The notes beneath the pieces were generated by a model. The model made no database searches. It was not told the DNA's origin and was given only the letters and a program-made list of their open reading frames with translations. Positions 1-56,914 of a stretch of 56,914 bases of DNA are shown here, one piece after another. A program made the position numbers and the translations under genes. The stretch is taken from contig DATLOR010000012.1 of the NCBI GenBank assembly GCA_035536135.1, positions 1-56,914 on the forward strand, in the 5' to 3' direction. Within the stretch, counting starts at the first letter, position 1. Each line of letters starts with the position of its first letter. The DNA comes from Pyrinomonadaceae bacterium. GTDB taxonomy: Bacteria > Acidobacteriota > Blastocatellia > Pyrinomonadales > Pyrinomonadaceae.

Positions 1-1583
1 GCGCAGGCGACGCCGCCATTCGGCGTTCCGAGCATCACGAGATGCTTGACTTGCGGACGGGCATCGGGAACATTCGGCATTAATTTATGCAGATAAAGCC
101 GCGCGACCAACCCGCCGGTCGAATGCGCGACCATATCGACGTGCCACGCGTTTGATTCTTCCTGAGCGTATTTTACGTATTTCGCAAGCTGATCCGCATT
201 GTCGTATACGGAATTGGAACTTGCGTCACTCCCGTTCCACTTGCCCATCCGCATCACACCGTAACGCGTATTTTCACCGACAAGAAACGCCTTCCAATTG
301 TAACTGTGATTTTCGGTCAGCAAGTTTTGATAAAGCGGCTCCCAGATTTTGTAATCGGAATAAATGCCGTGAACGAGCACGAGCGGTTTCGGCGCGATGT
401 TGACGGCCTTTTCTTTTTCGTCTTTCTTCTGCCCGTTTTCCGCAAGCTCGGCTTTAATGCGGTGAAAAAGATGCGGGCGACCGTCGTCAAACCACGACTG
501 ACCTTCCGAATCCCAGATCAGTTCGACTTCGCGTTCCTCGCCCGCCTCGAGCCTGAGAGAAATCTCGCCTTCGGGCAAAAGCTCGTCCGCACGCGCATAG
601 TTGTATTTGTCGCCCTTGTAGGTTTCCGACACTTTCAGATCGGCGTATTTGGTTTCCCCCGACATATTCAAAACCGTCGCTTTGACCTTGATGCGGTTGC
701 CGTCGATCGTACCTTTCGGGTCTTCGATTTCCTTCCAATCCTCAAAATTCGGGAACTTCGGGTGCTCAAAACGCAGATCGGTGATGATCAATTTCTGCGG
801 ACAGCGCGTAAAACGCCACGTGACCTGAAAAATAAAACTTCTGACCGCGCCGCGACCGTCGTCGCCCCAGATTTTTGTGCCCTGAAGCGTATCGGGATTT
901 TTCGGGTCGATCTTCTGGCTGTCGATCGAAAAGCTTTCGCCTTCGATCGTAAACGGCTCGTTGGTCGAACGGTCATAGGGCTCGTTGTTTTTCGGCTGAC
1001 AATGCCCGCTCCGTTTGACGTGTTCTTCGCGTTTAAAAACTCCGCTTGCTTTCGGAAATTTCAGGCTGAAATTATAAATGCCGCCCATTTCGTCAACGTT
1101 CAGGTTAAACGATTCCGCCGAACCTTCAGCCTGCGCCTGCGTCTGGCGGTCGTCCGTCCCTTCGATGATGAACCAGTGTCCCGCTTCGCGTGAATTGCAG
1201 GTATCGAAAACTCTTTCTTCGCCCCAACTTAAATCCGTATCGGTAAAATTGACCTTCGTTGACACGACCGGAGTTTGCGGATTGCTGCCGTCAACGACGG
1301 CGCGTCCCGTGTAATCGTAATCGCGCGAGGTTTTATGCTTGATCCGGTCAATCGATTTGCGGATTCCGGGCTCGTCCGATTCCAGTGAATCTTTGAGCGT
1401 TCGTTTATAAGTCACGACGCCGCTCCAACCGCCCGCGCATTTCGGCGTTTGTTTGGTCGAAACGGCAGATTTCGGCTTCGGCGTCTGCGCCGGAGCGAAC
1501 GGCGCAAAACTCTGCAAAATACTCAGACAAAGCAGAAAGCTGAATAGACGATTGAAAATTTGAAAATTTGAATTAGACCGCAT
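1..1583 (-). CDS. secreted alpha/beta-hydrolase (lipase-like), 3' end beyond window; paralogue of 1723..4413
   Basis: Not in the ORF track because it has no in-window stop. My minus-strand translation from ATG 1583..1581 gives signal peptide MRSNSNFQIFNRLFSFLLCLSIL. It continues with CAGGWSG, KPLVLVHGIYSDY, nucleophile elbow VAHSTGGLVARLYL and LGTPNGG, colinear with the 896-aa neighbour. Confidence 0.8.
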   Translation of the reverse strand, partial: MRSNSNFQIFNRLFSFLLCLSILQSFAPFAPAQTPKPKSAVSTKQTPKCAGGWSGVVTYKRTLKDSLESDEPGIRKSIDRIKHKTSRDYDYTGRAVVDGSNPQTPVVSTKVNFTDTDLSWGEERVFDTCNSREAGHWFIIEGTDDRQTQAQAEGSAESFNLNVDEMGGIYNFSLKFPKASGVFKREEHVKRSGHCQPKNNEPYDRSTNEPFTIEGESFSIDSQKIDPKNPDTLQGTKIWGDDGRGAVRSFIFQVTWRFTRCPQKLIITDLRFEHPKFPNFEDWKEIEDPKGTIDGNRIKVKATVLNMSGETKYADLKVSETYKGDKYNYARADELLPEGEISLRLEAGEEREVELIWDSEGQSWFDDGRPHLFHRIKAELAENGQKKDEKEKAVNIAPKPLVLVHGIYSDYKIWEPLYQNLLTENHSYNWKAFLVGENTRYGVMRMGKWNGSDASSNSVYDNADQLAKYVKYAQEESNAWHVDMVAHSTGGLVARLYLHKLMPNVPDARPQVKHLVMLGTPNGGVAC

Positions 1584-1670
1584 AATTTTTTCCCCCGGGT
1601 TTTACCGTCATTGTTCCAATAAAACCGGTTCTTACCTTCTAACGCGAAAATCGCCGCACAAAAGGGTCAA

Positions 1671-1702
1671 AAAAAAGGCGATTCGCTGGAACCGCCTTTT
1701 TC
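1671..1702 (-). terminator. rho-independent terminator after 1723..4413
   Basis: Minus strand reads GGCGGTTC-cagc-GAATCGCC followed by a T7 run, about 20 nt past the stop codon. Confidence 0.7.
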
Positions 1703-1722
1703 AAAGTGCTTTTTGTTTGAAT

Positions 1723-4413
1723 TTATTTGCCTTTCGTTTTGACTGAAACCGGCGGTTTCGCCGCGCCGATCGTCAGACCGGCGGCGGCGACCAATACTTG
1801 GGAATTCGTTTCGGCTTTTGCCGTGACGGAATAATCGCCGTTTGCCAGTTTTTCGGTCAGCGCGCCGTAAACTCCGTCGTTCGCCGCGCCGTCACCGCTT
1901 TTTCCGTCGTCGAAAAGAGCGATTTCAGACGTTTTTGCTTCATCGGACAAAATCCGCGCTTTGACCGTCGCACCGATGACGGGCGCGTTGTTTTCCGACA
2001 ATTTTGCAACGAGCGGAACTTGTCCGGCGGCGTTCGGCGCGCCCGCTTCGATGCCGAATCTGACGCGGTTTGCCGAGCTGTCCGTCCACACGGAAACGAC
2101 GACGGAAGTTTCTGCGGTTCCAGTATTTTCAAGCCGCAGTTTCCAAACGCCGTTTGCCGGAGCGTTTTCGATTGGAATCGAGCGAAAATCGAATTTCGCC
2201 TGCGCCGTTCCCGCCAAGCTTTTTCCAACGACCGCACCTTTATCGTTAATTAACACGGCAGAAACGGTCGGCGCCGCCATAAACGTGACGCCGGAATTTG
2301 CATTCGCGGTCACAGGAATTTCAATCTCCGCCGACTGTTTGGCGGGCAAAACGACCTCTTTTGCCAGATCCATCTTGAGATTTTCGGGCAAAGCGGGTTT
2401 TTCGTCCTCAAAGTTTTCGTTTCGGTTAAAAGCCGCATTGACCAATTGCATCGGGTTTGAGTTTCGATTGTCGAAATTTTCGTAATTCGCCCGGTAATTG
2501 TTATCGGGTTTGTGGTCGCCGCGCCAGCTGACGGCGAGCCTGCGCCAGACGAAATATTCGAAATTTTCTTTGCTCGTCAGATCCGTGTGAACGCTGCGGG
2601 CGTAGCGGTAATCGTTGATTTCCCAGATCGCCGAAGGCAGTTCGACGACGCCGTCGCCCCAAACGGCTGACTGGCAGGTTTGCGGCAAAGGATTTCCGAC
2701 CAAGACCGAAAAGCGCGTTCCCTTTCGATTGCGAACAGCTTTATTAAAACGTTCCATAAACGCGGGGCGCAGCTGTTCGAGCGACGTCACGGGTTTGCCG
2801 AGCGACCAGAACGCAAAGCCCATCAAATTCGCACACGGCGAGCCCATATTCGGCGTGCCGAGCAGAACAAGCCGCGTCAGCGCGGGTTTGCCGTCGGGAG
2901 GCGTCTCCATCAGGAAATGAATATAATGCCGCGCGATAATTCCGCCCATCGAATGGACGACCGCATCAACGTGCCACGCATTTTTATTGCGGCGGACGGC
3001 TTCGATCTGTTTGTTTAGCTCAATGGCGTTCTGATCGATCGTGTTCGACGGTTTCCAGGTTCCTTTCGTCCCGGTGTTCATCACGCCGTTTTGCGGGTCG
3101 GCGCCGACCGCGTAACTCGACCAACTCGAACTGTGCGCGTTTTTGAAAAATTTGTCGTAGCCGTCCCACGAAGTGTAATCCGCCCAGAGTCCGTGCGCTA
3201 AGATAACGGGACGCGGAATGATCAAAACGTCGGCTGAGAGACTTTTCGGCGGCGCGGTCGGTTCGGTCATTTCGACTTTGACTTCGCGCCCTGATGCGGG
3301 AATGCCGCCGATTTCCCACGACCAGCCGCTCGTGTCCCAGAGATATTCGACCTCGCGCGATTCACCCGGCGCGATCGAGATATTTCTTTCGCTGTCCGGC
3401 AGTTCCGCGCCCGCGCGCTGCTCAGTAAATTTCAATTGCGGAAATTTCGTTTCGTTTGAGTAATTCGTGACGCGGGCGCGCACGCGGACGATATTGCCGT
3501 CAACGGTTTCGCCGTCCACTTTGCGCCATTCGTCCCAGCGCGGATATGGATGCTCGTCAAATTCGACCGCTTCGAGTTCGAGCGGTGCGGGACAGCGGCG
3601 AAAGCTCCACGTCACGGTATATTTAAAACTTTTCACGTCCGCCGAGCTCGTGTCCCAGGTTTTCGAACCCGCCAGCACATCGGGATTTTTCGGGTCGATT
3701 TTCTGGTATTCGATCACCTCGCTGACCGCTTCGACCTTCGCGGGTTCGGTTTTTGAATTGTCCGAAGATTCGTTGTTTTTCGCCCCGCACCAGCCGCCGC
3801 GCGTAATTTTATCTTCGCGGTTGATGGTTCCGCTCATTTCGGGGAATTGAAAACTAAATCCGTAAGTTCCGTCGTAAGGATTGAAATTCAGGTTGAAATT
3901 TTCCGCCGCGCCTTCGCCGAAAGCATTCAGGATGTCGTTATCGACGGTTTCGCTCCACTGGTCGCGCACGCCTTTGCCGTCGTAAAAACAAGTATCCTGC
4001 TGAACGAAACGCTTGAAACGGCGGTCTTCGTCGGTCAAAGAAGTCTGAACTTTGGTCAGCGGCTGATCGGGATTTTGCGAACCGTTGACCGTGATTCTGC
4101 CCGTGTATTTGTAATTGCGCGAGGTCACGTTCCGCGTCGTGCCGACTGTCCGGTTTTTCTGCGTTGTATCGCTTGATTCGTTCAAAGTTTTCGTAAAATT
4201 GATAAAACCGCTCCATCCGCCGCTGCATTTTTGCGGAGCTTGTTTGTTTGAAACGGGCTGATCGGTTTTCGGCGTCGTGGTCGTCCGCTTTCGCGTCTGC
4301 GCCGGAGCAAACGGCAAGACGCCGTGAATGATGCTGAGGCAAAGAAGAATGCCTGTGAATTTTTTGATAAACGCTCTTTTCATTTTATTTTCTCCGAAAT
4401 ATTCTTTCGCCAA
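1723..4413 (-). CDS. secreted lipase-like alpha/beta-hydrolase with shared N-terminal domain and C-terminal beta-rich extension
   Basis: ORF track, 896 aa. The more likely start is MKRAF at 4383, followed by a signal peptide. Motifs: CSGGWSG N-domain shared with the left paralogue, PVILAHGLWADYTSW, GXSXG elbow VVHSMGGIIARHYI, LLGTPNMGSP. Confidence 0.85.
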   Translation of the reverse strand: MAKEYFGENKMKRAFIKKFTGILLCLSIIHGVLPFAPAQTRKRTTTTPKTDQPVSNKQAPQKCSGGWSGFINFTKTLNESSDTTQKNRTVGTTRNVTSRNYKYTGRITVNGSQNPDQPLTKVQTSLTDEDRRFKRFVQQDTCFYDGKGVRDQWSETVDNDILNAFGEGAAENFNLNFNPYDGTYGFSFQFPEMSGTINREDKITRGGWCGAKNNESSDNSKTEPAKVEAVSEVIEYQKIDPKNPDVLAGSKTWDTSSADVKSFKYTVTWSFRRCPAPLELEAVEFDEHPYPRWDEWRKVDGETVDGNIVRVRARVTNYSNETKFPQLKFTEQRAGAELPDSERNISIAPGESREVEYLWDTSGWSWEIGGIPASGREVKVEMTEPTAPPKSLSADVLIIPRPVILAHGLWADYTSWDGYDKFFKNAHSSSWSSYAVGADPQNGVMNTGTKGTWKPSNTIDQNAIELNKQIEAVRRNKNAWHVDAVVHSMGGIIARHYIHFLMETPPDGKPALTRLVLLGTPNMGSPCANLMGFAFWSLGKPVTSLEQLRPAFMERFNKAVRNRKGTRFSVLVGNPLPQTCQSAVWGDGVVELPSAIWEINDYRYARSVHTDLTSKENFEYFVWRRLAVSWRGDHKPDNNYRANYENFDNRNSNPMQLVNAAFNRNENFEDEKPALPENLKMDLAKEVVLPAKQSAEIEIPVTANANSGVTFMAAPTVSAVLINDKGAVVGKSLAGTAQAKFDFRSIPIENAPANGVWKLRLENTGTAETSVVVSVWTDSSANRVRFGIEAGAPNAAGQVPLVAKLSENNAPVIGATVKARILSDEAKTSEIALFDDGKSGDGAANDGVYGALTEKLANGDYSVTAKAETNSQVLVAAAGLTIGAAKPPVSVKTKGK

Positions 4414-4457
4414 AACTTTTTCGGCTCTACACTTTAACGCGCATAATTCCAGAAAAA

Positions 4458-4510
4458 AGTCTCAAGTCCCAAGTTAAAAGAATTTCTCTTAAAACTTGGG
4501 ACTTGAGACT
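4458..4510 (-). terminator. strong rho-independent terminator after 4542..6008
   Basis: Perfect 18-bp inverted repeat AGTCTCAAGTCCCAAGTT (4458..4475) / AACTTGGGACTTGAGACT (4493..4510) with a 17-nt loop. A T-run follows on the minus strand. Confidence 0.85.
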
Positions 4511-4541
4511 TTAGTCCCGCCTTCCGTTTGCTTGGTTTGAA

Positions 4542-6008
4542 CTATTTACCGACCGTTTCGACAATCGCTTGCGCGGCTTGTTCGACGACCGGCGAGATGA
4601 TGTCTTCGCCTGCCGATTTGGCTTTCGATTTGAACTGTTTCGTTAAAGCGACTGTTCCGCCGTTTTTCAAACTGATGTCGAGCGTCAATTCGTCTTTCGG
4701 TTTGATATTCGAAGTGGCGGCAACCACGGATGTCACGGCGACCTGTCCGGCGACATTGCCCGCCGTATTGCCCCAGGCTCCGCCGCCGGTCTGCGCGACG
4801 ACCGCCCCGAGCGCTTTACCGAAACCGAAACCGCCGCCGCCTTTTTTGTGCGAAACCGTTGCGTAAAGCACGTAATCGCAGTCCTTTTCCTTGGCTTCGG
4901 CGTCGATCGCCGATTGCAGTTTGGCTTCGAGCTGAACGATCTCGACTTTTGTGCCTTTCAGATATTGCGCTAAAGAATTTTGAATCGCGCCGGCAAGTTC
5001 CGCCGCATTGACGCCTTCGCCGACCGCACCGGTTTTGACGCTCGCCAGACCGATCCGAACCGTGCCTTCTTTTTTCGGTTCGACCGTCGAAGAAGTAGAA
5101 TTATTGCTTTCGCTTCTTTGCGAATTCATCGTGCTGATCGTCGAATTCATACTCGAATTATTCATCGAGGAATTCTGGCTCGTCGAGCTGTAGGAAGTTG
5201 TCGAAGTCGAACTGCTGCTGCTCGAAGACATTGAAGCATACATACTTTGCGCGTCTTTGACTTCGCGCCAGCCGTCGGGAATTTCAAATAAAGCCTGATC
5301 GAGCGTGGCGTTCGCCAGTTCGAGAACTTCGTTGGTCATCGTGAAAGTTTCTTTATCATTGGCGTCGAACATTGTCATTTTTTCCAAAACCGGATAACCG
5401 CGCTTGGTCACGCTGCCGATCTGTTTGACGTTGTATTTATCCTGGCAGCCGCCCGATTTGCTGTTGTTGTAATAACCGGCGCGCGTGCCGTAATCGCAGT
5501 CGAGCGCGAAAGCCGCGTCAATATACCAGCCGTCCGTCACCATTTTCGATTTCGGCATCGGTGTGCAGGCGTCGGCTGAAGCTTCGGTTTCGGTCGTGAT
5601 GATCAAATGACGCGCATTGTAGCCGAACATCTTTTTCGTTTCGCCCGTGTCTTTGGTCGTAATTGTCGTTGTGATCACGCCGCCCTTTTTGACTTCCGTT
5701 TTGGTGTTGCCCGATTGGGTCGTCTGCGTCGGCGTCGTCGAATCGTTTTCCCACGAATTGATGATATAAACCTGTGTTTGCGGGTTGAGCTGAACACTGC
5801 GCTTCATATCGCACTGCGTCAGCGTAACCATCGTTCCCGTGCCGACATTTTGCTCGGTGCGTGAGCGTTTGCCTTTGATATAAGTCGTGTTTTCAGTAGA
5901 TTGTCCGCTCATCGTCATACGGCTTTTAACTTTGACGTCGGCGAAAGCGGTGATTGATAAAGTTACGGTTAAGATTGCGAATAAAATATATTGAACTGAC
6001 TTTTTCAT
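4542..6008 (-). CDS. secreted protein of unknown function with Ser/Thr/Asn-rich linker
   Basis: ORF track lists 4542..6140. I moved the start to MKKSVQYILFAILTVTLSITAFA (ATG 6008), which gives a signal peptide and removes the overlap with the divergent sigma gene. A low-complexity SSSSSSSTSTTSYSSTSQNSS linker sits at about nt 5090..5245. No family recognised. Confidence 0.75.
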   Translation of the reverse strand: MKKSVQYILFAILTVTLSITAFADVKVKSRMTMSGQSTENTTYIKGKRSRTEQNVGTGTMVTLTQCDMKRSVQLNPQTQVYIINSWENDSTTPTQTTQSGNTKTEVKKGGVITTTITTKDTGETKKMFGYNARHLIITTETEASADACTPMPKSKMVTDGWYIDAAFALDCDYGTRAGYYNNSKSGGCQDKYNVKQIGSVTKRGYPVLEKMTMFDANDKETFTMTNEVLELANATLDQALFEIPDGWREVKDAQSMYASMSSSSSSSTSTTSYSSTSQNSSMNNSSMNSTISTMNSQRSESNNSTSSTVEPKKEGTVRIGLASVKTGAVGEGVNAAELAGAIQNSLAQYLKGTKVEIVQLEAKLQSAIDAEAKEKDCDYVLYATVSHKKGGGGFGFGKALGAVVAQTGGGAWGNTAGNVAGQVAVTSVVAATSNIKPKDELTLDISLKNGGTVALTKQFKSKAKSAGEDIISPVVEQAAQAIVETVGK

Positions 6009-6183
6009 GATTGCTCCTTTTTTTGCGGCTGATTTATGCCTTCGATACTTAACGCGCAAACTTTTTGAAAAACGTATCATCAAAAGCGAAAAGATTTTTT
6101 CGCAAACCCGAACCGATTGCAGAAAAAGCCTTATTTTCATATACTTTAATTACGATTTTGGACGTTCCGAGAATATTTTTATT

Positions 6184-6753
6184 GTGCCGACAACCCCTGA
6201 TAATGTTACGAAATTGCTGGTTGAGCTGACCGACGGCAACACGCAGGTTCTCGAACTGCTTTTGCCGATTGTTTACAACGAGTTACGCTCGCTTGCGAAT
6301 AATTATCTACGCCGCGAACGTGACGACCATACGCTTCAGCCAACCGCGCTCGTTCACGAAGCCTATATCAAGCTCGTTGACCAGAAAAACGTGCAGTGGC
6401 AAAACCGCGCCCATTTTTTCGGCGTCGCGGCAAATATTATGCGGCGGATTCTGGTCGATCACGCCCGTAAACACAATGCCGACAAACGCGGCGGCGAATT
6501 TTCCAAAGAACAGCTCGAAGAAGCATTGGTCGTCGTCTCGGATGAAAAATCCTTTGAACTTTTGGCGCTCGACGACGCGCTCGAACAATTGGCAAAGGTC
6601 GATCCGCAAAAATCGCGCATCGTCGAGCTTCGCTATTTCGGCGGCTTGTCGGTCGAAGAAACGGCGGAAGTTATGGGCATCAGCGAAATTACGGTCAAAC
6701 GACACTGGAAAATGGCAAAGGCGTGGCTCTACGGACAAATATCGAGACAGTAA
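6184..6753 (+). CDS. ECF-type RNA polymerase sigma factor (TIGR02999 / ECF43-like)
   Basis: ORF track lists 6007..6753. The in-frame GTG at 6184 gives a family-typical N-terminus, VPTTPDNVTKLLVELTDGNTQVLELLLPIVYNELRSLA. The region-2 and region-4 helices follow: TLQPTALVHEAYIKL, IVELRYFGGLSVEETAEVMGISEITVKRHW. Confidence 0.85.
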   Translation: MPTTPDNVTKLLVELTDGNTQVLELLLPIVYNELRSLANNYLRRERDDHTLQPTALVHEAYIKLVDQKNVQWQNRAHFFGVAANIMRRILVDHARKHNADKRGGEFSKEQLEEALVVVSDEKSFELLALDDALEQLAKVDPQKSRIVELRYFGGLSVEETAEVMGISEITVKRHWKMAKAWLYGQISRQ

Positions 6754-6767
6754 GCAGTTGGCAGTTG
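6754..6767. repeat. left arm of inverted heptad repeat flanking the four-helix-bundle cassette
   Basis: GCAGTTG GCAGTTG lies directly after the sigma stop codon. 6756..6767 is the perfect reverse complement of 7189..7200. Confidence 0.8.
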
Positions 6768-6788
6768 ATTTGAAGGTGAAATTGCGAT

Positions 6789-7163
6789 TTGAAAATGGAC
6801 GGACATAAGAGTTTGAGAGTTTATCAATTAGCATATCAACTGACGATGGAGATTTTTCACTTGTCGAAAAAGTTTCCACCTGAAGAGCGGTATTCATTAA
6901 CTGACCAAATTCGCCGTTCTTCACAAAGTGTTCCGGCTAATATTGCTGAAGGTTATCGTAAAAGACAGTATCCAAAAGTTTTTGCCAATAAAATGTCCGA
7001 TGCTGACGGTGAGGCAACTGAAACAACAGTTTGGTTGGACGTTGCTAAAGATTGTGAATATTTAGAAATCATAGATTATCAGAGATTAATCAATGGATAC
7101 GAGGAAGTAGGAAAAATGCTTGGTAATATGATTCTTCATCCGGAAAAATTCTTGCCAAGATAG
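6789..7163 (+). CDS. four-helix-bundle protein (23S rRNA intervening-sequence protein family)
   Basis: ORF track, 124 aa. Family hallmarks: YQLAYQLTMEIFHLSKKFPPEERYSLTDQIRRSSQSVPANIAEGY. Visibly more AT-rich than both neighbours. Confidence 0.85.
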   Translation: MKMDGHKSLRVYQLAYQLTMEIFHLSKKFPPEERYSLTDQIRRSSQSVPANIAEGYRKRQYPKVFANKMSDADGEATETTVWLDVAKDCEYLEIIDYQRLINGYEEVGKMLGNMILHPEKFLPR

Positions 7164-7171
7164 AGAATTTA

Positions 7172-7200
7172 CTGCCAACTGCCGCTGCCAACTGCCAACT
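7172..7200. repeat. right arm: about four inverted heptads (CTGCCAA)n
   Basis: CTGCCAACTGCCGCTGCCAACTGCCAACT ends 2 nt before the kinase ATG. It is complementary to the left arm at 6754..6767. Confidence 0.8.
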
Positions 7201-7202
7201 AA

Positions 7203-10200
7203 ATGAGTCCAGAACGATGGCAAAAAATTGAAGACGTTTTTCAATCGGTCGTTGACCTCGCGCCCGAAGAACGCGTGTTGTATCTCAACGAAAATTACGC
7301 CGATGACGCGGATTTGATCGCCGAGATCGAGCGTCTGATTTCCGATTACGAAGACGCCGGAGATTTTATCGAATCGCCCGTTTGGACCGACAGCTTTATG
7401 CTCGGCGCGACCGCCCGCGACCAGATCGGCGATGCTTTAAACGAAGAAATCAAAAAAGATAACGGTTCGATGATCGGCAAACGCCTCGGCGTTTACGTGC
7501 TCACCAAAGAGATCGGGCGCGGCGGAATGGGCGCGGTCTACCTGGCGGAACGCGCCGACGGCGAATTTCGCCAGCGCGTTGCTTTAAAGGTCATCAAACG
7601 CGGCATGGACACCGATTTTATCGTTCGCCGTTTTCGCAACGAACGCCAAATCTTAGCCTCGCTCGACCATCAAAACATCGCCCGCCTCCTGGACGGCGGC
7701 ACGACCGACGACGGTTTGCCGTTTTTCGTCATGGAATACATCGAAGGCTCGCCCGTTTACAGTTATTCCGACGCGAAAAAATTAAGTATCAACGAGCGTT
7801 TGCGTCTTTTTATCCGGATCTGCAACGCGGTCGATTACGCGCACGAAAACCTGATCATTCACCGCGACATCAAACCGACGAACATTCTCGTGACGGGCGA
7901 CGGAATGCCGAAACTGCTCGATTTTGGGATCGCGAAAATTCTCGATCCCGAGCTTGCCGCCGATTCGATCGACCCGACGGCGACCGCGATGCGGATGATG
8001 ACGCCCGAATACGCGAGCCCCGAACAGGTGCGCGGCGAAGCGGTCACCAAGGTCAGCGACATTTATTCTCTGGGCGTTCTGCTTTACGAGCTTCTCTCGG
8101 GACATCGCCCGTATCGTTTGAAAAATCGCGCTTTGCACGAGATCGCCCGCGTGATCTGCGATGAAGAACCCGAAAACTTGGGTTCGAGCCTGACGCGTGA
8201 AGATAATCTCGTACCGACCAGCGCCAACAATGAAAAAATCACGCTCGAAGCGATTTTTGCGAGCCGCAATGCGAGCCGCGAAAGTTTGCAGCGCGAGCTT
8301 TCGGGCGACCTTGAGCGCGTTGTGTTCAAAGCGCTCCGCAAAGACCCTCATGAGCGTTATCAATCTGCGAAGGAAATGGCGGAAGACGTCGCGCGTTATC
8401 TCGAAGGGCACTCGGTTCTCGCACCCGCTTCTTACCCGTCGAAAGCCGCTTTCACGCAGAGTTTGCACAAAACCAACCCCGACGAAATATCGGTTGCCGT
8501 ACTGCCTCTGAAATTGTTCGGTGCGGCGGCGAACGAAGAGACGGGCGACGATTATCTGTGCATCGGTCTGGCGGACGCGCTGATCACGCGGCTTTCAAAC
8601 GTGCGGCGTTTTGTCGTGCGCCCGACGAGCAGTGTTTTGAAATACGGAAACGCCGACACCGAACCGATCACGGCGGGCGAAGAGCTCGGCGTAAATTATC
8701 TGGTTGACGGCAATATCCGGCGCGTCGGGACGCGTCTGCGCGTGACGATCCAGCTTTTGAACATTCAGGAAGGCGCGGCGCGCTGGGCGGAAAAATTCGA
8801 CGAGGAATTTACCGACGTTCTGACGCTCGAAGATCTGATCTCGGAAAAAATTGCCGAAGCCCTGATGCCGCAGCTGACGGGCGACGAGCGCAATCAACTG
8901 AAAAAACGCGGCACGAACAGCGCGGAAGCCTTCGAGCATTACCTGCGCGGACGCCATTACTGGAACAGTTTCACGGAAGATGGTTTTGCCAAGGCGATCA
9001 TCGCTTATTACCAGGCGATCGCCCACGACCCGGGATACGCGCTCGCCTACGCCGGAATCGCCGATTATCACAACTGGCTCGGCGTCTACGGCGTTTTGCC
9101 GTCGAAGGAATGCTTTCAATCGGCGGTCGAAAACGCGCGCACGGCAATCGAGCTCGACCCGGAATTGGGCGAAGCCTACGCCTCGCTTGCGTTTGCCCAG
9201 CACGGCGGAGCCTTTGAATGGGAAGAAAGCGAACGGAATTTTCAAACCGCTCTGCGGCTTAATCCGAACGTTGCGGAAACGCACGTCTGGTATTCGATCA
9301 AGCTGACGACCGAAGGACGTTTTACGGAAGGCATCAAACACGCGGCGCGGGCGATCGAGCTCGACCCGCAAACGCCTTTTAATCAGCATAATCTCGGCTG
9401 GGTGATGTATTACGCGCGCCAATTCGACAAAAGTCTGCGGCAATACCTGAAAACCGCCGAAACATTTCCTTCGTATCCGCTCGCGCATTACGGATTGGCT
9501 TGGGTTTTGCGCTATCTCGGACGTTTTGACGAAGCCGTCAACGCCGCCAACCGCGCCCAGCAATTGATGAGCGAAAGCATTTTTTCGCTGCACGTTCAGG
9601 GACAGACTTTTGCCGCCGCCGGAATGCGCGAGCAGGCTGAGGTAATCTTAGAAAAACTCGATAAATTATCCGAACGGCAGTTTGTTTCGTCCTATCACAC
9701 GGCTTTGATCTACGCCTATCTCGACGAAAAAGAAAAAGCGATCGAGCTTTTGGAAACTTGCCGGCAAACTTCGGATGCGTGGCTGGTCTGGCTCGGCGTT
9801 GAACCGGCGTTCGACAGCTTGCGGGCAGATCCGCGTTTTAAGGCGGTGATGGAGCAGACAAAAAATCCGATCCTCAAACGCGACGCCGATTTCACGGAAA
9901 AATCCAACCCGACGATCGCCGTTTTGCCGTTCAAGGTGATGAATCAATCAAGCGAAACGAGTACGGACGACAAGTTTTTGGGTGTCGGTCTGGCAGACGC
10001 GCTGATCACGCGGCTTTCGAATGTCCGAAAATTCACCGTCCGCCCGACGAGCAGTGTTCTGCGCTACGACACGGAAAATAATCCGTTCAGCGCCGGTGCG
10101 GAGCTCGGCGTGGATTTTTTGATCGACGGCAATATCCGGCGCATCGGCGAAACGCTCCGCGTGACGGTTCAGCTTCTCTCGATCGAACAGGGCGCAACGC

Positions 10201-13200
10201 GCTGGGCGCGCCGGTTTGACGAAAACATCACCGATTTTCTGACGCTCGAAGATTCGATTTCCGAACAGATCGTCGATGAGCTTCTGCCGCAGCTGACGGG
10301 CGCCGACCGCGAACAGCTCAAAAAACGCGGAACCAATAACCCGCAAGCCTACGAAGCCTATTTGCGCGGTCGTTATTTCTGGAACAAATTTACGAACGAA
10401 TCTTTTCCGAAAGCTTTTGAAGCATTTAGCGAAGCCGTCCGGCTTGACCCGGATTTTGCGCAGGCGCACGTCGGGATTGCCGATTTTTACATCTGGCTTT
10501 GTATTTTCGGCGTTCTGCCTTCGCTCGAAGCTTTTCCGAAAGCCAAGCAGGCGGCGCAGCGCGCGCTCGAACTGGATGAAAATCTCGGGGAAGCCTACAC
10601 GACGCTCGCCTTTGCGACCACGATTCACGATTGGGACTGGGAAAAGGCGGAATATCTTTTCAAACGCGCGCTCGAATTAAGCCCGAATTATTCTTTCGCG
10701 CACGAATGGTATTCAAACCTGCTTGCGGCGACGGGACGTTTTGACGAAGCCATTTTTGAATCGAACCGCTCGATCGAACTCAATCCGATGTCGGCACGCG
10801 GGCTCGTGATGAACGGCTGGCTTCTTTATCAAACGCGTCATTTCCGGCGGGCGACCGCCGAAGCGGAAAAAGCCGTCGAGATGGAAAAGGATTTTCCGCA
10901 AGGCTTGCTTCATATTGGCAACGCGCTCGACAAAGCCGGACGCAGCGAAGAAGCGATCATCGCTTTGCGCGAAAGCATCCGGCTCTGGCAGGATTCGGCT
11001 CTGCCGCGCTGTATGCTCTGTCATGCACTCGTTAATGCCGGACGCGAACGCGAAGCGCGCGAGGTTTTGGGTGAAATTTTTGCCGAGAACGAAAAACATC
11101 CCGTCAAGCCGTATTTTATCGCCGTCGCTTACGCCGCTTTTGAAACGGAGCGCGATGCCGCTTTCGAATGGCTCGAAAAAGCCTTTAATGAGCGCAACGA
11201 ATGGCTTATCTGGCTCGGGACCGAACCGAAATTCGATTCCCTGCGCGACGACCCGCGCTATTTCGCGCTGCTCGAACGGATGAACAATCCGATCGCGCGC
11301 CGGCAAAAAGCCGAATCGACGATCTTAAATGCCGAAAACGGCACGACGATCGCCGTTTTGCCGCTGAAAACCCTGCAGACCGGAAAAACCGGAAACACCG
11401 AAGAAGAATTTTTGGGGATCGGTCTCGCGGATGCGCTCGTGACACGCCTGTCAAGCGTCAAACGGCTGATCGTCCGCCCGACAAATTCGGTGATCCGTTC
11501 CGGCAAAAATACTTCCGACCCGTTTGTCATCGCCCGCGAAATTAATGCTGCGTTTATTGTTGACGGTCACGTCAAACGCGTCGGCGACCGGATCCGCGTT
11601 TCCGTTCAGCTTCTGAACTCGGCGGAACAAACCGCCGTTTGGGCAAAAAGTTTCGACGAGAAATACACGGACGTTCTAACGCTCGAAGATTCCGTGAGCG
11701 AACAAATCGCCGCCGCGCTTTTGCCGCAGCTCACGGAAGACGAAAAAGAAAAACTCGGGCAGCGACCGACCGACAACGCAAAAGCCTTCGAGGCATATAT
11801 TCGCGGTCGTTATCACTGGAACAGTTTTACCGAAGAAGGTCTGCAAAAATCGCTCGCCTGCTACCGCGAAGCACTCGAATACGATCCGAATTTCGCGCTC
11901 GCCTATGCCGGAATCGCCGATTATTACAATTTTTTGTGTATTTTCGGCTCGAAATCGCCGATCCTGAGCTTTCCGGCGGCAAAAGAAGCGGCGCAAAAAG
12001 CCATCGAACTGAATCCGAATCTGGCGGAAGCACAAGTTGCGCTCGGCGTCACGGTTTTCGGCTACGATTGGGATTTTGCCGAGGGCGAGAGGCTTTTCAA
12101 AAAAGCGCTCGAACTGAATCCGAATTATGCCGTCGCGCATTTCTGGCACGCGCTTCTTTTAAGCTTAAAGGGCGACCACGACAACGCGATCCGCGAAATG
12201 CGGCGTGCCGAACAGCTCAGCCCGGGCATTCCTTCACTCCTGATAATCTTTGCTTTTATTTATCGAAACGCCCGCAAATTCGAAAAATCACTGGAAAAAA
12301 TCCGGCAGGCATTGGCGATTCAGCCGAATTATTATGTCGCCGTGCAGGGTTTCGGCTGGGTTGTCAAATGGACGAAAAATTACGACGAAGCGGAAGAGAT
12401 CACCCGCAAAAGCGTCGAGCAAACAGGAAGTTTAAGTCTTCCGCTGTATGCTTACGGGTATGTTCTGGCGGTTCGCGGAAAACAGACGGAAGCCCGCGCA
12501 ATCGTCCGGGAAATCAGAGAGCGGCGCGAGAAACAATATCTTCCGGCAGTTTATTTATCACTGATCTATACCGAACTCGGCGAGACGGACGCGGCTTTTG
12601 AATGGCTCGAAAAAAGTTTTGAAGAACGCGAATTCTGGGCAATCTGGCTGCCGCTCGATCCGCGTTTCGACGAGCTGAAAAAAGATCCTCGATACAACGA
12701 TTTGATCAACAAACTCAAACCGCAGGACGAATCCGAAGACATTCACCAATCGCACATCGCGACGCGGATTTTTCCGGTCGTCGAAGCCGAAAAGCCGCGT
12801 CAGATTGAAACTAAAAATGAAACCGCAGAAACAGAAACTGCGCCGTCGAAAAACCCGCGCAAAAGATTGTGGATCTATGCGGCGGCGGCAGCCGTTCTGC
12901 TCGGCGTTCCGGCAATTTTAGCCCTCAGCGGAATTCTCAAATTCAGCTTTACCTACGCGCCGAATTCCAACACGGCGGCTTCGAAAATAATTCCCGCTTC
13001 GAATCAGCCGAGCCGTAAAATGATCGCGGTTTTGCCGTTTGAAACCGATGCCGATTTCGAGAACGAAGAATCCTACAGCGCCGGTCTATCGGAATCGGTC
13101 TTTCAAAAATTGCGTCAGGTCAAGGAAATTTCCGTCGGCTTGGTCTATCTGAAGCTGCCGGATAATCCGGGTCTCGAAGAACTCGCTAAAACTTATGCGG

Positions 13201-14402
13201 TCAATTACGTTTTGCGCGGGAAACTACACGTCGAAGGCGACCGCATCAAAGTTGATGCCGAGCTCGTTAATACGGGGGACGGAAAAGTGCTCTGGCTCGA
13301 AAAATTCGATGAAAATGTTGACAATTTTCAGAATTTGCAGACGGGAATTTCCGAGCGCGTGCTGAAGGCCCTGACGATCGAGCTTTCGGCAAACGAGCGC
13401 CAGCAGATCTCAAAAAATTTCACGGAAAACTCGGAAGCCTACCAGCTTTATCTGGTCGGACGCTATCAGCTTTCAAACCGCAGTGCGGCAAATCTCAATA
13501 AAGCCATCAAAACATTTGAAAAGGCGCGCAATCTCGACCCGAAATTCGCGCTCGCCTACGCGGGAATGGCGGATGCTTATGCTTTGCTCAATCTTTACCA
13601 GATTCCGCCGCCGCCGGATGCTTACGACAAAGCCAAAGAAAACGCGCTGAAAGCCATCGAACTCGACCCCAATTTACCCGAAGCGCACGCCTCTCTGGGT
13701 TACGTGCTGTTTTATCACGAGCACAAACGCGACGAAGCCGTTCAGCAGCTCGGTCACGCGATCGAGTTGAATCCGGCTTATTCGACGGCGTATCACTGGC
13801 TTGCGCTGATGCTTTCGGCAATGGGCAGACACGATGAAGCGATTCGCAACATCAAAAAAGCGATCGAGCTCGAACCGAAATCGGCGATCATCCAGACCGC
13901 CGCCGGATTGGTTTATTTCTACGCCCGCAAATACGACGACGCGCTCGCGACCGCCGACAAAGTTTTGGAAAACAACGAAGGTTTTGTTCCCGCCTATAAA
14001 ACCAAGCGCGTCGTTTTTGAAGCGTTGGGAAATTACAGCGCGGCTCTCACGGCATATCAAAACGAACGGATCTACAGCGAAAATACGGACGAAAACGACG
14101 AAGGCTGGCTGATGATCGCGGCGCAGGTGCAAGCCGCCGGCGGCAATCGCGATGAAGCTTTAACGAGCCTGAAACGCGCCACTGAAAATGCTTTCGTGAA
14201 AAATAATCCGCAAGCATTCGCCTACGAGATCGCGCTTGCCTTCGCGCTTTTAGGCGAAACCGACCAGACGGTTGACTGGCTCAAAAAAGCGAAAGAAGTC
14301 AATTCCTACGGCTTCAATTTCGCGCAAACCGACCCGCGATTCGACAAAGTCCGCACCGATTCGAGATTTACCGAGCTTGTTGGGAAAAACTCTGCCGAGT
14401 AA
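7203..14402 (+). CDS. giant Ser/Thr protein kinase with four TolB-N-like + TPR sensor modules and a single late TM helix
   Basis: ORF track, 2399 aa. Hanks kinase motifs: GRGGMGAVYLAE, VALKVIK, HRDIKPTNILV, DFGIAK, TPEYASPEQ. Four modules each start with (I/T)xVAVLPF/L...GLADALITRLS and run into TPRs. One hydrophobic helix, LWIYAAAAAVLLGVPAILALSGIL, lies at nt 12868..12937. Confidence 0.95.
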   Translation: MSPERWQKIEDVFQSVVDLAPEERVLYLNENYADDADLIAEIERLISDYEDAGDFIESPVWTDSFMLGATARDQIGDALNEEIKKDNGSMIGKRLGVYVLTKEIGRGGMGAVYLAERADGEFRQRVALKVIKRGMDTDFIVRRFRNERQILASLDHQNIARLLDGGTTDDGLPFFVMEYIEGSPVYSYSDAKKLSINERLRLFIRICNAVDYAHENLIIHRDIKPTNILVTGDGMPKLLDFGIAKILDPELAADSIDPTATAMRMMTPEYASPEQVRGEAVTKVSDIYSLGVLLYELLSGHRPYRLKNRALHEIARVICDEEPENLGSSLTREDNLVPTSANNEKITLEAIFASRNASRESLQRELSGDLERVVFKALRKDPHERYQSAKEMAEDVARYLEGHSVLAPASYPSKAAFTQSLHKTNPDEISVAVLPLKLFGAAANEETGDDYLCIGLADALITRLSNVRRFVVRPTSSVLKYGNADTEPITAGEELGVNYLVDGNIRRVGTRLRVTIQLLNIQEGAARWAEKFDEEFTDVLTLEDLISEKIAEALMPQLTGDERNQLKKRGTNSAEAFEHYLRGRHYWNSFTEDGFAKAIIAYYQAIAHDPGYALAYAGIADYHNWLGVYGVLPSKECFQSAVENARTAIELDPELGEAYASLAFAQHGGAFEWEESERNFQTALRLNPNVAETHVWYSIKLTTEGRFTEGIKHAARAIELDPQTPFNQHNLGWVMYYARQFDKSLRQYLKTAETFPSYPLAHYGLAWVLRYLGRFDEAVNAANRAQQLMSESIFSLHVQGQTFAAAGMREQAEVILEKLDKLSERQFVSSYHTALIYAYLDEKEKAIELLETCRQTSDAWLVWLGVEPAFDSLRADPRFKAVMEQTKNPILKRDADFTEKSNPTIAVLPFKVMNQSSETSTDDKFLGVGLADALITRLSNVRKFTVRPTSSVLRYDTENNPFSAGAELGVDFLIDGNIRRIGETLRVTVQLLSIEQGATRWARRFDENITDFLTLEDSISEQIVDELLPQLTGADREQLKKRGTNNPQAYEAYLRGRYFWNKFTNESFPKAFEAFSEAVRLDPDFAQAHVGIADFYIWLCIFGVLPSLEAFPKAKQAAQRALELDENLGEAYTTLAFATTIHDWDWEKAEYLFKRALELSPNYSFAHEWYSNLLAATGRFDEAIFESNRSIELNPMSARGLVMNGWLLYQTRHFRRATAEAEKAVEMEKDFPQGLLHIGNALDKAGRSEEAIIALRESIRLWQDSALPRCMLCHALVNAGREREAREVLGEIFAENEKHPVKPYFIAVAYAAFETERDAAFEWLEKAFNERNEWLIWLGTEPKFDSLRDDPRYFALLERMNNPIARRQKAESTILNAENGTTIAVLPLKTLQTGKTGNTEEEFLGIGLADALVTRLSSVKRLIVRPTNSVIRSGKNTSDPFVIAREINAAFIVDGHVKRVGDRIRVSVQLLNSAEQTAVWAKSFDEKYTDVLTLEDSVSEQIAAALLPQLTEDEKEKLGQRPTDNAKAFEAYIRGRYHWNSFTEEGLQKSLACYREALEYDPNFALAYAGIADYYNFLCIFGSKSPILSFPAAKEAAQKAIELNPNLAEAQVALGVTVFGYDWDFAEGERLFKKALELNPNYAVAHFWHALLLSLKGDHDNAIREMRRAEQLSPGIPSLLIIFAFIYRNARKFEKSLEKIRQALAIQPNYYVAVQGFGWVVKWTKNYDEAEEITRKSVEQTGSLSLPLYAYGYVLAVRGKQTEARAIVREIRERREKQYLPAVYLSLIYTELGETDAAFEWLEKSFEEREFWAIWLPLDPRFDELKKDPRYNDLINKLKPQDESEDIHQSHIATRIFPVVEAEKPRQIETKNETAETETAPSKNPRKRLWIYAAAAAVLLGVPAILALSGILKFSFTYAPNSNTAASKIIPASNQPSRKMIAVLPFETDADFENEESYSAGLSESVFQKLRQVKEISVGLVYLKLPDNPGLEELAKTYAVNYVLRGKLHVEGDRIKVDAELVNTGDGKVLWLEKFDENVDNFQNLQTGISERVLKALTIELSANERQQISKNFTENSEAYQLYLVGRYQLSNRSAANLNKAIKTFEKARNLDPKFALAYAGMADAYALLNLYQIPPPPDAYDKAKENALKAIELDPNLPEAHASLGYVLFYHEHKRDEAVQQLGHAIELNPAYSTAYHWLALMLSAMGRHDEAIRNIKKAIELEPKSAIIQTAAGLVYFYARKYDDALATADKVLENNEGFVPAYKTKRVVFEALGNYSAALTAYQNERIYSENTDENDEGWLMIAAQVQAAGGNRDEALTSLKRATENAFVKNNPQAFAYEIALAFALLGETDQTVDWLKKAKEVNSYGFNFAQTDPRFDKVRTDSRFTELVGKNSAE
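8487..12720 (+). repeat. three tandem coding repeats of about 1.43 kb (sensor modules 1-3) inside the kinase gene
   Basis: Modules start at nt 8487, 9912 and 11346, giving periods of 1425 and 1434 nt. Each ends in a W..WL...P.FD.LR.DPR(F/Y) motif. A diverged fourth copy lies at 13020..14399, after the TM helix. Confidence 0.85.
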
Positions 14403-14591
14403 AAAAACGGCTCGTTTCTGCCAAAAAACGAGTAAATCCTGATCCAAAATCCGTTTTAAGTAGATTTCGTCTGAAAACACCTACCTGAACGGGTAGTGAC
14501 TAATCATTCTCGCCCAAATTATTATATTCTCCGATGGTTTTTATTCTATCGAAACTAAATTTAATAAAGCATTTATTTTGGAGAAATTTTT

Positions 14592-15122
14592 ATGGGTTAC
14601 GATTACACAAAAAAATTAAAGGTCGAAGGACAACAGCATTCAAACGCTTGCTGGGCGGCGACGATCAGCTGGTGGACGGCTGCCATGTCGCTGCATTACA
14701 AACGAACGACATACACGCAAACCGATCTGCTGGCGGATTTCAGTTCAATTTCTCTTCTTGGCACCGCCGGCGCCGGCGGCGTCCCGGAAGATAGTCTTAA
14801 AAAGATTGCCGGTTCGGCGAAGGTCCGTATGGATATCCAATCTGTCTCGCCGACCGCATTGAAAACCGACTATAATTTCAGCACGCCCTGCGTCATTGTT
14901 TTCAAGTATCCGGCGGCTGGCGGAACGCATATGAACGTGATCTTCGACCAGCAAGACCAAACCGTGATGTGTATGGAACCGTTTTACCCGCTCGTTGCCC
15001 TCGCCGACGGTTCGCGAAAAGGCACTTATATTCGCCGCCCGCTCAGTTTCTTTGGTAACAGCGACAAAGTCCTGATCGGCTGTCTGCCGCTCAAAGACAG
15101 CGCTAACGGAACCGCCGAATAA
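14592..15122 (+). CDS. small papain-fold cysteine peptidase (C39/C70-like)
   Basis: ORF track, 176 aa. Gln-x5-Cys-Trp active-site pattern in QQHSNACWAATISWWTAAM, with a later His in GGTHMNVIF. No signal peptide. RBS-like GGAG 9 nt upstream. Confidence 0.6.
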   Translation: MGYDYTKKLKVEGQQHSNACWAATISWWTAAMSLHYKRTTYTQTDLLADFSSISLLGTAGAGGVPEDSLKKIAGSAKVRMDIQSVSPTALKTDYNFSTPCVIVFKYPAAGGTHMNVIFDQQDQTVMCMEPFYPLVALADGSRKGTYIRRPLSFFGNSDKVLIGCLPLKDSANGTAE

Positions 15123-15147
15123 AGGCGAAGAGATTTTTCGAAAAAAG

Positions 15148-15186
15148 AAAACGGAGCAATTCATTAACCGAATTGCTCCGTTTTTC
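15148..15186. terminator. bidirectional terminator between convergent genes
   Basis: AAAACGGAGCAATTC (15148..15162) pairs with GAATTGCTCCGTTTT (15170..15184). A/T runs flank both sides. Confidence 0.8.
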
Positions 15187-15206
15187 AGTTTTTGCTGTAA
15201 GAAAAA

Positions 15207-16442
15207 TTAAGTTTCCGTGCGTTGTTTCCAGCTTTGCGGACTGCTGCCGTCGTCCAATCTGACCATCGAGATCGCACCAGGCGAAGGACAAACCAGCGCG
15301 CACAAGTTGCAGCCGACGCATTCGGGTTCGTCAACGACGGGAAATTTATTTTCGTCAAAATCAAAACATTGATGCGCGCCGTCTTCGCAGGCAACGTAGC
15401 AAAGATTGCACTTGATACAATGCTCGGGATTGACCCGCGCGACGACCTTGTAATTTAAGTCGAGATTTCCCCAATCGGTGACGCGTCCGACGGATTTGCC
15501 GACGATTTCCGTGACGGACGAAAAACCCTTCTCGTCGAGATAATTGTTCAAACCGTCGATCATATCCTCGACGATGCGGTAACCGTAATGCATCACGGCG
15601 GTGCAAACCTGCACATTTCCTGCACCGAGAAGCAGAAATTCAACCGCGTCGCGCCACGTATTGATGCCGCCGATGCCCGAAATCGGAATGTTAAATTCCG
15701 CGTCGCGCGCGAGCTCTGAAACCATATTGAGCGCGATCGGTTTGACGGCAGTGCCGCAGTATCCGCCGTGCGCCGCCATCCCGTTGACGTTCGGGTACGG
15801 GATCATCGAATCGATATCAACGCCCATCACGGAATTGATCGTGTTGATCAAGGACACCGCGTCCGCGCCGCCCTTCTGCGCCGCGCGTCCGGGCGGAACG
15901 ATATGCGTCACGTTCGGCGTGAGCTTGACGATCACGGGCAGCGCGGAAACTTCCTTGACCCATTCCGTGACCATACAGGTATATTCGGGAACCTGTCCCA
16001 TCGCCGCGCCCATTCCGCGTTCGCTCATTCCGTGCGGACAGCCGAAATTGAGTTCAAACCCGTCGCAGCCCGTGTCCTGCGTCCGCTTGACGATCTCGTG
16101 CCAAGCCTCTCGACGCGATTCGACCATCAACGAAGCGATCACCGCGTGATTCGGGTATTTCTTTTTGCACTCATACATTTCCTTGAGATTAACTTCCAAA
16201 GAACGGTCGGTAATCAGTTCGATATTGTTTAAACCGATCATCCGAAGCGCACCGTTATCCAGGGATGCAAGCCGCGACGAAACATTGACGATCGGCTCGC
16301 CAAGCGTTTTCCAAACCGCGCCGCCCCAACCCGCCTCAAACGCCCGTTCGATCATCGAACCCATATTCGTCGGCGGCGCCGATGCCAGCCAAAACGGATT
16401 CGGCGATTTTATTCCCGCGAAATTTATACTTAAATCTGCCAT
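15207..16442 (-). CDS. preA: NAD-dependent dihydropyrimidine dehydrogenase subunit PreA (DHOD-like plus 2x[4Fe-4S])
   Basis: ORF track lists 15207..16463. The start MADLSINFAGIKSPNPFWLASAPP at 16442 is the family-typical N-terminus. C-terminal ferredoxin motifs: CIKCNLCYVACED and CVGCNLCALVCP. Confidence 0.9.
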   Translation of the reverse strand: MADLSINFAGIKSPNPFWLASAPPTNMGSMIERAFEAGWGGAVWKTLGEPIVNVSSRLASLDNGALRMIGLNNIELITDRSLEVNLKEMYECKKKYPNHAVIASLMVESRREAWHEIVKRTQDTGCDGFELNFGCPHGMSERGMGAAMGQVPEYTCMVTEWVKEVSALPVIVKLTPNVTHIVPPGRAAQKGGADAVSLINTINSVMGVDIDSMIPYPNVNGMAAHGGYCGTAVKPIALNMVSELARDAEFNIPISGIGGINTWRDAVEFLLLGAGNVQVCTAVMHYGYRIVEDMIDGLNNYLDEKGFSSVTEIVGKSVGRVTDWGNLDLNYKVVARVNPEHCIKCNLCYVACEDGAHQCFDFDENKFPVVDEPECVGCNLCALVCPSPGAISMVRLDDGSSPQSWKQRTET

Positions 16443-16555
16443 AGTTTTTCTTACCTTTGTCAAAATTTTTGTGGTTCATTATACATACAAATCGTCTTTC
16501 GCGGCATCAGAAAGTTTGCGGCATCAAATTTTTGTAAACTAAAAAACCAACAAAT

Positions 16556-17008
16556 ATGAAATATCTTCTTTTTCAGGTTTCCCTGATTGTCTGCCTGTTT
16601 GTATTTTCGACCAACGTCTTTGGTCAAAATTCTTCAAAAACCGCCGAATCGGTGATTAAAACGCTTCAGGATATTTGCAAAGCATACGAGAAAAAAGAGA
16701 CAGACGTTTTGCTCAAATATATGACCGAAGATTTTACCTTAACCGCTTCGGACGGCACGATCACGACGCGCGACGATGAAATCAAAGAGCTTAAAAGCGG
16801 CAAAGTTAGCTATCAAATCTTTGAAAACCGCGATATGAAGGTTCGTCTTCACGATAAAACTGCCGTTGTCACCGGACGAACAGTCGTTAAAGGCGACTAC
16901 GAAAAAGCAGCGATCGACGCTGAATTTCAATTTACCGACACGCTCATCTGGAAAAACGGTCATTGGTGGATTGTCGCAAGCCATGCATCGCGCATAAAAA
17001 AATCATAG
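16556..17008 (+). CDS. secreted SnoaL-like / DUF4440 (NTF2-fold) protein
   Basis: ORF track, 150 aa. Signal peptide present. C-terminal WKNGHWWIVASHAS is typical of DUF4440. This is the only plus-strand gene in the central run, and it is AT-richer. Confidence 0.75.
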   Translation: MKYLLFQVSLIVCLFVFSTNVFGQNSSKTAESVIKTLQDICKAYEKKETDVLLKYMTEDFTLTASDGTITTRDDEIKELKSGKVSYQIFENRDMKVRLHDKTAVVTGRTVVKGDYEKAAIDAEFQFTDTLIWKNGHWWIVASHASRIKKS

Positions 17009-17032
17009 CTCGATTTATGCGCGGCGGCTTCA

Positions 17033-18193
17033 TTATTTTCTCTGCAACTCATAAATTTTTGCGTTCAGAACTGATTCATCTCTAGACTCAAAATCTCTGT
17101 CGATATAGGCGATCTTTCCTTTTTGATCGATGATTACCGACACGCGGTTATTGTATCCGTTCGGGTTGTAGCTGAAATATTTCGACGAAACCGAATAGTC
17201 CGGGTCGTTCGTGTATTCGATATTGTTTGTTCCTAAAACCTCCCGCCATTTATTTAAGATCGATTTTGTCGAGCTTGAAATCGCAATTCGCTTTATTTCG
17301 GACTTTGATTTCGCGGATTTCGGGGGAATATCCAGCGAGCTTATCTGGCGAAAACAAGACATCGGATTTTCTTCGGCGTTAAAGGCTGGATCGCTGGAAC
17401 CATCCACTGCGACCAATGTCCAAAGTTCTGATTTTGAACTTTTCGGTGTTAACGAATCCTCCAATTGCACCGGTTTCTTTGATGTTAAGGAACTATAAAA
17501 ATAAGCCGGACTCGGCAAAGTTCCGCTGAAAGCCGCCGGGTAAAAGGAAATCAAAACGATTTTGCCGCGCAAGTCCGAAAGCACCTGTTTTTCGTTCAAG
17601 CGAAAATCAGGCGCTTTGTCGCCGACCTTCAAATTTTTTTGCGCGGACGGCGCAGGAACTTTTTCGTAGATTCCGTTCAGCTGTTTTAACTTGTTTTCGA
17701 GCGGCTTCAGATGCTCGCCCTGAGCGCGGTAATTGGCGTCCACATGCACGACGGTTTCTTTTGAATCGAGCAAAACGACCGTCGAATCAGCGTTTTTATT
17801 TGCAGGCTGTTTGACGTTGAAAGCCGAAAAAAGCTCGCCTTTTTCATCGTAGATAATGCTCATCGTGCCGAAAAGATTCTGTGCGCTTTTCAGTAAATCC
17901 ATCCGGTCTTTGACAACCAGAAAAATTCGCGTCGTCGGAGCTTTTTTCAATCCTTCAAAAGCCATTTGCCGATCGAAATAATAATAAAACGAACGCGTCA
18001 GCATACTTGCGTAAGGGCAATCGTAGGTCAGCGAAGGCATAAAAACGACGATCGTATTATTCGCCGGCTTTTTCTCGCTCGTTAATTTATCAATCGGAAA
18101 TTTCGCGCCGATCCGTAAATTTTCCGCGCGAATTTCGCTGATCGAACAACCCAGCAAAATCGTCAAAACAGTTAGATAAATTAATTTCCTCAT
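17033..18193 (-). CDS. secreted double thioredoxin-fold (AhpC/TSA-like, degenerate) protein
   Basis: ORF track lists 17033..18268. I moved the start to MRKLIYLTVLTILLGCS (ATG 18193). LKVGDKAPDFRL...IVLISFYPAAFSG resembles peroxiredoxins, but the usual T-x-x-C site is displaced by an insertion. Confidence 0.65.
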   Translation of the reverse strand: MRKLIYLTVLTILLGCSISEIRAENLRIGAKFPIDKLTSEKKPANNTIVVFMPSLTYDCPYASMLTRSFYYYFDRQMAFEGLKKAPTTRIFLVVKDRMDLLKSAQNLFGTMSIIYDEKGELFSAFNVKQPANKNADSTVVLLDSKETVVHVDANYRAQGEHLKPLENKLKQLNGIYEKVPAPSAQKNLKVGDKAPDFRLNEKQVLSDLRGKIVLISFYPAAFSGTLPSPAYFYSSLTSKKPVQLEDSLTPKSSKSELWTLVAVDGSSDPAFNAEENPMSCFRQISSLDIPPKSAKSKSEIKRIAISSSTKSILNKWREVLGTNNIEYTNDPDYSVSSKYFSYNPNGYNNRVSVIIDQKGKIAYIDRDFESRDESVLNAKIYELQRK

Positions 18194-18207
18194 CCCTGCG
18201 CTCCTTT

Positions 18208-18520
18208 TTAATTTCCCGGTAAGTTTATTCAATCCGAAAAACTTTAATTTCCCCGTTTGTTTATTCAATTTTTCGCTTACGAAATTGAGTTTTTAAATCG
18301 GTTTATTTAGTTTTCCGTTGAGAAAACTTAATTTCAACGAAGGTTTATTTAATTTCGCAATAACTTTATTCAATAATTTTTTCGTTTTACTTAATTTTGC
18401 AGTCGCATTATTGAATAAAAAATTTTATTTATTTAACTTCGCATAATGTTTACTGAATACTGCAAAAACTTTAATAAGTAAAACTTTTTCTTTACTTAAT
18501 TTCGCCGCGTGTTAATTAAC
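18208..18520. repeat. degenerate AT-rich tandem array, about 9 units of 26-47 bp (mostly about 36 bp)
   Basis: Units start at about 18208, 18244, 18291, 18328, 18365, 18391, 18425, 18470 and 18496. The core TTAATTTC-N5-7-GTTTATT(C/T)AAT recurs in most units, with variants. Confidence 0.7.
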
Positions 18521-19903
18521 TTAATGCGCGTGACTTTTTATGATCGCCGGAACTTTTGTTCCCGCGAATTCGACTTTTTCGCCTGTCAGGGTTTGATGAA
18601 TACCCTGCGCCGCGAGTTTGCCCATCTGCGAAGCGTCAACCGCTTCCGCGCCGCCGTTGACGCAGTCGCCGCCCGCGAAAATGCGCGGGTTTGAGGTCTG
18701 CATCAATTCGTTGACCGCAACCCGACCTTTTTCGTCGAACTCGATCCCGATCGATCTGAAAAGCCCGACTTGTTTCTGCTGTCCGATGGCTTTGATGACC
18801 AGATCGCAGTTGATATCAAATTCCAAGCCGTCTTTTTGCAGACGCAGTGTTTCAACGCGCGAATCGCCGCCGACGGCGACGGGCACGGTTTCCCACATAA
18901 ATTCGATGCCGTCTTTTTTCGCCAGCTCGTATTCGTAAGCGTAAGCGGAAATGTCTCTTTCCGTGCGGCGGTAGATCATAAAAACGCGTTCTGCGCCGAG
19001 GCGTTTGGCTTGCGTGACGGCATCGATCGCCGTGTTCCCTGCACCGATCACGGCAACCGTTTTGCCAAGGGGAACCGATTGCCAATCGCGTGTTTTGATC
19101 CGCTCGATAAAATGAAGCGCGTCCATCACGCCGTCCAAGTTTTCGCCTTCGATGTTTAACCTGTTCGTTTCGCCGAGACCGACCGCGAGAAAAACCGCGT
19201 CGTGCTTGCTTAAAATGTCGGAACTATCGGCGACTTTGACAAGGCTGACCTTTTGTTCGCCGGCGAGCGCGGGCGGATTGGACATTACCGCGATTTCCGA
19301 GTTTAATTCAAATTTCACGCCGAGCTTTTCAACTTGCCGGACTTCGTCGAGCGATGTTTTCTGCGGCATTTTATATTCCGCCATACCGTAGGTGTCGAGC
19401 CCGCCCGCGAGCGGTTTGCGCTCGTAAACGGTCACGTCATAACCGAGCCGCGCGAGATATGTCGCGCACGACAAACCCGCCGGACCAGAACCGATAATGC
19501 CGACCGATTTGCCGTTCGGTTCGCCTTTCTGAAAAATCTGCCGTCCCGTTTCGATCGCATAATCGGTCGCATAGCGCTGCAGACGTCCGATCTCGATCGG
19601 CTTGTCCATCAAAGTTTTTTCGACGCACGCGCCTTCGCACAAAACTTCGACGGGACAAACCCGCGCACAACTTGCGCCGATCGGATTCGCGTCAAAAATT
19701 ACCCGCGCCGATCCCGTCAGGTTGCCGCTCGCGATCTTTTTGATAAACGACGGCACGTCAATATGCGTCGGACACGCATGCGCACACGGCGCGTCGTAGC
19801 AGTAAAGACAGCGGTTCGCTTCAAAAACCGCTTCCGCCTGCGACAAAGGCGGATTGATCTCCGCAAAGTTTTTCTCGATTTGTTCGTTTGTAATTTCTGC
19901 CAT
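18521..19903 (-). CDS. preT: NAD-dependent dihydropyrimidine dehydrogenase subunit PreT (GltD-like)
   Basis: ORF track, 460 aa. N-terminal Fe-S Cys clusters: CLYCYDAPCAHACPTHIDV and CARVCPVEVLCEGAC. Dinucleotide folds: VGIIGSGPAGLSCA and VAVIGAGNTAIDA. Confidence 0.9.
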   Translation of the reverse strand: MAEITNEQIEKNFAEINPPLSQAEAVFEANRCLYCYDAPCAHACPTHIDVPSFIKKIASGNLTGSARVIFDANPIGASCARVCPVEVLCEGACVEKTLMDKPIEIGRLQRYATDYAIETGRQIFQKGEPNGKSVGIIGSGPAGLSCATYLARLGYDVTVYERKPLAGGLDTYGMAEYKMPQKTSLDEVRQVEKLGVKFELNSEIAVMSNPPALAGEQKVSLVKVADSSDILSKHDAVFLAVGLGETNRLNIEGENLDGVMDALHFIERIKTRDWQSVPLGKTVAVIGAGNTAIDAVTQAKRLGAERVFMIYRRTERDISAYAYEYELAKKDGIEFMWETVPVAVGGDSRVETLRLQKDGLEFDINCDLVIKAIGQQKQVGLFRSIGIEFDEKGRVAVNELMQTSNPRIFAGGDCVNGGAEAVDASQMGKLAAQGIHQTLTGEKVEFAGTKVPAIIKSHAH

Positions 19904-19906
19904 AAT

Positions 19907-20536
19907 TTATTTATCTTGGTTATTTTGTCCTGCCAGCCGCGCAAGTTCTCTCATAAAATCTTCGGTGCTTATATCGACAGGCGCGTTTTCCGGCTGAACC
20001 GCTTTGATCTCGCCGTCGAATTTGACCTGCGCGGGAATGGAATTAATCAGACTCCAAACCCGTTCGCGGTCTTTGATCAAAGGCGGAATGATCGCTTTCC
20101 CGTCGGCGAAAACGAGTTCCAGCTGATTATCTTCGATTTTGCGGCTGACGCCGCCGGCACGCGTAATTTTTGAAACGTGATCTATGTAGAAAAGGTTTTC
20201 CCACAAAAATCTTTTTCCCATCGAAGATTTTACACCATCCGCGGCGAGCGATTTGACGAATTTCTGCCGCGTAAACATACCGACCAAAACAATAACGAAA
20301 CACGGAAGAAGCAAAATGCCGCTGCACAGAAAAAACCCAAGCCAACCTCCCTCGATTTTTTCAGTCAACATTCTGAGCAGCATCAACGCGATAATCAGCA
20401 GCGGAATACTAAAGAGCAGAGCGTAAACCAAGAGCATTTTCCAGCGTTCGCCGAAAAGAAGTTTGATTTCAAAGGGCTGCGGAAGATTTTGCTTTGCCCA
20501 ATTAACAACCGGCTGGTTATAAAATTGATTTTGCAT
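19907..20536 (-). CDS. membrane protein, unknown function (two TM helices plus soluble C-domain)
   Basis: ORF track, 209 aa. Hydrophobic stretches LLVYALLFSIPLLIIALMLL and GFFLCSGILLLPCFVIVLVGMF. The stop lies 4 nt from the preT start. Confidence 0.7.
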   Translation of the reverse strand: MQNQFYNQPVVNWAKQNLPQPFEIKLLFGERWKMLLVYALLFSIPLLIIALMLLRMLTEKIEGGWLGFFLCSGILLLPCFVIVLVGMFTRQKFVKSLAADGVKSSMGKRFLWENLFYIDHVSKITRAGGVSRKIEDNQLELVFADGKAIIPPLIKDRERVWSLINSIPAQVKFDGEIKAVQPENAPVDISTEDFMRELARLAGQNNQDK

Positions 20537-20569
20537 AAATCGTCTCCTGATTTGAAAAACAAAGTGCTC

Positions 20570-20956
20570 TTAGAGCTCGGCGTCGGCTTCGATTTCGATC
20601 AGCATTTCCGGGTCGATCAATTTTGAAACCTCGACCATCGTCGTCGCCGGCATAATACGGCTGAAAAATTCGCCGTGCGCTCTGCCGTATTCCTCCCACA
20701 GCGAAATGTCCGTAACAAACATCCGCGTACGGACGACATTTTCAAGCGTTGCGCCTAAAGCGTTCAAGGCTTTTTCGATATTTTTGATCGTCTGAACGGT
20801 TTGCGCATAAGCATCGCCGACGCCGACCACCCGGCTGTTTTCATCGGTCGCGGTCGTGCCCGTGACATAAATCCGCGACCCGACCTTGACCGCCCGCGAA
20901 TAGCCGACGATCGATTCCCATTTCGCACCCGAAGAATATTTTTCGCGTTTCTGCAT
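20570..20956 (-). CDS. RidA/YjgF-family enamine/imine deaminase-like protein
   Basis: ORF track, 128 aa. GYSRAVKVGSRIYVTGTTA...VVRTRMFVTD...PATTMVEVSKL is the family pattern. Confidence 0.85.
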   Translation of the reverse strand: MQKREKYSSGAKWESIVGYSRAVKVGSRIYVTGTTATDENSRVVGVGDAYAQTVQTIKNIEKALNALGATLENVVRTRMFVTDISLWEEYGRAHGEFFSRIMPATTMVEVSKLIDPEMLIEIEADAEL

Positions 20957-20960
20957 AAAT

Positions 20961-20995
20961 TTTAGCCGCGGACGAACGCGGATTTCGCGGATTTA
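20961..20995 (+). repeat. REP-like intergenic element, copy a
   Basis: TTTAGCCGCGGACGAACGCGGATTTCGCGGATTTA. Contains the hairpin CCGCG-N6-CGCGG. Confidence 0.75.
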
Positions 20996-20998
20996 ATT

Positions 20999-21244
20999 TT
21001 ACTCGCCGTCATTATGAATTGCCTCGTGCGGACAACACAAAAACGCTTCCTCGCAAAGTGATTCTTCTTCGGCATTTTCAGGTTGCTTGAAAACATATGC
21101 ACCGAAGTCATATAACTCTTCTTCTTTCAAATTAAAGTTGTCAGGTGCAGTGTCAATACAAGCCGCGCACCAGGTGCAGTAATCTTGGTCAACGTAATAT
21201 TTGCCCTTTGCGTTCAACGGATGTTTTCTAATTCCTTCGCTCAT
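20999..21244 (-). CDS. small ferredoxin (single Cys cluster)
   Basis: Lower part of track ORF 20999..21514. Starting at MSEGIRK (ATG 21244) gives 81 aa with CTWCAACID...CCP and avoids overlap with the upstream amidohydrolase. Confidence 0.7.
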   Translation of the reverse strand: MSEGIRKHPLNAKGKYYVDQDYCTWCAACIDTAPDNFNLKEEELYDFGAYVFKQPENAEEESLCEEAFLCCPHEAIHNDGE

Positions 21245-21245
21245 A

Positions 21246-21280
21246 AATCTGCGAAATCCGCGTGTATCCGCGGCTGAAAA
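21246..21280 (-). repeat. REP-like intergenic element, copy b
   Basis: The reverse complement reads TTTTCAGCCGCGGATACACGCGGATTTCGCAGATT. Confidence 0.75.
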
Positions 21281-21281
21281 A

Positions 21282-22151
21282 TCAATCCGCCACGATCGCG
21301 CCGTAAGCATCGGGTCGGCGGTCGCGGTAAAACTGCCAGGTATTGCGGACTTCCTTGATTTTGTCCATATCGAGATCGGCAACGACCAGTTCATCCTGAT
21401 CGCGCGACGCCTCGGCAATGATCTGCCCGCGCGGATCGCAGAAATAGCTCTGCCCGTAAAATTCGCCGATGTTCCACGGTGCTTCCGTCCCGACGCGGTT
21501 GATCGCACCGACAAAATAACCGTTCGCGACGGCGTGCGCGGGCTGCTCCAATTTCCAGAGATATTCCGAAAGTCCGGCGACGGTTGCCGACGGATTAAAG
21601 ATAATTTCCGCGCCGTTTAAGCCTAAACAGCGAGCGCCTTCGGGAAAATGGCGGTCGTAGCAAATATACACGCCGATGCGCGCAAACGCCGTATCGAAAC
21701 ACGGATAACCCAAGTTGCCGGGACGAAAATAGAATTTTTCCCAGAATCCGGGCGCCACGTGCGGAATATGCGTCTTGCGGTATTTGCCCAAATATTTTCC
21801 GTCGGCATCGATCACGGCGGCAGTATTGTAATAAACGCCCGAGATTTCTTCCTCGTAGATCGGCACGACCAAAACCATTCCCTTTTCTTTGGCGACCGAC
21901 TGCATCATCTGCACCGTTTTGCCGTCGGGAACTTTTTCGACCGCTTCATACCAGCGCGTCTGCTGTTCGGCGCAGAAATACGGCGTCGTAAAAATCTCCT
22001 GAAAACAGAGCATCTGCACGCCCTTTGCCGCCGCGTCTTCGACCATTTTCATCTGATGTTCGATGTTCGCCTTCTTAATTTCCTCGATCGGCGCATTCAC
22101 ATCGCCGACATTGTGCGCCTGAATCAAGCCGCATTTTATTATTCTCGACAT
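21282..22151 (-). CDS. beta-ureidopropionase / N-carbamoyl-beta-alanine amidohydrolase (nitrilase superfamily)
   Basis: ORF track, 289 aa. Carbon-nitrogen hydrolase motifs: LCFQEIF (Glu), YRKTHIP (Lys), GVYICYDRHFPE (Cys). Confidence 0.85.
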   Translation of the reverse strand: MSRIIKCGLIQAHNVGDVNAPIEEIKKANIEHQMKMVEDAAAKGVQMLCFQEIFTTPYFCAEQQTRWYEAVEKVPDGKTVQMMQSVAKEKGMVLVVPIYEEEISGVYYNTAAVIDADGKYLGKYRKTHIPHVAPGFWEKFYFRPGNLGYPCFDTAFARIGVYICYDRHFPEGARCLGLNGAEIIFNPSATVAGLSEYLWKLEQPAHAVANGYFVGAINRVGTEAPWNIGEFYGQSYFCDPRGQIIAEASRDQDELVVADLDMDKIKEVRNTWQFYRDRRPDAYGAIVAD

Positions 22152-22168
22152 AGTTTTTCCTCTTTTTA

Positions 22169-22205
22169 TTTTAGCCGCGGATGAACGCGGATTTCGCTGA
22201 TTTTA
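22169..22205 (+). repeat. REP-like intergenic element, copy c
   Basis: TTTTAGCCGCGGATGAACGCGGATTTCGCTGATTTT. Confidence 0.75.
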
Positions 22206-22259
22206 TTTGATTTGTAAATTTTAGAACTTGGATTTTAGCAAATAAAGGAATCTTTTTCC

Positions 22260-22294
22260 TATCCGCGTTCGTCCTCGGTTCATCCGCGGCTAAA
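22260..22294 (-). repeat. REP-like intergenic element, copy d (inverted relative to c)
   Basis: The reverse complement reads TTTAGCCGCGGATGAACCGAGGACGAACGCGGAT. Copies c and d bracket about 55 bp of AT-rich spacer. Confidence 0.75.
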
Positions 22295-23377
22295 TTATTT
22301 TCCGCTAAATCTCAAATCGTCAATCACAACATTATTTTTTACTTCTAAAACCTTGCGCGTCCAGCGGATATTCGGGACGGCAAATTTGATCTCTGTCGGC
22401 AATTTTACGCCGCCGAAATCTTTGTAATCAATGTAATCGACCTGATATGGAAAGAAACCTAAAACGGTCAGCGTTGAAGCGACGCGGCGGACGAGCAAAC
22501 CGCTCGCCGCGTCGAAATACAATCTTTCGCGCTGATTATCGGCGGTCGTTGCCGAAATCACCAGAACTTCGCGCCCGTCGATTTTATCGACAAAACGAAA
22601 ATCCATCTTCTGATAGATCGCTTTCAGATTCGGATTGGCAAAAACCTGGGCTTCACGCCTGATCTGTTCAACTTCGTCGGCTTTCAGAATGATTTCGTCT
22701 TTGTTTCCGCGCTTCCAAGCCGTTTTGCCGTCAAAACTTTCGGTGACTGTGTAATCGCCGTTTTCTTTTGACGGGTAAGTTGTTTGAACCAACATTTTAT
22801 CAGATTTTTGCAAAACTTCTTCCGATTCAAAGGTCTTGCCGTCCGGCTCGACGCGCTGCGCTTTGATCTGGCGCGAAGTGATTTTCGCCAAATTCGCACG
22901 TCCGCCGAGCGCGGTTTCGTATTTCGCCAGAATCTCTTCGACCGTCGGTTTTTTCTCGGGTTGAACGGGACGCGTCTCCTGAACGACGGGCATCAAAGGA
23001 ACGGTCGCCTGCGGGTGCGATTTGCCCTGATGACACGAATTACAGTTGATTTCCGGTCGTCCTTCAAAATAATTCTTGTTCATTTCAAAGGTCATTTTGA
23101 GCATCTGCCGCGCCGCGTCTTTATGCTCAAAACCTTCTTTTTCATAATCGCCGTCGTTCGAAGCGTGACAAAATTTACAGTTCACGCCTAAAGAAGCCGC
23201 CATCATATTCATCACTTTGCCCATCTGGTCGGCAGGCATCTCGTTCAAAACCTTGATGCTTTTGAATTTCTGTCCGGCAGTTTCGCTTTTCGTCTGCGTA
23301 TTTCCTGTGGTGACAAGAAAAACACACGCGAAAAGTGCAAATATAAAAACGGTGATGACTTTGAGTTTTGTTTTCAT
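22295..23377 (-). CDS. secreted dihaem c-type cytochrome (reaction-centre cytochrome-c-like N-domain) plus beta-rich C-domain
   Basis: ORF track, 360 aa. Signal peptide present. Two CXXCH motifs: CKFCH and CNSCH. Confidence 0.75.
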   Translation of the reverse strand: MKTKLKVITVFIFALFACVFLVTTGNTQTKSETAGQKFKSIKVLNEMPADQMGKVMNMMAASLGVNCKFCHASNDGDYEKEGFEHKDAARQMLKMTFEMNKNYFEGRPEINCNSCHQGKSHPQATVPLMPVVQETRPVQPEKKPTVEEILAKYETALGGRANLAKITSRQIKAQRVEPDGKTFESEEVLQKSDKMLVQTTYPSKENGDYTVTESFDGKTAWKRGNKDEIILKADEVEQIRREAQVFANPNLKAIYQKMDFRFVDKIDGREVLVISATTADNQRERLYFDAASGLLVRRVASTLTVLGFFPYQVDYIDYKDFGGVKLPTEIKFAVPNIRWTRKVLEVKNNVVIDDLRFSGK

Positions 23378-23381
23378 TATT

Positions 23382-23963
23382 TTATTCGATTTTTTTTCCG
23401 GTCGTCAGGTCAAACGTCTGCAGAACACTGATTCGAATATAATTTGCAGATTCGTCTTCCTCGTCCCAACCGTAATCATACATATCAATTGCGTCTTTCA
23501 AACTTTGATTTTCGGGAAGTACAATAGATCCAAATCTATCATCTCTTTTGACAATTCCTTTTTCGGCTTCGGATAAATCCAGATACTGAATTTTATATGT
23601 GCTGTCGTCGCCCCAAACACAACCGGCGACAAAACCGAACGGATAATGCTCTCCGGTTTTCAAAGCCGGAACAAAATAATCCACCGGACAAAAGCCGTAA
23701 GAATGAGCTTCTTCACCGCCGATGTCTCTGCACGAAGGCAGTTCCATAATCCGGGTGACAGTATAATCGGGCGAATAAAGCGCGAAATCTTTGCCGTTTT
23801 TTTGAAAATGGAAGAAAGTGTCGAAAAAGGACAAATAATTTCGTTCATATTCGCCGATTAATTCTTTTTTCTCATCTTCCAGCTTAAAGACACCAATTCT
23901 TCGACCATATTTTAGTGCTGAAGTCGAATTAAGTTCGCCCAAAATTTCAGCAGTATATTTCAT
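23382..23963 (-). CDS. hypothetical protein
   Basis: ORF track, 193 aa. Tightly packed between neighbours (gaps of 1 nt and 4 nt), AT-richer, no motif recognised. Confidence 0.65.
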   Translation of the reverse strand: MKYTAEILGELNSTSALKYGRRIGVFKLEDEKKELIGEYERNYLSFFDTFFHFQKNGKDFALYSPDYTVTRIMELPSCRDIGGEEAHSYGFCPVDYFVPALKTGEHYPFGFVAGCVWGDDSTYKIQYLDLSEAEKGIVKRDDRFGSIVLPENQSLKDAIDMYDYGWDEEDESANYIRISVLQTFDLTTGKKIE

Positions 23964-23964
23964 T

Positions 23965-25428
23965 TTAAGACATCCAGTTAACGCCCGCTTCGGCGTTCCA
24001 TTTGGTTGTCGTTTTCTTTAATTTCGTCCAGAATTCGATCGACGATTTGCCCGTGATATCGTTGGCACCGAAACGCGATTCGTTCCAGCCGCCGAATGAA
24101 AACGGCTCACGCGGAACGGGAACGCCGATGTTGACGCCGATCATTCCGGCGCTCGCGTGCTCCATCACGTAGCGCGCCGCGCCGCCCGATTGCGTGAAGA
24201 CGCTCGCCGCGTTGCCGTACGGATTGGCGTTTTCGATTCGAAGGGCTTCGTCCAAGTTTTCGGTGCGCATGATCGAGATCACCGGACCGAAAATTTCTTC
24301 GGTCGCAACGCTCATTTCGGGCGTTACGAAATCGATCACCGTCGGTCCGACATAAGTTCCGTTTTCCTTGCCTTCGACAACCGCGCCGCGTCCGTCAACG
24401 AGAATTTTCGCGCCCGCGCTTTCGGCTTCCGAAATGTAATTTTCGATGCGTTCTTTCGCCGCTTTGGAAATTACCGCGCCGAGGTTTTTGCCCGGAACGA
24501 CCTTTTTCGCTTCAACACAAATTTGGTCAATGATGGAATTGACATCGCCGACCGCAAGCATCGCCGAAGCCGCCATACAGCGTTGTCCCGCGCAGCCCGA
24601 CATCGAAGCCGTGACGTTCGAAGCCGTCATCTGCGGATTCGCGTCGGGCAGCACGAACAGATGGTTTTTTGCGCCGCCGAGCGCGATACAGCGTTTCAGA
24701 TTGTGCGTCGATTGCTGGTAAACGAGTTTTGCAACATGCGTTGAACCGACAAAACTGACGGCTTCGATATCCGCATGAGCGCAGATGCCTTCGACGATTT
24801 CACGACCGCCGTTGATGACATTGAAAACGCCGTCCGGAAGTCCGGCTTCCTTCAAAAGTTCCGCCATTTTAACGACCGAAAGCGGCACGAGTTCCGAAGG
24901 CTTCATAATCATCGTGTTGCCGAGAACAAGCGCGTTCGGCATCGTCCAGTTCGGGACCATCAGCGGAAAATTAAACGGGACGATCGAAGCGACGACGCCC
25001 AAAGGAAAATGTTCCGTACGGCATTCGACGCCCTTTGAAACTTCCAGAATCTCCCCCGAAACAAGCTGCGGCATCGAACAGGCAAACTCCGTCAGTTCGA
25101 TCGCTTTTTCGACTTCCGCTTTTGCTTCATCGTAAGTTTTACCGTTTTCTTCCGAAACCAGATTCGTCAGCTCGTCCAAATCTCTTTCGAGCAGGGCGCG
25201 ATAGCGAAAAAACACCTGCACGCGCTCTTTGATCGGCATTTTGCTCCACGCATCAAAGGCATTTTTCGCCGATTGCACGGCGGCGTTCAATTCATCTGTT
25301 GTTGACATCGGAACCTTTGAGAGCAAATTTCCGTCAACCGGCGACACGACATCCAAGCTTTCCGTCGCATTGCTTTCATGGAAAGCGCCGTTGTAATAAT
25401 TCTTAACTTTTTCGTATTTCATACTCAT
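23965..25428 (-). CDS. mmsA: CoA-acylating methylmalonate/malonate-semialdehyde dehydrogenase
   Basis: ORF track, 487 aa. Aldehyde dehydrogenase fold with the subfamily hallmark SGCAGQRCMAAS around the catalytic Cys. Confidence 0.88.
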   Translation of the reverse strand: MSMKYEKVKNYYNGAFHESNATESLDVVSPVDGNLLSKVPMSTTDELNAAVQSAKNAFDAWSKMPIKERVQVFFRYRALLERDLDELTNLVSEENGKTYDEAKAEVEKAIELTEFACSMPQLVSGEILEVSKGVECRTEHFPLGVVASIVPFNFPLMVPNWTMPNALVLGNTMIMKPSELVPLSVVKMAELLKEAGLPDGVFNVINGGREIVEGICAHADIEAVSFVGSTHVAKLVYQQSTHNLKRCIALGGAKNHLFVLPDANPQMTASNVTASMSGCAGQRCMAASAMLAVGDVNSIIDQICVEAKKVVPGKNLGAVISKAAKERIENYISEAESAGAKILVDGRGAVVEGKENGTYVGPTVIDFVTPEMSVATEEIFGPVISIMRTENLDEALRIENANPYGNAASVFTQSGGAARYVMEHASAGMIGVNIGVPVPREPFSFGGWNESRFGANDITGKSSIEFWTKLKKTTTKWNAEAGVNWMS

Positions 25429-25475
25429 TAAATAAATTTGCTTGTAATTTTCGGCAAATGCAAGCAGTTTCGTGC

Positions 25476-27308
25476 TTATTTCGGATTGGAAACCGCAAAA
25501 ATTCCCGACGATTGAAATCGGCTGTCGAGACGGCGGTTTGAGCCGAAAACGAGATAGCCGCCGTTTCTCGACATCGCGGGCGGGCTGACGGTCGAATCGG
25601 TTTCGGTTGAAACGGCGGAAGTTTTATTTTCCGCCAGCGATCTGAGTATAATATTGCCGCCCAGATTTGTCGCTTTTGTGCTGAAGGCGACGAGATTTCC
25701 GTCGTATGAAATGGCGATTTTTTCGCCCTGACCGACGGGGCTGTCGCCGTTTCCCTGTTTGCCTTCCGCGCCGCCGCTCATTCGCACGACTTTGCCCGAA
25801 TCAACTTCGACAACGAAAACATCCTGTAATTTGTTGGTATCGTCCGAAACCATATTCGTCGCCGTCGTCGCAAACGCGACGTAGCGCCCGTTGCCGGAAA
25901 TCGCGGGCGCAACGACGCGGCTCGCGCTTTCGTCGCCCTGATCTTTTTCGCCGCCCGACGCGGTTTTGCTGATTCGTTTGAGCTTCGGCATTCCGCTCTG
26001 CCAGACGTAGATGTCCCAGAGATCGTTTTTGTCTTCCTCGGTCAGCGGAAAATAATTGTAAAACGCAATGCGCGATCCGTCTTCGGAGATCGACGGGCGC
26101 GAACCACCGCCGCCTTTCCCGTCTTTTTCTTTTTTGCTGATGAGCGTCACCGCGCCGCTTCGCATATCTCTCAAAAAGACATTGACGGTCGAAGTTCCCG
26201 ACACGCCGAAAGCCAGATTATCGGCGGAAGACGTAAAAGCGATCAAATTTCCGTCCGCCGAAATGGTCGGTTCAAAGCATTCGGAATTTGCCTCGATGCC
26301 GCGGTTTTCGCTGACGGCGGTAACGCTGTTGCGGTCGTAATTCCAAACGAAAACATCGCGGGTGCTGTTCGAATCAACGGGGACGAGATTCGTCGCGTAG
26401 GATTCGAAGGCGACCGATTTTCCGTCCGCCGAGATCGCCGGCGCGACACTGTTTTGATTGCCTTCCGCGCCGTTCATACCCTGACTGACGAGCCGCGTTT
26501 CGCCGGTTTTCCGGTCGCGCCAGACGATTTGACGATATTTTCCGCTGCCGCCCAACCCGACCGTGTATGTGACAAATGCGATATAACGACCTTCGTCCGC
26601 GCCGCTACCACCGATGACGGGCGTGAAGGTTTCGTAAAATGTGCCGAAAATCTTATCGTCGGAACTGCGGCTGACGAGATCAATGTTTTTGAAAGAAGTC
26701 GGCGAAGTCGGCGGAGTTTCGATCGGATTTTTACCGCAATCGGCTTTGACGATGAGCGGCGTGTTCGGCACAACGCCCTGACTTAAAGTCATCTTGCACT
26801 GGCGCGGTCCGCTCGTTTGCGTAATGCTGTAATCGTCGCCGACCGGATAGCCGCCCAGGTTTGCGGTCGTCGAAAACGGGTATTGATACCTTCGCCGGTA
26901 ATTATCGGCAAAATTGAAAATCTCGCCCTGCTCGATTCCCTTGACTTCCAATTTGAAGATCGAAAACGGCGGCGAGCCGCAATTAGCCGTGATGACAATA
27001 TCCTGACTGGCGAATGTTCCGCGCTCTTGATTAAAAAAATTACAGGTTCGCGGTCCCGACACCTGAGAGATCGAATAAGTCTGCCCGGCGGAAAATTTCG
27101 GCGTGAAATAAACTGTCGGGTTATCGTGATTCAAAACGATCTTCTGCCCGCCGCCGATCGTAAATTCAAACTGTTCCTTGTTTGAAAAAAGACTGCTGCC
27201 GTAGGCGATTCCCAACCGAAACTGACCCGTCTCCTGGGCGGAAATATCCAAAGCATTGAAAAAAATAAATGTCAGAATCAATACGGAAACATTTAATAAT
27301 TTGATCAT
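25476..27308 (-). CDS. secreted protein: two small N-terminal beta domains plus PD40/TolB-like beta-propeller
   Basis: ORF track lists 25476..27347. The start MIKLLNVSVLILTFIFFNALDISAQE lies at 27308. Repeated blades of the form SxDG..(V/I)AF.S.A.NLV, and two ...SGPR.C...CG domains. Confidence 0.8.
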   Translation of the reverse strand: MIKLLNVSVLILTFIFFNALDISAQETGQFRLGIAYGSSLFSNKEQFEFTIGGGQKIVLNHDNPTVYFTPKFSAGQTYSISQVSGPRTCNFFNQERGTFASQDIVITANCGSPPFSIFKLEVKGIEQGEIFNFADNYRRRYQYPFSTTANLGGYPVGDDYSITQTSGPRQCKMTLSQGVVPNTPLIVKADCGKNPIETPPTSPTSFKNIDLVSRSSDDKIFGTFYETFTPVIGGSGADEGRYIAFVTYTVGLGGSGKYRQIVWRDRKTGETRLVSQGMNGAEGNQNSVAPAISADGKSVAFESYATNLVPVDSNSTRDVFVWNYDRNSVTAVSENRGIEANSECFEPTISADGNLIAFTSSADNLAFGVSGTSTVNVFLRDMRSGAVTLISKKEKDGKGGGGSRPSISEDGSRIAFYNYFPLTEEDKNDLWDIYVWQSGMPKLKRISKTASGGEKDQGDESASRVVAPAISGNGRYVAFATTATNMVSDDTNKLQDVFVVEVDSGKVVRMSGGAEGKQGNGDSPVGQGEKIAISYDGNLVAFSTKATNLGGNIILRSLAENKTSAVSTETDSTVSPPAMSRNGGYLVFGSNRRLDSRFQSSGIFAVSNPK

Positions 27309-27402
27309 CCTGTCCTCTCTGAACTTTATTCCGAAGTCTGTTTTCATTCTGTCTTGTTCCGCCTCTTTAAACGGCTGACTTTCTTATTTTTCCATCGGAA
27401 AA

Positions 27403-29205
27403 TTACTGCGCCGCCTGATAATTGTTCGCTTCGAGAAGCGGTTGAATCGCCGCCGCCAGATTGAGCACGTCGGCGCGCGGTCCCCGAAACACGTAATACA
27501 GAGCCGCCGTTTGATTGTCGAGATTTTTGCAAAGCTCGATGCTGACAATCAGTTCGGCATTCGAGCGAATGTGGCGCAGATGATTGCTGTGAAAGCTGGT
27601 GACCCCGATGCGCACGCCGTTTTTCGGATTCACGTAAATAAATCCTCTGCTCCGAAAATAAGGTCCTTGAGGGTTATTCAGGACGAATTCGCCGAACTCG
27701 CTCATCGCGCCCGGCTCGAACGCGAGCAGCGCGACAAAATCGCCCGTCCCTTGAAAATCCGTCAGAAGCGGCATAATCGCCCGGTAAAACGGCGCGAGGT
27801 TCGTCTCGAAATTGACTGAGCCGTGCTGATCGATGCTGAGATTTATATCGAAACCGCCGTCCGCCGTTTGCGACATTCCCAAACCCGCCATTTGATCCTG
27901 ATGCGCCCGCGCTTCATCGGTCGCGTCCGACTTCAACTCGGCATCAATATCCGCCTGAAATTCTTCTTCTTTGACCGATCTGATCGCGCCGTCGTCGCCG
28001 ACGAGATAAAATTTGTAATGATTGTCCGCAGTGTTTTCCGTGCCTTCCCAACGCGTATTTTTGACGGTTTCTTCATCGAAGACCTTTGAAAAAGAATCAA
28101 TCACGACGTAACGTGAGCCGTCATCATTACCCATTCGCCAGTTCACGCCGTAAAGAAACTCGAAAATCTTTTCCCTCGAATCAGCTTTGAGCTGCTCGCC
28201 ATCCGTCCATTCAGGCGGCACGCGGCAGAAAATATTGAGTTTGAAACTTGCCTCGCTGACGAATCCCGACGGAAAACCGAGACCGTCCTGGATAACGAGG
28301 AGCAGCGTATTTTTGCGCGGTTTCGGCGGCGGTGCGGCGGTTGACGACGGCGCAGCGGAAACTCCTTCGTTTTGAAAATCGGCATCGACGTTTTGCTGGA
28401 ATTCCGAAGCCTCGACTTTACGGACTTCACCATTTTCGGAGACGATAAAAAAATAGTAGAGATCGTCGCCTGTTTTACCGAGGTCGAGCCAGTTTTGATT
28501 TTTGACCGTTTCGCCGCCGAAATTTCTGGTTTCGGAACTTTTGATCGTATAGTATGCGCCCGGAAATATTTCCGCTTTCCAGCTTTCGCCGAAGATCAGA
28601 TCGCTGATCCGATTCCAAACGGCTGTTTTGAGCTGACCGTTTTCAATCTGAGCGGGCGGCACGCGGCACAGAAAATTGACTTTATAAGGCGTGTCGATGG
28701 TGTTTCCGGTCGGCAGAACCAACGCTTCCTGAACGGTCACCCGCAGGATTTCGACCGTTTGCCAGCCAGCGGCGGGCTTTAGCTTCGCAAGATGTTCTTT
28801 GATCGGTCGAAGCTGTTTGATCGGGATAAAAAATCCGTCGCTTCCCGTATCGGAATTAAACCAGACGCCGTGTGCGCCGTGCTCCATAAAGCCTTCGAGA
28901 TATTCGACGATTTTTTCCGTCGGAATATTTAAGGTCAGGCAGGTGCCGTCAGGCTCAGCCAGATTGTTTTCGCGCGCGAAACGCTGCGCCCGCTCGGAAT
29001 CGGTAAAGGCGCGCACCATCGGCTGACTATCGGCGTAACCGGCGTTCGCAGCGATATACGGATAAGCGCTCGTCAGATCGCCGCGCATAATAAAAATCCA
29101 TTCCTTTAAATCGAACGCGGCTCCGAAAAGCGCGTTCAAATCTTCCAACGCATTTGTTTGGGTCGCTTTCCGAGCCAGAGCGTCAAAATTCGCCTGATTT
29201 TCCAT
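27403..29205 (-). CDS. hypothetical cytoplasmic protein with an internal duplication of about 135 aa (possible SseB-like N-domain)
   Basis: ORF track lists 27403..29256. The likely start is MENQANFDAL at 29205. Both repeat units contain FxCRVPP...G.QLK...ETVKN..W...EFQ.D. Confidence 0.75.
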   Translation of the reverse strand: MENQANFDALARKATQTNALEDLNALFGAAFDLKEWIFIMRGDLTSAYPYIAANAGYADSQPMVRAFTDSERAQRFARENNLAEPDGTCLTLNIPTEKIVEYLEGFMEHGAHGVWFNSDTGSDGFFIPIKQLRPIKEHLAKLKPAAGWQTVEILRVTVQEALVLPTGNTIDTPYKVNFLCRVPPAQIENGQLKTAVWNRISDLIFGESWKAEIFPGAYYTIKSSETRNFGGETVKNQNWLDLGKTGDDLYYFFIVSENGEVRKVEASEFQQNVDADFQNEGVSAAPSSTAAPPPKPRKNTLLLVIQDGLGFPSGFVSEASFKLNIFCRVPPEWTDGEQLKADSREKIFEFLYGVNWRMGNDDGSRYVVIDSFSKVFDEETVKNTRWEGTENTADNHYKFYLVGDDGAIRSVKEEEFQADIDAELKSDATDEARAHQDQMAGLGMSQTADGGFDINLSIDQHGSVNFETNLAPFYRAIMPLLTDFQGTGDFVALLAFEPGAMSEFGEFVLNNPQGPYFRSRGFIYVNPKNGVRIGVTSFHSNHLRHIRSNAELIVSIELCKNLDNQTAALYYVFRGPRADVLNLAAAIQPLLEANNYQAAQ

Positions 29206-29317
29206 AGATTGTTTTTCTTGGTTAATGTTTGAGTTTTTCTTTTTCGTTAATTTCAAAACGCTTCGGTATAACGAAAATACGTGATCTTCGATAAACTCAA
29301 AACGCGAGGAAATTTAC

Positions 29318-31063
29318 TCAAGCTTCGTCGCTGATTGGCGCAGAATCAGCGGAATCTGCAGACTCTGCTGATTCTGCGGGTTCATCCGCGACGGAAACTT
29401 CTTCGACCGGCGGAAACGCTCTCATCAACAGCCAATATGTGGAAAATGAAACGCCGAAACCGACGAACCAGGCGTAATCGTAAAGGATCTTCATCGGCGT
29501 GACGACCAAACCGACCCACGCGAAAAAACAGCCCAAAAGCGTCGCTAAACAGGCGCGCCAATTCGCTCCTTTTTTTGTCAGGACAAAGCCGAGAAGGACA
29601 AAAATAGCGATCATCACGAGCAGAGTGACGATATTTACCGCCTGCCCCGTTACTCTTCCGAGTTGAAAATGAACGTCGATGAGCGAGTGCAAAAAGTACC
29701 CGAAGATGCCGAAAAAAAGAATCACCGAAATTTTGATGAGCGGCTCGATTTTTTCTTCGAATGAAAAAATACCCTTTTCCCTGTATAAATCGGCAAGCTT
29801 CAAATTCTTGCCGCGAATCAGCCAGTAATCGGCGATCAAAACGCCGGCGATCGAACCCAATCCGCCCGAATAGCCCAAAAGCCACGAGAAAATATAACCC
29901 GACGGATCAGCCAGAAGTTTCCAAGGCATCATCAAAATGCCGACGATTCCCGTGATCAAACCGCCCGTGCGGAACGAGATCCATTTTGGAAAAGCGTTCG
30001 CAAAATCGTTCGCCGGAGAAACGACGTTGGCAGCGATGTTGACCGAAAGCGTCGCGACAACGATCGTGAACATCGAGATCGCGACGACGACGGGCTGCGA
30101 AAATTGTCCGACGAGCTTGACGGGATCCCAAAGGTCTTCGTGCTTCATATTCGGGAAAACGACGATTGCGGCGGAAGTTATCAAAATCCCCATCGCCGCG
30201 AAAACGACCATCGTCGTCGGAAGCGCGACGGTTTGCCCGACGGCTTGTTCGCGCTGCGACTTTCCGAAGCGCGTAAAATCGGGCATATTTAAAGATAGCG
30301 TCGCCCAGAAACCGATCATCGCCGTCAGAGAAGGAATAAAGATCTTGAAAAAGTCGCCGAAGGTCTGAAATTTGCCGGGTTCGTGCAGCAAGAATCCGAT
30401 GCCGCCCGCCTGATACAAAATCCAGCCGAGAAGTGCGGCGGTCATCACCAGAACATACGGCGCCGCCCAGTTTTCGACCGAACGCAATAAATCCATTCCG
30501 CGATAAATGATCGCGATATTCATTGCCCAAAAGATCAAAAACGAAAGCCATTCGGTCGGCGTGTGTCCGCCGATCGCCGCGCCTAAAAGTGTATTCCAAC
30601 CGGGAATGATCGCGCCGAAAAACGTGTGAATCGCCTGTCCGCCGATCCACGCCTGAATTCCGAACCAGCCGCACGCGACGATCGCGCGCATCAGCGCAGG
30701 CAAATTTGAGCCGATCGTGCCGTAGCTTGCCCGCGCAAAGACGGGAAACGGAATGCCGTATTTCGTGCCCGGATGCGAATTCAGCAGAATCGGCGCAAGG
30801 ACAATAATGTTGCCGAGCAGAATCGTGATCAAAGCCTGCCACCAGTTCATTCCGGCGGAGATCAAGCCCGAAGCCATCATATAGGTCGGAATGCAGTGCG
30901 CCATCGAAATCCACAGCGCGGCGTAGTTATAGGTCGTCCAGTTGCGTTTTTCAACCGGCACCGGTGCTAAATCTTCATTATAAAGCGGACTCGTTTTGAT
31001 CGATTCCAAAACATCCGCGTTCAGCTCAACTCGTCCGTCGTCGTGTTGGATTGTTTCACTCAT
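29318..31063 (-). CDS. NCS1-family nucleobase:cation symporter (uracil/cytosine/hydantoin/allantoin type)
   Basis: ORF track, 581 aa. N-terminus NEDLAPVPVEKRNWTTYNYAALWISMAHCIPTYM is the NCS1 signature region. Twelve or more hydrophobic helices and an acidic tail, AESAESADSADSA. Confidence 0.88.
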   Translation of the reverse strand: MSETIQHDDGRVELNADVLESIKTSPLYNEDLAPVPVEKRNWTTYNYAALWISMAHCIPTYMMASGLISAGMNWWQALITILLGNIIVLAPILLNSHPGTKYGIPFPVFARASYGTIGSNLPALMRAIVACGWFGIQAWIGGQAIHTFFGAIIPGWNTLLGAAIGGHTPTEWLSFLIFWAMNIAIIYRGMDLLRSVENWAAPYVLVMTAALLGWILYQAGGIGFLLHEPGKFQTFGDFFKIFIPSLTAMIGFWATLSLNMPDFTRFGKSQREQAVGQTVALPTTMVVFAAMGILITSAAIVVFPNMKHEDLWDPVKLVGQFSQPVVVAISMFTIVVATLSVNIAANVVSPANDFANAFPKWISFRTGGLITGIVGILMMPWKLLADPSGYIFSWLLGYSGGLGSIAGVLIADYWLIRGKNLKLADLYREKGIFSFEEKIEPLIKISVILFFGIFGYFLHSLIDVHFQLGRVTGQAVNIVTLLVMIAIFVLLGFVLTKKGANWRACLATLLGCFFAWVGLVVTPMKILYDYAWFVGFGVSFSTYWLLMRAFPPVEEVSVADEPAESAESADSADSAPISDEA

Positions 31064-31548
31064 ATTTTATTGATTTTTTTTACCATCGTTAATGCCGTGC
31101 CGTGCTTTGAAATAATTTCAAAATCCATTTTCCGGTAAAGATTAACGGCACGATTCCGCCCGTCAACGCTCAAAGAAACTTTCTCAAATCCGTCTGTTTT
31201 TAAGGTTTCCAGTAATTTCGCAATCAAGATCCGTCCGAAACCTTTGTTTCGATAATTTTCCTTGACTGCAATGCTCAATTCGGGAGTTTTCTCGTCAACA
31301 AAACCATAGCTTTTCTCGCTTTCCGCAAAAAGTCTTGACCAAACCGCGCCGGTTAATTCGTTCTTATCCGCGAGGACAAAAGCATAATCGCCTTTTCGCC
31401 CGAAATTATCAACATATTTTGAAAGATGCGGCTCAAAGACAATTGATTTGGGCAGTTTTTGATCTTCGTCCGCAAAATAAATTGCTTCATACAACATATC
31501 GCGCAAAAATTCGTGCTCAGCTGGGTTTATTTCACGAATTTCCATCAT
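31060..31548 (-). CDS. GNAT-family N-acetyltransferase
   Basis: ORF track lists 31060..31599. Starting at MMEIREINP (31548) removes the overlap with the upstream gene. Acetyl-CoA motif: NYRNKGFGRILIAKLLE. The stop overlaps the permease start by 4 nt. Confidence 0.8.
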   Translation of the reverse strand: MMEIREINPAEHEFLRDMLYEAIYFADEDQKLPKSIVFEPHLSKYVDNFGRKGDYAFVLADKNELTGAVWSRLFAESEKSYGFVDEKTPELSIAVKENYRNKGFGRILIAKLLETLKTDGFEKVSLSVDGRNRAVNLYRKMDFEIISKHGTALTMVKKINKI

Positions 31549-31550
31549 TT

Positions 31551-32069
31551 CTACCCGGAAATCGCGACCGGCTTCGTATCCGAAACGGTGATCGACCATT
31601 TCCGCAAATCATCGGCTTTACCCGCGTTATTGGTCAGCAGCACAACCGATCTGACTTTCAAATCCGTCAAAATCTCCGCCGCCGGACGAAAGCTTCGCGC
31701 ATCTCGTTCGAATCCCGCTTTTTCGTAGGCTTCCGCCTGCTTCAATCCGGCTTTTTTATACGGAATGCTCGCCATCAGCGCCAGATGCCCGTTGCCTTTG
31801 CCTTCCTGTTCGAGATAAATAATCACGCCTTTTCCGGCATTTTGGATCAAACTTTGCGCCGCTTCCATTTCCGCCTGGCATTCACATTCGACGCTGTTAA
31901 AAACGTGCCCCGAAACGCAAGCCGAATGAACGCGGCAAATGACGTCTTCTTGCGTTTCGATGTTTCCCATCACGAGCGCGATCGATTCCTTTTGTCCGTC
32001 GTAATAAAGGATCTCCCGAAATATGCCGTATTTGGTCTGTAAATCTCTTTCCGTCAGTCTGAAAATCAT
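31551..32069 (-). CDS. GTP cyclohydrolase II-like protein (short RibA homologue)
   Basis: ORF track, 172 aa. RVHSACVSGHVFNSVECECQ matches the zinc Cys triad pattern of RibA, and YLEQEGKGNGH matches the RibA QEGRGIG loop. Confidence 0.78.
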   Translation of the reverse strand: MIFRLTERDLQTKYGIFREILYYDGQKESIALVMGNIETQEDVICRVHSACVSGHVFNSVECECQAEMEAAQSLIQNAGKGVIIYLEQEGKGNGHLALMASIPYKKAGLKQAEAYEKAGFERDARSFRPAAEILTDLKVRSVVLLTNNAGKADDLRKWSITVSDTKPVAISG

Positions 32070-32070
32070 A

Positions 32071-32142
32071 CTAAATCTTAACGCATTCGCCGCGTTTGAT
32101 GAATTGTCTGCTGCCTTTTTCGACCGGATATTCGCTGTTTTC
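32071..32142 (-). pseudogene. relic of a dihydropyrimidinase 3' end (last about 24 codons plus stop)
   Basis: Minus-strand translation ENSEYPVEKGSRQFIKRGECVKI* matches the intact gene's ENGEHKGKAGDGQFLKRGECVKI*. Ungapped identity is 49/72 nt to 34680..34751. An in-frame TGA lies two codons upstream. Confidence 0.8.
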
Positions 32143-32167
32143 TTTTCAAAGTAAGATTACTAACTAC

Positions 32168-33157
32168 TTACAGTCTCAGCGTTTCGCCGAGTCCGAAAAA
32201 TTGGTATTTATCGCCGAATTCCTTTTGAAGAATTAAAAAACCGAGCTGTCCGGTGCAATGCGCCGGGGCGACCGCTTCAACGCCGTAATCGTCGCGCATC
32301 CGTTTTGCCAAACTTTCGATATACCCGCGTTTATAGGGAATAAGATGAAAGCCGCCCGCGACCAGATAAATTTTTTCCTGGCGCGTCTTTTTAGTTTCCT
32401 GAATGATACTTTCGATCGTGCTGTGCGAGCATCCTGAAATTATGATGTCGCCTTTTTCGGTCGCAAGTGAAAGCGATAATTCGGGCATACCGATAAACTG
32501 CGGATTTTTATCGAACGGCGGGTATTTGATAAAGGTTCCCATCAATTCGGAAGTCGTCGGGATCAATGTGACGCCGGGCAAAACCTCCTTCGCGGCGGTC
32601 AGATATTCGACATTTGCCTTCCAGAATCTGCCGGTCGGGACCGTGACCATTCCGTCCGTGGTTTTTTCGCCGCGAAAATACTGCTCGTCTTTCGGCAGCA
32701 ATTTCGCCGCATCAGGTTCGGTTTCGCGAAAGGGAAATTTCACGGGCGCACCGAGCGAAAAGAAATCGTTCGGCGCGTAAATTTTAACTTTCGGGTTAAC
32801 CTTTAGTAGATAATCAAAACCGCCGACGTGATCGTAGTGCCCGTGCGAAACGATTGCCACATCTATCTTTCGCAGATCAATTTTCAAAGTTTTAAGATTC
32901 TTCTCAAAAACTCGCGCGTCGGTTCCCGAGTCGAACAAAATCATCTTTCCTTTGTAATTAATCACACAGGAAAACCCGAAATCCTGCGTAAGTCCGTTAA
33001 TGTCCTTGCCGAAAGCGTCATAAACATTCGTCATCGTGACACCTAAAGCGGTCGGTTTCGTTTGGGCGGCAACCGGGAGCACAAACACGAACTGCGCGAT
33101 CATCGCTAAACACAGCAGGCAGGATTTTATTCGTTTCATGATTGTTTTCTTTTTCAC
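32168..33157 (-). CDS. secreted MBL-fold metallo-hydrolase
   Basis: ORF track, 329 aa. Signal peptide present. HGHYDHVGG (HxHxDH) motif. Confidence 0.85.
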   Translation of the reverse strand: MKKKTIMKRIKSCLLCLAMIAQFVFVLPVAAQTKPTALGVTMTNVYDAFGKDINGLTQDFGFSCVINYKGKMILFDSGTDARVFEKNLKTLKIDLRKIDVAIVSHGHYDHVGGFDYLLKVNPKVKIYAPNDFFSLGAPVKFPFRETEPDAAKLLPKDEQYFRGEKTTDGMVTVPTGRFWKANVEYLTAAKEVLPGVTLIPTTSELMGTFIKYPPFDKNPQFIGMPELSLSLATEKGDIIISGCSHSTIESIIQETKKTRQEKIYLVAGGFHLIPYKRGYIESLAKRMRDDYGVEAVAPAHCTGQLGFLILQKEFGDKYQFFGLGETLRL

Positions 33158-33195
33158 TCAAACCCTTGTTGAAATTTAATTAACCGATGCGGCGA

Positions 33196-33642
33196 TTACT
33201 TATCTTTCGGCATATCAGGCATATCAGCCATATCGATCATATCGAGAAACGGCGTGTCCTTATCGCTCACGTAAAAAATCACCAAGCGCAAAGGCTCGGT
33301 TGCGCTTCGGTTATAACCGGTCATTTTCACGTTCGGGGGCTCGATATACGCTTCGCCCGCTTTGACGACCAGCGGCTCTTTGCGTCCTTCGAGATTTAAT
33401 GTAAACGCGCCTTCGAGAATATAAACCGTCACCGGAAAACGGTGCTTATGAAATACGGTCTTATCGCCCGGCTTAAATTCCGCCGTCAAAACGCGCACTT
33501 CCTGATCTTTGCCCATCGGCATTCCCTTAATGATCTCGTTCAAAATCTGCTTGGGCTTTGTAACTCCCTGACCAAATACTGCCACGGGCAAGCCGATCAA
33601 TAAAAAGACAAATACAAAACCAAATTTCATTTGTTTATTCAT
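33196..33642 (-). CDS. secreted cupin-domain protein
   Basis: ORF track lists 33196..33678. The start MNKQMKFGFVFVFLLIGLPVAVFG lies at 33642. Cupin motif: FHKHRFPVTVYILEG. Confidence 0.8.
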   Translation of the reverse strand: MNKQMKFGFVFVFLLIGLPVAVFGQGVTKPKQILNEIIKGMPMGKDQEVRVLTAEFKPGDKTVFHKHRFPVTVYILEGAFTLNLEGRKEPLVVKAGEAYIEPPNVKMTGYNRSATEPLRLVIFYVSDKDTPFLDMIDMADMPDMPKDK

Positions 33643-33665
33643 ATGTTCTCCTGTAAAAAATTCTC

Positions 33666-33779
33666 CACACTGACGCAAGTTCCGCGCTTCAAAAATTGAC
33701 TGTCGCCTTGTCGTCCGACGAGGTATTCGCCGTTTTCGATGACGACGCGACCGCGCGACACAACGGTTTCGACCCGCTT
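33666..33779 (-). pseudogene. relic of a dihydropyrimidinase 3' end (about 37 codons, stop lost)
   Basis: Minus-strand translation VETVVSRGRVVIENGEYLVGRQGDSQFLKRGTCVSV is colinear with the C-terminus of 34680..36059. 33726..33774 matches 34740..34788 at 48/49 nt. Confidence 0.85.
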
Positions 33780-34649
33780 TTATTTAACTCTTGTTCCCAT
33801 CTGCGTCAGGCTCTCGCACATCGAACGAATATTGATGTGATCGAAATTATCAATCGTTGATTTGCGCCGATACATTTTCCATTGTGCGCCCTTGGCATCT
33901 TTGATAATGATGCCGTTTTCGGTTTCTGTTCCGTATCTCGCCCCCTCGATCTTGGCATGAGTCGTCCATTTGCCTTTGACGGGCGGTCTGCCGCCGTCCT
34001 GATACCAAACGTAGGTGCCGTCGGCGTTGATTTGAATGCCCGGTGATTTGCCCCAGGCGGCAATCGTTCCTGAGGCATTGCCATTGACCGCGACCGAAGT
34101 CATAGACCATTTGCCGACGAGAAATTTTATTTCAGCGTTGTCGGCGGAAATCGTCGCGGCTGGACGAACGAACATTGAATTTTCCCAAACATCGTATTTT
34201 TCGCTGCAGCCGTCGTAGTGAACTTTATACTGACTGCCGTTTATCTCGATAATCGTGCCGCGATTTTTTCCTTCCTTGTTGTCCGAAAGATAAACGTCAA
34301 CGCGCATCCCGGTTTTAAAGTTCCCGCCGTTCGGCGTTCGGTTGTCGTCGGGTTTGTCCGTATTTTGATTACCCTGCGTTTGATTGTTTTGCGGCGCGGC
34401 TTGCCGGCACTCGCCCAGGCGATCGGCGTTGTAAAAAGTATCGCGGTCTTTATACGTTCCTTCTTCGATGTGAACCGAATATTTCGGATCGGTCTGCCTG
34501 ACTGTCGCTTTCACGCAGCCGCCGGAAAAGGCGTTGACGTAAATCGTGTCGCCGACCTTGAAATCGGTTTTGTCCTGTGCGAAAGAAATTATCGCGCCGC
34601 CGAAAAGCAGCCCGACGGCGAAAAAGATAAAAGTTACATTAAATTTCAT
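33780..34649 (-). CDS. secreted hypothetical protein (two SH3/Tudor-like repeats plus beta-rich C-domain)
   Basis: ORF track, 289 aa. Signal peptide present. Repeated F(K)xGDxIYV / FKTGMRVDVY modules. Gln/Asn-rich linker. Confidence 0.7.
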   Translation of the reverse strand: MKFNVTFIFFAVGLLFGGAIISFAQDKTDFKVGDTIYVNAFSGGCVKATVRQTDPKYSVHIEEGTYKDRDTFYNADRLGECRQAAPQNNQTQGNQNTDKPDDNRTPNGGNFKTGMRVDVYLSDNKEGKNRGTIIEINGSQYKVHYDGCSEKYDVWENSMFVRPAATISADNAEIKFLVGKWSMTSVAVNGNASGTIAAWGKSPGIQINADGTYVWYQDGGRPPVKGKWTTHAKIEGARYGTETENGIIIKDAKGAQWKMYRRKSTIDNFDHINIRSMCESLTQMGTRVK

Positions 34650-34679
34650 AATCGTTCTTCTTTTAATTCGTGTGAACTT

Positions 34680-36059
34680 TCAAATCTTGACACATTCGCC
34701 GCGCTTGAGAAATTGCCCGTCGCCTGCCTTTCCTTTGTGTTCGCCGTTTTCGATGACGACGCGACCGCGCGACAGAACGGTTTCGACCTTGCCTTTGATC
34801 TTTTTGCCTTCGTAAGCGCAGTAATCGACGTTCATATGCTGGGCTTCGAGTGTGAATGTGTGTTCTTTTTCGGTGTCGAAGATCACGATGTCGGCATCGC
34901 TTCCGACGGCGATCGTGCCTTTTTTCGGGAACATTCCGAACATTTTCGCGGCAGCGGTCGAGGTCAGCTCGACAAAACGGTTGAGCGAAATTCGGTTTTC
35001 GACCACGCCGCCGTTGTAGATCAGTTCCATCCGGTATTCTACGCCCGGCGCGCCGTTCGGAATTTTCGAGAAATCATCGCGCCCTAATTCCTTTTGGTCT
35101 TTCATACAAAACGGGCAATGATCGGTCGCAATTATTTGAAGATCGTCCATTTTCAAACCCTTCCACAATTCATCGTGATTATGTTTTTCGCGAAGCGGCG
35201 GCGTCATCACATATTTCGCGCCTTCGAATCCCTCGCCGTAATCGTCAATCGAAAGAAACAAATATTGCGGGCAGGTTTCGGCAAACGCGGGAATGCCGCG
35301 GTCGCGTGCCTGACGGACTTGGTTGAGCGCGTCGGTGCAGCTCAAATGCACGATATAAACGGGCGTTTCCGCCATTTCTGCCAAGGCGATGGCGCGGTGC
35401 ACGCCTTCGGCTTCGGCAATGGTCGGGCGCGTCAGAGCGTGATATTTCGGCGCGGTTCTGCCTTCTGCGAGAAATTTTTTAATAATTTCGTTGATAACGA
35501 TACCGTTTTCCGCGTGCATACAAACCAGTCCGCCGCGTTCGCCCGCCGCGCTCATCGCCCGAAAAATCGTCGCGTCGTCCGAGAGAAAGACGCCCGGATA
35601 CGCCATAAACAATTTGAAGCTCGTGATGCCTTCATCGATCAATTTAAACATTTCGGGTTTGTGCCGGTCTTCAAAATCGGTCGTAATCAGGTGAAAGCCG
35701 TAATCGATCACGGCTTTGCCCTCGGCTTTCTGATGCCAAAGGTCGGCGCCCGCGAGCATCGATTCGCCTTTCGTCTGGACGGCGAAATCAATGATCGTCG
35801 TCGTTCCGCCGAACGCCGCCGCCCTGGTTCCCGTAAAAAAATCGTCCGACGAAGAAGTTCCGCCAAAGGGCAGTTCCATATGCGTATGCGGATCGATCCC
35901 GCCCGGAATGACCAATTTGCCCGAAGCGTCGATCACCGTGTCGGCTTCCATCTCCAATGTTTTCCCGATCACGGAAATCTGCTCGTCCTCGATTAAAATA
36001 TCCGCGCGGTAATCATCGACCGCCGTTACGATTCGTCCGTTTTTGATTAGTGTTTTCAT
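34680..36059 (-). CDS. dht: dihydropyrimidinase / D-hydantoinase
   Basis: ORF track, 459 aa. Motifs: MKTLIKNGRIVTA...GGIDPHTHMELPFGGT, carboxylated-Lys region SFKLFMAY, and ATDHCPF. Confidence 0.92.
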   Translation of the reverse strand: MKTLIKNGRIVTAVDDYRADILIEDEQISVIGKTLEMEADTVIDASGKLVIPGGIDPHTHMELPFGGTSSSDDFFTGTRAAAFGGTTTIIDFAVQTKGESMLAGADLWHQKAEGKAVIDYGFHLITTDFEDRHKPEMFKLIDEGITSFKLFMAYPGVFLSDDATIFRAMSAAGERGGLVCMHAENGIVINEIIKKFLAEGRTAPKYHALTRPTIAEAEGVHRAIALAEMAETPVYIVHLSCTDALNQVRQARDRGIPAFAETCPQYLFLSIDDYGEGFEGAKYVMTPPLREKHNHDELWKGLKMDDLQIIATDHCPFCMKDQKELGRDDFSKIPNGAPGVEYRMELIYNGGVVENRISLNRFVELTSTAAAKMFGMFPKKGTIAVGSDADIVIFDTEKEHTFTLEAQHMNVDYCAYEGKKIKGKVETVLSRGRVVIENGEHKGKAGDGQFLKRGECVKI

Positions 36060-36075
36060 AGTTTTTTAATAAAAA

Positions 36076-37515
36076 TCATTTGTTTTTTGCGGCTGTTTCA
36101 GCGTCAACCAGCATTTTGTCCAAAGTTTTTCTGTCTAACAATCTTCCGCCCGCGACGACCGAATTTATTTTGCGCGTGTTGGAAATGTCTTCGAGCGGAT
36201 TCGCGTCGAGCAAAATCAAATCCGCCAGTTTTCCTTTTTCAATCGTTCCCAAATCTTTCGCGCGGCGCATAAAAATTGCCGGATTGACGGTCGCGGTTTT
36301 TAAGGCTTCAAATGGTGAAAGTCCGGCGAGAACGAAGAGCGCAAGCTCATCGTGGAGAATCATTCCCGGCGTTCCGACCAAGTCGTAGCTTAACTGCGTT
36401 CCGGCAAGCAGCATTATTCCGGCGCGGTTTAAGTCAAAAATCTCCCGAAAATGTCTCATGCGGTTTTTGTCCGACATTCGATAATCCTGATTGCGAATTT
36501 GCCGTTCCCTTTCAATGATTTTCGCGTCGAGCTGCTCAATCTGCTTTTTCGTTTTAAAGCGGCGACGCGCTTCGTCCGTGAGTTCAAAATCTCCGATGAA
36601 AGTATCAGTTTGCGCGGCGTTAGTGGCGACAAAAGTTTTATTTCGCGCCATTGTTTTTATAGTTTCGTTATAATAAGGAGCGTCGGTTTCCATCGTGCCG
36701 AAGAATGCATAATTTTCGTCAGTCGTCATCGAATCAATTTTGCGGTCGCGGTAAAGCGCGTAGTATTCGTTGCGTTTGTTAGAAGTTTCCCGAAAAAATT
36801 CCGCAAAATGCTCGATGCAGTCCAGCCCGTCATTCGATGCGTCAATGATAAAGGAAGGCGGAACACCGACGACGCGCAAGTTTTGTTCGTGCGCGGCGGC
36901 GATGATTTCCTTTAAAGTTTCGGGCGGCGTGCGTTTTTCCGTTTTGATGAAATCCACGCCCGCGAGCGCGAGCGCGGCGACCGTTTTCCGCGCTTCTTCT
37001 TTTGTTTTCACAACAACAGAAATTCCCGTCCAGCGGTTGCTCTTGCGCGGCGGAAATTCGCCCTGCAAAACCGTTCCGGCATAAAACAGACGCGGCGCGA
37101 GCGTTCGTCCGGCGTTGATGTCGTCGCGCAGTTTCGCCGCTTCCTGCAAATCAAGAGACGTTCCGACATCGCGCACGCCGGTCACGCCGTTGGCGATCAA
37201 TAATTCAAAAAACGGGTAATCGTTTTTCTCGGCTTCGAGCACGAAAGTGTAATTATCCCAGAGTCCGGGAATCATAAATTTTCCTCTCGCGTCCACGACC
37301 TGCGCGTTTTTCGGAATCTTTAAATTCCTGCCGATCTTCACAATGCGGTTTCCTTTTACGAAAACCGAAACATTCGTCTTCGGTTGCGCGCTTTGCATAT
37401 CAATCAGCGTGACGCTGCGGAAAACAAGGAGACGATCCGGCGAAGTTTCACCGGCTTGCCCGAAGATCAATACCGGCAAGTAGAAAATCAACACCAGTGC
37501 AATCGTTTTTTTCAT
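36076..37515 (-). CDS. secreted amidohydrolase-superfamily protein
   Basis: ORF track, 479 aa. Signal peptide present. C-terminal GTIEKGKLADLILLDANPLEDISN is typical of the family. Confidence 0.82.
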   Translation of the reverse strand: MKKTIALVLIFYLPVLIFGQAGETSPDRLLVFRSVTLIDMQSAQPKTNVSVFVKGNRIVKIGRNLKIPKNAQVVDARGKFMIPGLWDNYTFVLEAEKNDYPFFELLIANGVTGVRDVGTSLDLQEAAKLRDDINAGRTLAPRLFYAGTVLQGEFPPRKSNRWTGISVVVKTKEEARKTVAALALAGVDFIKTEKRTPPETLKEIIAAAHEQNLRVVGVPPSFIIDASNDGLDCIEHFAEFFRETSNKRNEYYALYRDRKIDSMTTDENYAFFGTMETDAPYYNETIKTMARNKTFVATNAAQTDTFIGDFELTDEARRRFKTKKQIEQLDAKIIERERQIRNQDYRMSDKNRMRHFREIFDLNRAGIMLLAGTQLSYDLVGTPGMILHDELALFVLAGLSPFEALKTATVNPAIFMRRAKDLGTIEKGKLADLILLDANPLEDISNTRKINSVVAGGRLLDRKTLDKMLVDAETAAKNK

Positions 37516-37616
37516 TTCTTTAAATTGGCATCCAAACGTGTTGTCCCAATCGAAATATCCGCGCGGTAATCATCAAATGCCGCCCGCGAGTCGTCTGTTT
37601 TCATTAGCGTTTTCAT
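37512..37616 (-). pseudogene. relic of the dihydropyrimidinase 5' end, preserved as an intact 34-codon ORF
   Basis: Translation MKTLMKTDDSRAAFDDYRADISIGTTRLDANLKK* compares with the real MKTLIKNGRIVTAVDDYRADILIE. The identical core TCCGCGCGGTAATCATC occurs at 37558..37574 and 36001..36017. The TGA overlaps the ATG of 36076..37515 (ATGA). Confidence 0.8.
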
Positions 37617-37621
37617 AATTT

Positions 37622-39046
37622 TTATTTTATTTCTTCCAACTGAAAATCGGCTATTTTCCCGTCCTTTGTCAATTTCACCGTGCAGGAAAACGTACGCGTA
37701 ACGTCGTTTAGAAAATAACGATATACACGAAAATTGTCTTCAGCGCGGCGCTCGATCAATTCGTTTGTGTAAATGACCGCGACCGGAATGCTCAAAGAAG
37801 TCAGTTTTTCACCGATTTGTTTGGCGCGCGCCGGAAAAATTTCTGCCGCGGCTTCGGGCGTGAACAAATTCAAATCGGCGGCGCTCTTTGAAAACTGCAA
37901 TAAAACCCGCCTGACCAGCAAAGTCGTCTGCGGTTCCTTATCTTCGATCGGCGGCGCGGCGGGCGGCGCAAATTCGCGATAAAATAGCGCCGTTAGCCCG
38001 CGGGCGAGTTTAAATTCTTTCGTATCCCACGAATTGGCGAAAAAAATGATCGTCAGTTTGTCGTCGGGAAAACGACCAATAAACGACTTGAAGCCCTGCC
38101 ACGCGCCGCCGTGATAAATTAAACGGCGACCTTTGAATTCAACCGTATGCCAGCCAAAACCGTAAGCTTTTTCGCTGCCGTCGTTTAGTTTTACAGGCGT
38201 CCATATCTGCGCCAGAGTTGATTGTTTGAGCGGTTGATCCGTATAAAGCGCGGCATCCCATTTCGCCAAATCTAAAATTGTAAAATAAAGCGAGCCGTCG
38301 GCGGTCGTATTCGTCGAAGGCGAAACCCATTCCTGATTTTTCAGCACACCGTTTTCGAGCCGGTAACCAGCAGCACGATTCGGGATAATATCGGATTCCG
38401 AGATAATGCGCGCCGTCCGCATATCGAGCGGCTTAAAAATTCTTTCCTGCAAAAAATCGCCGTAAAACTTTCCGGTTACACGGCGCACGAGCGCGCCGAG
38501 CGTAAAGTATCCGGCATTGCTGTAATCCCACCGCGTGCCCGGCTCAAAGGCGAGCGGCGTTTTTTTGATAATGGCAAGATATTCGTCTTCCGAATAATCG
38601 CGCCGTAAATCGACTTCCGGCGGATAATCGCCCATTCCCGAAGTATGATTTAGAAGATTCCGCACGGTAATATTTTTCCACGCCTCGGGCGCGTCCGCAA
38701 AATATTTCGTGATTTTATCGTCAAGCGCCAACTTTCCTTCTTCGACCAGAATCATCACGGCAGCAGCGGTAAACTGCTTACCGATCGAGCCGGATTGAAA
38801 CACGGTCTCGGGTTTGACGGGCACGAGATGTTCGATGTTTGCCAGACCATAGCTTTTCAAAAACACGATTTTTCCGGCGCGCAAAACAGCGAGCGAAATG
38901 CCCGGTATTTTTTGCATCTGCATCTCGGCTTTAACATAGCGGTCAATTCCGGCTGAGATATTCTGCTGCGCAGCACACGGCAAAACAAACAGCCAAATAA
39001 TGCCGGAGAAAACTGTCAGCCAGTACCGAAATGTTTTAGCTCTCAT
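37622..39046 (-). CDS. secreted serine hydrolase (class-C beta-lactamase / DD-peptidase family)
   Basis: ORF track, 474 aa. Motifs: SxxK in SGSIGKQF, YxN in YSNAGY, and HGG in the KTG position. Confidence 0.85.
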   Translation of the reverse strand: MRAKTFRYWLTVFSGIIWLFVLPCAAQQNISAGIDRYVKAEMQMQKIPGISLAVLRAGKIVFLKSYGLANIEHLVPVKPETVFQSGSIGKQFTAAAVMILVEEGKLALDDKITKYFADAPEAWKNITVRNLLNHTSGMGDYPPEVDLRRDYSEDEYLAIIKKTPLAFEPGTRWDYSNAGYFTLGALVRRVTGKFYGDFLQERIFKPLDMRTARIISESDIIPNRAAGYRLENGVLKNQEWVSPSTNTTADGSLYFTILDLAKWDAALYTDQPLKQSTLAQIWTPVKLNDGSEKAYGFGWHTVEFKGRRLIYHGGAWQGFKSFIGRFPDDKLTIIFFANSWDTKEFKLARGLTALFYREFAPPAAPPIEDKEPQTTLLVRRVLLQFSKSAADLNLFTPEAAAEIFPARAKQIGEKLTSLSIPVAVIYTNELIERRAEDNFRVYRYFLNDVTRTFSCTVKLTKDGKIADFQLEEIK

Positions 39047-39166
39047 AACTATTGACTAAATAAAATTTACTCGTGATGTTATTGCTAAACGATTCCCCCA
39101 ATTTTGATAAATCCGGTCATAAGATTTAAAGCTGTTTTTTGCAAAGTTTCCAGGTAATCAAACAAT

Positions 39167-41716
39167 TTATTTTAAAAGCTCTTCGATTCGAACCGGTTCG
39201 TAATTTTTCGCTTTCAAAAAATCAATCAATTCGTTCAAGCGGTTGTAAAATTTATCGGTGCGTTCGGGCGCGGTGCCGATGTGCAGAAGCAAGATAAAAC
39301 CGTTAAGCCCGTTCGCGTCTTTTGCTTCATAATCCTTGAGCCGTTTGAAAATCGCGTCGCTCGGCGCGTAGTTCTTCATCTCGGGCGTGGTGTAATCGGC
39401 ATTCGACCCGGTGCCGGACGTAAAATTTACAAGCTGTAAATTCATCGCATTCGTCCAATTGCTGATGTCCTGATTAAACCATTCAAACGGCGGCAGAAAA
39501 AACGGCGCGTTACGCTTCGCGATTCCGAATTCTCGCATCACAGCATAGTTTTTATTCAGATCTTTTTCAAATTCCGTGCGGCTGACGAGCAATTTATTGC
39601 GGTCGTTCCAATCATTATAAAGCAGATGCTTATCGGAATGCGCGCCTAAGAAGTGACCGTCGCGCTTTAAGCGCAAGATCGCGGATCTGAACGCACGGTT
39701 GCGGTAAAAACGTCCCGTGAAAAAGAACGAAGCCTTAACTTTTTGTTTTTTCAGCACGTCGGCGATAGTTTCAGCGCCGTCGGCAAATTCGTCGCCCGTA
39801 AAAACCAGCGCCAGTTTCTTCTGCGATATGTCGCCGCGAACGATCGCGCCCTGGTCGTATTTGAAACGCGGATTTGTTTTTGCCGCCCGAGGATTCGGAC
39901 GGCTCAGGCTCGCCATCATCAAAATCGCGTCCGCCGTTCCGTCCATCGTCGGTTCGTTGGTCGAATAATCGCCGACATCGTCGTGATAGACGATTCCCTT
40001 CGGCTGAAACTCGGCAAATTCGTCCGCTTCGTTCAGGCGCAGACCGCGCAAATTATTGTATGTCTGCGCGAGAATCGGACCGTCAACCAGACCGCCCGTA
40101 ACTTGTTTTTTGAGCAATTGAACGATCGGCAGATGCGTGTCTTCGGGAAATTCACCGTCCGCCGGGATGCCTTCAAACATCGTCGTGCCCCACGGGTTGC
40201 GCCCGAAAAGCCAGTCGCGGTGCGCAAGCGCGGATTCGTGAAACTGCCGATCACCGGTCATTCGCTCGTAAAGAAAAACCTGCGTGATATACGCCACCAC
40301 GAGATTATTCGAGCACCACAAAAACGGCACGCCGACGCCGTAGGAATTTGTTTTTCCGCGCTTGATGATGTTCTCGATATTTTCGCGGTAATAAGCGGCA
40401 AGGTCTTTTTTCGTTTTGGCATCCGCGAGCGGGTAAAGCGCGAAATGCCCGACGTTCGTGAAGGGATAAAACTCGTAATGCTCCGCCGTCTCATGCTGCA
40501 TCCACGAAGCTGCGCCCGCGATGCGCGCATATCTTTTCGCGTCCGCCAGATAATCCGTCTGGCGCGTCGCTTTGAATAATTCAGCCGCCGCCCATTCCAT
40601 ATCGTCCGCCCAGGTGTCCTCGTTGTAACGGTACGGCGCGCCGTATGAATTTCCCTGCTGAAAGCCTTCCTTTTGCTTGCCCATCGCGTAAAGCTCGGTT
40701 GCCGCCTTTAAATACTGTTCGGCTTGCAGTGGATTTTTCAGATCATTTCTCCAGATGCGCGAAGCCGCGGCAAGCGCCGCCGCCGAACGTCCCGCGATGT
40801 TCGCGATCCCCGTCGATTTGCTTTTGAATTCGCGCAAGCCCTGCGGCTTTCCGTCGGCGAAATAGACGGGACGATAGCTGTTTGCGCCCCAGCCGTAATC
40901 GGCGTTGTCCTCGTCGGGCAATTTAAAACCTTTGTGGTCGCGGTCGTCCGCCACCTGATGAAACAGCCAGCCGGCGCGCGGGTGAAGTTTGAGAATCCAA
41001 TCCAAGCCCCATTTCGCTTCGTCCAGAACATCCGCGATGCCGTTCGCCTGCGGGCGACCGTAATCGTCCACGCGGTCGGCAAACTTGTTTTTCTCTAATT
41101 CAAAAGCAAGCAGCATCCGCGCGGTCGCGTTGCTTGCCGTGATCAGATATTTCAATTGATCGCCCGCATCGTGCCAGCCGCCGCTTGCGTCAATAAAAGT
41201 TTTATCGGCGACGGGTGCGTAAAACGAGCGCCCGTCGCGCTGGTGGCAAACCATATCCAGAACGGGATTATAGCCGCAGCGCTGGGCACGCATAAAAAAC
41301 AACAGATCTTCCTGAAAGGCGGGATATTCGCCGATCGAAAACTGACGCGAAACGATTTGTGATTTTTCTAACTGAACATAAAATCTGCCCGTCTGCCGAA
41401 CGGCGGAAAAATCCAGCTCGTAATAGAACGGAAAATCCGCGCCCCAATTATCCGCTTTTGCTTCGCGCAAAGGCGCACGAAAAATCACCTTTCCGCTTGC
41501 CGCGTCAATTAATAAAAAATCGCCTTCGAGCGCACTTTTTGAAAAAGCGATCGCCTTTTTCGCATCCGTTTCGAGATAACCGATCTGATTGACGCGAATC
41601 TGCACATCGAGCGCGAAAACGGTTGCGGAAAAAATAAACAAAACGAATGTTAAGCCAAGCAAAATGCTTCGGCGTTTGTTTTGTTTATAAATTGAGGATT
41701 GTTGGTTTTCCGACAT
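39167..41716 (-). CDS. glycoside hydrolase family 9 fused to a polysaccharide-deacetylase-like C-domain
   Basis: ORF track lists 39167..41776. The start MSENQQ... lies at 41716 and is followed by a TM/signal segment. GH9 motifs: GGWHDAGDQLKY and YSTNEPTMDGTA. The C-terminal LVFTGDEFADG...GAHSDKH is deacetylase-like. Confidence 0.82.
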   Translation of the reverse strand: MSENQQSSIYKQNKRRSILLGLTFVLFIFSATVFALDVQIRVNQIGYLETDAKKAIAFSKSALEGDFLLIDAASGKVIFRAPLREAKADNWGADFPFYYELDFSAVRQTGRFYVQLEKSQIVSRQFSIGEYPAFQEDLLFFMRAQRCGYNPVLDMVCHQRDGRSFYAPVADKTFIDASGGWHDAGDQLKYLITASNATARMLLAFELEKNKFADRVDDYGRPQANGIADVLDEAKWGLDWILKLHPRAGWLFHQVADDRDHKGFKLPDEDNADYGWGANSYRPVYFADGKPQGLREFKSKSTGIANIAGRSAAALAAASRIWRNDLKNPLQAEQYLKAATELYAMGKQKEGFQQGNSYGAPYRYNEDTWADDMEWAAAELFKATRQTDYLADAKRYARIAGAASWMQHETAEHYEFYPFTNVGHFALYPLADAKTKKDLAAYYRENIENIIKRGKTNSYGVGVPFLWCSNNLVVAYITQVFLYERMTGDRQFHESALAHRDWLFGRNPWGTTMFEGIPADGEFPEDTHLPIVQLLKKQVTGGLVDGPILAQTYNNLRGLRLNEADEFAEFQPKGIVYHDDVGDYSTNEPTMDGTADAILMMASLSRPNPRAAKTNPRFKYDQGAIVRGDISQKKLALVFTGDEFADGAETIADVLKKQKVKASFFFTGRFYRNRAFRSAILRLKRDGHFLGAHSDKHLLYNDWNDRNKLLVSRTEFEKDLNKNYAVMREFGIAKRNAPFFLPPFEWFNQDISNWTNAMNLQLVNFTSGTGSNADYTTPEMKNYAPSDAIFKRLKDYEAKDANGLNGFILLLHIGTAPERTDKFYNRLNELIDFLKAKNYEPVRIEELLK

Positions 41717-41928
41717 ATTGATTTTACGGCGCGATGAGCAGTTCAATCGAAGGCGAATAACTGCCGACCATTTCATTACCGATTAAATATCGCCCGCTCA
41801 AGTAGACTTGTTCGGGCTTGCCGTCCGTCAGAGGAATTTTGACGATTACCGGAGAATGAAAGTATCTGCCTAGATCATTTGCTTAAATAGAACAGCCGAA
41901 AATTCCGCACCCGCGGACGAAATTACGT

Positions 41929-42732
41929 CTAAGGCGTTCGCGGCGACGACGGAGTTGCCCGTTCGGTCGTCCACGGCGCGAGAATATCGATCTCCTCGAC
42001 CGTTTCCGTTTCCCACCATTCGACGTGCCATGTGTTCGCCGGGATGACGCAGGTAGAACCCGCCTCGAAAACCTGAACTTTGGTGTTGTTAAGGTCGCCC
42101 ATCAGAATGAATTTGCGTCCGCTGACAACTTTGATCCGCATTTCGGAGGAATGACGATGCGCCGCAATGCTCGCTCCGGGCTGCGCCGTTAGGGTATATT
42201 TAACGGGTCCGCCGCTGCGGTCGCCCGAAATCGGCTGAATCGTATAACCGAGCGGCGAGATGGATTCGTCCTCGATCCGAATCCGCCATTTGCCCGCCTG
42301 TTTGACGAGCAGAGCCGTGTAGGAAAGAGTCGCTTTGTCGCCCGCCGCCCCCTGCCATTCAAAAAGCCCCGCGACCGCCGCCGCGTCCTGAGACACGACT
42401 TCGATCGAAAGGTCTTTCCACGCAAAAGATTTCGGCGGCGTCCATCTGGTCAGATAACGATTTTTATTATCTTCAAATGAAACGAGAGTCTTATTTCCGT
42501 TGCCGAGCCGAAAATAACCGCGTCCGTCGTAGCGTTCGGCGATCGCTTCGCGCCGTCCCGCACGCAGATCCTCGGCATACGAATCGTAAAACTCCCGGAT
42601 TTCGCGCTCCGTTTTCGCCGCCGCCTTATTCGGCTTTTCAGGTTTCGGTGTTTTCGACGGAGTCTCCTGCCCATGAACCGCCACTTGAATGAAAGCGACA
42701 AGAATAAATACCGGCACAAATTTCTTTTTCAT
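41929..42732 (-). CDS. secreted DUF4440/SnoaL-like plus cupin two-domain protein
   Basis: ORF track, 267 aa. Signal peptide present. Cupin motif: AAHRHSSEMRIKVVSG...IPANTWH. Confidence 0.72.
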   Translation of the reverse strand: MKKKFVPVFILVAFIQVAVHGQETPSKTPKPEKPNKAAAKTEREIREFYDSYAEDLRAGRREAIAERYDGRGYFRLGNGNKTLVSFEDNKNRYLTRWTPPKSFAWKDLSIEVVSQDAAAVAGLFEWQGAAGDKATLSYTALLVKQAGKWRIRIEDESISPLGYTIQPISGDRSGGPVKYTLTAQPGASIAAHRHSSEMRIKVVSGRKFILMGDLNNTKVQVFEAGSTCVIPANTWHVEWWETETVEEIDILAPWTTERATPSSPRTP

Positions 42733-42766
42733 AAATTTTTATCTTTCTACCGATAAATTCGTCGCT

Positions 42767-44071
42767 CTAACAAAGGGCAAAACCTTGATCGAGCGCGGCA
42801 ACCAGCTCGTCAACATTGTCTTTCGTCGAATTGAGCATCATTCCCGTGCGGATGACATTGCCGTAAAGACCGCCTTTGCCGATCAGCACGCCACGGCGTT
42901 TGGTTTCTTCAAAAACGCGCAGGACGGCTTCGGGCGCGGGTTCTTTCGTTGTCCGGTCTTTGACGAGTTCGATGCCCTGCATCAAGCCCATTCCGCGCAC
43001 GTCGCCGATCACCGGGTATTTTTCTTTGAGTTCTTCCAATCTTTCGCGCAAATAATCGCCGACCGTTTTGCAGTTTGCGCGCAGATCGTCGTCTTCGATC
43101 ATCTTGATGACTGCCAGAGCGGCGGCGGTCGAGACGGGATTTCCGCCGAACGTCGCAAACGTTAAGCCGGGGAATTTGTCGGCGACTTCCGAAGTCGCGA
43201 TCGTCCAGCCGATCGGCACGCCGTTCGCCATTCCCTTAGCCGAAGTCATAATGTCGGGCGTGACGTTCCACTGCTCGATGCCGAACCACTTGTCGCCCGT
43301 TCTGCCCCAACCCGTCTGCACCTCGTCCGAAATGCAAAGTCCGCCGTGATTTCGCGCGATCTCGTAAGCGATCTGAAAATATTCGGGCGGCGGCACGATA
43401 AATCCGCCGACTCCTAAGATCGGTTCCGCCATAAACGCCGCGATTTCGCCCGTCGTCGTCGTCTGAATTATTTCTTCGATGTCCTGCGCGCAAGCCACGC
43501 CGCAGCTCGGGTATTCCAACTTGAATGGACAGCGGTAGCAATACGGCGCGGCGGCATGGACAACGCCCGCGACCTGCGAAGCGATCGGTTTCCACGTCGA
43601 ATGTCCGACCGATGAAAGCGCCGTCGCACTTCTGCCCGAATAACTGTGACGCAGGACAACGATTTCGTGTCTGCCCGTCGCGAGTTTCGCCGCTAAAATC
43701 GCCGTGTCGTCGGCTTCCGTCCCGCTCGATGTGAAAAACGATTTCTTCAGATCGCCGGGCGTGATCTCGGCGAGCTTTTCCGCCAGATTCGACTGATTCT
43801 CGTTGGCATAAAGCGCTGAAGTATGCTGAATTTTGTTGGTCTGCGCGATGATTGCTTCGTTAATGCGCGGATTCGCGTGTCCGACGCTGACGGTCAAAAC
43901 GCCGCCGAAACAATCGAGATAACGATTCCCCGCATCGTCCCAAACGTATTCGCCCTCGCCTTTGACCAAAGCGACCGGCTCCTGATAATAAGTGGCGACC
44001 GCCGGAAAAAGAAATTCCTTGTGCTTGCGCACCGCTTCCGAAACTGTAGTTTTTTGTTCTGTTGGATTCAT
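42767..44071 (-). CDS. class-III PLP aminotransferase (beta-alanine/omega-amino acid:pyruvate type)
   Basis: ORF track lists 42767..44212. The start MNPTEQKTTVSEAV lies at 44071. Motifs: SGTEADD, DEVQTGWGRTG, and PLP-Lys in MTSAKGMANG. Confidence 0.88.
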   Translation of the reverse strand: MNPTEQKTTVSEAVRKHKEFLFPAVATYYQEPVALVKGEGEYVWDDAGNRYLDCFGGVLTVSVGHANPRINEAIIAQTNKIQHTSALYANENQSNLAEKLAEITPGDLKKSFFTSSGTEADDTAILAAKLATGRHEIVVLRHSYSGRSATALSSVGHSTWKPIASQVAGVVHAAAPYCYRCPFKLEYPSCGVACAQDIEEIIQTTTTGEIAAFMAEPILGVGGFIVPPPEYFQIAYEIARNHGGLCISDEVQTGWGRTGDKWFGIEQWNVTPDIMTSAKGMANGVPIGWTIATSEVADKFPGLTFATFGGNPVSTAAALAVIKMIEDDDLRANCKTVGDYLRERLEELKEKYPVIGDVRGMGLMQGIELVKDRTTKEPAPEAVLRVFEETKRRGVLIGKGGLYGNVIRTGMMLNSTKDNVDELVAALDQGFALC

Positions 44072-44075
44072 AATT

Positions 44076-46361
44076 TTATTTTTTATTTCCTTGTAAAAAT
44101 TTGATCGCCGCGTCGAGAATTTCGTCTTTACCTTCGACGATTCCCCGAATTGACGGTGCGACCTTAACGGTTGGCTGAATGCCGATTCTTTGTAACTGCC
44201 TGCCGTCGGCATGACGCACCGAATGCCCGGAAAAACTGACGCGGATATTGCCGGGCAGAACGAGATTCGTCACGTCGCCGTTGGCACCCGTTGTCGGCGT
44301 GCCGATAAAAGTAATGTCGGGACGCGCCGTTTCGAAAAACAGACAGGTGTGTTCGGATTGGCTGATCGCGTATTCGTCAATCAGCATCACGATTTTGCCC
44401 TTATACACATCGCCTTTTTCGCGCTTCGGAATCGGCTGCCCGAAGGTAAAATTCGCGCCGTTCGAGTAATCTTCGTTGCTGATGTTTTTCGCTTCGAGCA
44501 GCGGATTGTCAAAGAGCGCGGCGACAGGCGAGATTTTGTCGGTCAGGCGCGGCGCGATCGACCAAGCCGTGCCGTTCGGATAGCCGCGCATATCGAAAAT
44601 GACGGCGGGCGCGTCCTTGATCGTCTCGAACATTTTATCAACCTCGCCGTTCTGCAAACGGTCGAGATCAATATATCCGAAACCGCTCGGCAGAACCGTA
44701 AAAACGGATGTCGTACGGTTATCGGCGTCAAAAATTCGCCGATCGGTGCGGTCGAGGCTGCGCGGCAGTTCAACCGTCCGAACCGCGCCGTCTGCGCCGC
44801 GCACGGTGAGCTTTGCCGTCGAATCTTTCTGACCGCGGAGCAGATTGTAATGAACGCTTCGCATCAATGCCTGCTCGGTTGAAGCGGCAGAGTAACGGGC
44901 GAGAAAATCGCGGCGTTTTCCAGCCGTTTCGCCGTCAATCGTGAGCACGACATCGCCCGCTTTGACCGGCAATTTGTCGTCTAAAACTTTGACAATGACG
45001 GTTTGATTTTCGACAAAGCGCACGACGACGGGCGGCATAAAATTACCGATTACTTGCGTCGAAACGTTAGCGTTTTGTACGCCGCCGTGCGAATCGTGAA
45101 TTTCCGTGACCATTTCGCGCACGGTAAATTCATATTCCGCCGCCGTTTTGTCGGCTTCAAACTGCGGAATGTATTTCGGCAAAAGACTCGCCCAATCGAA
45201 ACCCGTCAAATTTTTATACGGGTAAAAATAATTGATGACGTTCCAGAATCGAAAAAGCGCGAGCAGGCGGTATTCCCTTGCCGGAAACTGCATTTCCGAA
45301 TAAGTCTTATCCTTCTGCGAAATCTGCGCGATATTCGCCGCAGAAATTTTCGGACGATTTGAAACAAATTTATTTTCCGCGACGATTTTCTGCGCCGTCT
45401 TTTCGGCTTCGCCCTTCGGCGCAACCGCGTCGGGTACGAAACCGACTGAGCCGTCGGGCTGAACGATTTCCATCGTCCGCATTTTTACCGTGACGTTGTC
45501 GGCGATTTTTATTTCGTTAGGTTCAACGCCCAAATCATCCGTTTCGGCAACGATCAACGCTTTGCCCGCCGCCTGCAAACCGCTGAAAACATCATTCATT
45601 GACGAATTTGAATCGACGATGATCACCATCGGCGGCGTTTTGATATTTTTCGCGTCATCGCTGCCGAAACTTTCCGGCGTGTCGGTAATCAGTCCCGAAT
45701 AATAACCGCCCGAAGTCATACCGTCCTGCGGCGCATAACCGTTATACATTCGGTAGCGAATCGTCGAAAGCGTGACCTTTTTGTCGAGCGACGCGGACAA
45801 AATCTGCCGGAGCTGCGCGCCGAACGAATACAACAGATAATCATCCGTTTCGCCTTCCGTCCGCGCATCGATCACCAACGATTTCGCCTGCTCGAAAAGC
45901 TTGAAAAAGTTTTGCTGAAAATCTCTCCCTGTTTGATTGCTCTGCGAACTTGCTTTCGCCGCTTCCAGCGCGTCGTAAAACAAGACGCCGTTTTCCAGCC
46001 GCAGAGGCGCTTTGCCCGTTTCTGCCGTCGTCTTTTTATCGCCGTTTGGCGCTATCGGCGTTTTCACGAACGCCCGTGTCTGCGTGTCGCCGAGCGCGGC
46101 GAGCATCACGTTGACCGCCGCCGCGTATTCTTCCGGAGATTTTGCCGCATTGACTTTCGGAATCGTCTCGACGAGAGCCTTGTCCCAGTCAATTTCGCGG
46201 TAAGCAGGAAAAGGATGAAAATATTTCACCGCGCCCCAGACCTTTGCCAGACTGCTCAAACGCTCAATGCGTTTTTCTTCGGTCTGCGCCTGAACGACGA
46301 CCGAAAAAGCCGTGAAAAGTAAAAGCATCAAAAAATATTTTTTCATCTTGAAAATCTCCAT
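44076..46361 (-). CDS. secreted S41-family (tail-specific/C-terminal processing type) peptidase with PDZ-like insert
   Basis: ORF track, 761 aa. Signal peptide (MKKYFLMLLLFTAFSVVVQA) present. Motifs: IVMLIDEYAISQSEH and FIGTPTTGANG. The stop lies 4 nt from the aminotransferase ATG. Confidence 0.78.
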   Translation of the reverse strand: MEIFKMKKYFLMLLLFTAFSVVVQAQTEEKRIERLSSLAKVWGAVKYFHPFPAYREIDWDKALVETIPKVNAAKSPEEYAAAVNVMLAALGDTQTRAFVKTPIAPNGDKKTTAETGKAPLRLENGVLFYDALEAAKASSQSNQTGRDFQQNFFKLFEQAKSLVIDARTEGETDDYLLYSFGAQLRQILSASLDKKVTLSTIRYRMYNGYAPQDGMTSGGYYSGLITDTPESFGSDDAKNIKTPPMVIIVDSNSSMNDVFSGLQAAGKALIVAETDDLGVEPNEIKIADNVTVKMRTMEIVQPDGSVGFVPDAVAPKGEAEKTAQKIVAENKFVSNRPKISAANIAQISQKDKTYSEMQFPAREYRLLALFRFWNVINYFYPYKNLTGFDWASLLPKYIPQFEADKTAAEYEFTVREMVTEIHDSHGGVQNANVSTQVIGNFMPPVVVRFVENQTVIVKVLDDKLPVKAGDVVLTIDGETAGKRRDFLARYSAASTEQALMRSVHYNLLRGQKDSTAKLTVRGADGAVRTVELPRSLDRTDRRIFDADNRTTSVFTVLPSGFGYIDLDRLQNGEVDKMFETIKDAPAVIFDMRGYPNGTAWSIAPRLTDKISPVAALFDNPLLEAKNISNEDYSNGANFTFGQPIPKREKGDVYKGKIVMLIDEYAISQSEHTCLFFETARPDITFIGTPTTGANGDVTNLVLPGNIRVSFSGHSVRHADGRQLQRIGIQPTVKVAPSIRGIVEGKDEILDAAIKFLQGNKK

Positions 46362-46366
46362 AGATT

Positions 46367-48100
46367 TTACGGCGCAACGTTTTTGACCGACGGATTCGGA
46401 CGCGCCCGGGTTGTCGTGTCAATGAAAAATAACCCGTCAAATTCCTTATTCAGCGTTTTCAGCGGATACGGAGTCGCTTCAAAGCTCGGCGTATAACCCG
46501 AACCGACCGAGCGGAACTGGCGCGGCGTGCTGAGCCATTCGGTGATTTCTGCCGTTTGACGCACAGCACGAAAATCTATGATAAAACTTTTCACGCCCGT
46601 TTGCGCTTCATACCATTCGATCGAATCAGGAATTGCCGGACCCACTGACCACGATTTTAACATGACTTTGCCTGCATCTTGCGGCTCTTGTTCACGTGCT
46701 TGAAACGCGCCCTGATTAAAGCTAAAACCGAGCGCGTAATAACTTTTGCCGTAAAGGCGGCGCAGGTGAGAGCCCAAAGGCTGATAACCGTCGGATTCAC
46801 CGGTTTGTATGTGACCGTTGTGCGCCCAGACGACAAAGCGCGTGTTCGCCGTTTCGCGGTTCACGATACGGCGCAGATTATCCGCCATATAAAGATCGCG
46901 CGTTGCCACGCCTTTTCTCCAATCAGTATAACTGTAGGAATCGAGATACTGCGCGATAACGCGCGCCAGCTCGAACATCCGTTCATATTCCGCCTGACTC
47001 GATTTTGCGACGAGATTCGCGCCGTTGAGGTCGAGAAAAACCAATAGTTCGTTGTATTTATTTTTCAAATCATTGAATTTCGCGGGCGCGTCCTTGTCTT
47101 TTTGTTCAAAAATCGCTTCCGCCGTCTCTTCTTCGCTGATTTTGAAAAGCGTTTCCGCATCCGCCGTGCGTTCCGGCGCGACGCGCTTTAAATATTCGAG
47201 CAGTTTCGTTTTGCCCGTCTTATTTATTTGAATATCAAAGCCGACAAATTTTACCTTTTTGTTTGCCGGAACGCTTTTATTATACTCGCGCATCCAGTCG
47301 ATCATCGCCCGCACTTCCTCGGTGTTCCAGGTCCAAAAACCCTGCGAATCGAGAGCCTTCGCGCCGTCGTCCGATCTGCCCATCACGTAATCATTGATGT
47401 TTTCGCACGCCGAATAGCTCGCTTCGATGGCAAACACGCGAAAACCCATTTCTTTGACCAAAAATTCGAGCATTCGATGTTTGAATCGAAAAAATTCGCG
47501 CGTACCGTGCGTCTGTTCGCCCAAACCGACAAAGCGCACGTCTCTGAAAACCTGTTTGAGCGGCTGCAAATCTGCAAAACCGTTTCCGGCTTCGACGGTT
47601 TTAATCGGAATCAGATCATTTTTCAGCCACGAAATAACGGCTTGCTGTTTGCGCTTAAGTTCGGCGAGCCGTTTGGCGTTCGCTTTCGGGGAAAGCAGTT
47701 CGTTGACGCGAATTTCGTAGCGTCCCGATTTGGCAGTTTTCGCCTGTCCAAACCGACTGACTTCGATGCGGTACACGCCCGCCGTTTTTGCTTCGAGCCG
47801 GATCGGTTCATCGCCCTGATCGCCGTTCGGCGAATCAATCTCGGCAACTTTCGAATTATCCGGCGCGAAAACCTGCACGACGACATCGATTCCGCGCTGA
47901 TTGACCGCCGCATCCAGAAATTCGCCGTTTTTGAGCGTGATTTGGTAAACGTGTGTTTCACCTGCCTGCATTTCGCGCTCAACCGGCTTCCCGGGTTCCG
48001 GCATATTGTAAGTTTGTGCGAAAACGCTAATCCACAAAGCGAAAATCATTACAAATAATCGTAAAATATACATTATATTTTTAAGGCTTATCTGTTTCAT
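46367..48100 (-). CDS. secreted erythromycin-esterase (Ere/ChaN-like) family protein with N-terminal PPC-like domain
   Basis: ORF track, 577 aa. Family signature: VGLGEQTHGTREFFRFKHRMLEFLVKEMGFRVFAIEASY. Confidence 0.8.
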   Translation of the reverse strand: MKQISLKNIMYILRLFVMIFALWISVFAQTYNMPEPGKPVEREMQAGETHVYQITLKNGEFLDAAVNQRGIDVVVQVFAPDNSKVAEIDSPNGDQGDEPIRLEAKTAGVYRIEVSRFGQAKTAKSGRYEIRVNELLSPKANAKRLAELKRKQQAVISWLKNDLIPIKTVEAGNGFADLQPLKQVFRDVRFVGLGEQTHGTREFFRFKHRMLEFLVKEMGFRVFAIEASYSACENINDYVMGRSDDGAKALDSQGFWTWNTEEVRAMIDWMREYNKSVPANKKVKFVGFDIQINKTGKTKLLEYLKRVAPERTADAETLFKISEEETAEAIFEQKDKDAPAKFNDLKNKYNELLVFLDLNGANLVAKSSQAEYERMFELARVIAQYLDSYSYTDWRKGVATRDLYMADNLRRIVNRETANTRFVVWAHNGHIQTGESDGYQPLGSHLRRLYGKSYYALGFSFNQGAFQAREQEPQDAGKVMLKSWSVGPAIPDSIEWYEAQTGVKSFIIDFRAVRQTAEITEWLSTPRQFRSVGSGYTPSFEATPYPLKTLNKEFDGLFFIDTTTRARPNPSVKNVAP

Positions 48101-48103
48101 TTT

Positions 48104-48166
48104 GAAATTCCTCGTGCTTGCGAACGGCTTTTCAAACCGTTGTTTTTTGTTCTGCTGGATTCAAAT
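48104..48166 (-). pseudogene. relic of the aminotransferase 5' end (first about 20 codons; ATG to TTG, premature TGA)
   Basis: 48104..48163 matches 44011..44070 at 51/60 nt with no gaps. The relic reads TTG AAT CCA GCA GAA CAA AAA ACA ACG GTT TGA, against the real MNPTEQKTTVS. Confidence 0.85.
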
Positions 48167-48189
48167 ATTTAATTCTCTATTTTAGCTGT

Positions 48190-48549
48190 TGAAATAAAAA
48201 AGAAAACCGGTCGGCGAACTCTTCGTCGAGCTGTTCCCGGGTCGTCCCGCTGCCCGTGCCCCGTATCAATAATCGACACGCAGCCAAACCTGCTTGCCGC
48301 TTGCGGAAGCCGCCGGCAAACGCCCCGTCGCTTCTAAATCTTCCATTCAACGATCCGGATCAACGATTTTCACGCCGAAATATTCATTCGTGACGCTATC
48401 AATCCGCGCTTTCGCCGGCGTGTTTTGGGCAAGATCCGCCGAATAAAAAAAGTAAGCGGCAATAGGCAGACGACAATCAACGAAAAGCTATGCGCTCGAT
48501 GTTTGCGCAGAGCTTTCGAGATCTTTATTTTTTGCGCTGCCGAATACAT
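48190..48549 (-). pseudogene. decayed N-terminal fragment of an S9 prolyl-oligopeptidase-like gene
   Basis: Good RBS (GGAGACC-ATG at 48549). Translation is MYSAAQKIKISKALRKHRAHSFSLIVVCLLPL...ARIDSVTNEYFGVKIVDPDR*MEDLEA. The family N-terminal motif G.K..DPYRWLED is present but its Trp codon is TGA. The frame is lost afterwards, and the ORF track has no ORF of 60 aa or more here. Confidence 0.45.
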
Positions 48550-48822
48550 GGTCTCCTTACAAACTGCTTAAATAAATTCGCCTGAAACGGCTTGCCGGAA
48601 CGAAAATTTAAGATATCTCATTAGGTGCGCTAAAATATACGAAAATTGCTCCAAAAAATCAACAAAACCGTTGAAAAAGCACTTTAACCTGGCATTAAAA
48701 ATATGATAGTTTGTCTGCGGTTAAAATTGCCGCACATAAACTATCACTTTTTAAGTTGCGCATTACGCCTTTTTTTTGATATAAAATCTATTCGTCTTGT
48801 GAAAGACGCGATTGACATCTAA

Positions 48823-48898
48823 GCCATCCTAGCTCAGCTGATAGAGCATTCGATTCGTAATCGAAAGGTCGTGGGTTTGAATCCCATGGATGGCTCCA
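48823..48898 (+). tRNA. tRNA-Thr: tRNA-Thr (anticodon CGT), CCA encoded
   Basis: Cloverleaf read by eye. Acceptor GCCATCC/GGATGGC, D arm GCTC-AGCTGATA-GAGC, anticodon arm TTCGA-TTCGTAA-TCGAA, variable loop AGGTC, T arm GTGGG-TTTGAAT-CCCAT, discriminator T, then CCA. Confidence 0.9.
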
Positions 48899-48924
48899 TT
48901 ATTTTCAATAAACTAGCTAAAAAG

Positions 48925-48956
48925 AAGAGCATCAATTTCGATGCTCTTTTTGTTTT
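48925..48956 (+). terminator. rho-independent terminator after tRNA-Thr
   Basis: AAGAGCATC-aatttc-GATGCTCTT followed by TTTGTTTT. Confidence 0.8.
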
Positions 48957-49339
48957 GGTGTTTCAGTGGAGTGCCAAATTTCAGCTCTTCTTTTTGGCTC
49001 TAATCTTTGTATAAAGCAAGGATTCCAACCTAGACTATGTTTCAGTCATTGCTGGAGAAAAGAAGATATTTTGCGGCAGGAAAATACTCCCTCGCAATCT
49101 TAACAAAACAATTCCGCAAAAGGTTTCGGTTTCAGCACAAATGATAGGCCGAATGCTGATTCGTAAAAATCTGGAAATGATAAAAATGCACGTGCACGGC
49201 ATTTTGCCGGCGGCAAAGAGTTATGTAATATGTAGCTCTTCAGTCAAATCAGTTTCTGCAATACCGCCGGAAAAACTGATGTTGAGATTGCGAGTGCCTC
49301 CCCAAATGTGACCAAAATGTGTCAAAATATTCAGTATAA

Positions 49340-49373
49340 ATAAAACAACTACGCTTCGGCGTAGTTGTTTTAT
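49340..49373. terminator. orphan perfect hairpin (15-bp stem, TTCG loop) with T-runs on both strands
   Basis: ATAAAACAACTACGC-TTCG-GCGTAGTTGTTTTAT. No ORF of 60 aa or more lies on either side within 48957..49470. Confidence 0.6.
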
Positions 49374-49470
49374 TCTGCTAAGTTGTCAGGCGCGCAGCCG
49401 GCTTTGATAAATTGGTAGATAGCGTTTAATCTGTGACATAGAAAAATATTCTGAGACAAAAAGGCAAAAG

Positions 49471-50952
49471 ATGACTTTATCCAAACGTTGGTTTTATATT
49501 CTTTCTTCCATCATAGCTATTATTCTAATACTCCCTTTGCTCGCTCATGCCTACATAGGATTTTTTTCCAGATATTGGTGGGACGATTTCTGTACCTCCG
49601 GATTCTTGCATCAAAAAGGATTTTGGGGATCCCAACTGTACTGGTACACAAGTTGGTCAGGAAGATTTTCTTTTCACATTATTGTTAATATTTCCGAGAT
49701 GCTCGGAACCTGGACTGTAAAGTATTTGCCCTCTTTAGCCCTAATAAGCTGGGGAGCCGTAACCACCTGGACGATCTATCAAATATTTAAAATTAACAGT
49801 CTCAGATTTCCTCTAATCAGCTCATTTTTACTGACGCTGCTCATCATATTTTCAACACTTAACAGCACTCCCGACATTGTTCAATCATTATATTGGCAAG
49901 CAGGTATGCTTTCATACCTGGCTCCCCTCATTATCCTGTCAACCTGGATCGGAGTTTTGGTTTATGCGTTAAGAAAAGAATCATCGGGGCGAAGTCACAA
50001 ATTATTAATACTAGTAGTTTTTGTTCTCACTTTTATTAGTGCCGGCTTATCGGAACCCTACGCTTTCCTGCAATTTGGCGTTTTAGGAGTTTTAATCCTC
50101 ATTAATTTGGTTTACTTTTCCCCTCAATTTAAAAGAATTGCCTTACCCATGATTCTAGCCGGATTTTTAGGTGGAGGAATCGCGTTTTTAATTGTTTTTG
50201 CGGCACCCGGTAATAAGGGAAGACAAGCTACGCTGCCTCCGCCGGCTTCCCCGGTTTCAGCGATAAAATCATCGTTTTCCTATACATTAAACTTCGCTGA
50301 AAGACATTCCCGACGCTCACGGTCAGCGGCACTATTATGCTTGATTTTTCCGGCTTGGATAGCCTTGATGCTTTATTATACTAATGATGACAAACACAAT
50401 GCTTCACCTGAATCCAATATAAATATAAAAACCGCCCTAAAAATAGCCGGGTTATGTATTGTTTTCGGGTTCCTTTTGATGTTTATCTGTTTTGTGCCGG
50501 CTTTTTATGCTTTGTCCGATTCGCTGCCGTTGCGGGCACAGATCATTCCGAAATTCGTCCTGGTTAGTTTTATGGTGTTCGTTGGGTGGATCTTTACACA
50601 GGCATTAATAAATACTTTTGCCGATAACCGGAAATTTAAATCATTAAGCTTAATTGCAACATCGATAATCGTCGCAGTATTACTGGTACTTTCACCGATC
50701 ATTGCTGCTAAAAACACTTTCGCCCTGGGAAATAAAGCGAAGGATTATGCTGTTAGATGGGATGCCATTAACCAGCAGCTGGCGGAAGCGAAAAACAACG
50801 GGTTAAGCGATGCCGTCATCCCAAAAGTAACCGCCGATGAATTTGATCTGGGATATGGACGTCCTGATTTGCAGCCCGCTGAGAAACCGCACGAGGGTCC
50901 CAATTATTGTATAGAAATATACTATGGTTTGGATTCAGTCAGAACGGAATAA
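49471..50952 (+). CDS. polytopic integral membrane protein (GT-C glycosyltransferase-like topology; function unknown)
   Basis: ORF track, 493 aa with about 11-12 hydrophobic helices. There is an early aromatic-rich loop (YWWDDFCTSGF...YWYTSWSGRF) and a soluble C-terminal tail. AT-rich. Confidence 0.8.
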   Translation: MTLSKRWFYILSSIIAIILILPLLAHAYIGFFSRYWWDDFCTSGFLHQKGFWGSQLYWYTSWSGRFSFHIIVNISEMLGTWTVKYLPSLALISWGAVTTWTIYQIFKINSLRFPLISSFLLTLLIIFSTLNSTPDIVQSLYWQAGMLSYLAPLIILSTWIGVLVYALRKESSGRSHKLLILVVFVLTFISAGLSEPYAFLQFGVLGVLILINLVYFSPQFKRIALPMILAGFLGGGIAFLIVFAAPGNKGRQATLPPPASPVSAIKSSFSYTLNFAERHSRRSRSAALLCLIFPAWIALMLYYTNDDKHNASPESNINIKTALKIAGLCIVFGFLLMFICFVPAFYALSDSLPLRAQIIPKFVLVSFMVFVGWIFTQALINTFADNRKFKSLSLIATSIIVAVLLVLSPIIAAKNTFALGNKAKDYAVRWDAINQQLAEAKNNGLSDAVIPKVTADEFDLGYGRPDLQPAEKPHEGPNYCIEIYYGLDSVRTE

Positions 50953-51188
50953 AATTTAAAGTTACAAAGATCTTGTAATCCGAATTTGTTTCTTCTCTCA
51001 AAATTACAAAAACTGTTTTCTATATTCCATAGAATTTCCAGTGCTAAAATGCTGCAGAAATTTGCAAAAAATATGAATTGCCTTAATTGAGCGATATACC
51101 GCACCCCGCAATTAAAAAAGGTGTAACATTTTCTCGGCTTTTTTCATACAAAAATAGAATCAATCACAGGTTTGTAGGGAGATAAACT

Positions 51189-53315
51189 ATGCAGGGAATA
51201 ATGGAGTTATGTACGGCAGAATACACGGCAAATCAGGTTGGCAAGACTGTTTACGTCATTGCCTACGGGAAACACCCGCACAATCGCTACGAGGTCGAAT
51301 TGGAAAACACGCCGAGCCCGGTTTTTGTTCCGCGTTTTCAATTAACACACAAATTACTGACCGGAAAGCTCATTGAGTTAGAAACGAAATTTGCCGTTTT
51401 TAAAAGTTTTTCTTCAGATCAGCAGATCGGGATGGTGACGGTTTCTGATGCCGATGGAGAACATCAAATTGGCGTCGAACAAACACCTGATTTTCAGATC
51501 GAAGCCGAAATAAAAAAACTGCTTAAAAAAGAAATTAGGTATGACAAGTTATCTGCTAATCTGGCATCTATTGCTCATGATTATGAGAAGGGCGGATTGA
51601 CTACCGTCAAAGCATCGTTGGTGCCGGTAACTCCGCTTTCGATACCCTCGGTTGGCGGAACGCCTGAAGCCATCATTTTTATACGCTGCAAGGAAGACGC
51701 CGAGATCAACTTGAACGGGGTCCAGGTAAATTCTCCGCAGGGTGAAATCCGAACCGCCAAAATATCGCTCGATGCGTTGGAAACCTTAAGTCAGGATGAG
51801 AACATTTTTCAGCTTGATGCAGCAGTTAAATATTCATTCTTAAATGATATCGCGGCGGAAAAAACCCAGTTGAAAAATTTTCGCCTGCAACATCCGGACT
51901 TAAACGGTGAGGGCGTGATTATTGGAGTTATTGACAGCGGAATCGACAGTCTTCACCCGAGTTTTGCAGGTCGCATATTGAGTATCTGGGATCAGGAGAT
52001 TCAGGGACTGGGTTGGCAGGACGAAAACTCCCCTGACAAGCGTTGGGGGAAAAAATCCTATGGTCAGGTTTTAACGGGAGAATTTCTTAAGGTCAGCATT
52101 GATAAAGTGGGGCACGGAACCCATGTGGCGGCGATTGCCGCCGGCGATGATGAAGAATTCCAAGGAGTGGCGCCGGGCGCCGATTTGATAATTGTTAAAA
52201 CCAGTCTTAATCAGGCGCATATTGCCGATGGAATCGAGTATATATTTTCCGAAGCCGACAGATTAGGCAGACCCGCCGTTGTCAATTTAAGTATCGGAAG
52301 TCATCTGAACGCCCATGACGGAACTGATTTTTTATCAGCAAGAATCAAGGATATCTATAAACGAGTTACTGACGGAAAAATTATCGTCGCGGCTGCCGGT
52401 AACGAGGGAAACAATAACATTCGCGGGGCAATTGTAATCCCGCCCAAACAAACCGTCGAACTCGAGTTTGCGATCTTGCAAAATTCGGCGGGTTTTGTTC
52501 CGCCGTGGGCTTTATTCAGCGGCTGGTATCAGGGTAATACGACCTGTGAGATCAGTGTGCGTCCGCCAAAGGGAATCGCCACTCCGTATAAAGGAGTCAG
52601 CGATACCGAAAGCCCGACACAAGTGTCGATTGTCGGGAATGTAATTATTACCATAACAACGCCGTCAGTTTCGGCATCTCCCAACGGGGATCGTGAAATT
52701 CAAATAAAATTAGAATCTGTAAGTAAGGAATTGCCAAAGGGGAAATGGGAGATCATAATTCGCAATACTGGGGAGAATGAAGCATCACTTGACATATGGT
52801 CAATGGTCGACGAAAGATTCAAAGACGCCGAATTTTTCCCGGCTTTTAAACGCGATGATATGAAAATTGGCTCGCCCGGCTGCACCGGCGAGGTAATCAC
52901 AGTTGCTGCCTATACCACGAGAAACCGTTGGATTGATGCGAAGAATAATGACCGACCCAAAAATCCTTTTAATGTCGATACTATCTGGGAAGGCAGCAGC
53001 CCCGGACCGTTGCGCAACGGCTCCCTAAAGCCTGATATTGCTGCGCCCGGAGTAATGATTATTTCGGCTTTGTCAAGTCTTTCAACTCCTTCGGAAGACA
53101 CTCTGATTAATCAAAAATTTGTAGTCAAAGCGGGAACAAGTATGGCTTGTCCGTTCATTGCCGGATTATGTGCGCTGTTGTTACAGCGCGACCAAACATT
53201 GACTGCGGATGCAATCAAGACGATTCTCCGAAAAAATGGTCAAATTCCTGAAAAAGATCCGGAAACTCACGATATTAAATGGGGATACGGGTTGGTTGAT
53301 GTTGCGAAATTATAA
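51189..53315 (+). CDS. S8 subtilisin-like serine peptidase, no signal peptide, with about 240-aa N-terminal extension
   Basis: ORF track, 708 aa. Catalytic triad motifs: VIIGVIDSGID (Asp), HGTHVAAIAAG (His), GTSMACPFIAGLCALL (Ser). The N-terminus MQGIMELCTAEYT has no hydrophobic h-region. Residues about 160-220 look like an I9-type propeptide. Confidence 0.88.
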   Translation: MQGIMELCTAEYTANQVGKTVYVIAYGKHPHNRYEVELENTPSPVFVPRFQLTHKLLTGKLIELETKFAVFKSFSSDQQIGMVTVSDADGEHQIGVEQTPDFQIEAEIKKLLKKEIRYDKLSANLASIAHDYEKGGLTTVKASLVPVTPLSIPSVGGTPEAIIFIRCKEDAEINLNGVQVNSPQGEIRTAKISLDALETLSQDENIFQLDAAVKYSFLNDIAAEKTQLKNFRLQHPDLNGEGVIIGVIDSGIDSLHPSFAGRILSIWDQEIQGLGWQDENSPDKRWGKKSYGQVLTGEFLKVSIDKVGHGTHVAAIAAGDDEEFQGVAPGADLIIVKTSLNQAHIADGIEYIFSEADRLGRPAVVNLSIGSHLNAHDGTDFLSARIKDIYKRVTDGKIIVAAAGNEGNNNIRGAIVIPPKQTVELEFAILQNSAGFVPPWALFSGWYQGNTTCEISVRPPKGIATPYKGVSDTESPTQVSIVGNVIITITTPSVSASPNGDREIQIKLESVSKELPKGKWEIIIRNTGENEASLDIWSMVDERFKDAEFFPAFKRDDMKIGSPGCTGEVITVAAYTTRNRWIDAKNNDRPKNPFNVDTIWEGSSPGPLRNGSLKPDIAAPGVMIISALSSLSTPSEDTLINQKFVVKAGTSMACPFIAGLCALLLQRDQTLTADAIKTILRKNGQIPEKDPETHDIKWGYGLVDVAKL

Positions 53316-53341
53316 GGCAAAGCCGGGTAGAGTAAACATTT

Positions 53342-53611
53342 ATGAATTTTCAAAAGATTGACGCGTCATTATCGGCAGCCTTGCACGGGAAACATTTTAC
53401 GGATGAGCCTGATTTTATCGTTTTTATCCAAACGACGAAACCACTCGATGATGAACAAAGAGAAGAATTAGAAAAACTCGGCGTGATGGATATTCCCGTC
53501 AAAAGCGATATTTTTTCGGCGCAAATTTCAGCAAGGGCGGTTGCGGAAATTTCGGAAAAACCCTGGGTAAGATTTATTTCACTCTCGGAGCATCTTAGAC
53601 TTTTAGATTGA
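53342..53611 (+). CDS. free-standing subtilase-propeptide-like (I9-like) small protein
   Basis: ORF track, 89 aa, starting 26 nt after the S8 stop. DFIVFIQTTKPLDDEQREELEKLGV...IFSAQISARAVAEISEKPWVRFISLSEHLRL follows the beta-alpha-beta-beta-alpha-beta pattern of subtilase prodomains. It parallels residues 160-220 of the neighbouring peptidase. The function call is by pattern only. Confidence 0.55.
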   Translation: MNFQKIDASLSAALHGKHFTDEPDFIVFIQTTKPLDDEQREELEKLGVMDIPVKSDIFSAQISARAVAEISEKPWVRFISLSEHLRLLD

Positions 53612-53773
53612 ACTTTAGCTCTGTTCCTAAAATTTATCCTACTTACAAACAGCTACTTACAAACAGTTTGTTTCACCCAAGAATTGTCTGCCCTGCCGCA
53701 ATTTAATTTCGCTAAAACTGCAGAGTCTCTTTCATTTCAAGTTTCAAGATAATTATTAATTGAGAGAATCAAA

Positions 53774-53808
53774 ACGCAGCGATCAGCCGTGCAGGCTGAT
53801 CGCTGCGT
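53774..53808 (-). terminator. rho-independent terminator after 53854..54639
   Basis: ACGCAGCGATCAGCC-gtgca-GGCTGATCGCTGCGT (15-bp stem). TTTTGATT follows on the minus strand. Confidence 0.8.
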
Positions 53809-53853
53809 AAAAGATCTTTTAAAGGGGAGTCAGATAAAAAATCAGCTATCCTC

Positions 53854-54639
53854 TTACGGCAAGCTGTCTGCGACACTTGCGACAAATATATTACAGGGCA
53901 GCCCCGGCTCGCCTTCCACAACATTATCTTGAAAGGAAAAACCTGTAAATACCGCTTCGACGGCGCCGGGCTTCTGTGTCGGGTCGCGGTCAACAACAAA
54001 CTTTTTGTCCGGCTCTGAAGCGTCTTCAACTATCTCGTACAACTTTTCGAAATCGCTTGGCTGGTCCTCTGCCAGCATATGTATTTCGCCGTCCGGTCCG
54101 ATTTGCTCTTCTAAGTTTCGGGGACATATGTTATCGAAAATGATTAATCCGTCCTGGTCAAAAGTTTTCGGAAAACCTGAAACTCCCTCTGCTTCTACAA
54201 TAACTTTCTCGCCGGTAATTTCAGCTTTTCCCGAGTAGCCGATGACCTTAGGCGGGATCGTAACATTTTCGTCGTCCATCAATTGAAATCTACATCTGGT
54301 AAATTCAAAAACTGAAAATTTTGCATTTTCAATCGACAACAAAACGGATTTATCTGCCAAGCTGCCCTTTGGTTTTATACCATTTTGATGAGAGTGCTTT
54401 GACGTAATGTCGAGAAACTCGCCGAAATTATCACCGATCTCAAAAGCGGAGGTCGGGTTTTCGGCTCTAATTCTTATCTGTCTCCCGGTTCCGGCTAAAG
54501 GAACACCCGCCTCATTTTCAGACAATTTGAATTTTACTAAATGACAATCATCGAAAGGAAAAAGTACTTTCCAAATATCTTGTCCCTGCTTAAAATAAGC
54601 CAATGCAATACCTCTTATAATAATCCTTACAGTTACCAT
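53854..54639 (-). CDS. hypothetical 261-aa protein, no signal peptide or TM, downstream of TPR-CHAT
   Basis: ORF track. AAGGAG RBS 8 nt upstream of the ATG. Predicted beta-rich composition. No motif recognised. Confidence 0.75.
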   Translation of the reverse strand: MVTVRIIIRGIALAYFKQGQDIWKVLFPFDDCHLVKFKLSENEAGVPLAGTGRQIRIRAENPTSAFEIGDNFGEFLDITSKHSHQNGIKPKGSLADKSVLLSIENAKFSVFEFTRCRFQLMDDENVTIPPKVIGYSGKAEITGEKVIVEAEGVSGFPKTFDQDGLIIFDNICPRNLEEQIGPDGEIHMLAEDQPSDFEKLYEIVEDASEPDKKFVVDRDPTQKPGAVEAVFTGFSFQDNVVEGEPGLPCNIFVASVADSLP

Positions 54640-54898
54640 ATAATTATCTCCTTCTCTTACTAAAATTAAAATTTAATTACCGACAGACAAAATCGAAATA
54701 ATTCGTTTCACTACAATTTATTGAACGGCGTTCTCATTTAGAAATAGCCTCCGAACCGTTCGAGAACCATTTAATATTCAGGGTTGCGCAATTCCTGCGG
54801 ACCTCGATTAAACCTTAAGCAACTAGATCTAAGCTCTCATCTATTACATGTTTTTTGAGGTGAAAATGTTACATGTCTGATCGTTACTTTTAATAAAA

Positions 54899-56914
54899 TT
54901 AATAGTCGGCATATCCTCCGAAAACGGCAAATGCCGCCCAGAAATATGCCGATTGAAATCTTTTGTCCGGCGTCCGGATCATATCCAGCTGGGCTTGTCG
55001 TAAAGCTTGCGTCGTGGAAAGACTTTTTCCCCGGCGATAATAATGAAATTTTTTCATCAACGCGGAGGTCGCTTCCGATTCGACTTCCCAGGCGCTGGCG
55101 ACGACGAGCGGGACGCCCGCCGCCAAAAATGTCCGGGCGAGCCCGATCAATCCTTCGCTGTTGTAATAGCCTTCAATCCCGGTCTGGCATGCCGAAAGCA
55201 CTACCAGCTTGGTTTGGGGAAGTCTTTCGCCGCGCAGCTCCCGGTTAGTTAGAACGGAGTCCTCGGCTTTTTCGCCGCTTTTTGCCATCACTAGTTTCGA
55301 CAAAAGCGGCGAATCCGCTTCGACAATGTAATGTCCGGCAAAGTGAATAACTTCAAAATTTTTATAGAGCGTCAAAAATGCGTTTTTGGTGGCGGCGCGT
55401 TCCGATAACACCTCGGACTTCGGGTAATTTCTTCTTATCTCCTGAGCTTCGGTTTCACGCAGAACGTCCAATTTCGGAAAACGCTCCCTGTCAAAAACGG
55501 GATTGTCGATACTTAATAGCTTTTCTTCTTTAATCTCGGCTTTTACGCTTGCGTTTTGAGTGTCGCTGATAAATACGCTGGCGCTCGGCGAATAAAAAAA
55601 AGTGAATTCTTCAAGGAAAAATTTTCCGTCCGGAGCGGTAAGAGATTGAAACGGCAGCCGGAATAATATCTTATTGGGAACGATACAAATCTGTTTGGAT
55701 TCGTCAAGAAAAAGCCGCGCGGGCGCGATGAGCAAATTATAAAATTCGCGGGATAAGGTCGTTACGGCATCTTCGTTTTGCGGGTCATTAGTCTCAATCA
55801 ATTTGAGATATTTTTCAGTTTTTGTCTTCAGTTCGTTCGCGTCGATTTCCGATGAAAAAGACACCGCTTTTTCTTTCGAGATCAGCCAGATCAAAACTTT
55901 CTTGTCCAGCACCCGGAACTGTAAGATTTGAACTTCCGGCGGCATCGCTTCCCGGATTTGGTTGATATCGAGAGGCGCCGCCGGATTTTTAAAGTCGTCT
56001 TCCGTTCCTTTGACGAGCCAGTCAAGGAGCGACCGCGAACTGGAAGCCTCAGTATAATTATAAGCCCGCTCAAAATTGTTCCCGCGCATTTCGTGTTCGA
56101 TGGCAAGGTCGTAAACGGACTGCTCGTTATCAAAAAATGTGTTTCGGTCATCCTCGGTGGTGATTTGTTTCCGGTAATTTTCGGCAAGTTCGATAACCGA
56201 AGGGATTTCGGGTTCCGTCTGATCCTCTTTGCCCGCCGCCTGAAAATTAAACAATCTCGATTTTTTAATTTCATAAAGCAGCGGTGATTTGCCGTTTTTT
56301 TTCGAAAGTTCCAACGCTTCATCATAGTAAACGGCAGCTTGATTATAATTATTTCTTCTTCCTTCCAAGTTTCCCAGGTTTAAGAAAATTTTGGTTAAAT
56401 TTGCGGTTCGATCGGTTTCTTCCGGAAGGCTTTCGGCGTCCTGACGGGCTTTGAGAAACCATTTCTCGGCGTCTTCAAAGTTTTGGGTTTGAGTATTGAA
56501 GATGCCGGCATTAATTTCGGCGCCGATGGCAAACGCCGGGTCGGTCTGGGCTTTTGCCAAAGCGACGCTTTCTCGCATAACGGCGCGCGATAACCCGATG
56601 TGTGAGCCGGTTGCCAGTATCTGGATGATTTTATCGAAGCCCCTGAATTTTTGACGGAGACTTAAATTGGGCAGGGTGGAAATTTCCAGTAATTCTTTCA
56701 GGTACGCGTAAGTCTTCTTTTCCTGTTTAACAGTATGGCTCTTCAAGAGAAGCGACAGTAAAAATTTCTGCATCATATAAAAATCCCCCATCTGACGGGC
56801 ATTTTTTAGCGCATTTTCGTACTGATTCTGGGTTTCGGTGATTGATTTATAGCCGAGATATTCCTGACTGCCGAGCCACCAGTAAAAATTCATGAGCGCG
56901 AACCACCGGTAACC
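54899..56914 (-). CDS. TPR-CHAT (caspase-like) protease, 5' end beyond window
   Basis: ORF track lists 54899..56893, but the frame stays open upstream to the window edge (GYRWFAL-MNFYWW). N-terminal TPRs are followed by CHAT catalytic dyad motifs VIHFAGHY (His) and LVVLSACQTG (Cys). Confidence 0.88.
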   Translation of the reverse strand, partial: GYRWFALMNFYWWLGSQEYLGYKSITETQNQYENALKNARQMGDFYMMQKFLLSLLLKSHTVKQEKKTYAYLKELLEISTLPNLSLRQKFRGFDKIIQILATGSHIGLSRAVMRESVALAKAQTDPAFAIGAEINAGIFNTQTQNFEDAEKWFLKARQDAESLPEETDRTANLTKIFLNLGNLEGRRNNYNQAAVYYDEALELSKKNGKSPLLYEIKKSRLFNFQAAGKEDQTEPEIPSVIELAENYRKQITTEDDRNTFFDNEQSVYDLAIEHEMRGNNFERAYNYTEASSSRSLLDWLVKGTEDDFKNPAAPLDINQIREAMPPEVQILQFRVLDKKVLIWLISKEKAVSFSSEIDANELKTKTEKYLKLIETNDPQNEDAVTTLSREFYNLLIAPARLFLDESKQICIVPNKILFRLPFQSLTAPDGKFFLEEFTFFYSPSASVFISDTQNASVKAEIKEEKLLSIDNPVFDRERFPKLDVLRETEAQEIRRNYPKSEVLSERAATKNAFLTLYKNFEVIHFAGHYIVEADSPLLSKLVMAKSGEKAEDSVLTNRELRGERLPQTKLVVLSACQTGIEGYYNSEGLIGLARTFLAAGVPLVVASAWEVESEATSALMKKFHYYRRGKSLSTTQALRQAQLDMIRTPDKRFQSAYFWAAFAVFGGYADY

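Follow-up and report, generated by a model that had tools for sequence, protein, structure and literature searches.

On a contig of a soil bacterium of the Pyrinomonadaceae (Acidobacteriota), the conserved operon for reductive pyrimidine catabolism appears to be a landing platform for unrelated genes. Our preferred reading, to which we give a probability of about 0.6, is that a core-gene end and its cargo are imported together by a homology-anchored event that is resolved in very short homology, a sequential displacement resembling homology-facilitated illegitimate recombination (HFIR), and are then reshuffled by ordinary recombination. The seven-gene operon occupies ∼9 kb in compact relatives but 33 kb and 24 genes in the window, by which we mean the whole stretch of 56,914 nt that was analyzed. 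In compact Pyrinomonadaceae relatives, the gene order is aminotransferase, dihydropyrimidinase (dht), permease, β-ureidopropionase, PreT, and PreA; the core set also includes an aldehyde dehydrogenase gene, which lies 5′ of the aminotransferase in these relatives but is flanked in the window by the permease and CN-hydrolase genes. Orthologues of the aminotransferase (76-89% identity) adjoin dht in relatives, at a distance of 32-48 nt in the compact loci L029 and L033. The GC content at third codon positions (GC3) is 0.37-0.62 in the cargo (0.56 in the erythromycin-esterase gene), compared to 0.62-0.66 in all seven core genes. All of the sequences analyzed are metagenome assemblies, either contigs or MAGs.

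Table 1. Core genes, cargo and accessory genes, and gene-end relics in the window
Feature	Coordinates	Strand	Match or comment
GTP cyclohydrolase II-like gene	31551..32069	-	PF00925; once the immediate 3′ neighbor of dht
dht 3′ relic 2	32071..32142	-	oldest; putative native dht end
Metallo-beta-lactamase (MBL)-fold protein, cargo	32168-33157	-	PF00753
Cupin, cargo	33196-33641	-	PF07883
dht 3′ relic 1	33666..33774	-	former dht end, stop codon mutated
Secreted 289-aa protein, function unassigned, cargo	33780..34649	-	no Pfam match
dht, intact dihydropyrimidinase/hydantoinase-type amidohydrolase, core	34680..36059	-	Pfam; main docking gene
Second amidohydrolase with signal peptide, cargo	36076..37515	-	PF01979
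dht 5′ relic	37553..37623	-	59/72 nt including start codon vs resident 35996-36066
Beta-lactamase-fold protein, accessory	37622-39046	-	Pfam
GH9 and polysaccharide deacetylase, accessory	39167-41776	-	Pfam
DUF4440 and cupin, accessory	41929-42732	-	Pfam
Class-III aminotransferase, intact, core	42767..44071	-	PF00202, E 2e-97
S41/tricorn-like peptidase, cargo	44076..46361	-	PF03572, PF14684
Erythromycin-esterase family protein with PPC domain, cargo	46367..48100	-	PF05139, E 1e-72
Aminotransferase 5′ relic	48104..48182	-	65/79 nt vs resident 44011-44088
Degraded gene 5′ of the operon	48170..48549	-	signal peptide, then frameshifted prolyl-oligopeptidase-like N-terminal fragment with stops

The first-pass annotation of this DNA had described four junctions at which a diverged copy of a core-gene end follows foreign genes, and all four are present (Table 1). 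Each relic, on the minus strand, runs colinear with its intact gene, occupies the expected flank, and is separated from that gene by one to three co-oriented ORFs. When each spacer was shuffled 1000 times with dinucleotide composition preserved, no shuffle reached the score of any relic (45-106, against a shuffle mean of 16-17 and sd of 2.5). Relic 1 of the dht 3′ end, between the 289-aa gene and the cupin gene, is 70% identical to the resident over 37 aa (E 1.4e-10; 78/93 nt), and the match strengthens to E 3e-15 with the L009 tail as the query. Relic 2 lies between the MBL-fold gene and the GTP cyclohydrolase II-like gene and abuts the start of the latter, as in relatives: this gene adjoins dht in L001, L002, and L084, and in L001 and L002 it is the direct 3′ neighbor. 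The dht 5′ relic, between the beta-lactamase-like gene (blac) and the second amidohydrolase, runs from the native junction with the blac stop codon through the ATG and ∼21 codons (nt +64), with weaker similarity for ∼10 nt more; it is matched by 77 orthologous dht N-termini, and L002 also has a dht 5′ relic at the same spot beside the blac stop codon. The aminotransferase 5′ relic (75% over 20 aa, E 3e-6) contains 16 nt of upstream sequence, a start codon changed to TTG, and ∼20 codons interrupted by an in-frame stop, and terminates 3 nt ahead of the ATG of the erythromycin-esterase gene. Its resident counterpart includes 17 nt upstream of the gene, the true start of which is the ATG at 44071 rather than position 44212, where the long ORF had placed it in the first-pass annotation. 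No relics of the other five core genes were found in the window, and the shuffle test gave no significant relic in the GH9-blac spacer.

The genes enclosed in this way are diverse. Homologues of the erythromycin-esterase cargo are absent from related loci at E<1e-8, and the S41/tricorn-like peptidase was not found in them either. The second amidohydrolase shares only ∼33% identity with dht, in short stretches, and homologues at 34% occupy the same slot in L019 and L085. A 68% homologue of the 289-aa protein is encoded by a stand-alone gene elsewhere (L082). No relic is detectable in the window among the three accessory units between 37622 and 42732. The first-pass annotation had also listed a truncated S9 peptidase alongside the junctions. 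Residual similarity is found for its N-terminal part, at a sub-threshold level (48269-48469 against positions 1-30 of PF02897, Peptidase_S9_N, E 0.017); its putative C-terminal piece has no support, relatives carry no S9 gene at that site, and any link to the same process is tentative.

The same arrangement recurs across the family, so that a pattern proposed from one window now has real support. We searched 162 related loci with the first and last 150 nt, as well as interior segments, of 374 core genes. This census returned 38 core-gene-end relics in 24 loci, every one on the expected side and strand: the 15 extra copies of first 150-nt segments are all upstream, and the 23 of last 150-nt segments are all downstream, in the same orientation as the gene. 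By comparison, 2773 interior segments gave ∼5 short chance matches and no relic. The relics derive from both ends of dht and of the aminotransferase and from the 3′ ends of the permease and PreA; 3′ relics of the aldehyde dehydrogenase (L063, L067) come from separate scans outside the census. The number of distinct gene ends in use is at least seven, with no common core among them. The description of these ends as reusable docking sites is borne out because the same relic frame holds different cargo across genomes. The slot between the two dht 3′ relics contains cupin and MBL genes in the window but DUF4440 in L081, and the slot 5′ of dht, next to the blac-adjacent relic, is filled in the window by the amidohydrolase. 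L002 has an S9-type hydrolase in that slot, and its beta-lactamase-like gene is bracketed by two dht-head relics. In L004, another dht 5′ relic accompanies a cargo of BrnT/A and other genes.

The two copies at a junction carry the mark of separate ancestry. Over 18 relic/resident pairs, the 223 mismatches fall 51/29/143 on codon positions 1/2/3 (chi-square p 4e-22), a third-position share of 64%, compared to at most ∼46% in a back-of-envelope model where a local duplicate undergoes neutral decay beside a selected gene. This excess indicates that the two copies diverged as functional orthologues rather than by decay of a local duplicate, and it contradicts the suggestion of tandem duplication followed by replacement, insofar as that is taken as purely local duplication. 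The resident dht itself is chimeric. In sliding-identity comparisons, its body is nearest to L001/L083/L002 (84-87% nt), and its last 72 nt (34680-34751) are nearest to L007/L085/L081/L008 (86-87%); the switch is visible at the boundary, where the 58 nt before the tail match L001 at 54/58 and the tail matches L007 at 61/70. Relic 2, in turn, matches the resident tails of L002 at 64/71 nt and L083 at 63/70 but that of its own resident at only 49/70, and at the protein level it is 83% identical to the L002 dht C-terminus (E 8e-8) and 61% to the resident over 23 aa. 

Locus L081, from an independent assembly, shows that a donor-type arrangement exists. Its dht body belongs to the L007/L008 clade, and the gene directly after dht is an 84% homologue of the 289-aa cargo; the arrangement of dht, 289-aa gene, and relic is 83.5% identical in nt to that of the window. 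Both share the junction stop-aagcg-(G/T)GTCGAA; past ∼12 nt of it, each relic belongs to its own clade, with the window relic at 56/58 to L001 and that of L081 nearest to L008. At this junction, nearest-neighbor assignments show the relics to be the native ends and the end of the intact gene to be the imported one, and they support entry of the 289-aa cargo together with the present dht tail. The first-pass annotation had suggested that the relics may be the foreign copies; the origin of the two copies of a gene end in different lineages stands, with the roles reversed at this site. The foreign copy can be told from the native one at this dht 3′ end alone: for 11 of 12 scorable relics, the tails of the nearest relatives are about as similar to the relic as to the resident tail, the exception being relic 2 of the window.

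HFIR-type import, which had been put forward from the window by itself, fits this best-resolved junction. DNA of a related lineage, carrying an orthologous gene end next to a different neighbor gene, would enter and, anchored by the long stretch of homology within the conserved gene, recombine with the recipient's DNA. On the far side, where long homology is lacking, it would be joined at very short homology within the ∼30-200 nt at either end of the recipient gene. The intact gene would then end (or begin) in donor sequence, followed by cargo, with the recipient's end displaced outward as a nonfunctional relic, and repeated rounds would build arrays of gene, cargo, relic, cargo, relic. Cargo bracketed by two copies of a gene end could be passed to any relative having the gene; the relic would serve as the second homology arm, which is what makes transfer possible despite differing neighbor genes. 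No dedicated recombinase would be required. We infer that the enzymology is RecA-type recombination with short-homology or illegitimate joining, and the route by which the DNA enters is likewise inferred. That only gene ends are seen may be explained if long direct repeats re-delete cargo and insertions that do not restore the gene are lost.

Several features run against HFIR: the foreign copy can be told at a single junction, and relic starts cluster and some segments straddle gene starts, as described below. Even in the youngest event (L032), the cargo is tightly bounded, beginning ∼20 nt past the dht stop and ending 15 nt short of the relic, and partial genes do not occur, though random fragment ends would often leave some. 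Such borders suggest preformed cassette units, so that most of the observed events may have transferred existing units instead of making new illegitimate joints; a founding event, in which new cargo is first set beside a gene end, was not seen in the loci compared. These borders, even in the youngest events, also fit a true cassette system, which we regard as possible though improbable. Here, short circles of a gene-end segment and its cargo would be excised by recombination between segment copies and re-enter by a single (Campbell-type) crossover at the same gene end, in another genome or array position, with the relic as an address tag comparable to attC; the tag would be read either by general recombination or by an unknown enzyme whose gene lies elsewhere. 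The cargo is packed into compact units, most of which consist of one co-oriented ORF filling the insert, and arrays reach three relics (L013). In both L007 and L004, a BrnT/BrnA unit has an aminotransferase-tail relic at its end; in L004, the unit stands in tandem repeats away from the aminotransferase. Moreover, 7 of the 11 dht 3′ relics begin at one site, ATyGARAAyGG, a clustering that requires a relic scaffold of common descent or else a preferred joint. A Campbell event, however, predicts a donor-like proximal relic, whereas relic 1 in the window is of the native clade over its initial 65 nt, with only its final ∼50 nt of another type. Neither a circular form nor an empty hybrid site was seen, the duplicated segments differ between genes in sequence and length (28-206 nt), no motif is common to the segments of different genes, and the window holds no candidate enzyme. 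Hairpin searches gave no attC-like structure in the duplicated segment (z-scores -1.3 to +1.4), and the only Rfam match is the tRNA.

Local duplicative insertion is unlikely. In this scheme, a long target duplication comes to enclose the insert, either when a staggered break is filled in or when replication takes an ectopic or foreign gene as template and then comes back ∼100 nt upstream; later recombination with relatives alters one copy. It would account for complete direct repeats around cargo with no loss of recipient sequence, for near-identical pairs (89/91 in L032, 69/72 in L045, and 28/28 at the L009 permease), and for the lack of a clearly foreign copy in most events. Segments that straddle gene starts, taking in the last 15 nt of the preceding gene in L002 and ∼105 spacer nucleotides in L004, are equally expected from it. 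The codon-position profile, with only 13% of mismatches at position 2, is not what neutral decay from identity would leave, and divergence within pairs tracks the conservation profile between species: relic 1 matches its resident at 48/49 over the initial 49 nt and is diverged beyond, and in the L045 pair, 72 nt at 96% are followed by 21 nt at about 60%. The affinity of relic 2 to another species' tail counts against it as well. We consider it still less likely that the loci are remnants of integrase-borne islands, which entered site-specifically at protein-gene ends, with attP carrying the replacement end and the integrase later lost or acting in trans. The architecture of an intact gene with an element-supplied end, the element, and then the displaced native end is alike; phage 21 and e14 integrate at icd in this manner, with a replacement gene end in attP, and tRNA-targeting islands are known to accrete in tandem at a single att site. 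Pfam searches nevertheless found no integrase or transposase domains in 34 window ORFs or among 30 cargo ORFs of 17 further loci, the inserts are mostly just 0.2-2.5 kb (up to 5 kb), the many gene ends lack a shared core, and repeat borders shift by tens of nt at the aminotransferase 3′ and dht 5′ ends. No terminal inverted repeats stand out among imperfect matches of 71-83%, mostly intragenic and away from cassette borders (no shuffle baseline was applied); the absence of mobility genes from the junctions is thereby confirmed, and no attC-like hairpin or terminal inverted repeat was found. Chimeric joining of strain variants could in principle create apparent partial duplications in metagenome assemblies, and the relics do resemble alleles of other lineages. 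Such an artifact is very improbable given the identical junction in L081, the spread of relics over many projects and assemblers, their stops, frameshifts, lost stop codons, and strict polarity, and a longest exact match between relic 1 and the resident copy of <40 nt.

The closest known cases of displaced ends are the Rhs, CDI, and T6SS toxin loci. For Vibrio T6SS clusters and Rhs loci, the same model has been put forward to account for displaced effector ends and orphan immunity genes (PMC5361080). In the family described here, by contrast, the host is a metabolic operon and the cargo is general.

Reductive pyrimidine catabolism is represented in the window by seven core genes assigned from Pfam domains (see the table), one of which is dht, the gene for a dihydropyrimidinase/hydantoinase-type amidohydrolase. 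Between them lie 17 unrelated genes, and a seven-gene pyrimidine operon is thus expanded to 24 co-oriented genes over 33 kb (15207-48100). In compact relatives the core genes are almost contiguous; at L033 (L numbers denote the related loci used for comparison), the aminotransferase gene ends at 6602, dht occupies 6650-8026, and the permease and CN-hydrolase genes follow at 8093 and 9569. From 48.1 kb down to 15.2 kb, the called genes of the window lie on the minus strand with one exception, a DUF4440 ORF at 16556-17008, and GC3 is 0.62-0.66 in all seven core genes versus 0.37-0.62 in the accessory genes. Several of the window's cargo proteins, that is, the products of the intervening accessory genes, have signal-peptide-like N-termini when read by eye, and the core enzymes do not. 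Families that act on ring amides, lactams, or lactones are present among the cargo of the window and its relatives (second amidohydrolase, beta-lactamase fold, metallo-beta-lactamase (MBL) fold, creatininase, and erythromycin esterase), and their recurrence hints at selection for co-expression, not at random cargo.

The first-pass annotation had claimed four partial copies of core-gene ends, here called relics, which are displaced from the resident gene and colinear with it. A tblastn search of the region's proteins against the window finds all four where they were claimed. Their DNA matches the resident ends at 78/93 nt for dht 3' relic 1, 39/50 for the core of dht 3' relic 2, 59/72 for the dht 5' relic, and 65/79 for the aminotransferase 5' relic, and the observed score was reached by none of 1000 dinucleotide shuffles of each of the four relic spacers. 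The weak relics became clear because the orthologous ends from all loci served as queries: relic 2 is 83% identical to the dht C-terminus of L002 (E 8e-8), and the dht 5' relic is matched by 77 orthologous dht N-termini. With 390 orthologous ends as queries, no relic of the permease, aldehyde dehydrogenase, CN-hydrolase, PreT, or PreA genes was found in the window. A third dht-head relic, sought in the GH9/beta-lactamase spacer by analogy with the one upstream of the beta-lactamase-like gene in L002, fell short of significance (its score was attained in 91 of 1000 shuffles), and dht-tail-like matches within the GH9 gene are weak, in another frame, and taken as chance. A truncated S9 peptidase reported in the same annotation is weakly supported by a match to PF02897 (positions 1-30, E 0.017) and finds no counterpart in relatives. 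About 270 nt upstream of this degraded S9-like gene, at the operon head, there is a tRNA-Thr(CGT) gene and, just after it, a strong hairpin. Islands classically border on tRNA genes; no integrase or tRNA-fragment repeat was seen.

Coordinates of core genes, relics, and other features in the window and in related loci (positions refer to the locus named; P, near-perfect palindrome; A, addiction-type module between gene and relic)
Feature	Locus	Position	Strand	Basis or remark
Class-III aminotransferase	window	true start 44071, end 42767	-	Pfam
Dihydropyrimidinase-type amidohydrolase (dht)	window	34680-36059	-	Pfam
Cytosine/uracil-type permease	window	29318-31063	-	Pfam
Aldehyde dehydrogenase	window	23965-25428	-	Pfam
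CN-hydrolase	window	21282-22151	-	Pfam
PreT-like subunit	window	18521-19903	-	Pfam
PreA-like subunit	window	15207-16463	-	Pfam
Copy of dht residues 424-459 (relic 1)	window	33776-33666	-	tblastn, 70%, E 1.4e-10
Copy of dht residues 437-459 (relic 2)	window	32142-32074	-	tblastn
Copy of dht residues 1-23 (dht 5' relic)	window	37616-37548	-	tblastn
Copy of aminotransferase N-terminus	window	just upstream of the erythromycin-esterase gene	-	tblastn
tRNA-Thr(CGT)	window	48823-48898	+	
Hairpin	window	48915-48999		
REP-like element	window	22168-22208, 20959-20999		direct
REP-like element	window	21245-21279, 22255-22290		inverted
40-nt near-palindrome	window	29339-29378	-	GCAGAATCAGCAGAGTCTGCAGATTCCGCTGATTCTGC
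2399-aa ORF	window	7203-14402	+	repeated units at about 8541-12139
ECF sigma factor gene	window	6007-6753		
P	L034	8297-8396		
P	L036	7769-7856		
P	L050	five sites		
P	L063	14589-14673		
P	L067	14476-14555		
A	L003	4280-5022		
A	L004	8502-9081		
A	L007	7363-7924		
A	L008	495-1216		
A	L031	17406-17855		
A	L067	7854-8165		
A	L013	9312-9800		
Copies of antitoxin-like gene head and upstream region	L007	14915-15137, 15747-15779, 16282-16506		
Cargo ORF	L085	4806-6413		
Aminotransferase-head relic	L085	4800-4866		

The gene-end relic signature is a property of the family and not of one contig. A dht scan of species-representative genomes gave 80 loci, mostly labelled Pyrinomonadaceae or Acidobacteriota, many of which carry extra dht ends (three dht 5' relics in L013, two dht 3' relics in L009), and 80 further, independent loci from metagenomes repeat the pattern (L083, L085, L089, L112, and L128). 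In a protein-level scan of all ORFs per locus, C-terminal fragments lay downstream on the same strand in 21 cases versus upstream in one, and intergenic N-terminal fragments lay upstream in every case. DNA self-comparison brought more cases to light and revealed 3' relics of the aminotransferase (L004, L007, L045, L063, and L067), aldehyde dehydrogenase (L063 and L067), PreA (L031), and permease (L009) genes, and arrays with two or three relics occur in L009, L010, L013, L083, and L128. In a census that tiled 374 core genes uniformly in 150-nt segments, the 374 first segments gave 15 extra copies, upstream and on the same strand in 15/15, and the 374 last segments gave 23, downstream and on the same strand in 23/23; the 2773 true interior segments gave about five, which are short chance or REP-like matches. 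At least one polar relic was present in 24 loci, and relic frequency peaks in the clade closest to the window, in which 10 of 13 loci (dht at least 85% identical) carry them. Some candidate arrays were rejected: the four-copy repeats of L084 (11086-18287) are zinc-ribbon N-termini (MKRCPECRRDYFDD...) of large tandem paralogous genes with intact starts, and the three repeats of L100 (2790-6878), judged by ORF positions alone, likewise sit at the starts of tandem ORFs and are probably of this kind. Outside the pyrimidine genes, the upstream region and head of an antitoxin-like gene occur in three copies in L007, one heading a different ORF and one decayed, from which the signature may not be confined to the core genes of the operon.

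The duplicated segments measure 28-206 nt, mostly 60-120 nt. In 3' relics the segment extends to the stop codon and at times a few nucleotides past it; in 5' relics it begins at or before the start codon, taking in ~15 nt from the end of the gene before it in L002 and ~105 nt of upstream spacer in L004. Between the inner edge of the relic and the cargo there are 0-20 nt at a cargo stop codon and a few to ~40 nt at a cargo start codon, and these tight borders are also found in the youngest pair (L032, 89/91 identical). The inserts of 0.2-5 kb (mostly 0.2-2.5 kb) are nearly always filled with one to three ORFs that run in the direction of the operon. Seven of 11 dht 3' relics start at ATyGARAAyGG; the other dht relics, including those of the 5' end, and the aminotransferase relics have different borders. 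Cargo in relatives comprises type II toxin-antitoxin genes (BrnT/A, Phd/PIN, a PIN protein, and an MqsA-like antitoxin), a XisH/XisI pair, an S9-type hydrolase, a MOSC protein, creatininase, an O-methyltransferase, a kinase-TPR protein, beta-lactamase-fold proteins, and amidohydrolases. Addiction-type modules are common between gene and relic, where the XisH/XisI pair and a nucleotidyltransferase-like ORF are read as such too. In L085, a cargo ORF upstream of the aminotransferase gene apparently uses the start codon of an aminotransferase-head relic as its own, and the relic may thus donate the translation start, and perhaps ~20 initial codons, to this cargo. In the aminotransferase 5' relic of the window, an A-to-G change creates GAGG 9 nt before the ATG of the erythromycin-esterase gene.

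Such pairs could have arisen by local duplicative insertion, in which case the relic would be born identical to the resident end and then decay. A rough model of this course, with neutral decay of the relic and purifying selection on the resident, places at most about 46% of the mismatches at codon position 3 and near a quarter at position 2. In 18 ungapped relic/resident pairs there are 223 mismatches, distributed 51/29/143 among positions 1/2/3 (p 4e-22 versus equal shares). The observed 64% at position 3 and 13% at position 2 mean that the divergence mostly built up while each copy still belonged to a functioning gene, and therefore that one copy of each pair came from another lineage. Within pairs, the conserved block is near-identical and the divergence falls in the last codons, which are naturally variable: relic 1 of the window matches at 48/49 of its first 49 nt and diverges after that, and a pair in L045 is 96% identical over 72 nt, then ~60% over 21 nt.

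The direction of transfer was resolved at one junction alone, the 3' end of the window dht; when relic and resident tails were compared with the tails of the five nearest relatives, the copies were separated for window relic 2 only. The window dht is a donor/recipient chimera whose body and last 72 nt come from different clades. The body is closest to L001, L083, and L002 (84-87% at the nucleotide level), and the 58 nt ahead of the tail match L001 at 54/58; the last 72 nt are closest to L007, L085, L081, and L008 (60-61 of 70-72). Relic 2 matches L002 at 64/71 and L083 at 63/70 and the window's own resident tail at only 49/70, and it adjoins the GTP-cyclohydrolase-II gene in exactly the position that the intact dht has in L001 and L002. 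For the first 65 nt of relic 1, the match to L001 is 56/58. By these clade matches, the relics are native and the end of the intact gene was imported.

A candidate for the donor lineage is close to L081, which has an 84% homologue of the 289-aa cargo adjacent to the window dht and a dht body that falls in the L007/L008 clade. The order in L081 is dht, 289-aa gene, relic, DUF4440 gene, relic, GTP cyclohydrolase II, and permease, and the window and L081 stay colinear (83.5%) from dht across the cargo and as far as their common junction stop-aagcg-(G/T)GTCGAA. About 12 nt past this cargo/relic junction, each relic switches to the type of its own clade, a switch compatible with a joint within those ~12 nt or with an ordinary crossover in a short diverged arm. 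We infer that an L081-like lineage would have donated the dht end, the cargo, and the start of its own relic to the window's ancestor by recombination, with the left crossover at the end of the dht conserved block and the right joint within the ~12 nt. A 68% homologue of the 289-aa cargo is a stand-alone gene in an unrelated context in L082, and a gene of this kind is a plausible original source of cargo.

Decayed integrase islands would be another, less likely origin for the inserts. The prophage e14 and phage 21 at icd, and tRNA-targeting islands, integrate at a gene end and bring a replacement end, and the arrangement described here resembles theirs in that the intact gene carries an element-supplied end and the native end stands as a diverged direct repeat at the far border. 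It differs in its lack of an integrase, its insert size (mostly 0.2-2.5 kb, at most 5 kb), its partly variable repeat borders, and its many target genes. Across the ORFs of the operon and of the remaining 56.9-kb window, no Phage_integrase, other recombinase, or transposase domain was found; 30 cargo ORFs of relatives have no recombinase, and neither the window nor any relic-flanked insert examined has an integrase. The duplicated dht tail of 10 lineages forms no attC-like hairpin beyond shuffles (z -1.3 to +1.4); no terminal inverted repeats stand out in the window, and the cassette borders have no inverted repeats. The variable length of the duplications (28-206 nt) contrasts with the fixed short target duplication of insertion sequences and transposons. 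There was no enrichment of promoter-like or terminator-like sites, and tRNA-Thr is the only Rfam family in the window. An assembly artefact would make the extra gene ends a product of sequence reconstruction; the sequences used are metagenome assemblies throughout, and independent assemblies agree with each other. An exact-sequence look-up with the window dht matched no other contig, and a search for its closest relatives gave none above 93% protein identity and no conspecific empty/filled pair among the matches.

Other repeats were recorded in this region. A ~35-nt REP-like element (GCGAAATCCGCGTTCATCCGCGGCT core) occurs in four copies in spacers around the CN-hydrolase gene and a small ferredoxin-like ORF. 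Candidate roles for it are operator, repetitive extragenic element, and recombination substrate. Many relatives have near-perfect palindromes of 60-180 nt in the spacers of this operon, and the positions of some, close to the permease/CN-hydrolase junction, are conserved. The 40-nt near-palindrome of the window lies within the C-terminal extension of the 581-aa permease ORF, whose Pfam domain stops at residue 439; this extension may be a fusion or a product of read-through. A 2399-aa ORF with internally repeated ~560-nt units, preceded by an ECF sigma factor gene, appears unrelated to the gene-end relics.

The best-supported reading is an import resembling homology-facilitated illegitimate recombination (HFIR), with a homology anchor on one side and a far joint in very short homology. 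Once established, units of gene end plus cargo would then spread by ordinary recombination, the relic serving as the second arm. Insertions that fail to restore the gene would be lost and long direct repeats would delete the cargo again, which may be how only gene ends come to be seen. Relic frames recur with different cargo, and relics thus remain in use as recombination partners. The slot between the same two dht 3' relics holds a cupin gene and an MBL gene in the window and a DUF4440 gene in L081; the DUF4440 cargo of L081 and L009 was rejected as one cassette, with only 39/160 identical. The neighbor of the relic that adjoins the beta-lactamase-like gene is an amidohydrolase gene in the window and an S9-type hydrolase gene in L002, where dht-head relics bracket the beta-lactamase-like gene, and L004 has a dht 5' relic too, then BrnT/A plus others. 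The BrnT/A unit ends in an aminotransferase-tail relic in L007 and L004 and is tandemly repeated, away from the aminotransferase gene, in L004.

The tight cargo borders and the 7/11 clustered relic starts sit uncomfortably with a pure HFIR picture and suggest that pre-formed units circulate, possibly as circles. A broader proposal, which we consider rather unlikely, is that Pyrinomonadaceae possess an integrase-free, homology-addressed cassette system in which a ~30-200-nt gene-end fragment is the address tag of each compact ORF unit and general recombination does the rest. If so, any genome with the orthologous gene could take up a cassette, whatever lies beyond, and a conserved catabolic operon would become a platform akin to an integron, gathering resistance-like hydrolases and toxin-antitoxin modules across species boundaries.

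These findings bear on gene gain in bacteria with few recognizable mobile elements and on the movement of toxin-antitoxin modules, whose presence as cargo points to a possible route for their mobility. They describe a family-wide route of gene gain from a conserved gene and general recombination alone, with a signature for which any genome can be scanned, namely, one to three foreign genes with a polar, ortholog-type gene-end copy on their far side. Relics are more than debris and hold the slot open for further exchange, because the same relic frame has different cargo in different species. Since the cargo includes antibiotic-inactivation families by Pfam assignment only (erythromycin esterase, beta-lactamase fold, and MBL fold), the shuffling of resistance genes in soil may also be touched by this route.

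Integron cassettes are similar in being compact, mostly single co-oriented ORFs in arrays beside a fixed point with older units pushed away, in showing no promoter-like enrichment, and in carrying resistance-like enzymes and toxin-antitoxin modules. Unlike integrons, the loci have no IntI, attI, or attC hairpin, and the repeat is a fragment of the neighboring protein gene that differs from gene to gene. HFIR is one-sided homology in natural transformation, known from the work in Acinetobacter, Streptococcus, and Pseudomonas cited in PMC5361080. Our loci share its one-sided anchor in a conserved gene and may share its joint at very short homology; the window dht is chimeric at the expected place, and the far joint may fall within ~12 nt of common sequence. 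HFIR events in the laboratory usually delete recipient DNA and do not duplicate it, whereas here the joint is always inside the recipient's own copy of the anchor end, giving a duplication, and the cargo units are tight and recurrent. Minimal mobile elements are defined by two different conserved flanking genes and are not known to leave a duplicated gene end; in our loci, a single gene gives both arms, one of them as a relic. As the concept is cited in PMC3787668, the minimal mobile elements of Neisseria are alike in that alternative gene sets are swapped by homologous recombination in the flanks with no mobility gene.

In the literature searched, we found no account of the gene-end relic signature in a metabolic operon, Acidobacteria, or Pyrinomonadaceae, and analogues in toxin loci and Neisseria only, an absence that does not prove novelty. 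Sequential displacement has been described, HFIR proposed, and the integron parallel noted for Rhs loci and for effector-immunity clusters of the Vibrio T6SS (PMC5361080, with the Rhs displacement work as cited there). As in the Rhs, CdiA-CT/CdiI, and Vibrio T6SS loci, a conserved gene part is the homologous anchor, a new end with adjacent gene(s) is inserted beside the intact gene, displaced ends pile up downstream as orphan fragments, no integrase is present, and later spread is proposed to be by ordinary homologous recombination. The window likewise has its displaced ends distal to the intact gene and its newest insert closest to it, in the order dht, cargo, relic 1, cargo, relic 2, native neighbor, and the relic beside the native neighbor is of the native type. 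In toxin loci, the variable end itself is the payload, a toxin domain with an immunity gene as neighbor, and arrays form because diversity is selected there. The Rhs/CDI/T6SS hallmark of a conserved body, a variable toxic tip, and a cognate immunity gene is absent among the docking genes here, which are ordinary catabolic enzymes (dihydropyrimidinase-type amidohydrolase, class-III aminotransferase, and others). Unlike in toxin loci, 5' and 3' ends are both used, in several genes of one operon, and the cargo consists of unrelated secreted hydrolases, resistance-like enzymes, unknowns, and type II toxin-antitoxin pairs. Sequential displacement is thereby extended from toxin loci to an ordinary metabolic operon.

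Follow-up and report, generated by a model that had tools for sequence, protein, structure and literature searches.

Gene Content of the dht Locus

The window (the whole stretch of DNA analysed here, 56,914 nt assembled from a soil metagenome) carries on its minus strand a 459-aa gene, dht, whose Pfam match (Amidohydro_1, 2.5e-25) and pyrimidine-catabolism gene context place it among the predicted dihydropyrimidinases/D-hydantoinases, and which is the parent gene of the fragments ("relics") described below. In relatives, whose loci are given L numbers here, the operon context of dht comprises an NCS1 permease, CN_hydrolase, DHO_dh, an aminotransferase, and an aldehyde dehydrogenase; a less disturbed operon is that of L091 (aldehyde dehydrogenase - aminotransferase - dht - NCS1 - CN_hydrolase - DHO_dh), whose gene order is that of a reductive pyrimidine-catabolism cluster. 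The operon of the window appears to be spread over 20 kb (23965..44212, minus strand) by many same-strand inserts (GH9, beta-lactamase family, amidohydrolase, secr, cupin, MBL, GNAT, PD40, and others), and neither CN_hydrolase nor DHO_dh was found among the window ORFs scanned.

Read along the minus strand, the locus begins with an aminotransferase, a DUF4440/cupin gene, GH9, a serine beta-lactamase-family gene, a 5' relic of dht, an amidohydrolase gene, and dht itself; dht is followed by secr, relic 2, cupin, a metallo-beta-lactamase-fold gene (MBL), relic 3, and a GTP-cyclohydrolase-II-like (ribA-like) gene, and the series ends with GNAT, the NCS1 permease, two genes, and the aldehyde dehydrogenase (Table 1). 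The 5' relic has the serine beta-lactamase-family gene on one side and the amidohydrolase insert (36076..37515) on the other, so that the dht N terminus has undergone the same displacement as the C terminus.

Table 1. Coordinates of dht, its relics, and the neighbouring cassettes in the window, in minus-strand order.
Feature	Position	Strand	Evidence
5' relic: 7 nt of leader and dht codons 1-23, MKTLMKTDDSRAAFDDYRADISI	37548..37623	-	82% nt identity to dht 5' end
dht, 459 aa, mosaic: L001-like (81-93% nt) to ~nt 1320, F-type after	34680..36059	-	Pfam Amidohydro_1; sliding identity
Core copy 1 (dht nt 1272-1320, KVETVLSRGRVVIENGE), resident allele	34740..34788	-	48/49 to L001; orthologues average 75%
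F-type tail of functional dht, apparently imported, HKGKAGDGQFLKRGECVKI	34683..34739	-	51/57 to L089 dht tail and L083 relic
30-nt spacer, apparently travelling with secr	34650..34679	-	Homologous 30-nt dht-secr spacers in L082, L083
secr, inserted cassette gene, 289 aa, signal-peptide-like N terminus, no Pfam family	33780..34649	-	81-84% homologues in L082, L083
Junction pentamer AAGCG, secr stop to relic start	33775..33779	-	Same in three genomes
Relic 2, core copy	33726..33774	-	48/49 to copy 1; 47/49 to L001
Relic 2, distal tail YLVGRQGDSQFLKRGTCVSV	33666..33725	-	First 10 nt L001-like; rest of the tail type that accompanies cupin
Putative former stop (now GAG, 33665..33663) and old 20-nt dht-cupin spacer with AGGAG ribosome-binding site	33643..33665	-	TAG in L088/L089
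Cupin gene, probable older cassette with MBL	33196..33642	-	Pfam Cupin_2; pair directly after full dht in L089/L090
MBL gene, same probable older cassette	32168..33157	-	Pfam Lactamase_B
Relic 3, putative ancestral resident dht tail ENSEYPVEKGSRQFIKRGECVKI, aa 437-459	32074..32142	-	90% over 71 nt to L002 tail

End-relics of other genes were not found in the 57-kb window, where dht alone has them. The other candidate matches of this kind were set aside, as they correspond to internal repeats of a 2399-aa ORF and to one paralogue pair. The former (7203..14402, plus strand) also shows cross-matches between overlapping out-of-frame ORFs at ~8.5-12.8 kb; two adjacent paralogous ORFs (1..1583 and 1723..4413, minus strand) have signal-peptide-like N termini and share a 45-residue C-terminal match (53%, E=6e-14).

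Sequence and Mosaic Divergence of Relic 2

Relic 2 is a 114-nt fragment of the dht 3' end (33666..33779, minus strand) that reads KRVETVVSRGRVVIENGEYLVGRQGDSQFLKRGTCVSV. Positions 33666..33776 align with dht residues 424-459 when dht is searched against the 57-kb window (tblastn, E=1.4e-10), and blastn against dht gives 84% identity over 93 nt (E=1e-18, same window); the fragment is, as the original prediction had it, a second dht 3' end colinear with the C terminus. Its divergence from dht is very uneven. The two core copies are identical at 48 of 49 nt, with a longest exact run of 35 nt; past this core, 22 of 57 aligned nt are mismatched and a 3-nt in-frame indel is added, against the single mismatch of the core itself (Fisher p=2e-6). 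The breakpoint analysis that had been proposed as a check places the best two-segment split of the relic 2/dht alignment exactly after column 49 (permutation p<=5e-4), so that the predicted near-identical core with a far more diverged distal part stands. One has to keep in mind that this core is not a conserved stretch: across 78 orthologues its pairwise identity averages 70%, and a match of at least 48/49 is reached in 0.03% of pairs, which argues against plain conservation. The distal part, with its in-frame indel, retains a GD.QFLKRG.CV motif, and its divergence looks like that between functional genes.

Ancestry of Each Piece

We compared the locus with 80 species-representative genomes that have a dht orthologue, all but two of them titled Acidobacteriota and most being Pyrinomonadaceae MAGs; all the data behind the locus comparison are metagenome assemblies. 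The dht of the window is closest to that of L001 (93% aa identity), with a switch of the sliding nucleotide identity in the last ~120 nt: from nt 1 to ~1320 the gene is L001-like, and beyond this point L001 drops to 70% while L007/L008 rise to 84%. Over the last ~90 nt of the functional gene, identity to L001 is only 70%, and the tail peptide is identical to that of L006.

The pieces of relic 2 have other affinities. Its first 59 nt (nt 1272-1330) match L001 at 56 of 59 positions, that is, 10 nt further than the resident allele extends in functional dht, whereas the best orthologue match of the remaining tail is only 44/60 nt. This distal tail belongs to a "GTCV(S/N)" type, and L088 has a GTCVNM-type relic before its cupin. 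No donor genome with the exact relic 2 tail was found, the best having 44/60 nt and 81% peptide identity; a protein search with the relic 2 peptide returned only short ORFs (40-75 aa, best identity 81%), and a metagenome scan with secr returned only four loci. Relic 3 is only 70% identical to the window's own dht tail and keeps just 12 nt of the core, and its 57-nt tail part matches L002 at 51/57; because it is 90% identical to L002 against 70% to the tail of its own genome, it is to be seen as the ancestral resident tail, which has kept its join to the ribA-like gene.

Judging from these affinities, relic 2 appears to be the older resident end of dht, and the tail of the functional gene the imported part. 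Relic 2 as a decayed copy of the present dht end does not agree with the 56/59 match of its first 59 nt to L001, which points to the older resident end. The abrupt change in divergence had been predicted to mark a recombination or gene-conversion junction, and the different phylogenetic affinity of the two sides supports a recombination junction.

Shared Junctions, Modules, and Empty Sites

In L082 and L083, homologues of secr (81-84%) are separated from the end of dht by 30 nt, and a dht-tail relic follows them there, too. The junction between secr and relic reads TAA-AAGCG-GGTCGAAACC in the window, TAA-AAGCG-GATCGAAAT in L083, and TGA-AAGCG-TGTCGAA in L082; as the same junction occurs in the three genomes, it formed once. 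The secr-linked relics of L082 and L083 are degenerate (frameshifts, stops) and carry the F-type tail, and the dht genes of these two loci belong to another subclade. An insertion of secr that would be private to the window and recent is not compatible with this picture, the secr-relic junction being old and common to L082 and L083.

Empty sites exist for both cassettes. In L089/L090, a full-length dht is followed by TAG, a 24-nt spacer, the ATG of cupin, and then MBL; in L001/L002, the closest two loci with contig past dht (92-93% aa), dht is directly followed by the ribA-like gene. These relatives bear out the view that 33780..34649 is an inserted gene with the dht end as a direct repeat on either side. 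Most relatives have the NCS1 permease after dht, with or without a variable insert in between. The cupin-MBL pair is found in L088 behind an alpha/beta-hydrolase cassette and a relic, and the MBL 3' flank with its relic-3-type junction is common to the window, L088, and L089. Since junctions are shared across genomes, each of them arose once, and whole modules have later moved by recombination into different arrays.

Two of these loci carry additional short dht-tail fragments: one in L089 (1372..1416), between cupin and MBL, and one in L082 (2852..2905), between DUF4440 (the cassette after the secr-linked relic) and the ribA-like gene. The L089 and L082 arrays have a relic at nearly every cassette boundary. 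A possible extension of the dht homology into the end of secr (GTRVK-stop versus GKKIKG) was rejected, as the relic-free homologues L085-L087 end in QMGTRV/QMGTRL too.

Recurrence of dht End-Relics in Related Loci

The 45-50 terminal residues of all orthologues were searched against the dht loci, outside the main gene (E<1e-3). At least 16 further distinct relics were found in related Pyrinomonadaceae loci, all on the dht strand. The loci with further end-fragments are L002, L003, L004, L008, L010, L019, L032, L073, L009 (one N-terminal and two C-terminal relics), and L013 (three N-terminal and one or two C-terminal); N-terminal relics are also present in L002, L003, L004, L008, L009, L013 (three copies), L019, and L073. 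The C-terminal relics start at variable points between dht nt 1272 and 1335 (1272, 1289, 1301-1319, ~1335), and the N-terminal ones run from the start codon to nt 50-163. Relic-bearing loci amount to 9 of 21 in the subclade of the window versus 1 of 59 elsewhere (L001-L080, p=1e-5), which suggests a lineage-specific propensity for dht end-relics.

L032 (11289..12214) is a fresh case of displacement: a two-gene insert is flanked there by two copies of the final 91 nt of dht, which are 97.8% identical and show no similarity past the stop codon. The insert consists of an 86-aa ORF and a second ORF that is nucleotidyltransferase-like by eye, possibly a toxin-antitoxin pair.

Proposed History and Mechanism

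The locus is shown to be a mosaic whose pieces differ in ancestry; its junctions are shared with relatives, where empty sites exist and relics recur. On these grounds, we regard relic 2 as probably the dead remnant of a former dht 3' end, a scar left by gene gain through terminal displacement. We infer the order of events as follows. At the start, dht would have stood directly before the GTP-cyclohydrolase-II-like gene, as it still does in L001/L002. A first module, in which another type of dht tail and a spacer preceded cupin and MBL, would have entered by recombination within the ~100 conserved nt at the end of dht and displaced the old tail downstream, giving relic 3. A second module, made of the F-type tail, the 30-nt spacer, secr, and the AAGCG junction with the relic start, would have recombined likewise, displacing the then-current end (resident core and cupin-linked tail), which would be relic 2. 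Both times, the crossover would have fallen in the core encoding KVETVLSRGRVVIENGE, the only end stretch similar enough between donor and recipient, the tails beyond ENGE being too different to recombine; use of the core for the crossover would explain the 48/49 identity up to ENGE and its collapse after it, where the imported F-type tail starts. A full-length dht ending in ...EYLVGRQGDSQFLKRGTCVSV before its stop and adjoining cupin would mark the state before the arrival of secr.

The molecular route may have been one of three, each of which could leave the observed footprint: a Campbell-type insertion, by a single crossover, of a circle that had been cut out between two copies of the core, as proposed for rhs; a double crossover with DNA of a donor whose array already contained secr and a relic; or, for the primary junctions, homology-facilitated illegitimate recombination. 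The objection that homology-anchored recombination should be unable to give a duplication does not hold, as it is enough that the second join is made within the recipient gene at a point downstream of the first crossover. Of the junctions observed, the left one is seamless within the core and the right one reads AAGCG followed by GTCGAA. Both cores are L001-like (48/49 and 47/49), whereas a simple crossover predicts one donor-allele copy per position; two resident cores would require a near-identical donor core, mismatch (heteroduplex) correction, or later gene conversion, and gene conversion between the cores at a later time may also have added to their near-identity. The shortness of the relics (at most ~160 nt) may have two causes: longer repeats would recombine and lose the cassette, and a join made more distally would disrupt the gene that follows or part it from its translation signals.

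A bolder reading, which we put forward as a tentative idea that could well prove wrong, is that both dht ends serve as an integrase-free, homology-driven gene-capture site within the pyrimidine-catabolism operon of one Pyrinomonadaceae subclade, with cassettes that would each carry a portable dht-end homology arm, excise as circles, and be re-inserted beside any related dht. If this were true, one-way arrays of promoterless genes would be expressed from the operon, and terminal displacement would operate outside polymorphic-toxin loci, at both gene termini. A circle junction was sought in the contigs of four soil runs (up to ~8x); the joints listed belong to other organisms, and a unitig graph cannot tell a circle from the integrated form.

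Alternative Explanations

Instead of being a dead remnant, relic 2 could be kept as a working element, either as a leader coupling the translation of cupin through an ATGA overlap or as a selected homology arm. Its frame is indeed open over 46 codons and ends, as had been predicted, in a TGA overlapping the cupin ATG (33639..33642), and many of the relic ORFs in metagenomes are intact. The original prediction saw in this overlap a coupling geometry, but it is secondary: at the homologous position, L088 and L089 have a TAG stop and then a 22-24-nt spacer with a ribosome-binding site, where the window has GAG. The 20 nt after this GAG (AATTTTTTACAGGAGAACAT) represent the old spacer, in which the ribosome-binding site of cupin lies; GAG and spacer together are now translated in frame as ENFLQENI. 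Because L088/L089 have the TAG, the ATGA overlap is a by-product of stop-codon loss in a pseudogene (TAG to GAG). Relic 3, said to share the same geometry, departs from it, its order being TAG, one base, and the ATG of the ribA-like gene. Against a working relic also stand the frameshifts and stops of the homologous relics in L082/L083 and the RNA-level searches, which detected neither excess fold in relic 2 (z=0.16) nor any Rfam match to it at E<=1. Promoter-like and terminator-like sites were absent from 33666..33779, and in the region promoter-like sites occur at chance level (2 found versus 2.2 expected). We, thus, hold a working relic to be improbable; as far as sequence can tell, relic 2 seems non-functional, and nothing indicates a function of its own.

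Site-specific integration with a replacement gene end, the integrase having been lost later and the 49-nt core being the att core, would also produce direct repeats of a gene 3' end around an insert, with a near-identical core and then a diverged replacement tail. What such an event would not be expected to give is the variety of C-relic boundaries listed above, nor the existence of 5' relics of 50-163 nt; moreover, the inserts comprise one to two genes, no motif is common to the junctions, and Pfam detected no integrase, transposase, or recombinase domain (0) in 20 large ORFs scanned at 22-51 kb. We consider this origin even less probable than a working relic.

A scenario in which the dht end was tandemly duplicated in situ, one copy then decayed neutrally, and a gene was later inserted between the copies, with no horizontal input, agrees with same-orientation direct repeats ~1 kb apart and with their near-identical core. 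Decay, however, would be uniform, which the mismatch contrast of 1/49 versus 22/57 is not; the reading frame is kept across the indel, the nearest relative differs from tail to tail, and both the secr-relic junction and the spacer are shared with L082/L083, whose dht is of another subclade. There is very little probability left for this scenario.

An assembly chimera, in which co-existing strains would be joined at a shared k-mer, is the least probable reading of all, even for a soil metagenome with a 35-nt exact repeat that exceeds k=31: positions 31626..34672 of the window agree at 99.74% with L084, a 3048-nt JGI contig of a different metagenome, a 331-nt Logan contig from a second soil run (X2 record 11) covers 33527..33857, from cupin through the relic into secr, with 0 differences, and the same secr-relic junction is present in L082 and L083. 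The concern of a misassembly, raised together with the original prediction, was, thus, tested and rejected for the relic side. Contigs of the best-matching run X1 (also L081) end exactly at the 35-nt exact repeat, since such a repeat must break k=31 unitigs. Variants lacking 33780..34649, which had been expected from recombination between the direct repeats, were not seen in the same-population contigs (depth ~8x).

Comparison with Known Systems

The displaced ends of dht recall those of rhs loci, where core fragments of variable length, with their tips, lie downstream, the cores are identical within a locus, and other genomes contain the same tips and modules; in the model proposed (Jackson et al. 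2009, PMC2935791), a module enters by homologous recombination in the core and moves the old tip downstream. Modules of cdiA-CT/cdiI and rhs-CT have also been described as orphans (Poole et al. 2011, PMC3150448). The dht locus and the rhs/cdiA loci have the same layout, namely an intact gene, then a same-strand core piece with a different tip, and the downstream gene(s) of that tip. On the strand of dht, relic 2 (aa 424-459) and relic 3 (aa 437-459) come after the intact gene; in relic 2, a core of 48/49 is joined to a tip of 35/57, with relic starts ranging from nt 1272 to ~1335 across loci; and modules recur, secr in the window, L082, and L083, cupin-MBL in the window, L088, and L089/L090, at different array positions. 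The dht locus departs from the rhs type in its content, which includes no toxin tip or immunity gene (Amidohydro_1, Cupin_2, and Lactamase_B were found, and secr is without family). The dht tips are homologous enzyme tails of ~20 residues, whereas those of rhs/cdiA are toxin domains; the dht cargo consists of a secreted protein, cupin, MBL, alpha/beta hydrolase, DUF4440, and GGDEF instead of immunity genes; and dht is a metabolic amidohydrolase whose 5' end is displaced too, rhs and cdiA being polymorphic toxins.

The effector/immunity arrays of the V. cholerae T6SS are built by sequential displacement, with older genes further downstream, and sometimes keep a 3' remnant of the displaced gene; the route suggested for them is homology-facilitated illegitimate recombination (Kirchberger et al. 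2017, PMC5361080). Both they and the dht array show successive insertions beside a conserved anchor; the dht array differs in having no effector-immunity logic that would select for retention, and its relics are those of the anchor gene itself. In the homology-facilitated illegitimate recombination of naturally transformable bacteria, a single homologous anchor brings in the foreign genes beside it, and the second join is non-homologous (de Vries & Wackernagel 2002; Prudhomme et al. 2002; both cited in PMC5361080). Such a process would explain primary junctions such as TAA-AAGCG followed by core. The experiments of de Vries & Wackernagel and of Prudhomme et al. reportedly delete, for the most part, recipient DNA beside the anchor; at the dht locus, in contrast, the second join lies inside the anchor gene, so that its end is retained.

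Phage 21 and e14 integrate into icd with a substitute 3' end, in an integrase-mediated reaction at a fixed site and with a large element. The dht locus has in common with them a replacement end, an original end left as a pseudo-fragment at the far junction, and repeats that share a core and then diverge; it differs by the absence of recombinase domains in the ORFs scanned, by variable boundaries, by inserts of only one to two genes, and by 5' relics. Integron arrays are, like the dht array, one-way series of small promoterless same-strand cassettes beside a fixed point, with 60-110-nt separators, but the dht locus has no IntI among the ORFs scanned and its separators are gene-end relics without attC-like structure (the z of 0.16 given above).

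Implications for Gene Gain and Annotation

A single relic is ordinary and, taken alone, a scrap of pseudogene. Taken as an array, the relics are a readable, dated record of the addition of single genes to a bacterial operon without mobile-element machinery: as each insertion supplies a new end and leaves the old one behind, the order of the relics gives the order of acquisition, and each insertion keeps the enzyme gene intact by means of the new end. The recurrent, ordered array of dht relics is apparently an undescribed example of integrase-free gene accretion, and the same scar-leaving process has repeatedly added genes beside dht in related soil Acidobacteria. Its kind is known from rhs, cdiA, and T6SS loci, whose architecture it matches; what appears to be new here, by this comparison, is that such scars occur in uncultured Acidobacteria and mark both ends of a metabolic gene. 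The pattern shows the displacement process of toxin loci at work on an ordinary metabolic gene too, and suggests that, in uncultured soil Acidobacteria, new genes can be gained by recombination anchored in conserved genes.

On the practical side, such relics are annotated in metagenomes as "dihydropyrimidinase" genes of 40-75 aa. Metagenome protein sets hold many ORFs of this size and name (P0221-P0246; JGI naming), which are dht-tail relics or edge fragments, and several of them start with unrelated residues before the dht tail begins (for example, ...IKGKVETVLSRGRVVIENGE...). One candidate, P0229 (a 51-aa ORF on a 190-kb contig), was discarded as a relic, as it is part of a dht that is frameshifted in a long-read assembly. 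A 58-aa relic ORF (L091, 6001..6177) lies between a GGDEF-gene insert and NCS1 in L091/L092 and was found on five contigs.

Follow-up and report, generated by a model that had tools for sequence, protein, structure and literature searches.

The locus raises the question of whether a TPR-CHAT caspase-like protease cleaves the small protein encoded beside it. The window, that is, the whole stretch of 56,914 nt that was analysed, comes from the genome of a soil Acidobacteriota, Pyrinomonadaceae-like bacterium. A sequence-only reading of it had proposed that the TPR-CHAT protein and a neighbouring 261-aa protein (hereafter X) form a module in which the protease cuts its neighbour, after the manner of bacterial gasdermins or of Csx30. 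Our analysis points to another relationship between the two. We consider it fairly probable that the segment belongs to a self-contained ECF sigma/anti-sigma cassette of the DdvS/DdvA type, of which it covers the downstream two-thirds and which would induce X and a cytoplasmic protease, and that the CHAT protein serves as the sensor and regulator, not as the enzyme that cuts X.

The TPR-CHAT reading frame occupies positions 54899–56914 on the minus strand (671 codons, the 3' part of the putative anti-sigma factor gene, covering the distal TPR region and the CHAT domain) and is still open at the window end. Its product matched the Pfam CHAT family with an E-value of 2e-60 in addition to TPR families, and the codons of the His-Cys dyad were verified as intact (His of HFAGHY at 55331–55333, Cys of SACQTG at 55187–55189), which confirmed the earlier description of the gene and of its running off the window. 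The fragment was colinear with residues 514–1186 of the 1186-aa orthologue of locus L001 (69% identity); hence, about 510 residues of the protein are expected beyond the window. Full-length orthologues, showing 47–69% identity, were informative on the part outside the window. The N-termini of six of six orthologues matched zf-HC2 (PF13490), three of them exceeding the Pfam gathering score, and a single transmembrane helix was found at approximately residues 109–152 in all six full-length proteins, with K/R residues richer on its N-side flank. The domain order in the orthologues was thus the zf-HC2 anti-sigma domain, one transmembrane helix, and TPR-CHAT. Furthermore, the genes directly upstream of the anti-sigma gene in L001–L005, L007, L008, L012, and L014 encode proteins of 188–193 aa, which matched the NCBIfam sigma70-ECF model over their full length with E-values of 4e-11 to 2e-6. 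A second contig carrying an identical X showed genes for 188 aa, a 1184-aa TPR-CHAT protein, and 261 aa, followed by convergent genes for 89 aa and an S8 protease. The sigma gene, anti-sigma domain, transmembrane helix, and first TPRs belonging to the window would lie beyond its end and were deduced from two sources, the orthologues and the gene table of this second contig. These results suggest that the supposed TPR-CHAT protease of the window is most probably the sensor half of a membrane anti-sigma factor, the half that faces outwards. Because the anti-sigma domain is followed by one transmembrane helix, the CHAT protease domain is predicted to be extracytoplasmic. When X was searched for a signal peptide or a transmembrane helix, neither was found; accordingly, direct cleavage of X by CHAT, as the sequence-only reading had proposed, is topologically unlikely. 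We also considered a soluble cytoplasmic CHAT protein, as separate TPR and CHAT genes were observed in L011 and L016. The breaks lie in a lysine-rich poly-A tract and the ORF resumes in another frame; these splits are probably homopolymer frameshifts, and this candidate was rejected.

The nearest characterised counterpart is the DdvS/DdvA pair of Myxococcus xanthus, an ECF sigma factor and a transmembrane anti-sigma factor with a periplasmic TPR-CHAT (PDB 8ROT; PMC6061681, PMC11506125), and the L001 orthologue indeed matched the DdvA chain 8rot_B with an E-value of 3e-7. The loci orthologous to that of the window share the sigma to anti-sigma gene order with DdvS/DdvA, and the proteins share with DdvA an N-terminal anti-sigma domain, one transmembrane helix, and approximately 1000 aa of TPR-CHAT with a His-Cys dyad. 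Unlike in DdvA, the CHCC zinc ligands were absent from the anti-sigma domain: the corresponding stretch is HFLISDERRKK or similar, with HFLISDER replacing HxxxCxxC, and both Cys residues are missing. The phylum also differs. DdvA has been described as the only characterised TPR-CHAT anti-sigma factor and as being of narrow distribution (PMC11506125), DdvA-like anti-sigma factors having been reported only in Myxococcota and one Comamonas (PMC11506125), and the present loci would extend the DdvA-like architecture, with a non-zinc anti-sigma domain, to soil Acidobacteriota.

Subsequently, the conservation of the locus was examined. An alignment-based genome scan found four Acidobacteriota MAG loci, and across all linked loci the identity of X to the window protein went down to 24%. 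The CHAT gene was immediately upstream of X in all 13 contexts with a visible upstream side, and the flanks were unrelated. The order sigma, anti-sigma, and X was observed in L001–L005, L007, L008, L011, L012, L014, and L016, and the order CHAT and X in L017. In L002, L012, L014, and L017, the anti-sigma gene and X were separated by only 26–37 bp, gaps from which we read co-transcription of X with the anti-sigma gene in these distant loci. Hence, the proposal of a CHAT-X module conserved in other genomes held as far as the pairing and the recurrent neighbouring proteases described below are concerned, whereas a substrate role for X became unlikely, the CHAT protein being a predicted membrane anti-sigma factor. 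The STAND, NTPase, or cas genes that had been envisaged near TPR-CHAT were absent from all loci examined, as were the Pfam families of CBASS and type III-B CRISPR-Cas; an ECF sigma gene was present upstream in the orthologous loci instead.

X is encoded at 53854–54639 on the minus strand, 259 bp from the CHAT gene (the gap had been put at about 260 bp). It is preceded by a long 5' leader (54640–54843, minus strand) containing the RBS AAGGAG at 54653–54648, and is followed by an intrinsic terminator (53765–53808, minus strand; 15-bp stem with 10 G-C pairs at 53808–53774, and a T run) in the interval where the X and 89-aa genes converge, so that the RBS and the strong terminator noted earlier were both recovered. 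No Rfam family matched the leader. Among sequencing runs, only soil metagenome DNA runs contained the region, and no RNA runs containing it were found. A profile of X was matched by 275 clusters at 50% identity (E ≤ 1e-3). AlphaFold2 gave an all-beta model with a pLDDT of 83 from 13 sequences, and with a pLDDT of 93 and a pTM of 0.91 from 95 sequences. X is therefore a real gene, given the size of the family and the confidence of the model. The model and the lack of a signal peptide or transmembrane helix agreed with the earlier description of a soluble, beta-rich protein, and neither an N-terminal Cys nor any known motif was present, Pfam, PADLOC, and NCBIfam giving no match to X. The N-terminus is a conserved beta-strand that was modelled confidently. 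Searches of the X family against Pfam, PDB, and BFVD and a Foldseek fold search with X also gave no match, and relatives of X were not found in phage or plasmid collections. The proposed resemblance to gasdermins failed both in sequence and in Foldseek, and that to Csx30 in NCBIfam, PDB sequences, and Foldseek. X is not a gasdermin, and the best reading of the models is that it is a new-fold beta protein, the founding member of an uncharacterised family.

Across the 95 sequences, P28, H33, H84, N170, C172, and C249 of X were invariant (codons of H33, 54541–54543; H84, 54388–54390; C172, 54124–54126; C249, 53893–53895; all minus strand). In the models, X consists of a globular domain, a linker of lower confidence, and a docked C-terminal tail. 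The linker (aa 228–245; 53905–53958, minus strand) showed a pLDDT below 50 with 13 sequences and approximately 73–89 with 95 sequences, and is variable in length, with 54 to 111 residues separating the tail Cys from the FDNxC motif in the family members; it is a candidate protease-accessible segment. The tail (aa 246–261, GLPCNIFVASVADSLP; 53857–53904, minus strand) is conserved, and its family motif G[LK]PC[NHLM]xVxxSxxxxLP keeps a constant distance to the C-terminus. Its residues 250–261 had a pLDDT of 94–98 and were modelled docked onto the domain, to which aa 251–254 are predicted to add a strand. His33, His84, and Cys172 may, together with Cys249 of the tail, make up an active site or a metal site that the docked tail closes, and the layout of domain, linker, and tail would suit activation by cleavage. 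The family is thus defined by four invariant His/Cys residues, a tail predicted to be clamped, linkage to a sensor, and frequent adjacency to proteases; activation of X by a protease, if it occurs, would make the family a new class of effectors. In the family member P0013, the tail motif is repeated six times in tandem with spacers of about 20 aa, which an autoinhibitory tail does not obviously explain. Diverged tandem paralogues of X were also found: L004 has four copies and L012 has two.

We then compared the regions upstream of X and S8. A conserved motif, TGTAACATTTT-N-TCATAtAA, was present before both genes, in five other loci as well as in the window. The ECF-type promoter-like site before X, P_X (TGTAACATTTT-N11-ACATGTAA; 54844–54873, minus strand), has a −35 GTAAC, a spacing of 17 nt, and a −10 CAT, and is located 26 nt past the anti-sigma stop codon and 233 nt before the X start codon. 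The site before S8, P_S8 (TGTAACATTTT-N11-TCATACAA; 51122–51151, plus strand), begins 67 nt upstream of the S8 start codon. Its PWM score of 27.7 was the top of the window and that of P_X was 26.2, while 20 shuffled versions of the window gave scores no higher than 17. Sites like P_X were found in register before X in L001, L005, L007, L008, and L009, and also in L011; those like P_S8 were found in the same five loci, with 62–66 nt from GTAAC to the S8 start, and a site also precedes S8 in L010. A variant of the motif, TGAAACATTTT...CATATAT, was observed at the junction of the sigma stop and the anti-sigma start in seven loci. The sigma gene is preceded by a site of the TTGACT-N17-ATAAAC type, from which its promoter appears to be housekeeping-type and not autoregulated, unlike that of DdvS. 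The DdvS promoters have GTAA-n16-CGT in common (PMC6061681), which the GTAAC-N16/17-CAT motif resembles. The putative GTAAC-N16/17-CAT(A) promoters would be read by the ECF sigma factor of the cassette. X is thus predicted to have its own ECF-type promoter, of a kind in common with S8. There was no terminator between the anti-sigma gene and X, and read-through into X is accordingly expected as well. The link between CHAT and X is best read as that of a sensor to a regulated gene.

The genes convergent on X encode an S8 subtilase of 708 aa (51189–53315, plus strand) and, after a 26-nt gap in the window, an 89-aa protein (53342–53611, plus strand) that always follows S8; the S8 pair named in the sequence-only reading was thus located. 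The subtilase matched Pfam S8 with an E-value of 5e-42 and contains the Asp-His-Ser motifs in S8 order (DSGID at aa 249, HGTHVA at aa 309, GTSMA at aa 649). Neither a signal peptide nor a transmembrane helix was detected in S8 or in the 89-aa protein. The best sequence matches of S8 were subtilases of the CspB/CspBA and Tk-SP types, with all scores far under the family cut-offs; in common with these, it has an insert inside the S8 domain and no secretion signal. It differs from them in about 230 additional N-terminal residues without assigned family and in the separate downstream partner gene, and, unlike in the CspB/CspBA context, the organism of the window is not a spore former. Against the PatA/PatG-family model TIGR03895, S8 scored 17.7 bits (cut-off 421). 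A family search with the 89-aa protein gave no match. As a recognisable I9 prodomain, it found no match in Pfam, and a PDB profile search gave only designed proteins; its alternating strand/helix pattern seems to resemble a free-standing subtilisin prodomain. The pair was found convergent to X in seven loci (including L001, L005, and L007–L010) as well as in the window and the second contig. In L011, a C14 caspase-like gene with HG and DSCHSGG motifs lies 22 bp after X. At least four loci (L002/L003, L004, L012, L017) have X without an adjacent protease; hence, either X can function without proteolysis or the protease gene is located at another site.

On the favoured reading, the cassette would consist of an off-window ECF sigma gene (about 188 aa), the anti-sigma gene (about 1185 aa), and X, with the S8/89-aa operon convergent. 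The anti-sigma factor would place a non-zinc anti-sigma domain in the cytoplasm and, across one transmembrane helix, TPR-CHAT outside it. There, TPR-CHAT would sense a signal and, analogously to the model put forward for DdvA, CHAT would cleave its own anti-sigma factor, followed by intramembrane proteolysis. The freed sigma factor would then read the GTAAC-N16/17-CATA motif present before the anti-sigma gene, X, and S8, and owing to the common promoter type, X and the cytoplasmic subtilase would be produced together. The co-induced protease, S8 here and C14 in one relative, may finally cut the linker of X, freeing the tail and activating X. A broader version can be offered only tentatively and is on balance unlikely: that a transcriptionally gated effector pathway is widespread among Acidobacteriota. 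In it, the extracytoplasmic TPR-CHAT anti-sigma factor would detect an invader or envelope insult and free a dedicated ECF sigma factor, inducing X as a new-fold, cysteine-clamped latent effector along with an activating cytoplasmic protease of interchangeable families (S8, C14, and possibly C25 in Myxococcus). Such a pathway, if real, would be functionally analogous to gasdermin-protease or CRISPR-protease modules while consisting of unrelated parts.

Other explanations of X were weighed against these data. That X is a non-proteolytic stress-response protein induced by envelope stress, with a metal- or redox-binding His2Cys2 site and with S8 and the 89-aa protein as an unrelated, co-regulated quality-control protease, is improbable. 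In its favour, there are four invariant potential metal ligands, several loci lack a protease, and ECF sigma regulons often encode stress-protective proteins. Against this, proteases of different families recur beside X, and both the tandem arrays and the faster evolution of X than of its neighbours (43–47% identity versus 59–69% for CHAT and 49–54% for S8) are more in line with an effector or conflict protein than with a housekeeping buffer. X might instead be a self-contained RiPP-like precursor, the beta domain serving as leader or autocatalytic modifier (cf. borosins) and the Cys tail as a core freed by S8 or C14. The tandem tails of P0013, the paralogues of L004 and L012, and the tail predicted on the domain beside the invariant residues would accord with this, and S8 proteases mature several RiPP classes. 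RiPP cores are usually variable, however, whereas few parts of the family are as conserved as the tail; the loci contain no conserved modifying enzyme or exporter, many lack a protease, and the score of S8 was far from the PatA/PatG cut-off. Unlike a cyanobactin-type precursor, X has a conserved tail on a folded domain of about 230 aa, and no conserved modifying enzymes accompany it in the loci. We regard this explanation as quite unlikely.

Cleavage of X by TPR-CHAT itself, X being a gasdermin-like or Csx30-like latent effector or a sigma-sequestering substrate, seems very unlikely. Strict adjacency in all visible contexts, the intact dyad, the flexible linker and docked tail of the models, and an ECF sigma factor in the cassette, comparable to RpoE of type III-E systems, speak for it; the predicted location of CHAT outside the cytoplasm with no export signal on X, the absence of gasdermin, Csx30, PADLOC, or fold matches and of cas genes, and the promoter that X has in common with S8 speak against it. 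Least probable of all, we would scarcely expect X to be a third component of the switch, for instance a feedback factor on sigma or on the cytoplasmic anti-sigma domain. X is strictly co-inherited with the sigma/anti-sigma pair and, in the distant loci with short gaps, seemingly co-transcribed with the anti-sigma gene, but it resembles no known anti-sigma or anti-anti-sigma protein, and a stoichiometric regulator would not usually occur in arrays of up to four diverged copies.

The sensor-regulator reading can be set beside known systems. The ddvS-ddvA operon continues with a protein of no assigned function and a C25-type cysteine peptidase (PMC11506125), similarly to the uncharacterised protein and the S8 or C14 neighbour here. 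Whereas the DdvS/DdvA regulon comprises CBASS and type III-B CRISPR-Cas, the output here consists of the X family, accompanied or not by S8/89-aa or C14; this compact gene set in place of a large defence island offers a simpler system for studying the sensor signal and CHAT-driven sigma release. Like bacterial gasdermin modules, the locus combines a beta-rich protein of about 250 aa, whose short C-terminal segment is modelled as folded back on the domain, with an adjacent protease of interchangeable families (subtilase, caspase-like). Unlike gasdermins, X lacks the N-terminal Cys and any sequence or fold similarity, and the X-linked proteases have no fused repeat or NTPase sensors, the gating being presumably transcriptional via sigma. 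In type III-E Craspase, Cas7-11 with the TPR-CHAT protein Csx29 cleaves Csx30 and frees the ECF sigma factor RpoE (PMC10028731). Here too, a TPR-CHAT gene is accompanied by genes for an ECF sigma factor and for an uncharacterised protein, and proteolysis is likewise expected to free sigma; in contrast, cas genes and a CRISPR array are absent, TPR-CHAT is predicted to be membrane-anchored and fused to an anti-sigma domain, unlike the soluble, RNA-activated Csx29, and X is unrelated to Csx30 or Csx31. For annotation, a repeat-fused CHAT gene beside a small uncharacterised gene is not necessarily a protease-substrate pair. Finally, ECF54 sigma factors were described with carboxypeptidase, subtilase, and CHAT proteins nearby and without an anti-sigma factor (PMC8999054). 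Compared by this described context only, the present loci also have subtilase and CHAT genes near an ECF sigma gene, but here the CHAT protein itself carries the predicted anti-sigma domain.

The minus-strand ORF for the TPR-CHAT protein (54899-56914), which the sequence-only reading had placed within 53854-56914 and described as partial, remains open up to the end of the window; it matched Pfam CHAT (E 2e-60) as well as TPR, and both proposed catalytic residues, the His of HFAGHY and the Cys of SACQTG, were found. After a 259-bp gap follows the 261-aa ORF (53854-54639, minus strand; hereafter X), which has AAGGAG eight bases 5' of its ATG and a terminator with a 15-bp stem at its 3' side. A plus-strand pair, the gene of an S8 subtilase (708 aa, 51189-53315) and an 89-aa ORF (53342-53611), points toward X. 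Searches of Pfam, PADLOC, and NCBIfam all gave no match to X, in agreement with the remark that it has no recognisable motif. The initial finding is real, and the locus is more structured than first described.

An identical X was found on a second contig, where genes for a 188-aa protein and a 1184-aa TPR-CHAT protein precede X and the convergent 89-aa and S8 genes follow. The same five genes occur with unrelated flanks in four of the comparison loci carrying X relatives (L001, L005, L007, and L008), and the part comprising X, the 89-aa gene, and S8 is visible in L009 and L010. In the loci with distant relatives of X (24-32% identity; L002/L003, L004, L012, and L014), the first three genes are kept and S8 is absent; in L016 and L017, X follows CHAT. 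The neighbourhood first proposed as a candidate module is conserved, and this alters how the CHAT gene is to be read. The genome matches were MAGs of Pyrinomonadaceae and of an uncultured Acidobacteriota bacterium, named cluster members belonged to these groups too, and the sequencing runs containing the region were almost all soil metagenomes.

The 188-193-aa proteins matched NCBIfam sigma70-ECF over their full length (E down to 4e-11) and are divergent ECF sigma factors. All six full-length CHAT orthologues carry an N-terminal zf-HC2 anti-sigma domain, above the Pfam cut-off in three, followed by exactly one strong TM helix (about aa 109-152, with basic residues more numerous on its N-side) and then the TPR-CHAT region; in the L001 protein, it is residues 514-1186 that the window fragment aligned with (69% identity). 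This architecture is shared with DdvA, the anti-sigma factor of the ECF sigma factor DdvS in Myxococcus xanthus, whose TPR-CHAT domain is periplasmic (PMC11506125). Furthermore, the solved DdvA chain matched the L001 protein with E 3e-7. The cassette is most likely an ECF sigma/TPR-CHAT anti-sigma system of the DdvS/DdvA kind, found here in a phylum new for such systems and with an anti-sigma domain of a non-zinc type. No TM segment was detected in X, S8, or the 89-aa protein, and the N-terminus of X is a conserved beta-strand, not a signal peptide. Because CHAT is predicted to lie outside the membrane and X in the cytoplasm, X could not easily be cut by CHAT; accordingly, the claim that CHAT directly cleaves X is unsupported.

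Two further features of the CHAT gene were observed. A juxtamembrane motif, LNxAYxxERP[LF]ExRIxxLxYAP, is conserved in all orthologues just C-terminal of the TM helix (e.g., aa 150-180 in L001). In DdvA, autoproteolysis has reportedly been proposed for this region. The motif may serve for self-cleavage or for docking. In L011 (about 5440-5500) and L016 (about 3600-3750), separate TPR and CHAT genes stand in place of one anti-sigma gene; in both loci the interruption coincides with the same lysine-rich poly-A tract (A10 in L011), after which the frame resumes in another phase. The two assemblies are independent; the split is probably a homopolymer sequencing error, with slippage or phase variation as a conceivable alternative.

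The intergenic regions 5' of X and S8 have the block TGTAACATTTT-N11/12-TCATAtAA in common in six loci, with a core of GTAAC, 16-17 nt, and CATA. When a weight matrix made from these conserved sites was scanned over the window and 20 shuffles, the sites before S8 (51122, plus strand) and X (54873, minus strand) scored 27.7 and 26.2, respectively, the next-best window match scored 19.1, and no shuffle scored above 17. The weaker 19.1 match (54259-54286, plus strand), just above that shuffle maximum, is antisense within the X coding region and has a poor -10. The distance from the S8 site to the start codon is fixed at 62-66 nt. For the X site this distance is 103-268 nt, and X therefore has a long leader. 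A variant, TGAAACATTTT...CATATAT, is located exactly at the junction of the sigma stop and the anti-sigma start in L001, L002/L003, L004, L005, L007, L008, and L014; where X lies 26-82 bp behind the anti-sigma gene, it would be transcribed from this junction site. In front of the sigma gene itself, the site is of the TTGACT-N17-ATAAAC type. The GTAAC-N16/17-CATA motif is close to GTAA-n16-CGT, which DdvS-dependent promoters have in common (PMC6061681). The motif and its conservation are evident, and we infer that it is read by the adjacent sigma factor. Further high-scoring copies, each divergent from the S8 promoter, precede a GH46 chitosanase-like gene (226 aa) in L009 (4530, plus strand; score 27.2) and the gene of a 419-aa unknown protein in L007 (11749, plus strand; score 20.3). 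Additional genes particular to single loci may belong to the regulon.

The X gene is real and conserved, and its family had no counterpart in any library that was searched. No more than 13 relatives came from a word-indexed search; when 1.84 billion cluster representatives were scanned in full with the X profile HMM, 275 matched at E<=1e-3, and almost all of these stand alone as proteins 230-340 aa long. None of 95 family members had a convincing Pfam match, and the profile had no match among PDB sequences; a gasdermin identity of X is unsupported. The AlphaFold2 model is all-beta and confident (pLDDT 83 and pTM 0.83 with 13 sequences; pLDDT 93 and pTM 0.91 with 95). Among the 95 sequences, P28, H33, H84, N170, C172, and C249 are invariant, and C249 belongs to a motif near the C-terminus, G[LK]PC[NHLM]xVxxSxxxxLP, with the protein typically ending 12-14 residues past the Cys. 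This tail was modelled as an extra strand on the domain (pLDDT 94-98), and the linker between them varies in length and has low modelling confidence. The two invariant His and two invariant Cys point to a possible metal or active site, of which the tail Cys would be part.

L004 has four tandem X paralogues (10001-13671; 284, 287, 242, and 263 aa, the shortest of them with hardly any linker) and L012 has two (7118-8765), in each case 3' of one sigma/anti-sigma pair; they aligned with the family profile at E 1e-40 to 1e-48 (hhalign). One L004 paralogue, P0062 (10996-11859), has a called N-terminus, TPYYRAAFSAFGGYANY, resembling the conserved C-terminus of the CHAT proteins (AYFWAAFAVFGGYADY in the window), which suggests that P0062 originated when a segment reaching from the CHAT 3' end through X was duplicated. 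Short frames resembling the X N-terminus lie between CHAT and X in L007 (8067-8130, KRILDHWRFLFPID; tblastn E 0.1-0.5) and L009 (about 800-870, MARFTISIKGVGMNYRK), and may derive from an X copy that once lay directly 3' of the anti-sigma gene and has since decayed. P0013, a partial 286-aa member from a 1196-bp JGI metagenome contig, has six tail-motif copies in tandem (GLPC[NHY]hV+AS+xxxLP), spaced by about 20 aa (AGTTLDPEEGVTLR...).

The S8 protein retains the Asp, His, and Ser motifs; it is similar to subtilases of the CspB and Tk-SP types that carry an internal insert. Its 89-aa partner (53342-53611, plus strand), encoded by a separate gene downstream of S8, shows a beta-alpha-beta-beta-alpha-beta-like residue pattern (FIVFIQT..DDEQREELEKLG..IFSAQIS.ARAVAEISEKPWVRFISLS) reminiscent of the subtilisin I9 prodomain; HMM and PDB searches gave no support for this assignment. 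L011 comes from the MAG of an uncultured Acidobacteriota bacterium. There, X has the GTAAC...CATA promoter motif, and 22 bp behind X begins the gene of a C14 caspase-like protein of 587 aa, which contains HG and DSCHSGG motifs and lacks a signal peptide. In Myxococcus, an uncharacterised protein and a C25-type peptidase are encoded further along the ddvS-ddvA operon (PMC11506125). No protease adjoins X in L002-L004, L012, and L017. The occurrence of three protease families at the equivalent position suggests that a proteolytic step is part of the output, and X, with its exposed linker in the model, would be the obvious candidate substrate.

As for the role of X, a RiPP-like reading draws its main support from the six tandem tail motifs of P0013, and also from the tandem X arrays of L004 and L012. 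However, the tail is not variable but conserved, conserved modifying enzymes or exporters are absent, and S8 is not a PatA/PatG protease; the P0013 layout is poorly accounted for by every explanation so far. X may also simply be a stress protein that has a His2Cys2 site. At 43-47% identity, X has diverged faster than CHAT (59-69%), S8 (49-54%), and the 89-aa protein (52-58%), and an effector therefore fits better than a housekeeping protein. That X is an effector activated by a protease, for which S8 and C14 are the candidates, is a proposal still alive but unproven. The cassette appears to have a dedicated, co-regulated output consisting of a new protein family, X, with or without a cytoplasmic protease.

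The upstream neighbours in the window encode an erythromycin-esterase-family protein with an N-terminal PPC domain (46367-48100, minus strand; 577 aa) and a DUF6056 membrane protein (49471-50952, plus strand; 493 aa). Neither is kept beside the cassette in other loci, and the promoter motif is absent before both genes. The G+C content of 48001-56914 is 0.40-0.45, compared with about 0.50-0.55 elsewhere in the window. The cassette is not lower than its flanks in L007 or L008, but it is in L004 and L001 (0.43 vs 0.52 in the latter), and it may be a horizontally mobile module.
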